Source: an uncultured delta proteobacterium (GTDB lineage: Bacteria; Desulfobacterota; Syntrophobacteria; BM002). From it: a stretch of DNA of 34,042 bases. Below the pieces are notes generated by a model. That model saw only the letters and a list, made by a program, of their open reading frames with translations, made no database searches and had not been told where the DNA came from. Location: positions 1 to 34,042 of the forward strand of contig CAVQGX010000057.1 in the NCBI GenBank assembly GCA_963712115.1. The letters are read 5' to 3'. Position 1 is the stretch's first letter. Every line of letters starts with the position of its first letter. A program made the translations under genes and the position numbers. Of the stretch, positions 1 through 34,042 are shown in pieces.

Positions 1-460
1 TCCACGTACCCCTCTTTGCCGGCAAGGTAATTTTGGAACCATTCACCCTTGGAAGAGAAATGGTTGACCACATAATCAAACATGAGCTGAAATCCTGGCC
101 GATGATAACTACATCGTCCCAGGATCCAAGCTCGGGGTTGATAGCGAGGAAGTCCATGACGGAAAATCCGTCATCGGAGGAGTAGGGGAAGAATGGCAAG
201 AAATGTATGGTTGAAATCGCATCCTTTATATAATTACTGGCAAAGTTGTGTAACGTAACCAGCGGCACTTCTCCCTCTCTTAACAAGGAGTCACCATAGG
301 TAATCAAGACTACGTCTTCTTGAGAAAAATAACCTTGTCCCTTACTTTTTTGGACCATGGTTTTTTCTATCAAAGGAACAATTCTTTTTAAGGCCGACTC
401 CCCTTCCCTCTCGCCGTAGATCCTTGTCAGAATACGTTTCACCCTATCGAAGTCAGCCAT
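1..460 (-). CDS. GH13_18 sugar phosphorylase (sucrose/glucosylglycerate phosphorylase family), 5' part, truncated by the window edge
   Basis: Not in the ORF track. Manual translation from ATG at 460 (AAGGGAG RBS upstream) gives MADFDRVKRIL...DVVLITYGDSL...TIHFLPFFPYSSDDGFSVMDF...LGSWDD...LMFDYVVNHFS, the LITYGD / HxLPFFPYSSDDGF / DxVxNH signature of GH13_18. Confidence 0.9.
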   Translation of the reverse strand, partial: MADFDRVKRILTRIYGEREGESALKRIVPLIEKTMVQKSKGQGYFSQEDVVLITYGDSLLREGEVPLVTLHNFASNYIKDAISTIHFLPFFPYSSDDGFSVMDFLAINPELGSWDDVVIIGQDFSSCLIMWSTISLPRVNGSKITLPAKRGTW

Positions 461-513
461 TGTCAGTCTCCCTTTATTACCAGTCCCCGCTCCGCAATTG
501 TGACCTTTTGCTC

Positions 514-620
514 GAGTAATGGAGCGATGGAGTACCGGAGTAATGATGAAGACTTATTAAAGTTGAAATCCCGGTTTAAGCTTTTTCCAACACTCCACTA
601 CTCCACTACTCCAATGTCCA
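514..620. repeat. Inverted pair of degenerate 8-nt repeat arrays (GGAGTAAT-like ... CCACTACT-like)
   Basis: gagtaatggagcgatggagtaccggagtaatg at 514-545; ccaacactccactactccactactccaat at about 587-615. Confidence 0.75.
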
Positions 621-686
621 AGACTCTCCTTTACCTCTCAGGTTTTCCGAATCAAGACCACTTCGATAACTGGATTAGACCTCCGC

Positions 687-1973
687 TTATCCAAACAGTT
701 CAGGATGTTTGATGGCGGCGATGTCGAGTCGCCTGCGTAAGACGTCGTAAGAGAAGAAACGTTTGCCCAACTCATAGTTATGATCCACCATCTCCCGACA
801 GAGCTTCGGATCTGCAAGAACCTGTTTTGTCTGTTCCACCGCATCTTTCGTCACATAACCATCGAGTTCTATTACAGAGAATCCTTTGGGCTTTATATCT
901 TTTGTGTAAATTGAATAGGTATTTACAGCTACCGGTTTACTGAAATAGATGGCTTCCAAAAATGCATTGCCGAAACCCTCAAAGGTGGAAGGATATGTTA
1001 CCAGGTCGGCATAGGGATAGACATCGTCGAGGGTGTAAATCTTCCTTCCATCATCAGTACGCCCCCTTTTTTCATTGATTATATCCGAGGCAAAGAGCAG
1101 ATCTACCTTGAGGAAATGTGCATATTCCTTGAGCCTTTCCTGATAATCGAAGCCCTCGTCACCCGCATCGTGGGAAATAACCAGCTTGGCTTTCATCCCC
1201 AGCCTACAAACCAATTCTATGGCATGCTCAATCCCCTTTCGCTTAACAACTCGAGTAGGCTGAAGGACAAATAACTCATCATCTGCAATTCCTATGGCCT
1301 GTCTAACATCAAAAGTGTAATCATCGGGAGGTGGCGGTGGATTTTCAAAATCCATAATATTGGGAACGACCCGTCCTGAAATGCCAGTCCTGAGACTTAA
1401 CTGTTCATTAGCAAAAGAATTTATCACCAAGTGATTGAGGGTGGGCAAATTCGGCGGAAAGGCCATATTCAAGTAATCGGCAACAGCGTTTATGCTGAAC
1501 CGGTCACGCTCCCAGTAAAAATCGTGGTGGTGGGCCACGGCGGGCATCCCTGTTTCCGCAATCACCTCGGTGATGGCAAGGCCCAGAGGAATATTCATCG
1601 GGATGGTAAGAGAATTTTCCGGCATCAACAGATCTATCTTGAATTGCTCTATAAAGGAATAGAGATCATCCTTGAGTCTCCTTTTAATCTCTTGAATCTT
1701 ACTGGTTAGTGAACGAGAACGGGTGGATACACCGAAGCAGGCTTGCTGAATGTCTTGGATCTCGGGATGGTTGAAATGGGCTTGTTCGGCTAGATATGAT
1801 CGCGCTGGGGGACGGTCCAACTCCCCGGCGAAATAGTAACAGGTAAGACCTCGCTCCTCCATAACCTGCACCCATTTTTCAGACTCCAGGGAAACCCCGT
1901 CTGTCCCCGCCAACCGGGTGGACAAGATGCCAACTCTTTTTACCCTGCTCCTGCCCCACATGCCATATTCCAT
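687..1973 (-). CDS. Glycosyltransferase family 4, resembling the MggA (mannosylglucosyl-phosphoglycerate synthase)-like group
   Basis: N-terminal GTDGVSLE.EKW, HHHDFYWER, PTRVVKRKGIEHA and GT-B EGFGNAFLEA (EX7E) motif. The subgroup assignment is from memory of the family. Confidence 0.85.
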   Translation of the reverse strand: MEYGMWGRSRVKRVGILSTRLAGTDGVSLESEKWVQVMEERGLTCYYFAGELDRPPARSYLAEQAHFNHPEIQDIQQACFGVSTRSRSLTSKIQEIKRRLKDDLYSFIEQFKIDLLMPENSLTIPMNIPLGLAITEVIAETGMPAVAHHHDFYWERDRFSINAVADYLNMAFPPNLPTLNHLVINSFANEQLSLRTGISGRVVPNIMDFENPPPPPDDYTFDVRQAIGIADDELFVLQPTRVVKRKGIEHAIELVCRLGMKAKLVISHDAGDEGFDYQERLKEYAHFLKVDLLFASDIINEKRGRTDDGRKIYTLDDVYPYADLVTYPSTFEGFGNAFLEAIYFSKPVAVNTYSIYTKDIKPKGFSVIELDGYVTKDAVEQTKQVLADPKLCREMVDHNYELGKRFFSYDVLRRRLDIAAIKHPELFG

Positions 1974-1983
1974 CTTGTCCTCC

Positions 1984-3630
1984 TTACTCGGTTCGCATTC
2001 TCTTAAAGTAGTTGATCAGGCCATTGGTGGAAGAATCATGGGAAGATATAGATCCGTCTCCTTCGAGTTCCGGCTCAATTACTCTAGCCAACTGCTTGCC
2101 CAGCTCCACACCCATCTGGTCAAATGAGTTTATCTTCCAGATGACACCCTGGGTAAAGATCTTGTGTTCATAGAGGGCAATGAGCGAACCCAATGTTTCT
2201 GGCGTGAGTTCCTTGAAAAGAAATGAGTTAGTAGGTCTGTTCCCCTCGAAAGTCTTGGCCGGTACGAGCCGCTCTAACTCATGCCCAGACAGGCCTGAAG
2301 CTGTGAGTTCGGCTCTCACTTCTTCCTCAGTCTTTCCTTTCATCAGTGCCTCAGTCTGGGCCAGGAAGTTGGCGATGAGAATGGTGTGGTGGTTGCCCAT
2401 GGGGTTGTGGCTTAGAGCCGGGGCCAAAAAATCGCAGGGGATCAGCTTGGTACCCTGATGGATTAGTTGATAGAAGGCGTGTTGTCCGTTGGTTCCCGGC
2501 TCACCCCAGATGATGGGACCGGTTGAGTAGTTCACCTTCTCCCCTTCTTTGGTCACACCTTTTCCATTGCTTTCCATATCACCTTGCTGAAAATAGGCTG
2601 GAAAGCGGTACATGTACTGGTCGTAGGGCAAAATGGCATGGGTCTCAGCGCCAAAAAAATTGTTGTACCAGATTCCCAGTAATCCCATAAGCACCGGGAT
2701 GTTCTCCTCAAAGGGTGTGGTGCGAAAGTGCTCGTCAACCTTGTGGGCCCCACTCAGAAGTTCTTCGAAGCGGGCCATGCCAACTGAGAGCACAATCGGC
2801 AGGCCAATGGCAGACCACAAGGAATAGCGACCACCTACCCAGTCCCAAAACTCAAACATATTATTCGGATCGATCCCAAAATTGGACACTTCAGTAGTGT
2901 TAGTGGAAACGGCGACGAAATGCTTGGCAACTGCCCCTTCATTCTTGGCTTCAGCAAGAAACCACTCCCTGGCGGAGATGGCGTTGGTCATGGTCTCCTG
3001 GGTAGTGAAGGTCTTGGAGGCAATAATGACTAGGGTGGTCTGAGGACTGACTCGCTTAAGCGTTTCTGCCAGATGCGTACCGTCGATATTAGAAACAAAA
3101 TGTGAGCGCATCTTAGGATGAGAATAGTGGGCCAGTGCCGCGGTTACCATTTGCGGCCCCAAATCAGAGCCGCCAATACCAATATTTACCACATCGGTCA
3201 TGGCCTTGCCCGTATACCCCTGCCACTCTCCCGATCGAACATAGTCACTGAAAAGCCTCATCTTTTCGAGAACACTATTGACCTCGGGCATAACATTCTT
3301 GCCGTCAACCAAAATCGGCCTATCTGAGCGATTACGCAGAGCAACATGGAGGACAGCCCGACCCTCGGTTTTATTGATCTTCTCCCCGGAGAACATGGCC
3401 TCGATCATCTCAGCAAGGCCTGCTTGTCGCGCCAATTCTATAAGCAGATCAATGGTCTTTTGGGTAATCCGGTTCTTGGAGTAGTCGAATAGGATATCAT
3501 CGAGACGTAGTGAGAACTTCTCAAAGCGTCCGGGATTACTGGTAAATAGATCCCGCATATGTAGGCCGGAGATCTCCTGATAGTGTTCTTCTAGATCCTT
3601 CCAAGCTGGTACTTGGGTCACGGGTGGCAT
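1984..3630 (-). CDS. pgi: Glucose-6-phosphate isomerase
   Basis: [53 protein letters not shown] motifs; 548 aa. Confidence 0.98.
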
Positions 3631-3635
3631 GGTAT

Positions 3636-5720
3636 TTATCCCTTTCTTCTCTCAAAAACCACAACGCTCCGCGGCTGCACAGTGTATAAACAGTTTCTCA
3701 CTGCAGGCTGCTCAGGTGGTTCCAAGATATCTGCTGGTGGGTCTTGGTAGGTGTCCACTGCTCTAAACCAGGCGGAGTTGGGGATTGGAGGCAACTCCGT
3801 CTGCTCGGAACTTTCCGACATATTGAGTACTACATGAATGTCTTCCTCGCTCTCTGAAACTGCGCTGAGAGCGAAGGCAAGAAGTTGAGCGTTGGGATCA
3901 TCCCACGGGGGCTCATTGACTTTGGCGCCATGCCAGGTCACGTCGGGAAAATGGTGGCCTTTCTGTTTTTCGCCTCTCAGAAATCGATTCCGCCTGAGAC
4001 AGGCGTGACGTTTGCGAAAGGCAATCATCTGCTTGACAAAGCGGAACATATCCTTGTTTTGTTCGGTCAAGGTCCAGTCGAACCAGCCTAACTCGTTGTC
4101 CTGGCAGTATGCATTGTTGTTGCCGCGCTGACTTCTGAGCACCTCATCGCCTGCAAGGAGCATGGGCACACCCTGACTGAGCAGGAGGATGGCCATGAAA
4201 TTCTTCGCCTGCCGTCTGCGGAGTGAAAGAATTCGGGGATCCTTTGTTTTTCCCTCCTGCCCACAGTTCCAGCTCAAATTGTCACTGGTCCCATCGCGAT
4301 TGTCTTCGCCGTTGGCCTTATTGTGCTTTTCGTTGTAGCTGACAAGGTCGTAGAGGGTGAAGCCGTCATGACAGGCCACAAAGTTGATACTATTGATCGG
4401 CAATCTTCCATGGGGCTGATATAAATCGCTACTGCCGCTGAGTCTGGTTGCGATCTCTCCCACCAGCCCTTTTTCGCCACGGACGAACCTCCGGATCACA
4501 TCGCGGTATCTACCGTTCCACTCTGCCCAGCGGAAACCGGGAAAAGCTCCAACCTGATAGAGCCCAGCGGCATCCCAGGCTTCCGCGATGATTCTGGTGT
4601 GCGCTAGCACATCCGAGAGCTCGATGCTCCAGAGAACAGGCGGATGCTGCATGGGACTGCCGTCCTCACCGCGGGCCAGGACACTGGCCAGATCAAAGCG
4701 GAAGCCATCTACGTGCATCTCACGAACCCAGTATTCCAGACACTCGACAATAAATGTGGCTACCAGTGGATGGTTGCAGTTGACTGTATTGCCGCATCCG
4801 GTGTAGTCGCGATAGACACTACGGTCTCTGGGGTCGAGATGGTAGAATGTTTGGTTGCCGAAACCTTTGAAGTTGATGGTGGGGCCACCCGCACCTCCTT
4901 CGGCGGTGTGATTGAAAACCACATCCAGGATAACCCCGATACCCGCTTTGTGCAGAGCCTTGACCATGTCCCGGAATTCTTTAAGATGTGATCCCTCCTT
5001 TGGTGTAATGCAGTAGCCTGGATGGGGACTGAAGAAGCTGTGTGTGCTGTAACCCCAGTAATTCTTTAATCCTCTTCTGGCAACTCCCTCAGGCACATCT
5101 TGCTCGTCAAAGGCCATAATGGGCATCAACTCGACATCGGTGACTCCGAGCTCCTTGAGGTAGGGAATTTTCTCTATCACCCCGGCGAATGTACCTGGAT
5201 TGGCAACATTCGACGAAGGGTGCCGGGTAAATCCACCAACATGCAGTTCATAGATAATGGTGTTTTCCAATGAGTGGTTTAGCGCTTCATCCCCCTCCCA
5301 ACTGTAAGTCCGCTCAACCACAACACACCGCATGGATGCACTGCAGTCACCTTCTGCTTGGCTGATGCGTTTACGATCCCAGAATTCCTGGGTGACGGCG
5401 CGAGCCCAGGGATCCAATAACTCCCTGTGTTTGTTGAACCTAAAACCTGATTTGCGGGTGTCGTCTGGCCCGTCAACTCGCCAGCTGTAGTGAGTTCCCA
5501 CCGGTAGATCTTCCACAAAAACATGCCAGGAATAAAACGTCCGATTCAGTTCAGGATCCAGCTGGATTACCTGGAAAGGCGCGGGACTGTCTGCATGCTC
5601 ATAGAGCAGCAATTCCACGGTCGTAGCATGGCCGCTCAAGGTAGAGAAGTTAACCCCTTCGGAATCCACTGTTGCCCCAGGGGGATAGCGCGACCCGGGT
5701 CGAATGTTGTATTTTTTCAC
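3636..5720 (-). CDS. glgX: Glycogen debranching enzyme / isoamylase (GH13_11)
   Basis: [70 protein letters not shown]; GTG start. Confidence 0.96.
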
Positions 5721-5743
5721 AAGTCAATCCTTCACACTGTAGA

Positions 5744-5815
5744 CTATTCTAGATTGATGGGAAAAGGTTTCACCTTCCAGATGTCCTCGCAGTATTCACG
5801 CATCGACCGGTCGGT
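5744..5815 (-). pseudogene. glgP: 3'-terminal remnant of glycogen/starch phosphorylase
   Basis: Minus-strand translation TDRSMREYCEDIWKVKPFPINLE* matches the GlgP C-terminal SDRxxxEYxxxIW motif. An in-frame TAA lies upstream at 5831-5833, and there is no further homology. Confidence 0.7.
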
Positions 5816-5891
5816 TGGGCGTTCTTGACATTAAAATCCGGTAACTCGAAAGAGCCTAGACTTCATTCTGAAATCCGCAATCCAAAATCTC

Positions 5892-7322
5892 CTATTTCCG
5901 TCTCAGGTCGATGATCTCCATTCGATTATTTGCTTCCGGATGCTCGGGTGACGGTCCAGCGGATAGGATTACCAGATCTCCTTCCAATCCGTGCGCTTGC
6001 ACCCAGTCCCTGGCAAAAAGGTTCCAGTTCTCCACCGTCTCAGGGACATGCAGAGGATGAACGCCATAGGAAAATTGCAGTTTCTGGCAGGTCTTCTCGT
6101 CCGAGCTAACGGCGGCTATCCAAATGGGAAGCCTGAAACGGGCTATACTACGAGCGGACGCGCCCGTTAGGCTAGGAACGATCACAGCTGCCGGGGAGAC
6201 GGTTTCCACCGCAGTCTCAACACTCAAAGCAAGAAGATCTGTCAGTCTGACATTGCAATCGAGGCCGCACTGTTTGAGCTCCTCACGAGCCCTATATGCG
6301 GGACGGTGTGGCTCGGTGGCAGCGGCTATTTTTACCAGCATGGCTGTAGCCTCCACAGGATAACTTCCCATGGCCGACTCCTCGGAGAGCATTACACAGT
6401 CAGTACCGTCCAGAATGGCATTGGCCACATCCGTAGACTCCGCCCGGGTAGGACGGCGGTTCACCGTCATCGACTCCAGCATCTGGGTGGCGGTGATTAC
6501 AGGTTTCCCCAGGAGGTTCGCTCTCCTTATTATCTCCTTCTGGGCTATGGCTATTTGCTCTATTGGTATTTCCACTCCCAAATCCCCACGGGCTACCATA
6601 ATTCCATCTGCAGCTTCTAGGATATCCTCCAAGTGATCCCGCGCCCTTGAGCGCTCGAGCTTGGCGATAATGAAGGGGTTGTGTCCCAAGGCGGCAGCAG
6701 CTTGTCTGACAGCCATAATGTCTGCTGCCGACTCCACGAAAGACTGGCTAACCGCGTCTACTCCTTGTTCCAGGGAGAACTTTAGACATTCATGGTCTCG
6801 CTCGGTAAAAGCGCTCATACCGAGATCTATACCAGGCAAATTCAGCCCTTTTCGAGACCACAATTCACCGCCCACCAAGACCCGACAAAAGACATGGTTG
6901 TCTTCAACGGACACAACTTCCAGCTGAATAAGTCCATCATTGAGAAACAGTGTGTTTCCGGGCTCTACAGCTCGAGGGAGTCGATCAAATGAAACTGATA
7001 CCCCTTTACTATCGCCAACCCCTGCGCCTACTGTGAGAGTGAAAGGCTCACCTGCTTTCAGCTCGATGGGCTCCTCAGCAAGCTCCCCAATACGCATCTT
7101 CGGGCCAGGCAAATCGGCCATGATGGCGACCCGTCGCCCCACCGCCTGGGCAGCAGCGCGGATATTCTCAATTACCTTCTTATGACTGGCAAAGTCCCCA
7201 TGTGAGAGGTTTAGACGGGCCACATTCATACCGGCTAGAATCATCTTCTCCAGAACCTCAGGAGATTCTGACGCCGGCCCGATAGTACAGACAATCTTGG
7301 TCTTGTTGGGCGGAAGTGTCAT
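5892..7322 (-). CDS. pyk: Pyruvate kinase (DLPGPK, K+-independent type)
   Basis: TKIVCTIGPAS, ARLNLSHG, GIMVARGDLGVE, ATQMLESM, PTRAESTDVANAILDG. The start is probably the second ATG (7322, GAGG upstream) rather than 7337. Confidence 0.97.
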   Translation of the reverse strand: MTLPPNKTKIVCTIGPASESPEVLEKMILAGMNVARLNLSHGDFASHKKVIENIRAAAQAVGRRVAIMADLPGPKMRIGELAEEPIELKAGEPFTLTVGAGVGDSKGVSVSFDRLPRAVEPGNTLFLNDGLIQLEVVSVEDNHVFCRVLVGGELWSRKGLNLPGIDLGMSAFTERDHECLKFSLEQGVDAVSQSFVESAADIMAVRQAAAALGHNPFIIAKLERSRARDHLEDILEAADGIMVARGDLGVEIPIEQIAIAQKEIIRRANLLGKPVITATQMLESMTVNRRPTRAESTDVANAILDGTDCVMLSEESAMGSYPVEATAMLVKIAAATEPHRPAYRAREELKQCGLDCNVRLTDLLALSVETAVETVSPAAVIVPSLTGASARSIARFRLPIWIAAVSSDEKTCQKLQFSYGVHPLHVPETVENWNLFARDWVQAHGLEGDLVILSAGPSPEHPEANNRMEIIDLRRK

Positions 7323-7333
7323 GCACAGAACCC

Positions 7334-9163
7334 TCATTTAAGAGGAAAAAGTAGCGGCACAACCAGCAAGGTAACCACCATGGCCAGAACCTGTAGCGGC
7401 ACGCCTACCTTAATAAAATCATTAAATTTATATCCGCCTGGCCCAAGAACCAGAGTATTCACCGGCGATGCCACCGGGGTTGAGAAAGCTGTCGAGGCGG
7501 CCAGGGCCACAGTCATCAGGAAAGGATAAAGCGAAACCCCCGCCTCCATGGCAGTGCCAACGGCAATGGGGGCAACCAATACGGTAGTAGCGGTATTGGA
7601 AATAAACTGACTAAAAATAGAAGTAATGACAAACAAACCCGCCATCAGAGCTATGGGACCAAATTCGCCCAGGCTTTCCGTAAGGGTGTTGACGATTAAC
7701 TCTACTCCTCCGGTCTTTTCCAGAACTGTGGCCATGGGTAGCATTCCAGCAATAAGCACCAAGCTTTCCCAGTTCACCGACCTGTAGGCATCTTTCATGC
7801 TCACACAGCCGACAAGGACCATGGCCAATGCTGCCAGCAAGACCGCGGTAACTGCATCCACAAGCTTGAAGGTCATCAGCAGCATCATGCCCAAGGTGAC
7901 CGTCAGGGCCCAGGGGGCTTTACTTCGATTTGGGGCAACCTCGCTCATTTCTTTGGGCAGATTCAAAACCAGGAAGTCCTTTTGCCTGCCTTGCAAAAGA
8001 TCGATTTGAGTCCAGCCTCCACCCATTAGAAGTGAATCTCCGAAAGCAAGAGCAGTTTCAATCAACTCTTTCTTCAACGGCTCACCCTGGCGTAAAACGG
8101 CAAGAACAGACAAACCGTATCGCTCGCGAAAGCGAGCTTCGCTAAGAGTCTTGCCGACGACTTCGGACCTTGGTGCCAACAGCACCTCCACTAGCCCAAG
8201 TTCTTGAGCCGCAACTTTGCTCTGCCCCTCCCCGATCTCCAACCTCTCCAACTCTTCAGCCTTTACCAGCCTGTCCACCTCCTCATCGGTGCCAACCACG
8301 TAGATGATGTCCCCTGCCCTGAACTGCGTACCGATAAGGGCGGGCTTCACCGTCTTAGTGCGGCGCTGCTGCCGTTCTACCCCGAGCACGGTTACGCCAT
8401 ATCTGGTTCGCAGCAGGGCTTGGCCCACAGTCTTGCCTTCCAAAGCTGAACCGGCCCATAGGCGCAAGCGGTGTAACTGATTAGTAACGTTATAAATCTC
8501 GGCAAGGTCTATCAGGGAGAGACGGTCTTTTGCTGCGCCCTCCACCCCTTCCCCCCGGGGAAGTGAGCGACGCCCGAACAGCATTATGTATGCAATTCCA
8601 ACAAGCAGAACCAGCAGACCAATGGGGGTAAAGTCGAAAAATCCGAAGGATTCTAAACCCTCCCTGGCCAACTGGGTGCTCACCACCAGGTTGGGCGGGG
8701 TGCCGATCAGGGTCAACATCCCGCCAATGAGCGAGGCAAAGGCCAGGGGCATCATCAGCCGTGAAGGACTTGAGCCGACCTTGGCTGCCAAATTAAGAGC
8801 TACCGGGATAAATATGGCAACAGCCCCAGTGGAGCTCATAAATGCGGAAAGACCAGCCACCACCAGCATCAACAGGATCAACAGACGGCTTTCATTGGTT
8901 CCGGCAACGCTCATCAGCCAGTCGCCAATGGCGTATGCCACGCCTGTTCGAAAAAGCGCCTCCCCCACCACAAAGAGACCTGCAATCAACAATACCACGG
9001 GGTCACCAAAACCAGCCAGGGCAGCGGTCGGTGAGAGCAAGCCACTGAGTATCAGAGTTATTATGACCATGATGGCCACCACATCCAGCCGAAACAAGCC
9101 GCTAACAAATAGGATTATGGTGATCAGCAACAGGCCAAAAACAAACAGGATTTCACCTGTCAT
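7334..9163 (-). CDS. SLC13/DASS-like (CitMHS) permease with two TrkA-C (RCK_C) domains
   Basis: Hydrophobic N- and C-halves with GGMLTLIGTPPNL, SQFISNTAT, TPVASPVN and GGYKFNDF motifs. The central soluble part has two GKT...LRxRYGxxVL repeats. Confidence 0.9.
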   Translation of the reverse strand: MTGEILFVFGLLLITIILFVSGLFRLDVVAIMVIITLILSGLLSPTAALAGFGDPVVLLIAGLFVVGEALFRTGVAYAIGDWLMSVAGTNESRLLILLMLVVAGLSAFMSSTGAVAIFIPVALNLAAKVGSSPSRLMMPLAFASLIGGMLTLIGTPPNLVVSTQLAREGLESFGFFDFTPIGLLVLLVGIAYIMLFGRRSLPRGEGVEGAAKDRLSLIDLAEIYNVTNQLHRLRLWAGSALEGKTVGQALLRTRYGVTVLGVERQQRRTKTVKPALIGTQFRAGDIIYVVGTDEEVDRLVKAEELERLEIGEGQSKVAAQELGLVEVLLAPRSEVVGKTLSEARFRERYGLSVLAVLRQGEPLKKELIETALAFGDSLLMGGGWTQIDLLQGRQKDFLVLNLPKEMSEVAPNRSKAPWALTVTLGMMLLMTFKLVDAVTAVLLAALAMVLVGCVSMKDAYRSVNWESLVLIAGMLPMATVLEKTGGVELIVNTLTESLGEFGPIALMAGLFVITSIFSQFISNTATTVLVAPIAVGTAMEAGVSLYPFLMTVALAASTAFSTPVASPVNTLVLGPGGYKFNDFIKVGVPLQVLAMVVTLLVVPLLFPLK

Positions 9164-9173
9164 TAAGTTTCCC

Positions 9174-10856
9174 CTAGGTATTTAATATCTTTTGGATAAT
9201 GGCTTTGGTTATGAGATAGGTCGGTCGTATTCCCTCGAGCCCCATAGGACCGGCGGCCAGCGTCTGCCCGCTCTTCAAAGGGTTATCCGAGGCATAGTAG
9301 GCATACCTGACTTTGACGTCCTTTGAAATGTGACCTCGAATAATTGCAGCGCCTATGGCGCGTTGGTAGTGGCCGCCTTCCATTTCCAAGCCTATTGCTT
9401 TCCAGCTCGTGGTCTGAAACTTCTCCAGGATGTCCCGATTCTGTAAGGAGGTACCCAATACCGTTACAATCGGCCCCACAAAAATGTCTACAGAATCATC
9501 AAAATCCTCCCTCCTCAGATCGTTATCCACCATATAGTTGTGAGCTGGGCCCTCAATGACGTGAGCTGTAGCGAGCATTATGTCGCCCTTTGTCCCAGGG
9601 AGTATGCCTGCTTTACCCATAATAGATATGGATTGAACATTGAGCGTTCTGCTTGAGCCATCCCTGTCCCAAGGTTGCAGCAGTTCATCCATCAACTCGA
9701 ACGCCTGATAGCCGAAAGCATAATCCATGACCAGAAGTACCGGCCTCTGTTTTACTACTTTATCAGTTTTGAGCTTGATTGCTGGGTGGAGGCCAACAGA
9801 CTTGAGTTTTGATGTGTCTATTATTTGGCAGTTTGTTTGTGCCCCACTTTCATCCACCATCTCGTAAAAACCGTGTTTACTGGCAAAGGTCTTAACCCGT
9901 TCTTCCTTGTCACTTAAGTGCTGGATAAAAGTGTAAAGATCTTTACTGGGCTCTTTTTCTTTCTTGTCTTTCACCGCTGCGTATCCGTAGATTAGATTGA
10001 GCACGCTGTGGAGGTTCGCACTGATTATATGTAGAGGACGATCCTGCAGCCCGAGAGCAGCCAATTTGCTTTTTATGGCAGCCGCCCATTTTTTTCCGTA
10101 GAGCTGATGCACGATTTGGTCGATCAGAGAGGGCCTGAAATAGACAACCAGGCGATCGTTTTCTTGAATTTCCTTTTCTATAAGATTGCGAAGACTGTAG
10201 ATTATTTGAAAAAGGCCGTTATTGCTCTTTAATTCATCCTTTGCTTTGTCTAAATAATCGTAAGTATCTTTGGTTTCGTGGTAGCTTCTGCCCAAAAGGA
10301 TGCTCAGGTTCCAGATCGCCTGCTCTAGATCCTCTTCTTTAAGCTCCTCTTCCCGGTGAACGTCTTTCTCGAACCGTAACCATTCTCTGATTGGCTTACC
10401 ATCCTCGTCCCTGGTCTTGCTGTGTATGTGTTTCGCTTCTATATAGAGAAAAGTGAGATGGGTCAAAATGTCATAGATTTCACTCATTCCCGTGCTGATT
10501 ACAAAACCCATCTCATTCTCACTCACGCGAAAAGACACTCTCCTTCTTTTTGGCGGACGAAGTTTTTCAAATGAAGTACCCTCGAGATCGTCCTTTACGG
10601 TCATGACGAAACGGTTGCACTGCTCAATCCCCCTTGGAAGCCTGTCCATGATGTATTCCAAGCCCTTCAACTCTATTCTCTTGGGGTCATTCATGCTGCC
10701 GTAAATTTCAGGGCTGAGCGTTCTTAAGGCCGCCTCCAGGGCCTGGCCGGATTGGCCAGCCATGCTGTAGTGCCCCCTCAGTAAGAGGGCATGGGCAATG
10801 ATTTGAAAGCTTCTGATTGCAACTCTTCCCTGATGAGCTCTACCCATATCATCCAT
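9174..10856 (-). CDS. Uncharacterised conserved protein (DUF6909-like) with a C-terminal nucleoside phosphorylase/AMP nucleosidase-like region
   Basis: 560 aa. It has PEIYG, PPKRRR, IYDILTHLTF and MDYAFG blocks. The C-terminal GKAG..GD, GLEMEG and ASDNP motifs resemble the PNP/UDP superfamily GxAG, EME and SD motifs. Confidence 0.7.
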   Translation of the reverse strand: MDDMGRAHQGRVAIRSFQIIAHALLLRGHYSMAGQSGQALEAALRTLSPEIYGSMNDPKRIELKGLEYIMDRLPRGIEQCNRFVMTVKDDLEGTSFEKLRPPKRRRVSFRVSENEMGFVISTGMSEIYDILTHLTFLYIEAKHIHSKTRDEDGKPIREWLRFEKDVHREEELKEEDLEQAIWNLSILLGRSYHETKDTYDYLDKAKDELKSNNGLFQIIYSLRNLIEKEIQENDRLVVYFRPSLIDQIVHQLYGKKWAAAIKSKLAALGLQDRPLHIISANLHSVLNLIYGYAAVKDKKEKEPSKDLYTFIQHLSDKEERVKTFASKHGFYEMVDESGAQTNCQIIDTSKLKSVGLHPAIKLKTDKVVKQRPVLLVMDYAFGYQAFELMDELLQPWDRDGSSRTLNVQSISIMGKAGILPGTKGDIMLATAHVIEGPAHNYMVDNDLRREDFDDSVDIFVGPIVTVLGTSLQNRDILEKFQTTSWKAIGLEMEGGHYQRAIGAAIIRGHISKDVKVRYAYYASDNPLKSGQTLAAGPMGLEGIRPTYLITKAIIQKILNT

Positions 10857-10904
10857 ATTCAGATCTCCATCGATTCTGTCAGGCTGTGAATCATGAAGCG
10901 ATAC

Positions 10905-10929
10905 GGGCGGGCCTAAAGCCCGCCCCTAC
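10905..10929 (-). repeat. GTAG-type REP-like palindrome between pfk and the DUF6909-like gene
   Basis: The minus strand reads GTAG-GGGCGGGC-TTTAG-GCCCGCCC: an 8-bp GC stem preceded by the GTAG tetranucleotide. Confidence 0.6.
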
Positions 10930-10969
10930 ATCTATAGCTCACTAATGAATGATTAGCTGCTTGCCCTGC

Positions 10970-12259
10970 TCACCGCATCTCCCTCGGCTGACCGGTGGAC
11001 GACAGCACACCGGTCCATATCTTGTCCTTTGGATCGATCCGCTTACCCTTGGAAACCGCAACAGAAATTGGCACGTGGGTAAACTCATCTCTCCAATAAC
11101 CCACAACCATATTGGTTCTACCTGCCATGGCTGCATGCACCGCGTTGTGACCTAGCATCAAACCAAAAGCCGAATCTGGTGGCGATGCGGGCTTACTCCT
11201 AATTGTGTAACTGGGGTCTATATATTTGAGTTCCATATCAATCCCAGCTCTACTGAAGTATTCCTTGATCTGCTCTTTGAGAAAAACACCTATGTCACCT
11301 AGGCGAATATTGCCTGAAGCGTCCCGCTCACCAGTCCCACCCATCAGATCCTGACCAGCTCCTTCAGCAACCACCACTACGGCATGGCGTCTCTTTTCCA
11401 GCCTCTCCCTCAGCGCTTGGAGGAAACCGTCCAAAGTGAAGCCCACCTCGGGCACTAGACAGAAATTGACGTCGCTGTTGGCGAGGGTGGCGTAAGCGGC
11501 GATAAACCCTGCATGACGCCCCATCAACTTCACCAACCCTATACCATTTCTTGCCCCTTGGGCTTCTGAGTGGGCTGAATAGATGGTTTCGGTCGCCTCG
11601 GACACAGCGGTCAGGAATCCAAAAGAACGCTGCACATAGGAAATATCATTATCTATGGTCTTGGGTATACCGATGACGCCGATCTTAAGGTTTCGTCTGC
11701 CAATCTCCTCGGAGACGGCTTGCGCTCCACGCAGGGTTCCGTCCCCACCGATGGTGAAGAGCATATTGACATTCATCCTCTCCAGGGTATCCACCATCTC
11801 AGAGACATCCTGAGGCCCTCGGGACGATCCCAGTATTGTTCCTCCCTGCTGATGGATATCCTGGACCAGCTCTGGGGTCAGTTCCAACGGTGTGTGGCCA
11901 TACTTGTACGAGAGCCCTTCAAACCCATAGCGGAAACCAAAGACCGTCCGCACCCCATAGTGGTGGAATAGGCTCAATACGACTGCCCGAATGACGTCGT
12001 TCAAACCCGGACAAAGGCCCCCACAGGTCACAATGCCGGCCTTGACTTTCGAAGGATCGAAGTAGATCTTCTCTCTCGGCCCAGCCATCTCAAAACATGG
12101 CGGCTGCTCATCCTTCTCGAGAAAGTCCGTAATTACGCTGCAATCTGCATGATAAAGTACATGTTTATTATCGTTTACAAACTGTACATACGACATGGGT
12201 GATGGTATACGGCACTGCCCCAGTCTCGAGATTGTTAGGTCCATATCATTTATGTCCAT
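10970..12259 (-). CDS. pfk: ATP-dependent 6-phosphofructokinase (group X/long type)
   Basis: GIVTCGGLCPGLNDVIR, GGTILGSSRG, GGDGT (Gly at the phosphoryl-donor position indicates ATP), PKTIDND, KLMGR, YIDPSYTIRS. Confidence 0.93.
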   Translation of the reverse strand: MDINDMDLTISRLGQCRIPSPMSYVQFVNDNKHVLYHADCSVITDFLEKDEQPPCFEMAGPREKIYFDPSKVKAGIVTCGGLCPGLNDVIRAVVLSLFHHYGVRTVFGFRYGFEGLSYKYGHTPLELTPELVQDIHQQGGTILGSSRGPQDVSEMVDTLERMNVNMLFTIGGDGTLRGAQAVSEEIGRRNLKIGVIGIPKTIDNDISYVQRSFGFLTAVSEATETIYSAHSEAQGARNGIGLVKLMGRHAGFIAAYATLANSDVNFCLVPEVGFTLDGFLQALRERLEKRRHAVVVVAEGAGQDLMGGTGERDASGNIRLGDIGVFLKEQIKEYFSRAGIDMELKYIDPSYTIRSKPASPPDSAFGLMLGHNAVHAAMAGRTNMVVGYWRDEFTHVPISVAVSKGKRIDPKDKIWTGVLSSTGQPREMR

Positions 12260-12284
12260 TTGGGTCTCCTAGGTTTTCTTGTCA

Positions 12285-12496
12285 TTGGAGTATGGAGTCT
12301 TAGAGGAATAGAAATTCCAAATCACAAGATCACAAATATCAAACAAATAACAATGACCAAAATTCAAGATTCCAAACATGTTTCGGTCATTGGATATTGG
12401 ACATTTGGGATCTGATTGTAATGTGGTGCTTGGAGTTTGGGACTTCATAAGTTCGCCATGCTGCACACTCTAGTACTTCAGTGCTCCAACACTCCA
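12285..12496. repeat. Nested inverted repeat: outer GGAGT/ACTCC 8-mer arms around an inner ~135-bp AAATTCCAAA...TTGGGACTTC foldback
   Basis: ttggagtatggagt | gaaattccaaatcacaag...tgaccaaa...ttcggtcattgg...ttggagtttgggacttc | ...ctccaacactcca. Confidence 0.75.
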
Positions 12497-14150
12497 TTTG
12501 CTTAAAGCTACCTGCGGCAAGAGCCTCATCTATAATCGCTTGTGCCTCTGCCTGAATCCTCCGCAAATGATCATGTCCTTTAAAGCTCTCAGCATAAAGT
12601 TTGTAAATATCCTCGGTACCAGATGGACGGGCGGCAAACCAACCATTCTCAGTTACAACTTTAAGCCCGCCAATGGGAGCGTCGTTGCCGGGCGCCCTGG
12701 TGAGCTTAGCAGTTATGGTTTCACCGGCGAGTTCTTCTGCTTTAACCATCTGGGGAGACAGGTTCTTGAGAACTTCCTTTTGCTGAGCCGTCGCTGGTGC
12801 GTCAATACGTTCATACAGCGGGCTGCCTAATTCATCTTCGAGATCTTTGTAGATCTCCGCCGGATCTCTGCCTCTTGCTGCCGTGATCTCGCAAGCAAGG
12901 AGGTCCATGATGATTCCATCTTTGTCAGTTGTCCAGACGGTGCCGTCTTTTCTCAAAAATGAGGCTCCGGCGCTTTCCTCGCCGCCAAAACCGTAAGTGC
13001 CATGGAGCAGTCCATCCACAAACCATTTGAAGCCTACCGGTACTTCGGAGAGCTTCCGTCCCAGTCTTGAACTCACCCGATCTATCATGGAACTGGAAAC
13101 CAGGGTCTTACCTACAGCTGCGTCTGTTTTCCAGCCAGGCCGATTTTGAAACAGGTACCATACCGCCACCGCAAGATAGTGGTTGGGATTCATCAGCCCA
13201 GCACCCCTGGTGACGATTCCATGGCGATCGCAATCCGCGTCATTACCGAAAGCGATGTCGAAGTTGTCTTTCAGTTGGATCAAACTTGCCATGGCATACT
13301 TTGAGGAGCAGTCCATCCTGATCTTGCCGTCCTTATCCACGGTCATGAAGGCAAAGGTCGGATCAACACTACGATTCACCACCTCGATGGAAAGGTTGTA
13401 CTTCTCGGCAATGGGATCCCAGAAGTTGACGGCCGACCCACCCAAGGGGTCCACACCTATCCTGATCCCCGCTTTGGCGATAACCTCCATATCGATGATA
13501 TTTATAAGATCCTCAACGTAGGGAGAGATGAAGTCATACTCCTTGGTGGTGTCAGCCTTTAGCGCTCTTTCAAAAGGCAGCCGTTTGACTTCCTTAAGTC
13601 CGCTAGCCAGAATTTCGTTAGCTCTCTTCTCGATAACCGTGGTGGTTTGAGTATCCGCAGGTCCACCCTCGGGGGGGTTGTACTTGAAGCCGCCGTCCGC
13701 AGGCGGGTTGTGGGAAGGGGTGATGACAACACCATCGGCGAGTCCCTCTTCTTTGCTGCGGTTGTAAGCCAAGATGGCGTGGGAAATAACCGGGGTTGGC
13801 GTATAGCCAAAATCCTTCTGGATCATCACTCTCACCCCGTTCGCAGCAAAGACCTCGAGTCCGCTAGCCAATGCCGGCTCGGAAAGAGCATGGGTGTCCA
13901 TTCCCATAAAAAGGGGACCGGTGATGCCTTTCCCTTTCCGGTGTTCACAGATGGCCTGGCTGATTGCCAGCACGTGGTTTTCGTTGAAGCTGTTTCGTAA
14001 AGCAGAGCCCCGGTGGCCCGAGGTGCCGAAGGAAACTCGCTGCTCGGGCTCCGAGACATCAGGCTTATGCGTGTAGTAGGCTGAAACCAGCCTGGGAATA
14101 TTTTCGAGCAGAGATCTGGGAGCCGGTTTACCAGCAAGTTCGTGCACCAC
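12387..14150 (-). CDS. pgm: Phosphoglucomutase (alpha-D-glucose-1,6-bisphosphate-dependent); the C-terminus runs about 35-40 aa into a repeat element
   Basis: [50 protein letters not shown]. Confidence 0.97.
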
Positions 14151-14180
14151 TATTCTTATCCTCTCAAGAAACGCAGAGCG

Positions 14181-14567
14181 TTAAGTCAAAGCGTTCAAGA
14201 CGTTCAAATCGTTGAAGACGTAGAAATCGTCAATTCGTTAATTGGTTGATTAGTCAATTCGTTGAAGCCGTCAAATAGTAAATGGTGAACGGTAAGCGGT
14301 AAACGGTATTTCTTATTTCTGATCTCACATCCCACATCTCACATCCCAAATTCGAAATCGAAATCCGCAATTCGAAATATACCCGCTGATCTCTGATCTC
14401 CGACCTCTGATCTCTGCCTCCTGCCAGCTGCCCTCTGTTGTCTGTCTTCTGACCTCTTACTCTATGCTCTATGCCCTATGCCCTTTGCCCCATGCCCTAT
14501 GCCGTAACTGACGCCGAAGGCAAATGACCATAAATGACGGGCTGAAAGCCCCAATGACAGCGGAGCG
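14181..14567. repeat. Composite modular repeat element (9-mer, 8-mer and several 7-mer modules, plus mini-hairpins)
   Basis: cgttcaaga/cgttcaaat; gtcaattc; gtgaacg/gtaaacg; ctcacat; ttcgaaa; ctctgat; ccctatg; tgacgccgaaggcaaatgac. Confidence 0.8.
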
Positions 14568-14569
14568 TT

Positions 14570-16174
14570 CTACGACGGTCCTGCACCGCGGATTTCTTCG
14601 GAGACGTCTTCAGCAAACTGCTTGAAGTTCTCCGCAAACATGGAGGCCAGTTTTTTCGCCTGTTCGTCGTAACCCGCCTTGTCCTTCCAGGTGTTCCGTG
14701 GTTGAAGTACCTCGGAGGGTACATCAGGGCAGGTCTCGGGCACCTCGATCCCAAAGAAAGGATCCTTGGTCCTCGGAATTTCTTCCAGGGTGCCATTCAA
14801 CACCGCGCTCACCATAGCGCGAGTGTAAGGTAGTTTGATTCGTTTCCCGGTTCCGTAGGGACCGCCGCTCCAGCCGGTGTTGATAAGCCACACTGAGGCG
14901 TTGTGCTTTGCTATCTTCTCACCCAAGAGATCCGCATATACCACTGGATTTAGGGCCATGAATGGAGCACCAAAGCAGGCACTAAACGTAGCCTGCGGCT
15001 CTTTTATACCCCTTTCAGTCCCGGCCACTTTAGCGGTGTAACCGGAAAGAAAGTGATACATTGCCTGTTCCGGTGTCAGTTTTGCTACAGGCGGCAACAC
15101 CCCGAAGGCATCTGCTGTAAGAAACAGTATTTGTTTAGGATGACCGGCCTGCCCATCCCGTGCGGCATTGGGGATGTGAGAGATCGGGTATGATGCCCGG
15201 GTATTCTCTGTGAAGGCATCGCTGTCCAGGTCGAGACGCCTGCTAGCCGAATTTATGGCGACATTCTCCAGAATTGTGCCGAACCGCCGGGTGGTTTCGT
15301 AAATCTCAGGCTCAGCCTCGGGGGATAACCTGATTACCTTTGCGTAACAGCCCCCTTCGAAGTTAAACACTCCTTCTTCGCTCCAGCCATGCTCATCGTC
15401 GCCGATAAGAGTTCGATCCGGATCAGCCGAAAGGGTGGTCTTGCCCGTACCCGAAAGGCCGAAAAACAGGGCAACATCATCTTGGCTTTTACCGTAGTTG
15501 GCTGAGCAGTGCATGGGCAAAACTTTCTGTTCCGGCAGTATGTATGTCATCACTGTCAGCATGGTCTTTTTCATCTCACCAGCATAGTGACTACCTGCGA
15601 CGAACGCTTCCATTCGCCCCAGATTGAGCAGGACCACGACCTCAGAATTCGTGCCGTCTTCCTCGGGGTTGGCATTGAAGCCCGCAGCATCGAGAATAGT
15701 GAATTTAGGTTGGTGTTGGGCCAGCTCGAGTGGATCCAGTTCCCGCACAAACATGTTGCGGGCAAAAAGATTGTGCCAGGCCTTCTCGGTAATCACTCTA
15801 ATGGGAAGCCTATACTTCGGGTCTGTACCTACGTAACAGTCCTGGACATAAAGATCTTTTCCCTCGAGATAGGCCAGGATGCGAGCCCGTAATGCTTCAT
15901 AACGCTCGGGGCTGAAAGGCCGATTGACCTCACCCCAGTAAATCTTGTCCTGGCTAGATGGCTCTCGAACGAGGTACTTGTCGTTGGGGGAACGGCCCGT
16001 GTACTGACCGGTCCGAACCACAAGTGGTCCGAGATGGGACATGAGTCCTTCATGCCGTTGAAGGGCGTGTTCATATAGGGCGGGACTCGATAAGTTCCAC
16101 CATATGGTATTGGCATTGGTTATTCCAAAGTCCTCTAAACCATGTAGACTCCTCACTAGACCTTGATCTTGCAT
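14570..16174 (-). CDS. pckA: Phosphoenolpyruvate carboxykinase (ATP)
   Basis: [59 protein letters not shown]. The start is probably ATG 16174 (GGAGG RBS); the ORF track gives 16186. Confidence 0.97.
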
Positions 16175-16187
16175 TTTAACCTCCATA

Positions 16188-16267
16188 CGATTTTATGATT
16201 TCGGATTGCGGATTGCGGAATTTCGTGTTTTCAATTTTCCTAATCCTCAATCTTAAATCTAAAATCG
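16188..16267. repeat. 7-mer inverted repeat array (GATTGCG / CAATCTT-like)
   Basis: cgattttatgatttcggattgcggattgcggaatt ... aattttcctaatcctcaatcttaaatctaaaatcg. Confidence 0.7.
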
Positions 16268-16275
16268 TTAAAACT

Positions 16276-17308
16276 TTAAGCATCAAATAGCGTCATACCA
16301 GTTGCTCTCAAGTCTTTCACCGCCTGCTTTACCCGCTCAGCCATGGCTTCTTCCGCCATTTTCATATAGACGCGAGGGTCATATGTCTTCTTGTTGCCCA
16401 CTTCCCCATCAACCTTGAGAACACCATCGTAGTTCTTCAGCATGTGGTCTGCTATTGGACGAGTGAAAGCATATTGGGTATCTGTGTCGATATTCATCTT
16501 CACCACACCGTAATCAACTGCCTCTCTAATCTCATCAAGGGAGGAACCCGACCCTCCATGGAATACCAGATAAAATAATCCTTCCTTACCATATTCCTCT
16601 AACAGAGCATCCTGGCCATCCTTCAGGATTGAGGGCTTGAGTCGGACATGACCCGGCTTGTAAACCCCGTGGACATTACCGAACGTTGCAGCCACCAAAT
16701 AACGTGCACCTTTTACCTCATTCATCCTGCGAGCTGCTTCGAGCATATCTTCAGGTGTTGTATAGAGCTTTTCTGCCGGCCCCTCTGCCGTGACGCCATC
16801 CTCCTCACCCCCAACAACTCCCACCTCGATTTCGAGAATCAGCTCATTCTTGTGGCAACGCTCCAGAAGAGGAACAGAGATATCCAGGTTTTCCTTTAAG
16901 GGAAGTGCACTGCCATCAAACATGTGACTGTTGAACAAATTACCCTGACTAGCCGCCCTGCGTCTTTCTGTCTCTTCTATTAAAGGGATCATGAAGCTAT
17001 CGAGCTTATCCGCCGGACAGTGGTCCGTGTGCAAAGCAACGTAGATATCGTATCTTTCGGCAGCACGGTGGACGTGCTCGGCAATTGAAATGGCCCCTAG
17101 GGCCATGTCCTTGACCGACTGAACCCGAAGCGAAAGCACCACCCCCGGTGGAAACCTGAATGAAGCCGTCGCTCCTGCTCTCGGCCAGACCTTTCAAGAC
17201 AGCGTTTGCTGTAGTAAGAGAGGTGACATTAATGGCGGGGTAGGCGAACTTTTTATCTCGCGCCCTATCCAACATTTTGCAATAGGTCTTATAGTCAGCA
17301 ACTGGCAT
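16276..17308 (-). CDS. fbaA: Class II fructose-bisphosphate aldolase, split by one extra base near 17122
   Basis: The N-terminal frame MPVADYKTY...FAYPAINVTS...IQVSTGGGAFASG joins QSVKDMALGA...HTDHC...VVGGEEDG...FGNVHG...FHGGSGS...KMNIDTD if one T is removed from GGT-T-CAG. Confidence 0.93.
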
Positions 17309-17388
17309 AATAGAGAGCCTTCCTTTCAACCTCCAGCCTCTAAACTTGGATCGAAGCAGAGGCAAACTTCACGTGGACAAAAACGCTT

Positions 17389-17417
17389 GATGGAGCAATG
17401 GAGTACTGGAGCGATTG
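17389..17417. repeat. Solo half of the GGAGTA 8-mer repeat
   Basis: gatggagcaatggagtactggagcgattg, with no complementary arm nearby. Confidence 0.55.
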
Positions 17418-17423
17418 CCTCGT

Positions 17424-18740
<1,317 letters not shown>

Positions 18741-18858
18741 TCACCATCCTTTCTTGAAAATTGGAAATAAGTACAAATATACTGGTTTGTTCAATTCATC
18801 TAGCTTATTGGATATTGGGATTAATTAGGGTTAAATCTTTCGTCGCGATAAAAAATAA

Positions 18859-18886
18859 ATTGTAATAATTTTTTCCGACAAATCAA
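18859..18886 (-). promoter_or_regulatory. Candidate sigma70 promoter for the eno-led operon
   Basis: Minus strand TTGATT-N16-TACAAT in an AT-rich divergent spacer. Confidence 0.35.
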
Positions 18887-18999
18887 GCTAAGTCAACCGT
18901 ATGAAATCAAGCGGAGCTTCAAATGGGTGCCATAGCCCGAGACAGCTTAGATCATCCCTGCCGCCACGTCAAATACAGAGAATATCCAAACCGCCCTGG

Positions 19000-19028
19000 T
19001 TGGCAATTGCACAATAGGGTCTTATAAT
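19000..19028 (+). promoter_or_regulatory. Candidate sigma70 promoter for apgM
   Basis: TTGGCA-N17-TATAAT, ending 57 nt before the ATG. Confidence 0.55.
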
Positions 19029-19085
19029 GACACATTGAGGTTCAAGCTACGATTTAATTGACCACAAATTAATAGGGGAATCGTT

Positions 19086-20306
19086 ATGGATCTGGATTTG
19101 CTTTCTTCGTTGGCTATTGAGAACGATACTAAAGTCGTTTTGGTAGTCCTGGACGGGGTGGGAGGTCTGGCGGGACCTAATGGCAAGACCTCTTTGGAGG
19201 CAGCCGAAACCCCGAATCTGGACGGGCTCGCGCGGTCCTCCATTTGCGGTTTTCATGATCCTCTAGGTCCGGGACTTACCCCTGGCTCCGGACCTGCACA
19301 TATCGGGCTTTTCGGCTACGACCCATTTCGCTATTTGATCGGGCGGGGCGTGCTGGATACGGCCGGTACACCCTTCGTGTTCGAACCGGGTGACATGGCC
19401 AGTCGCCTAAACTTCGCCACTTTGGCAGCCGACGGCACCATTGCCGACCGGCGGGCAGGAAGAATACCCGACGAGGAAGGCAAACGGGTGACCGAGTTGC
19501 TTGCCCAAAACATAAAAGAAATAGATGGAGTCCAGGTCTTGATGCAGCATGTCAAAGAATACCGGGCTGCGGCGATTTTCCGGGGAAAGAAACTGGACGG
19601 CCGCCTATGCGACAGCGATCCCCAACAGGTTGGCCACAAGCCACTACAAGTTGAACCCACCGAGAAAAACCCCACTGCCGAGGCCAAGGAAGCTGCAGGT
19701 CTCGCCAACAAGTTTATCGCCCAGGCAAAAGAAATACTAGCAGATGAACAGAAGGCTAACTTCGTCATGATGCGCGGTTTTGATATTTATGAGCCCCTGC
19801 CTAACTTCTGCGAACTTTACAAGTGGCGGGCTTGCGCGGTAGCCGCCTACCCCATGTACAAGGGAGTGTCTAAGCTGGCCGGCATGCGGGTGATCGAGGA
19901 AGGACAGTCTACCATTGAGGAAGAAATTGAGCTGGTGGAGCGTGAACTTCCCAACACTGACTTCCTCTTTCTCCATATTAAGAAAGCAGATTCCATGGGG
20001 GAAGACGGCAACTTTGACGGAAAAGTGGAGGTGATAGAACATTTCGACCGGTTACTGCCCCGCCTTGTGGATCTAAAACCTGATGTTCTCTGTATCACCG
20101 GCGACCACTGCACCCCTTGCAGTCTCAAAAGCCACTCCTGGCATCCGGTGCCCATCTGTATTGCCGCAGAAACTGTAAGGACTGACAGTTGCCAAACTTT
20201 CGGGGAGACGTCCTTTCTAACCGGAGGGCTGGGCCGTATTCACAGCACAGATGTGATGCCACTGCTTCTGGCCCATGGGGGACGATTGATGAAATACGGT
20301 GCTTAA
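19086..20306 (+). CDS. apgM: 2,3-bisphosphoglycerate-independent phosphoglycerate mutase, archaeal (ApgM) type
   Basis: VLDGVGG, LEAAETPNLD, TPGSGPAH, GRGVL, DRRAGRI, YPMYKG, HIKKADSMGEDG, TGDHCTP, HSWHPVP. Confidence 0.93.
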   Translation: MDLDLLSSLAIENDTKVVLVVLDGVGGLAGPNGKTSLEAAETPNLDGLARSSICGFHDPLGPGLTPGSGPAHIGLFGYDPFRYLIGRGVLDTAGTPFVFEPGDMASRLNFATLAADGTIADRRAGRIPDEEGKRVTELLAQNIKEIDGVQVLMQHVKEYRAAAIFRGKKLDGRLCDSDPQQVGHKPLQVEPTEKNPTAEAKEAAGLANKFIAQAKEILADEQKANFVMMRGFDIYEPLPNFCELYKWRACAVAAYPMYKGVSKLAGMRVIEEGQSTIEEEIELVERELPNTDFLFLHIKKADSMGEDGNFDGKVEVIEHFDRLLPRLVDLKPDVLCITGDHCTPCSLKSHSWHPVPICIAAETVRTDSCQTFGETSFLTGGLGRIHSTDVMPLLLAHGGRLMKYGA

Positions 20307-20330
20307 GCCAAGGTATAGGTTGGAGTTTCT

Positions 20331-20410
20331 ACCACGAAGGGCACAAAGAACACGAAGTTCATTATCAAATATATGTATTGTCTTTGTGCACTTTGTGATC
20401 TTTGTGGTTT
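20331..20410. repeat. 9-mer inverted repeat hairpin between convergent apgM and the oxidoreductase; may act as a terminator
   Basis: accacgaagggcacaaagaacacgaag ... ctttgtgcactttgtgatctttgtggt. Confidence 0.75.
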
Positions 20411-20422
20411 AAAAAGTACGAT

Positions 20423-22174
20423 CTAGTCCTGTTCGGCCTTGCCCAGTTGGAGGATTCGTTTCGCGTACTCCTTTTTCAACTCACTGAGGAATGCCTCATC
20501 CACTGGTCCCTTCCAGTTGGTCACTTCGGTAAAGCGCTTGGGAATCTTCACCGCTGCCGGATCAAAACCGGTGGCCAGCCGAAGTCGCCAGCGCAGCTTT
20601 TGGATATGCTGGGCCACCTTCTGCATGTTGTCGGCCAGAGTTATGTATCCCAGAGAACTCAGGCAGTCTGCCAGCAACTCATCCTTGTAAACTTCGCGAG
20701 CAAAAAGGCAGGCAACCATGGAGGTCAAAAGCACCCTGCCCTGTTCATCCTTCACCAGAAAATCGACCGCCTCCTTTACCTTCCTTTCTGTCGTGTGTTT
20801 CTGATCGTAAGAGTAGCCGCCGCTGTCCAAGTGGGAATGTCTGAATCCCAAAGCCTGGGAGGTGAAAAAGACCTCCCCGGTAGCATAGCCGGCCATTTCC
20901 TGACCGAGAACGCAGGCAAAATCTTCCCCGCCGTAGTGCTCCGCTGCTTTCATGGTTCCTTGCGCCAGCAGTCGATAGAAATCATTGGAGCCCAATCCTA
21001 AATGCTGTATGGCCTCCTTGTATCCTGCAGCATCATCAAATTTCAGCGGCACCAGGGTTTCTTTCTCCGAGATCACGCCCTTTTTCAGCGCTTCCGTTGC
21101 CCAGGCCAGTGCCACCCCCGCTGACATCACGTCCAGACCCATTTTTTCCACCATGTCAATGATTCCCAGGACACTGAAAGCATTGGTCATACCCAGCATG
21201 GAGCCGGTGGCGAAGATTGGTTCGTGGTCATAGGAGACCTGGCGATAGAGATACTGGTTGGGTTCCATAAATTTCTCTCGGACAAAACCGATATGGATGC
21301 AGCCCACAGGGCAGCCGGCACAGGCGGTGTTGCGCAAAAGGGTATCGTCGGCAAAGGTTTCACCGGTAATTCCTGCGATCTCCGGATCGTTTGTAGCTTG
21401 AAGATTCCTGCAAGGTAAAGCCTTAAGCTCATTCAATACAGCCACGTTAACGGGGGTGCCCAGATTGTGATATTTATCCATCATGTCGGTGGTGGTAAGC
21501 TGCTTGTGCACTTCCTCAAAGAGCTCTGCGTACTCTTTCCCCTCAGGCAGTTGGAATACACCATCGCCCTGAATCGCAATGGCCTTGAGATTTTTGCTCC
21601 CCATAACCGCACCACCGCCGAGCCTGCCGAAGTGACGGTAGGTATCCACAGTAATACAAGCATAGGCTGAGAGGTTTTCCCCTGCAGGGCCTATACGAAA
21701 GATCGACCGGTGGCCTGCGCCGCCAATCATCTTGCGAAGCATCTTGCCCGATCTCTGCAAGTCAATTCCCCACATGTAGTGAACATCCTTGACCTCGAGA
21801 TGGCGCGAGCCAATGGAGACGTAGCTTGGTCTATCAGCCTTGCCGGTAATCACCAACCCGTCCAGGTCAGCAAAACGTAAGGACAGGGCTGAGCGCCCCC
21901 CAGCGTGACTCTCTCCGTACTGATCATGATAGGGCGACTTGAAACCACATACGGTCTTACTCATGAGGGGAAAATATCCTGTAAGCGGTCCGATAGTGAA
22001 AATGAGAGGCTGCTCCGGATCGTCCCAAGGTTTGTTCAGGTGACCATATCTGTCAAATAGCAATGCTGCCAGCCCACTACCACCAGCCTCTGTATCACGA
22101 CCGTCAATGCTAACAATTTTACCCTTACCAGAGGTAAGGTCCACGGTGAGTATCCTGAAATGATCCCTGATCAT
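20423..22174 (-). CDS. W/Mo-pterin aldehyde:ferredoxin oxidoreductase family large subunit; probable glyceraldehyde-3-phosphate oxidoreductase GorL
   Basis: AOR motifs GGSGLAA, FKSP...ESHAGGR, IGPAGEN, GRLGGGAVMGSKNLKAI, CAGCPVGC, MGLDVMSAG. The GOR-clade assignment rests on RHFGRLG, EMAGYATG and RHSHLD-type blocks, the cognate Fe-S subunit and the glycolytic context. Confidence 0.85.
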   Translation of the reverse strand: MIRDHFRILTVDLTSGKGKIVSIDGRDTEAGGSGLAALLFDRYGHLNKPWDDPEQPLIFTIGPLTGYFPLMSKTVCGFKSPYHDQYGESHAGGRSALSLRFADLDGLVITGKADRPSYVSIGSRHLEVKDVHYMWGIDLQRSGKMLRKMIGGAGHRSIFRIGPAGENLSAYACITVDTYRHFGRLGGGAVMGSKNLKAIAIQGDGVFQLPEGKEYAELFEEVHKQLTTTDMMDKYHNLGTPVNVAVLNELKALPCRNLQATNDPEIAGITGETFADDTLLRNTACAGCPVGCIHIGFVREKFMEPNQYLYRQVSYDHEPIFATGSMLGMTNAFSVLGIIDMVEKMGLDVMSAGVALAWATEALKKGVISEKETLVPLKFDDAAGYKEAIQHLGLGSNDFYRLLAQGTMKAAEHYGGEDFACVLGQEMAGYATGEVFFTSQALGFRHSHLDSGGYSYDQKHTTERKVKEAVDFLVKDEQGRVLLTSMVACLFAREVYKDELLADCLSSLGYITLADNMQKVAQHIQKLRWRLRLATGFDPAAVKIPKRFTEVTNWKGPVDEAFLSELKKEYAKRILQLGKAEQD

Positions 22175-22623
22175 GACGCCACCTCCTCTGCCTCTTTTTC
22201 AGTCGAGGGCTCAACCACCACCTCCGCCATCTCCAAGCAATCATGGGGGCAGTAAACCACACACTGGCCGCAGTGGATGCAGACAAAGGGTTCGCTGGTG
22301 GCGTCGAGATAAATGGCGTCAACCGGACAGGCTTCGGCACAGTCGCCACATTGGATACACTGCTTACTCTTGAAAATCACTCCCCCGCCTTTGCGTTGAG
22401 AGAATGCACCTGTTGGACAGGCTAAAGCGCAGGGGGCAGGATGGCAGGCCAGGCAGGACTTTGCCTCAAAGCCCGTTGATAACCCGCCTGAGGATATAAT
22501 TCGAATACCCGCCGTATCCCAGGACAATCTTTTATGCACCAGGCGGGCACAAGCGAGTGAGCAGGAATGGCAGCCAATACATCTTTCCATCCTGGGAGTC
22601 GTTAGTACCTTCGCGGTTTTCAT
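22171..22623 (-). CDS. Polyferredoxin (4Fe-4S) small subunit, GorS-like; ATGA-coupled to the large subunit
   Basis: CIGCHSCSLAC, CLACHPAPCALACP, CIQCGDCAEACP, CIHCGQCVVYCP. The start is probably ATG 22623 (AGGAG RBS). Confidence 0.88.
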   Translation of the reverse strand: MKTAKVLTTPRMERCIGCHSCSLACARLVHKRLSWDTAGIRIISSGGLSTGFEAKSCLACHPAPCALACPTGAFSQRKGGGVIFKSKQCIQCGDCAEACPVDAIYLDATSEPFVCIHCGQCVVYCPHDCLEMAEVVVEPSTEKEAEEVAS

Positions 22624-23281
22624 AGTTGGGCTCCTGAGAAGTTCATGCATTAGTTAAAGTAAAATATAAAACAATTATCTTTTTATATTATAAAATTAAA
22701 TATTTATCAGTTAATGTTAAATTCCACTTAATCACCTGTGCGACAACTACTCACCCTCCCCTGCGCGTCCTCTGGCTCGACTTCGTCCCGTAGGGGACTT
22801 CACCGCTGAGAGGAGGAGATTGTTATATTTCCGGATAGACACCAGCTAATAGCAGATTGGACAATCAGAGGGCCCGAGATAATCACTGCAATGTATTATA
22901 TTGAATAATGGTTCTAGTGAAGGGTTTTTGTCTTCTTAAATCATCAATTTGGTCGTGCTAAAGATGATGTCCCTTATCTTTGTCTGGGTTAAAGATAATA
23001 TCGAATTATATTGGTCTTTTCACTCATTGGCAACCTCATCCCTAGCGCGGGAAGCGTACAGAACTTCCCTGCGGGTGTTAACCTCAAATAGATGGGCAAT
23101 CTCAAGATGTCGAACCGCCTAAATGACACCCTGAGATTTACTTCGCTAATAGCTGGAACTATCTGTATAATATGTTCCCTTGGTGATATTCTGAGCCTTC
23201 GATACGACCATTATCAATGCTAGGTTGACTTACTAACAAGCTGCCAAGAAAGTCGAGCAATTATATTGAGGTGATAAAGAG

Positions 23282-23605
23282 ATGAAAAAGATCATGGTAA
23301 TGACTTGTACTGTTTTCTTGCTTCTGGCTAATACTGCCATCCCTGGTGACAATACTGTCTACATAACAAAAAAAGATTATCCCATGGCCCTTACCAAAGA
23401 AGACCTGGATATGTTTCATCAAAGTATACTCAATGATGATGCTGCCGTGTTTTTGAAACTCAGGCAAGAAGGTAGGGCCTGGCTGTCAAGGGCAGGAGTG
23501 GAAGTCTACATTGTCGAAAATGACGACTCCGGCAAAATCAAGATAAAATCAAAGAATGCAACCCAAGAAATCTGGACGTTGCCAGAGGCATTGGAAAAGA
23601 AGTAG
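23282..23605 (+). CDS. Small exported hypothetical protein
   Basis: GAGGTG RBS; MKK plus a hydrophobic signal-peptide-like N-terminus; 107 aa. Confidence 0.7.
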   Translation: MKKIMVMTCTVFLLLANTAIPGDNTVYITKKDYPMALTKEDLDMFHQSILNDDAAVFLKLRQEGRAWLSRAGVEVYIVENDDSGKIKIKSKNATQEIWTLPEALEKK

Positions 23606-23606
23606 A

Positions 23607-23800
23607 CAGGAGTCAGGAGTCAGGAGCCAGAATACAGCAGAACATTTCGCCAAATTTCAGGGTTTCAGGTTTCAGTGTTCAGGTTTCAGGTTTTACCCTT
23701 TGCGTTTCTACTCCTGACACCTGACACCTGACACCTTATTGATGGTGATTCGTTATTTGGAATTTTCAGTCACTCCAGTACTCCAATACTCCAGTATTCC
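23607..23800. repeat. Stacked modular repeat arrays between convergent genes
   Basis: caggagtcaggagtcaggag; tttcagg-like x5; cctgacacctgacacctgaca; ttggaattt; actccagtactccaatactcca. Confidence 0.8.
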
Positions 23801-23815
23801 ACGAATCCAACCCTC

Positions 23816-24635
23816 CTAAGGTAGTCTTGTCAACCACGAAGCATCCCCAAACCAGCGTTCGGTTAACTCGTCCAGTGCACCGCTTTCTTCCAGGATGGAG
23901 AGAAAATTTTCCAACCAGTTGACCAGATGTGGGTCATATGAGGGCACTGCAATACCATAGGGCTCATAGGTCAAGGGCGTAACCACTGAGAGTAATCCTT
24001 GATCTGGATAACGAAGGACGGATACCACACAGATGGGATAGTCGGCAACCATGGCGTGCACCTTGTCCTTGAGCACGAGATCCACAGCCTCATCGTAGTC
24101 CTCCGCCGGAATTAACTGGACCTTAGGTAATACTGCCTCAACGAAATATTGACTGGTGGAGCCTTTGAGGGCGGTCAACCTGACATTCGGCGCTGTTTAC
24201 TTCCGTGGCCTCTTCTGCTTTGGCTATGGTTTCAATCTTGGTGAGAAAGGCCTTGCCAGATATAAAGTATGGGCCGACAAAAGCTACCTTCAAATTTCGC
24301 TTGGGGGTCATAGTCATGTAGGACAAAATCATGTCCACCTCTCCCGCCTGCAGGCTGGAGAGCAACTTGTCAAATTTCAATTCTTTAAATCTAAGTTTCA
24401 CGCCCATGCCATCAGCAATTAATTTGGCCAAGTCAGCCTCAAAACCGATAATTTCGCCGTCTTTTGCTTTGATATTCAAGGCGGGCATGCCAGCAGCCGT
24501 ACCAACTACTAACTCTCCCTTCTGCAAAATGTTATCGAGCACAGGTGTGGGTGTGGGCTTGATGATTTGTTTGGTACATCCGAATAAAAGAAAGAGTGAC
24601 AAAATCAGGACAAAGACTGTTACTTTTTTCTTCAT
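23816..24635 (-). CDS. Amino-acid ABC transporter substrate-binding lipoprotein (SBP family 3), split by one extra base near 24191
   Basis: LLFGC lipobox, GELVVGT, IIGFEADLA, MTMTPKRNLKVAFVGPYF. Removing one base in AGC-G-CCG gives NSPNVRLTALKGSTSQ...EPYGIAV...LTERWF. Confidence 0.85.
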
Positions 24636-24763
24636 TCTACTTCTCCTTTAATAACGGTGTTCAAGAGAGTTAGGGAGGTTAGCAGAGAAATATGCAAGAC
24701 ATCTAAGCTTTCAGTGATGTTAAGACAGCTAATTGTGCGAGTCAACAAAGAGAAGGAGAATTC

Positions 24764-24792
24764 TTGACAGAAACATTAAGTTAGGCAAGAAT
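24764..24792 (+). promoter_or_regulatory. Candidate sigma70 promoter for the MscS gene
   Basis: TTGACA-N17-AAGAAT. Confidence 0.4.
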
Positions 24793-24855
24793 CGACGTTC
24801 AGAGAACATCGTCTCTTAATTCGGTAATGGAAGGATTACAAAATGCGTAAGCCAT

Positions 24856-27295
24856 ATGAGATTCATTCTTTTGTCGATTCTTTTTTTCTTCGGGCTTCTA
24901 TACTGTGCGCAGGTGGGCTGGGCAGCTAACCCGCTAGCAGTAAAGGCTTCAAAAGGCAAGAAAAAGTCTGAGGCCAAGGAAGAGGTCCAACTACCAAAAC
25001 AACTCACCGGCGACCAGATCGATGTCTTTCATGGCCACCCTCAGCGACCAGCAGGTCAGACGCCTTCTCATTGAGGAACTCAAGAAAAAGGCAGAGGAAG
25101 AAGCCGTAACCGCACAGACTGGACAGCAAACTGAGAGAGGGAGCGGTCTGCGACAGATCTTCGATGAAACGGATGCCGGAGCTTCGGCGATTTTTAAGAG
25201 AATCAGAGGAATTTTTCGTGAGTCGGCTTCGGTCTTGTCGCAAAGACGCGCTCTCATCGGGCTATTATCCGACGGCAAGGGAACCGCTTCCTTACTCATG
25301 ACCTTTGTAGGGCTGATTGCCTTGATTGGAACAGGTCTATTAGGGGTGTGGCTGCTTTTGCGTCTCACGGAAGATTTTCGCGATCAGCTGCTTTCCACCG
25401 TGCCTCTAGGGAGCCTAGAGAAGCTAGGCCGCATACTTTTCCGCCTGCTCCTCAATGCTTTGGGAGTGACAGCTTACATACTCATCACCTTCATCCTCTT
25501 TGTTGTTTTCTATGATAAAGGAAACGCCTCATACATTATTGTTGGTACCTACTTGATCGTTAGCTACTATTTACTGGCCATCATCTTCCTTGCCAGAATC
25601 GTGTTCTCACCCGGAGCCCCGGCCTTACGGTTGGTGCCCATGGCGGATGCAGATGCAACCTTCCTCTACCGCTGGTTTTTCCGAATTACCGCTGTGGCGG
25701 CGGTGATTGTAGGAGCGAGTGGGATTGTCCGCAATATCGGACTCAGCGAAGAGCTCTACCTATTGTTGTACAGTGCCTCCGGTCTTAGCGTTATTTTATT
25801 AATCGTCGTAATGATCTGGCAAAGCCGACAGAGAGTGGCGCAAGCCATGTGCCAGGATGCTGCTGAAGGGACCTGTGACCACTCCCCACTGCGTGCTGGG
25901 TTGGCCAAGAGTTGGCATATTTTTGCGATTCTATATGTAATTATTATGGGAATGTTCTGGCAAATCAGCGCCTTGATTGAAGGAAGGGGAACCGTCTTGA
26001 AACTCATTGCCAGCCTTTTCCTCATTCCTATATTCATCGGAATCGATCAGTGGGGACAACGGATGTTGAAAGTCGCCTCCGGTGAGCTGCCTAAAACCTT
26101 TGACCTAAGCGAAGACCCGAAGGTTGAAGCTGGGGCTGATCCGGATGCAGCTGGCGAACTTCCTGCCGGCTATGAACCCCCATGGGATGAGAAAGGGGTT
26201 ACGCGGGATTATATCCCCTTGGTCAAACGAATATTCCGTATTGTGCTGGTGTTGGCCCTGCTCTTCCTCTTTCTCAGGTTATGGGAAATTGACCTCTCCG
26301 TCACCAGAATATTCTCCTCCACCCTCCTCAGTATCATCGTTGCGGTATTGCTTGGACTTTTCGTCTGGGAATACACGAAAACTTTGATTGACAAAAAACT
26401 CGAGGAAGAATTCCCCGGAGAGGGCGAGGAGATAGAGGAGGGTGGTGGCCGTGGCGGCACCCGGAAGGGCACCTTGCTATTGCTCTTTAGAAAATTTGTC
26501 CTTACTGTCCTGGTGGTTATAGTAGCGATGATTGTATTGTCGGCAATAGGTGTAAACATCGCGCCCATGATTGCCGGTGCCGGTATCATTGGGCTGGCCC
26601 TCGGCTTTGGCGCCCAGACCCTGGTGAAGGATATCATTTCAGGGGTATTCTTCCTCGTTGACGATGCCTTCCGCATAAGTGACTTTGTGGAAACCGCCGG
26701 CATGAAGGGTACAGTTGAAAAAATCTCTTTGCGCTCCATGAGGCTTCGCAACGCTCGCGGTCCGGTAATCACAATTCCATTTGGTGATATGAAGACGGTT
26801 ACAAACTACAGCCGTGACTACCAAATCATGAAGCTAGATATTCGGGTTCGTTACGACACCAACGTCAATAAAGTAAAAAAGATCATCAAAAAAATTGACA
26901 AGGAAATTCAGGAGAATCCGGAACTCGCAGCGGGTTTGCTTGACAAGATCAAGTCCCAGGGTGTGAAAGCAATGGATGATTCCGCCATGATAATGCGGGT
27001 CAAATTCAAGACAGTTCCAGGCCAGCAGTTCATTATCCGGCGAGAAGTATTCCAACGAATTCAAGAGGCCTTTCGTAAAGAGGGCATACAGTTCGCCCAC
27101 CGAAACGTTACGGTGTATATGCCGCCGGAGACAACCGGAGGAGAATCTAAGGAGGAGAGTGAAAGCAAGGACGAGCCTACTACCCCCACCGATAAAAGAA
27201 AGCTTGAGGCAGCTGCGGCTGCAGCCCTTGCTCTAGCCGAAGAGGAAGAAGCCGCCAAGCAAGCTGGGAAAGAGAAAGAGAAGGATGACCGCTAG
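24856..27295 (+). CDS. Large mechanosensitive channel of the MscS family (YbiO-like), split by one extra base near 25028
   Basis: The signal-peptide ORF at 24856 joins the 25022 frame as DVFMATLSDQQVRR when one T is removed. The MscS core reads AGAGIIGLALGFGAQTLVKDIISG...GTVEKISLRS...IPFG. Confidence 0.88.
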
Positions 27296-27297
27296 TT

Positions 27298-27688
27298 GGA
27301 TTTGAGATTGTAGATTGCGGATTGCGTAGAGGCGCAAGGCACAGGGCACAAGGTGCAGGGGAAGTCGTCTATCTCAGAAGTCAGAAGTCGGATGTCAGAG
27401 ATCAGCTTTAACCCTGTTCACTGACCTCTGACTTCCGACCTCCGATCTCTGGCTTCTGGCTGCTGCCTGCCGATAAGACCGGCCAAACTGGCTAACCGGC
27501 TAAACAGGCAGAGGGTAGAATGGGCTTTTCGGATTTATCTTCATGCTCTATGCCCCATGCTTGGGGTCAGGAGCTATTGACGCTATTCGCTCTGTGCTGG
27601 TCAAGAAATAACTTTAGGCATTTTAGACACTTAGCATTTTAGCATTTAGGACTGTGGATTTCGGATTGGGGAATGTAGATTTGGAATT
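27298..27688. repeat. Large stack of modular repeat arrays between convergent genes
   Basis: gattgcg; aggcaca; cagaagt/ctgacct inverted pair; accggcta; ctatgcc; ttagcat; ggattt modules. Confidence 0.8.
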
Positions 27689-27693
27689 AAGGG

Positions 27694-28936
27694 TTAGGTG
27701 CTGGTCTGATTGCGTCCAGCTTTTTTTGCTCGGTACAAAGCTTTGTCTGCCGCCATAAGCACTTGCTCCGGAGAGTTGTATTTTCCGTTTCTCTCCGCCA
27801 CACCAATACTTATGGTTACTTTGACTCTTTTTCGAAATCCTCTAACCCCCTTCGATTTTTCTAATCTCTTACCTGATCGACGGCTACCGCGAACTACAAA
27901 GCGCGTCCGTTCCACGCTTTTTCTCAATTTCTCCAGGTGAGAAATGGCCGCTTTGCTATTCAGCCCAGGGAAAATAATGGTAAACTCCTCGCCACCATAG
28001 CGAAAAGGTTTGCCGCCGCCGGATATCGTAGTAAGTTTCGACGCCACCAAACGCAAAACTTGGTCGCCAACCTCGTGGCCGTAACGGTCGTTAAACTTCT
28101 TGAAGAAGTCAATATCGAGCATGGCCACAGTGAAGTTACCACTTAGTTGGAGAAGCTTTTCCTCCAAAGCGCGCCTGCCAGGAATGCCAGTCAATTCATC
28201 TCGAAATGCCATGGTATGGGAAGTTTCAATTACAGAAACAACAAGGACAAGCCCTGCGGTAGCAAAATAAATTGTTGAGATTGGACCAATCTTGCCTGCG
28301 GCGAAAGCCAAGAAAACAGCCAATAGGGCCCAAAAGAACCCGTTTTCAATTACCGACTCGTGTCGAATAAAGCCAAGGGTTAGGGAAAGAAATGCTACGC
28401 CAAAGGAGAAAAGACAAGGCAGTGAAAGGGGTAGCCGTGAGAGCAGGTGTCCTTCAGCCAACGAATAGTCTAGAAAAGCAGCCAGGCCCCACTTCTGATA
28501 TCGACATATGAGAAATACGCCCAGAACCTGCAGTAAGATGAGACTCAATCGGACTATGCCGTGAACGGTTAAAATACCCCGTTCTTTCACCCGTGAGACA
28601 AACACCAGATTCAGAGGCAAGAGAAAGCCAATGGCATTGTAGACGGTTCGGCCGACATCTGCAGAAGCAGCACCGGAGCTAGTAGCGGCAGAGGAAAACA
28701 AAAGTAGTCCCCTGTCTGCCAGAGCCAGTACAAGAATGGCGAAAATCAAGCGACTGCGGTTGAAGCGCCAGCCGAAGCAACATTCCGGCTACTGCCACCA
28801 AATATGGATAAATGTGCACCAGAGCAGACAGAGATTTATCCAAAATACCAAGGTAAAGAAGAATGGCCGTAGAAAAAACCACCAGTCCACCGGGTACGAT
28901 AAGGGAGAACAGTGTTCTCACAACCACTGAATTCAA
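27694..28936 (-). CDS. Membrane-bound diguanylate cyclase (GGDEF), split by one extra base near 28777
   Basis: TTG start with AGGAG RBS. The repaired junction reads ...GWRFNRSRLIFAIL. C-terminal DELTGIPGRR, DIDFFKKFNDRYGHEVGD, RYGGEEF, VTISIGVA, ADKALYRAKKAGRN. Confidence 0.88.
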
Positions 28937-29088
28937 CTCGCTAAACTCCTTTCATCAACCAAGTGGCCACTACCTCGTCAATCAGATTGTAGGTAATTTT
29001 CAGACCAAGGACTGGTCTAAGGCGATGCAATCAGCGTGCCGAGGTGATATTACTAGGCAGCTTGTCAGCAGACAGCTGGCAGGCCATA

Positions 29089-29352
29089 AGTCACTTGCCT
29101 TCGGCGTCATTGGGTCACTACGCTTCGCTGTCATTTGTTGTAATAGGTAGAAGTCAGAGGACAGAGGATAGATGGCAGCAGGCAGGAGGCAGCGGACAGC
29201 AGACAAAAAAGGTTAATTGGAAAATTAGGAAATTGGTCAAATGGTGAAACCGTTTTCGGTTCAGCGTTTACCATAACCGTCTACAAATTGACGATTTGAC
29301 GAGTTGACTAATCGACGAATTGACGACTTGAACGATTTGAACGAATCGACTA
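29089..29352. repeat. Composite modular repeat element; inverted homologue of 14181-14567
   Basis: gtcacttgccttcggcgtca; agaagtcagaggacagagg...ggcaggaggcag; cgtttac; ttgacga/ttgaacga modules, complementary to those at 14.2-14.6 kb. Confidence 0.75.
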
Positions 29353-29426
29353 AATGTCTGAAGTAACTAATTGACAGTTAGATCCGTCGGGGGATAGTCT
29401 TGCTGGGCTAGGAGGTGGGAAGCTTC

Positions 29427-30578
29427 ATGCTCAGAGATGAATACATTTATCAAGAAATGCTCGAGCAGGAGAGAATTGTTTCTTTGCAGCGGACACTTCC
29501 TCCACTGGAGTGGCCTGTTTCTTCGGATAGGGTGTTTCTCACAGGATCGGGGGATTCTTACTGCGCTGCCCTTTTTGGCCAGTGGGTGATGAAAGAACGT
29601 GGCCAAGTATTTGGTTTGCCAGCCCTTGAAGCCAGCCAGGCCGCTCAGAACTTCCAACCTGGCGATACCCTCATTGGCATCAGCGTTTCCGGCCGCACTG
29701 TAAGGGTTTTAGAGGCAGCAAAGAGAGCTTTGGCCGCAGGCGCCCAGGTAGTAGCGGTAACCGACAATCTGCAAAGCCCGTTAGCTGAACTGGCCTTTTC
29801 GGTCTGGCCTATCTATGCATCACCCTCGGAAGAACTAGGGGATACCAACTATACAGACCAGCACGCCAAGCAGTACATTGGTTATCATCACGATGTCGCT
29901 CAGACCAAAACATTCTGGGCGGTCCTGCTTACCCTTATGCGGGCGGCAGAAATAGAACCAGACTGGCAAGTCCTCTTCGACCACACTCGCACCTTGCTCT
30001 CACCCACCTTTTATGAGCCCTTATTCAACAAAGCCAAATTCTGGGCCGAAAGTGGGGAGACCTTTTTCCTCGGAAGTGGTTGGACAAAAATTGTGGCTCG
30101 CTTTGCCAGTTACAAAATGCACGAGTTCAATCGCTTGGGACGCTTCACTGGCATCGAGGAATACTGCCACACCCTCTACTTTATAACCCGGCCTAAAGAC
30201 ACTATTATTTTTCTTATCTTTGACGAGGATACTGCTGCCAGAGCAAGGGAAGTTGTCCCCGTGCTCTGCGAATTCTTCGATGCCAGGATCATCTGGCTTC
30301 AACCCGACTCTTGTGGCAAAAATTTCACGCCCGCCGAATATGGGCACAATATTGAGGTGGTAAACACGCCAGCCTCGAACCAGCCCCTGCAGCAGTTTCT
30401 CGATTTCATCCTTACCGTGCAATGGCTGACCTATGCAATCGGCCGGGTTAACGCACCCAACATCAATACCTTCCACGCCGGCTACGATACGGAGCGTCTG
30501 GTGGCAGGCACCTTAAGAACCATTCGCAAATCTGCCATCCGAGCTCTAGAGCCAAAGAAGTTGGCAGATGGAGATTAA
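29427..30578 (+). CDS. Double SIS-domain sugar-phosphate isomerase/deglycase (GlmS-C/FrlB/AgaS-like)
   Basis: FLTGSGDSY, ISVSGRT, AVTDN..SPLA, QTKTF, LGSG, EEYCH; no glutaminase domain. Confidence 0.85.
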   Translation: MLRDEYIYQEMLEQERIVSLQRTLPPLEWPVSSDRVFLTGSGDSYCAALFGQWVMKERGQVFGLPALEASQAAQNFQPGDTLIGISVSGRTVRVLEAAKRALAAGAQVVAVTDNLQSPLAELAFSVWPIYASPSEELGDTNYTDQHAKQYIGYHHDVAQTKTFWAVLLTLMRAAEIEPDWQVLFDHTRTLLSPTFYEPLFNKAKFWAESGETFFLGSGWTKIVARFASYKMHEFNRLGRFTGIEEYCHTLYFITRPKDTIIFLIFDEDTAARAREVVPVLCEFFDARIIWLQPDSCGKNFTPAEYGHNIEVVNTPASNQPLQQFLDFILTVQWLTYAIGRVNAPNINTFHAGYDTERLVAGTLRTIRKSAIRALEPKKLADGD

Positions 30579-30781
30579 CGAGGAGTGCTGGTACCACCGC
30601 CTGCCTCGTATGAACAGGTGGTAAAATCTATAGTGGTGCCACATTTCGCACATGTGTGAGTCTTGTTGAACTCGTCAGAAAAGATCTCTTTCTCTTCTCC
30701 GCAGCTGTTACACTTGCAAACGAAAGATTTGAGATCCTTAAAAGATTCGTATCCTGGGCAATGCTGTGGTGTTGTAGTCAT
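30575..30781 (-). CDS. Small Cys-rich zinc-ribbon-like protein
   Basis: GGAGGAGG RBS; HCPG, CKCNSCG-EIFSDE-CAKCG, terminal Cys; 68 aa. Confidence 0.75.
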   Translation of the reverse strand: MTTTPQHCPGYESFKDLKSFVCKCNSCGEEKEIFSDEFNKTHTCAKCGTTIDFTTCSYEAGGGTSTPR

Positions 30782-31004
30782 GATAAATCTCCTCCTCCGA
30801 CATCTAAATCAGATCTTCCACGTGCCATAGCTTTACGCTTACATCCCATTCTCTCAGTCTCGAAGTTTAGTCACCCATCTGCCAAAAGTCCAGGAAAAAG
30901 ACCCTAAAGCATTGCAGCATGTACAGCACTGAGACAAGTAATGTGTTTGACTCCCAATGATAGTGGGTCAAATTAGGCTGATTGTTGTCCAGGTTTCTTG
31001 CAAG

Positions 31005-31020
31005 AGGTACAACATTTGCA
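31005..31020 (+). promoter_or_regulatory. Possible sigma54 (-24/-12) promoter overlapping a TACAACA-N16-TGTTGTA palindrome
   Basis: AGGTAC-AACAT-TTGCA has GG-N10-GC spacing; the inverted repeat is at 31008-31014 / 31031-31037. Confidence 0.35.
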
Positions 31021-31135
31021 TAGCATAATGTGTTGTATTTGTGGTAAATTGCCTTACTATGGATTAATTCTCTTCACTCATTCAGCTATTTTCACCCAGA
31101 ATTAGAGTCTGATCTTTTACAAGGAGGGTGTCTCC

Positions 31136-31450
31136 ATGGGTACTTTCAGGAAGCAATCACTTATTTTTCTGCTTGCAGCTGTGCTCGCCTTTACCTGGGC
31201 GGCCACCCCCGCCCTGGCTTCGGAAAAGAAGTATGTAATCGGAGAAGACAGGAATGCGCCTGCCATGATCTTTGATATGGTGCTCCTCAGACCTCTAGGT
31301 CTGGTTGGTTTCGCCGTAGGCACAGCCTTCTTCATCGTTTCTCTGCCATTCAGTCTACTTGGGGGCAATACCGGTGAAGCTGCACAGAAACTGGTTGTGG
31401 CACCTGCCAAGTACACTTTTACCCGTCCACTGGGTGCGGAAGATTACTAA
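31136..31450 (+). CDS. Conserved small membrane/exported protein
   Basis: AAGGAGG RBS, signal peptide, D..LLRPLG...G...F.VSLPFS..GG...A..LV..PAKYTFTRPLG pattern. Confidence 0.8.
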   Translation: MGTFRKQSLIFLLAAVLAFTWAATPALASEKKYVIGEDRNAPAMIFDMVLLRPLGLVGFAVGTAFFIVSLPFSLLGGNTGEAAQKLVVAPAKYTFTRPLGAEDY

Positions 31451-31600
31451 GCTCCTTGGACCGGTAGAAGGCAAAATAATCCGTGGAGGGATGATCTCCC
31501 TACTCTCACCTCTTCGCCAAGCGGCTGGCTCGTGAGCGTTGCTGGACGATCTCACTATGTCGGCTCAGTTTTGGTCCCCGCAGAACGAGAGCTTTAACCT

Positions 31601-32425
31601 ATGAATGTCCTGGAGGCCTTGTGTCTCGGCGCTCTGCAAGGTATCACTGAATTTCTCCCAATTAGCAGCTCAGGACATCTGGTACTGGCCCAACATTTGT
31701 TAGGATTCCAGGAATCACAACTGTTTTTTGATATTGCGGTACATGTAGGTACCCTCATGGCCGTATTCTTGGTCTTTCGGGGCGATTTGAGCCTGATGCT
31801 TAGGGGCTGCTTCAGGGCCATAGGCCAGGCAACCTCCTCCCAAGCCACTCCCACTTCCAACGGTTTGGATAGTGGCGTAAAGATGGCTTTAATGATTCTG
31901 GTGGGTTCCGTACCCACAGCTTTCATCGGTTTACTTTTAAGGGACCTCTTCGATCGCCTCTTTGCCTCACCTGCCATTGTCGCTCTAGGTTTGTGGACCA
32001 CCGGTTTTTTTCTCATCTGGAGTCGTTGGTCCAAGCCGCGCCGCAAGCATCTGGAAAATCCCGGAGTATTTGACTCCCTGATGATTGGCTTGGTTCAGGG
32101 CGCGGCAATCACCCCTGGCCTGTCGCGCTCGGGAGTCACTATCACCCTGGGGATGCTACTCGGCCTTGAACCAGACCTGGCATTCCGCTTTTCTTTTCTC
32201 CTGTCCATTCCAGCCATTCTGGGAGCTCTGGCCCTCGAAGCGTTTCACGGAGGTGGCAACTATCCTGAATGGCATGTGGTGGCCGCAGGTTTTCTCTCGG
32301 CTTTTCTTGTCGGTTGGATCGCCTTGCGCCTATTGCGATCTTTGGTAGGTAAGGGAAAGCTATTCTATTTTGCCCCTTATTGCTTTGTGCTGGGAGCTGT
32401 GGCTCTTACTATTGCCCTCTTCTGA
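31601..32425 (+). CDS. uppP: Undecaprenyl-diphosphate phosphatase
   Basis: LQGITEFLPISSSGHL, HVGTL, PGLSRSGVT, FSFLLSIPA. Confidence 0.96.
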   Translation: MNVLEALCLGALQGITEFLPISSSGHLVLAQHLLGFQESQLFFDIAVHVGTLMAVFLVFRGDLSLMLRGCFRAIGQATSSQATPTSNGLDSGVKMALMILVGSVPTAFIGLLLRDLFDRLFASPAIVALGLWTTGFFLIWSRWSKPRRKHLENPGVFDSLMIGLVQGAAITPGLSRSGVTITLGMLLGLEPDLAFRFSFLLSIPAILGALALEAFHGGGNYPEWHVVAAGFLSAFLVGWIALRLLRSLVGKGKLFYFAPYCFVLGAVALTIALF

Positions 32426-32447
32426 TTTGAAAATTCGCTAAGTTCTG

Positions 32448-32576
32448 AACCACAAAGAGATGCAATTTCAGATTGCGGATTGCAGAATGCAGATTGCGAA
32501 ATCTTTTAGTTCCCATTTGTGTAAATCTTCAATCTGAAATCTTAAATCTCAAATATCCTTCGTGTTCTTCGTGGTG
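32448..32576. repeat. Nested repeat: 9-mer arms (accacaaag / cttcgtggt) around a 7-mer inverted array
   Basis: aaccacaaagaga | cagattgcggattgcagaatgcagattgcg ... aatctgaaatcttaaatctcaaat | ccttcgtgttcttcgtggt. Confidence 0.75.
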
Positions 32577-32624
32577 TAAAAACAGTGGCGTTTGAAACTG
32601 CTTCGGTTGGCTTGCTATAGGCGG

Positions 32625-33269
32625 TCAGATTAGTTCAACAAGGTTTCTGCGTACTGCATAATGCACCAGCTCGGCTGTGCTCTTGCAGCCAAGCTTCAAG
32701 AGAATATTGGTGCGGTGAGTGTCCAGAGTTCGGACGCTTATGTTGAGCCTCTTGCCGATCTCCTTCCTGCTTTTCCCTTCTGCTATGAGCTTAAGCACCT
32801 CCCTCTCGCGCGGAGAGAGCTTTGGTCGCTCCTTTTCTTCGCCGATTTCGTCGTATCCCTTGATCTGGTGGCCCGATATGGACGGACTCAGAAATCGTTC
32901 TCCTCTGCAGATGGCTTTGAGAGCGCCGAATAGGCATTGGGCGTCGGCGTCTTTCACTAGATAGCCTGAGCCACCAGCTTCAAAAAACTGGGCAACAAAT
33001 CCCTCGTCTTTGTGCATGGTGAGGGCAACCACTTTGGTGTCAGGTAGTGCTTTAATGATTAGACGAGTCGCCTCGATTCCGCTCAGGTCGGGCATAGAAA
33101 TGTCCATGAGAACGAGATCAGGTCGACACTTCTTGACCTGGTCAATAGCGGAGTGGCAGCTGTCGGTACTGCCGATCACACAAAACTCGGGTCTGGCTTC
33201 TAGGAGAAGTTTCAGGGACTCGGCAAAAATAGTGTGGTCATCAACGAGAAAGACGTTGTGTTTTTGCAT
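32625..33269 (-). CDS. NarL/FixJ (LuxR-HTH) family response regulator
   Basis: LVDDH, LMDISMP, LTMH, GYLVKD receiver residues; LSPREREVLKLIAEG...ISVRTLDTHR HTH. Confidence 0.95.
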   Translation of the reverse strand: MQKHNVFLVDDHTIFAESLKLLLEARPEFCVIGSTDSCHSAIDQVKKCRPDLVLMDISMPDLSGIEATRLIIKALPDTKVVALTMHKDEGFVAQFFEAGGSGYLVKDADAQCLFGALKAICRGERFLSPSISGHQIKGYDEIGEEKERPKLSPREREVLKLIAEGKSRKEIGKRLNISVRTLDTHRTNILLKLGCKSTAELVHYAVRRNLVELI

Positions 33270-33443
33270 GGGTATGCTATACGCATCTGGGGTTACATGC
33301 TCTTACACCATCACTCGTCGCGTTATGTAGCCCCAATATTTCACCAATCAGTTTGGCGGGAGGGTGAAATATTGGGCTCAAGGAAAAATCGATCAACTTC
33401 TTTTACTAGCAGATTGCTCGGCCCTGGGTCAACAATAATTACG

Positions 33444-33472
33444 TTGACACTTCTTCATCTACTTGATATAAG
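33444..33472 (+). promoter_or_regulatory. sigma70 promoter of the tRNA gene
   Basis: TTGACA-N17-TATAAG with a TG extended -10, ending 17 nt before the tRNA. Confidence 0.65.
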
Positions 33473-33489
33473 TAAACTTTACACCGGGT

Positions 33490-33566
<77 letters not shown>

Positions 33567-33582
33567 ATTTAATTAGCAACAT

Positions 33583-33640
33583 AGCCGGTGGTAGCGGATT
33601 ATTGGTAGACACTGCCAAATCCTCACCATCGGCTTTTTTT
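33583..33640 (+). terminator. Intrinsic terminator after tRNA-Ala
   Basis: AGCCGGTGGT...ACCATCGGCT long imperfect stem followed by a T-run. Confidence 0.7.
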
Positions 33641-33852
33641 GTCAGTAACTCCACACCGCTTGAAAAAGCAACAGTGGAATGTTGGGAATCAAGCATTCCA
33701 GCAGACAGATTCACAATCTCACTATAAACTACTCCTAAAAATTATCCTCCGTGCTATGAATCTTGAGATCAAGCAACCCCGTGATCAAATTATTTACCCG
33801 GGCCAGGCTACCTTCACCTCCGGCACCACCCCTGGAAACACCCCCTATGGAC

Positions 33853-34036
33853 TAGCCCGGATGTTTGATGAATTGCTGTCGCGAGACCACGAAGATGGGC
33901 GTGCCACCGGGAAACCGCAGGGTGTGGGTCCCGAGGCGTACCTGAACGGTACGTCGCAGGGATCGACACCCGAGGACGCACGGAAGGACGGCTATATTAG
34001 TGGTCGTAGTAAGCGATTCATCAAACATCCGGGCTA
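33853..34036. mobile_element. MITE-like non-autonomous element with 25-bp terminal inverted repeats
   Basis: TAGCCCGGATGTTTGATGAATTGCT (33853-33877) and AGCGATTCATCAAACATCCGGGCTA (34012-34036), 24/25 complementary, with TA at both ends. The interior is also near-palindromic. Confidence 0.85.
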
Positions 34037-34042
34037 ACGAGC

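What the first reader, a model, noticed from the sequence alone, without database searches (positions are those of the whole stretch)
1..22623. Glycolysis supercluster with a W/Mo ferredoxin oxidoreductase (GOR-like) in place of GAPDH/PGK
Seen in sequence: glgX, pgm, pgi, ATP-pfk, fbaA, apgM, eno, pyk and pckA lie within 22.6 kb. gap and pgk (and tpi) are absent, while an AOR-family large subunit with a coupled polyferredoxin sits next to apgM. Established: archaeal GAPOR and the heterodimeric GOR (GorS/GorL) of Caldicellulosiruptor bescii oxidise GAP directly to 3-phosphoglycerate and reduce ferredoxin. Inference: this cluster encodes an archaeal-style modified Embden-Meyerhof route for stored glucan or glycosides in a likely deltaproteobacterial anaerobe. 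Per glucosyl unit entering as G1P it would net about 1 ATP instead of 3, in exchange for four low-potential electrons. 3-PG, the GOR product, is the substrate of the adjacent ApgM. I do not know of such a near-complete single-locus version being described in this lineage.
Basis: partly seen in the sequence, partly recalled or inferred. Interest (0 to 1): 0.85.

Follow-up and report, generated by a model that had tools for sequence, protein, structure and literature searches.

The report
GOR-like tungsten enzyme in glycolysis cluster
A sediment sulfate-reducer relative keeps nearly all its sugar-breakdown genes in one block together with a two-subunit tungsten-type enzyme that most likely oxidises glyceraldehyde-3-phosphate with ferredoxin, an enzyme type already known from Caldicellulosiruptor, and it keeps the ordinary enzymes for that step elsewhere in the genome.

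Summary
The gene block is real: sucrose-phosphorylase-like fragment, GT4, pgi, glgX, pyk, DASS transporter, DUF6909, ATP-pfk, pgm, pckA, fbaA, eno, apgM, then a translationally coupled polyferredoxin (WorS) and AOR-family large subunit (WorL).

Three corrections:
- The genome does have gap and tpi (contig C17) and pgk (C33), so nothing is replaced.
- fbaA carries a one-base frameshift in this assembly.
- apgM lies on the other strand, and none of 80 related loci has an apgM homologue nearby.

WorL belongs to a distinct, monophyletic AOR subfamily. Of 80 related loci, 77 have WorS directly upstream and 40 hold glycogen, Embden-Meyerhof or Entner-Doudoroff genes, in more than 30 gene orders. Sugar genes lie near 9 of 13 subfamily genes but only 1 of 51 paralogous AOR genes in relatives.

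The best reading is a GOR-type glyceraldehyde-3-phosphate:ferredoxin oxidoreductase working in parallel with GAPDH/PGK, as in Caldicellulosiruptor bescii. I could not obtain the C. bescii sequence, so clade membership is untested, and no activity is known. This scan has reported the same enzyme-in-sugar-island pattern at least five times on other DNA. Verdict: a new member of a known kind, of moderate-low interest.

The parts
2..460 (-). N-terminal fragment of a sucrose-phosphorylase-like (GH13) glucoside phosphorylase, which would give glucose-1-phosphate. The gene runs off the contig end.
   Evidence: NCBIfam TIGR03852 at 53.7 bits, below the cut-off. The same gene follows GT4 in L011. The rest of the gene is not in the assembly.
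687..1973 (-). GT4 glycosyltransferase, mannosylglucosylglycerate-synthase-like
   Evidence: Pfam Glycos_transf_1. NF041101 at 239 bits, below the cut-off of 640. Two paralogues on C42.
1984..3630 (-). pgi, glucose-6-phosphate isomerase
   Evidence: Pfam PGI, 819 bits. Only copy in the genome.
3636..5720 (-). glgX-type glycogen debranching enzyme
   Evidence: CBM_48, Alpha-amylase and ISOA1-3_C domains.
5892..7337 (-). pyk, pyruvate kinase
   Evidence: Pfam PK plus PK_C. Only copy in the genome. The gene most often found near WorSL, in 20 of 80 loci.
7334..9163 (-). DASS/CitMHS anion transporter with two TrkA_C domains. Overlaps pyk by 4 bases.
   Evidence: Pfam CitMHS at 328 bits plus TrkA_C. 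TIGR00785 at 188 bits, just below the cut-off.
9174..10856 (-). DUF6909 protein of unknown function inside the operon
   Evidence: Pfam PF21850, 214 bits. No NCBIfam or PDB sequence hit. Also present in 2 of the 80 related loci, L009 and L014, between fba and pyk.
10970..12259 (-). ATP-dependent 6-phosphofructokinase
   Evidence: NF005301, 672 bits, cut-off 400.
12387..14150 (-). pgm, alpha-phosphoglucomutase
   Evidence: TIGR01132, 935 bits, cut-off 778.
14570..16186 (-). pckA, ATP-dependent PEP carboxykinase
   Evidence: Pfam PEPCK_ATP, 736 bits.
16276..17308 (-). fbaA, class II fructose-bisphosphate aldolase, in two frames because of one extra base near 17116-17120
   Evidence: NF006628 at 379 bits for the C-terminal part, which matches model positions 77-357 only. 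tblastn finds the two parts in frames -1 and -2. A one-base gap separates it from the intact L011 orthologue. Contigs of public runs lack the extra base.
17424..18737 (-). eno, enolase
   Evidence: Pfam Enolase_N plus Enolase_C. Only copy in the genome.
19086..20306 (+). apgM, archaeal-type cofactor-independent phosphoglycerate mutase. Divergent from eno and convergent with WorL.
   Evidence: NF003160, 533 bits, cut-off 468. Promoter-like site at 19000-19028, 11 of 12 matches.
20423..22174 (-). WorL, the GOR-L-like pterin and [4Fe-4S] subunit of the AOR/WOR family (P0001, 583 aa)
   Evidence: AFOR_N plus AFOR_C. Cys285, 288, 292 and 489 and T240, E318, Y430 and H448 are conserved. Distinct subfamily. 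Synteny.
22171..22623 (-). WorS, GOR-S-like polyferredoxin with four CxxCxxCxxxC motifs. Likely start is ATG 22623, preceded by AGGAG; the ORF is open to 22650.
   Evidence: Translation. Fer4 families. 4-base overlap with WorL. Median length in relatives is 149 aa. Ribosome-binding site read.
22687..23033 (-). Promoter-like sites upstream of worSL (consensus matches only)
   Evidence: Sites at 23033-23005 (11 of 12 matches) and 22714-22687 (10 of 12).

Best explanation
The block is a catabolic cluster for stored glucan and glucosides. Glucose-1-phosphate would come from the phosphorylase-like enzyme at the left edge, or from glycogen through GlgX and the GlgP encoded on another contig. It would then pass through Pgm, Pgi, ATP-Pfk and FbaA.

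Glyceraldehyde-3-phosphate can then be oxidised directly to 3-phosphoglycerate by the cytoplasmic WorS/WorL enzyme. Electrons would pass from the metal-pterin site through the [4Fe-4S] cluster of WorL and the four clusters of WorS to ferredoxin. ApgM, Eno and Pyk finish the route. PckA and the DASS transporter may form a C4-dicarboxylate branch.

The enzyme works beside the GAPDH/PGK pair encoded elsewhere, not instead of it. The cell can therefore choose between ATP plus NADH, or reduced ferredoxin without ATP and without a need for phosphate.

Shown here: the gene identities, the cofactor-binding residues, the distinct subfamily, and its recurrent and specific linkage to sugar catabolism. 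Inferred: GAP as the substrate, ferredoxin as the acceptor, tungsten rather than molybdenum, and the direction of flux.
For: 1. Gene content.

2. WorS carries 16 Cys in four CxxCxxCxxxC motifs and has no obvious signal sequence. It overlaps worL by 4 bases. The order is S then L, like the gorSL operon of C. bescii (PMC8579813, passages read).

3. WorL keeps the [4Fe-4S] cysteines and the four second-shell residues T240, E318, Y430 and H448, which match PfAOR T243, E313, Y427 and H448. The review PMC12096430 says all four are kept in the GOR clade but only two in GAPOR.

4. WorL belongs to a distinct subfamily. Full-length representatives at 34-55% identity score 322-724 bits. Generic AORs score about 213 bits or less, and PfAOR (1aor) scores 186 bits. 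The subfamily is monophyletic against 12 generic AOR representatives. Its signature includes:
- Y315-D316
- G433, where 66 of 71 generic AORs have Arg
- H446, where 68 of 71 have Gly
- eight gained basic positions

5. Synteny in 80 loci with WorL at 60% identity or more:
- WorS lies directly upstream in 77.
- At least one glycogen, EMP or ED gene lies within the flank in 40, and on the same strand within 5 kb in 38.
- More than 30 different gene orders occur.
- Counts: pyk 20, glgP 10, dPGM 10, fba 9, pfk 9, pgi 9, pgl 7, pgm 6, glgX 6, edd 6, eno 5, eda 5, zwf 4.
- EMP and ED both yield GAP.
- gap (4), pgk (1) and tpi (0) are the rarest pathway genes in these neighbourhoods.

6. Control in 20 relatives plus this genome: sugar genes lie near 9 of 13 subfamily genes and near 1 of 51 other AOR-family genes.

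7. A phosphoglycerate mutase lies beside WorSL in two non-homologous forms: apgM here, and dPGM in 10 of 80 loci (NF010713, 424 bits, cut-off 305).

8. Pyk and ATP-Pfk mark the glycolytic direction.

9. TupA- and TupB-like genes lie on C31 next to a molybdopterin biosynthesis gene, though below the equivalog cut-offs.
Against: - No enzyme of this lineage has been assayed.
- I could not obtain the C. bescii GOR-L sequence, so the subfamily's relation to WOR clade 20 is untested here (searches did not list it).
- WorL plus WorS (Class II) occurs in 40 of 92 WOR clades, so the subunit make-up is not diagnostic (PMC13328260).
- Half of the related loci (40 of 80) show no sugar gene within the flank. 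Two same-genus complete chromosomes (L119, L125) have WorSL without sugar genes within 10 kb.
- gap lies in the same array as WorSL in 4 loci.
- In this window worSL is separated from the rest of the block by the oppositely oriented apgM, so it is not co-transcribed with it.
- fbaA is frameshifted in this assembly. If that is real, the upper pathway is broken.
- The NCBIfam archaeal GAPOR model scores only 19 bits against a cut-off of 1300.
- The related loci are kin, so the counts overstate independence.
Confidence: 0.62

Rival explanations
1. WorSL is a broad-spectrum aldehyde:ferredoxin oxidoreductase. It would detoxify reactive aldehydes formed during sugar catabolism, such as methylglyoxal-derived aldehydes, glycolaldehyde or acetaldehyde, and would be co-located with glycolysis for co-regulation only.
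For: The four second-shell catalytic residues are those of the generic aldehyde-oxidising AORs. Most characterised WORs are detoxifying enzymes with broad range (PMC13328260). 40 of 80 loci show no sugar gene nearby.
Against: The subfamily is clearly separate from generic AORs and has its own active-site-region signature. Paralogous AORs in the same genomes are not sugar-linked, 1 of 51. Tight same-strand placement inside EMP and ED operons in more than 30 gene orders is unusual for a detoxifying enzyme.
Confidence: 0.2
2. WorSL acts on another pathway intermediate or end product. Candidates are non-phosphorylated glyceraldehyde, or acetaldehyde/acetate interconversion at the fermentative end of the island.
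For: ackA lies in 9, pta in 6 and ldh in 4 of the 80 neighbourhoods. AOR-family enzymes oxidise glyceraldehyde in archaeal non-phosphorylative ED routes (recalled, not checked here).
Against: The ED genes found beside WorSL are those of the phosphorylative route: zwf, pgl, edd and KDPG aldolase. That route yields GAP, not glyceraldehyde. ackA and pta occur together with glycolytic genes in most arrays. No aldehyde-forming enzyme such as an acetaldehyde dehydrogenase was among the recurrent neighbours.
Confidence: 0.1
3. WorSL runs in reverse. It would reduce 3-phosphoglycerate to GAP with low-potential ferredoxin, for ATP-saving gluconeogenesis or glycogen synthesis.
For: pckA lies in the block. 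AORs can reduce acids with very low-potential donors (abstract of PMC9295118, seen in the listing).
Against: The linked genes are the glycolysis-specific pyk, ATP-pfk and glgP. No FBPase or PEP synthase is linked in the window. GAPOR-type reactions are treated as unidirectional (PMC12525153). GAPDH and PGK are present for gluconeogenesis.
Confidence: 0.05

Closest known systems
GOR (formerly XOR) of Caldicellulosiruptor bescii: heterodimeric glyceraldehyde-3-phosphate:ferredoxin oxidoreductase, WOR clade 20, Class II
   Same: - Two genes in the order small then large subunit.
- A small subunit with four [4Fe-4S] motifs.
- A large subunit with one [4Fe-4S] site and all four second-shell residues.
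- Cytoplasmic.
- The organism also has a conventional GAPDH, so the route is parallel.

Sources: PMC13328260 section 9, PMC12096430 and PMC8579813, passages read.
   Different: - In C. bescii gorSL is described as a stand-alone two-gene operon under Rex (PMC8579813). Here, and in 40 of 80 relatives, it lies inside or beside glycogen, EMP or ED gene arrays.
- A recalled Rex-box pattern was not found upstream.
- The host is a mesophilic sediment Desulfobacterota-type MAG, not a thermophilic cellulolytic Firmicute.
- Sequence relationship to GOR-L was not measured here.
Archaeal GAPOR (Pyrococcus furiosus; WOR clade 23, Class I; NCBIfam NF040818)
   Same: The proposed reaction is the same (GAP to 3-phosphoglycerate with ferredoxin, no ATP), and so is the role in a modified Embden-Meyerhof route.
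   Different: GAPOR is monomeric and has no WorS. P0001 scores 19 bits against a cut-off of 1300. GAPOR keeps only two of the four second-shell residues (PMC12096430), whereas P0001 keeps all four.
AOR sensu stricto (P. furiosus AOR, PDB 1aor) and other solved WORs (FOR 1b25, WOR5/ASOR 6x1o, A. aromaticum AOR 8c0z, BamB 4z3w)
   Same: The same fold family, the same cofactor-binding cysteines and the same catalytic-shell residues.
   Different: Only 80-186 bits to P0001. The subfamily differs at positions otherwise nearly fixed in generic AORs: G433 for Arg, H446 for Gly, and Y315-D316 for Pro-Glu. Generic paralogues are not linked to sugar genes.
Dde_2943/Dde_2944 (aor-2 plus 4Fe-4S ferredoxin) of Desulfovibrio alaskensis G20
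   Same: An AOR plus ferredoxin pair next to a phosphoglucomutase/phosphomannomutase (Dde_2945), an order seen in several of my loci. Transposon mutants, like those of molybdopterin biosynthesis genes, lose fitness (-1.6) after 10 days of phosphate-replete stationary phase (PMC5193443, Table 1, read). That would fit a role in using reserves.
   Different: The paper does not propose a glycolytic role.

Membership tests
AOR/WOR family (tungsten/molybdenum pterin aldehyde oxidoreductases) | AFOR_N and AFOR_C domains | tested here: met
   PF02730 at 195 bits and PF01314 at 173 bits, both above the cut-offs.
AOR/WOR family (tungsten/molybdenum pterin aldehyde oxidoreductases) | Four Cys ligands of the [4Fe-4S] cluster (PfAOR C288, C291, C295, C494) | tested here: met
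   C285, C288, C292 and C489 are invariant in 52 of 52 subfamily sequences. They align to the PfAOR cysteines.
AOR/WOR family (tungsten/molybdenum pterin aldehyde oxidoreductases) | Second-shell catalytic residues Thr243, Glu313, Tyr427, His448 (PfAOR numbering, PMC12096430) | tested here: met
   T240, E318, Y430 and H448. Each is kept in 50-51 of 52 subfamily sequences.
Class II WOR (WorL plus WorS, cytoplasmic, ferredoxin-linked; PMC13328260) | [quoted passage not shown] | tested here: met
   Four CxxCxxCxxxC motifs in P0002. The N-terminus has no twin-arginine motif or hydrophobic stretch, read by eye. 4-base overlap with worL. WorS lies upstream in 77 of 80 loci.
Bacterial GOR (WOR clade 20, C. 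bescii type) | WorL branches with C. bescii GOR-L in the WOR tree | not testable with these tools
   No C. bescii sequence could be fetched. Three protein searches and two cluster look-ups did not list it. Table_1.xlsx of PMC13328260, which lists clade members, was too large to read.
Bacterial GOR (WOR clade 20, C. bescii type) | gorS-gorL two-gene unit with GOR-S carrying four clusters | tested here: met
   PMC8579813; PMC13328260 section 9.
Bacterial GOR (WOR clade 20, C. bescii type) | Specific oxidation of glyceraldehyde-3-phosphate with ferredoxin | not testable with these tools
   Needs an enzyme assay. Context evidence only.
Bacterial GOR (WOR clade 20, C. bescii type) | Works alongside a conventional GAPDH in the same organism | tested here: met
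   Type I GAPDH on C17 and pgk on C33.
Archaeal GAPOR (NF040818, WOR clade 23) | Score above the equivalog cut-off; monomeric, with no WorS | tested here: not met
   19.1 bits against a cut-off of 1300. A WorS gene is present.
AOR sensu stricto (PfAOR-like, broad-spectrum) | Groups with generic AORs in sequence space | tested here: not met
   186 bits to 1aor, against 322-724 bits within the subfamily. The subfamily is a separate clade in the tree.

The most novel reading that the evidence does not exclude
This WorSL lineage is not the C. bescii clade. On this reading it is a separate lineage that became a GAP:ferredoxin oxidoreductase on its own, and it is widespread in Desulfobacterota and Nitrospirota, with relatives in Thermotogota and archaea. 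It would be the main, phosphate-independent route by which 'non-saccharolytic' sulfate reducers and syntrophs burn stored polyglucose through EMP or ED. That route would feed low-potential electrons to hydrogen production or sulfate reduction during starvation.
Probability: 0.15. Interest if true: 0.6.

Novelty: new member of a known kind. Interest (0 to 1): 0.35.

Why it matters
If the assignment holds, many sulfate reducers, syntrophs and Nitrospirota would have a ferredoxin-linked branch for breaking down stored glucan that saves no ATP. That would change the expected ATP yield, the hydrogen and ferredoxin balance, and the phosphate dependence of their maintenance metabolism in sediments. 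It would also give a physiological role to a large, unassayed clade of tungsten-type enzymes. For genome annotation, the practical point is that these 'aldehyde ferredoxin oxidoreductase' genes should be read as candidate GOR genes, and that their presence does not mean GAPDH and PGK are missing.

Tried and rejected
1. Fetching C. bescii GOR-L for a direct phylogeny.
- The search for homologous proteins with P0001 listed only close relatives.
- With P0136, chosen for low-GC composition, it listed a Kosmotoga/Thermotogota/Riflebacteria clade.
- With P0134, chosen for thermophile-like composition, it listed a Thermoprotei/Asgard/Bathyarchaeota clade.
- Two cluster look-ups and the Atlas gave no Caldicellulosiruptor name.
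- The single genome-contig scan kept only the best 80 loci, all at 60% identity or more.

2. Papers.
- PMC6597818, PMC8639347, PMC4579436 and the JBC DOI are not held.
- 'Athe_0821' is in no held paper.
- The readable supplements of PMC13328260 do not give clade membership. Table_2 lists obsolete tree nodes in which a C. owensensis entry stands next to Desulfovibrio, Desulfobulbus and Geobacter entries. Whether that order follows the tree is unknown, so I do not use it as evidence.

3. A recalled Rex-box pattern gave one match at 5705, not upstream of worSL, with 1.8 matches expected by chance.

4. The WtpA model had no match in a genome that is 94% complete.

5. The RNA run X15 has contigs at 92-99% likeness over fba, eno, apgM and part of worL. 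These are contigs of a relative from an RNA library that may hold DNA, so I make no claim of expression.

6. Assigning the eight subfamily-specific basic residues to a phosphate pocket was not possible without model coordinates.

7. DUF6909 had no PDB sequence match, and the Atlas returned only DUF6909 clusters.

Full report
**The observation**

The window is the whole contig C57 of a 4.9-Mb MAG that is 94% complete with 6% contamination. On the minus strand from right to left lie:
- a 4x[4Fe-4S] polyferredoxin (22171-22650; likely start 22623, behind an AGGAG)
- an AOR-family large subunit (20423-22174), whose start overlaps the polyferredoxin stop by 4 bases

After apgM on the plus strand (19086-20306) the minus-strand array goes on:
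- eno, fbaA, pckA, pgm and ATP-pfk
- a DUF6909 protein
- a DASS/CitMHS transporter with TrkA_C domains
- pyk, glgX and pgi
- a GT4 glycosyltransferase
- the first 153 codons of a sucrose-phosphorylase-like gene, which runs off the contig

The names rest on Pfam and NCBIfam scores above the curated cut-offs, as listed under parts. DNA to the right of 22.7 kb is unrelated: a solute-binding fragment, MscS, GGDEF, SIS, BacA and a LuxR-type regulator. In this genome pgi, pyk, pckA, eno and class II fba have their only copy here.

**Corrections to the observation**

1. The genome is not short of gap, pgk or tpi.
- A type I GAPDH (TIGR01534, 438 bits, cut-off 367), a divergent 435-aa GAPDH-like gene, tpi and secG form an array on C17.
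- pgk lies at 19.8-21.0 kb of the 184-kb contig C33.
- The missing part of the left-edge gene is on no other contig, so what follows the left edge is unassembled.
- pgk cannot be adjacent, and the gap-tpi array has its own context.

2. fbaA is in two frames.
- Against the intact orthologue of L011, the window has one extra base near 17116-17120.
- The one X1 contig and the two X2 contigs that cover the place lack one base there. So do three X6 contigs, while the rest of the X6 depth agrees with the window (table 4).
- It is therefore an assembly error or a strain-level lesion, not a feature of the lineage.

3. apgM is convergent with worL and divergent from eno. In this genome worSL is therefore its own transcription unit. 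Promoter-like matches lie at 23033-23005 and 22714-22687 (consensus matches only).

**What the AOR-family pair is**

P0001 has AFOR_N and AFOR_C domains. Its best solved relative is P. furiosus AOR at 186 bits; FOR, WOR5, A. aromaticum AOR and BamB score lower. The alignment to 1aor, together with a 123-sequence alignment, shows two things:
- The cluster cysteines are C285, C288, C292 and C489.
- T240, E318, Y430 and H448 stand at the places of PfAOR T243, E313, Y427 and H448.

The review PMC12096430 (passages read) states that all four of these residues are kept in the bacterial GOR clade, but only Thr and Glu in archaeal GAPOR. The NCBIfam GAPOR model scores 19 bits against a cut-off of 1300, so this is not an archaeal GAPOR.

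P0002 has four CxxCxxCxxxC motifs and no evident export signal. That makes the pair a Class II WOR in the scheme of PMC13328260. Class II occurs in 40 of 92 clades, so this alone says little.

**A distinct subfamily**

I scored P0001 against 1.84 billion cluster representatives.
- Full-length proteins of 554-607 aa at 34-55% identity score 322-724 bits.
- Generic AORs then follow at about 213 bits and below.
- In a FastTree of 18 subfamily sequences, 10 named members and 12 generic representatives, the subfamily is one clade and P0001's Desulfobacterota group is an early branch.
- Other branches are a Kosmotoga, Mesotoga, Pseudothermotoga, Riflebacteria and Erysipelotrichia group, a Thermoprotei, Asgard and Bathyarchaeota group, and Methanosarcinaceae.

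I compared 52 subfamily sequences with 71 generic ones. The subfamily has:
- Y315-D316 where the others have Pro-Glu
- G433 where 66 of 71 have Arg
- R-H446-S-H448 where the others have R-G-(A/G)-H
- basic residues gained at 94, 156, 160, 234, 459, 480, 528 and 532

Whether any of these bind the phosphate of GAP could not be tested.

**Synteny**

The one genome-contig scan returned 80 loci with WorL at 60-91% identity. They come from MAGs and a few isolates labelled:
- Syntrophobacterales, Desulfobacterales, Desulfobulbaceae and Desulfovibrionaceae
- Syntrophus and Syntrophorhabdus
- Thermodesulfovibrionales/Nitrospirota
- one Acidobacteriota

I searched them by tblastn with the window's proteins and with neighbours that I had first clustered and named by Pfam. 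All 80 loci were examined.
- WorS lies directly upstream in 77.
- 40 hold at least one glycogen, EMP or ED gene in the fetched flank, and 38 hold one on the same strand within 5 kb.
- More than 30 different gene orders occur.
- Counts: pyk 20, glgP 10, dPGM 10, fba 9, pfk 9, pgi 9, pgl 7, pgm 6, glgX 6, edd 6, eno 5, eda 5, zwf 4, gap 4, pgk 1, tpi 0, apgM 0.
- Fermentative genes: ackA 9, pta 6, ldh 4.
- 36 loci show only WorS-WorL, some of them on short contigs.

Two points matter. First, both the EMP arrays and the phosphorylative ED arrays (zwf-pgl-edd-eda) produce GAP, which is the one intermediate they share. Second, the step after the proposed reaction, phosphoglycerate mutase, lies beside WorSL in two unrelated forms: apgM here and in one same-genus relative (L122), and dPGM in 10 loci (NF010713, 424 bits).

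**Control**

In 20 relatives plus this genome, the AFOR_N model found 71 matches. I fetched up to 10 kb on each side of 60 of them.
- Left out: six partial low-scoring matches, and one match already inside another region.
- Sugar genes lie near 9 of 13 subfamily genes and near 1 of 51 other AOR-family genes.
- The four subfamily loci without sugar genes include two complete chromosomes of the same genus (L119, L125), so the linkage is frequent but not obligatory.

Kin are not independent and these counts are not a statistical test. The contrast and the variety of gene orders are the argument.

**Mechanism proposed**

Glucose-1-phosphate, from the phosphorylase-like enzyme or from glycogen via GlgX and the GlgP on C38, passes through Pgm, Pgi, ATP-Pfk and FbaA. 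GAP is then oxidised either by GAPDH/PGK or by WorSL, which would give 3-phosphoglycerate and reduced ferredoxin. ApgM, Eno and Pyk follow.

With both routes encoded, the split is a matter of regulation. C. bescii is described the same way: GOR 'in place of GAPDH' in PMC13328260, and an alternative to the CggR-controlled gap in PMC8579813. I also recall, but could not re-read, the 2019 JBC abstract, which says that GOR works in parallel with GAPDH and occurs in 44 mostly anaerobic genera.

The WorSL route needs no inorganic phosphate, which is an inference worth testing. The metal is open: TupA- and TupB-like genes on C31 score below their cut-offs, and WtpA has no match.

**A lead from the literature**

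In D. alaskensis G20, Dde_2943 (aor-2), Dde_2944 (4Fe-4S ferredoxin) and Dde_2945 (phosphoglucomutase/phosphomannomutase) are numbered consecutively. Mutants of the first two, like those of molybdopterin biosynthesis genes, lose fitness only after 10 days of phosphate-replete stationary phase (PMC5193443, Table 1 and text passages). This would fit a role in living off reserves, but I did not test orthology.

**Novelty**

Bacterial GOR is an established enzyme class. My searches of the held library found no paper that assigns this function to the Desulfobacterota lineage or describes such clusters, but the key GOR papers are not held. Earlier agents of this scan reported the same enzyme in sugar islands of a Syntrophobacter-class bacterium, a Syntrophales-like anaerobe, a Desulfocapsa-like bacterium (ED operon), a Methanofastidiosa-type archaeon and one more genome. 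One of their windows shares 45 of 110 short words with P0001. Their statement that the lineage is sister to C. bescii GOR is a lead that I could not check. My own synteny and ED findings agree with theirs.

The present window is the fullest single-locus version I saw among 80 loci plus 13 relatives. That is a matter of degree, so I file it as a new member of a known kind.

Noticed in passing
window 16276-17308 (near 17116-17120): The genome's only class II fbaA is frameshifted by one extra base. Contigs of related populations in three public runs lack that base, while part of run X6 agrees with the window.
   Followed up: yes
window 9174-10856: A 560-aa DUF6909 protein lies inside the glycolytic array between pfk and a transporter. 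It also lies between fba and pyk in L009 and L014. It has no NCBIfam or PDB sequence match. Atlas clusters of the family are mostly from Bacteroidota.
   Followed up: partly
window 7334-9163 and 14570-16186: A DASS/CitMHS anion transporter with TrkA_C domains overlaps pyk by 4 bases, and an ATP-PEP carboxykinase lies in the same array. Together they might form a C4-dicarboxylate branch or export route of glucan fermentation (inference only).
   Followed up: no
window 2-1973: A GT4 glycosyltransferase resembling mannosylglucosylglycerate synthase (239 bits, below the cut-off) lies next to a sucrose-phosphorylase-like gene. The same pair follows pgi in L011. The block may serve turnover of a glucosylglycerate-type compatible solute as well as glycogen.
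   Followed up: no
G000 contig C50 (14,594 bases) versus window 24138-30578: C50 carries copies of the SBP, MscS, GGDEF and SIS genes of the window's right half at 95-99% amino-acid identity. The MAG seems to hold two strains or a redundant contig.
   Followed up: partly
L002:1324-2631 (G000 C17, next to gap): A divergent 435-aa GAPDH-like gene (TIGR01534, 305 bits, below the cut-off of 367) lies directly upstream of the canonical gap-tpi-secG array and downstream of a PPDK/PEP-synthase-like fragment.
   Followed up: no
window 16266 / 20391: One low-depth contig of run X6 (depth 4) joins 16266 to 20391 with 9 other letters between. This would be a population variant in which worL is followed directly by the pckA side, without fba, eno and apgM.
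   Followed up: no
L149 (G000 C31:193156-196911): TupA-like (231 bits, cut-off 400) and TupB-like (209 bits, cut-off 320) genes lie beside a gene with a molybdopterin-biosynthesis domain and an HTH domain. This may be a tungstate or molybdate uptake and regulation unit.
   Followed up: partly
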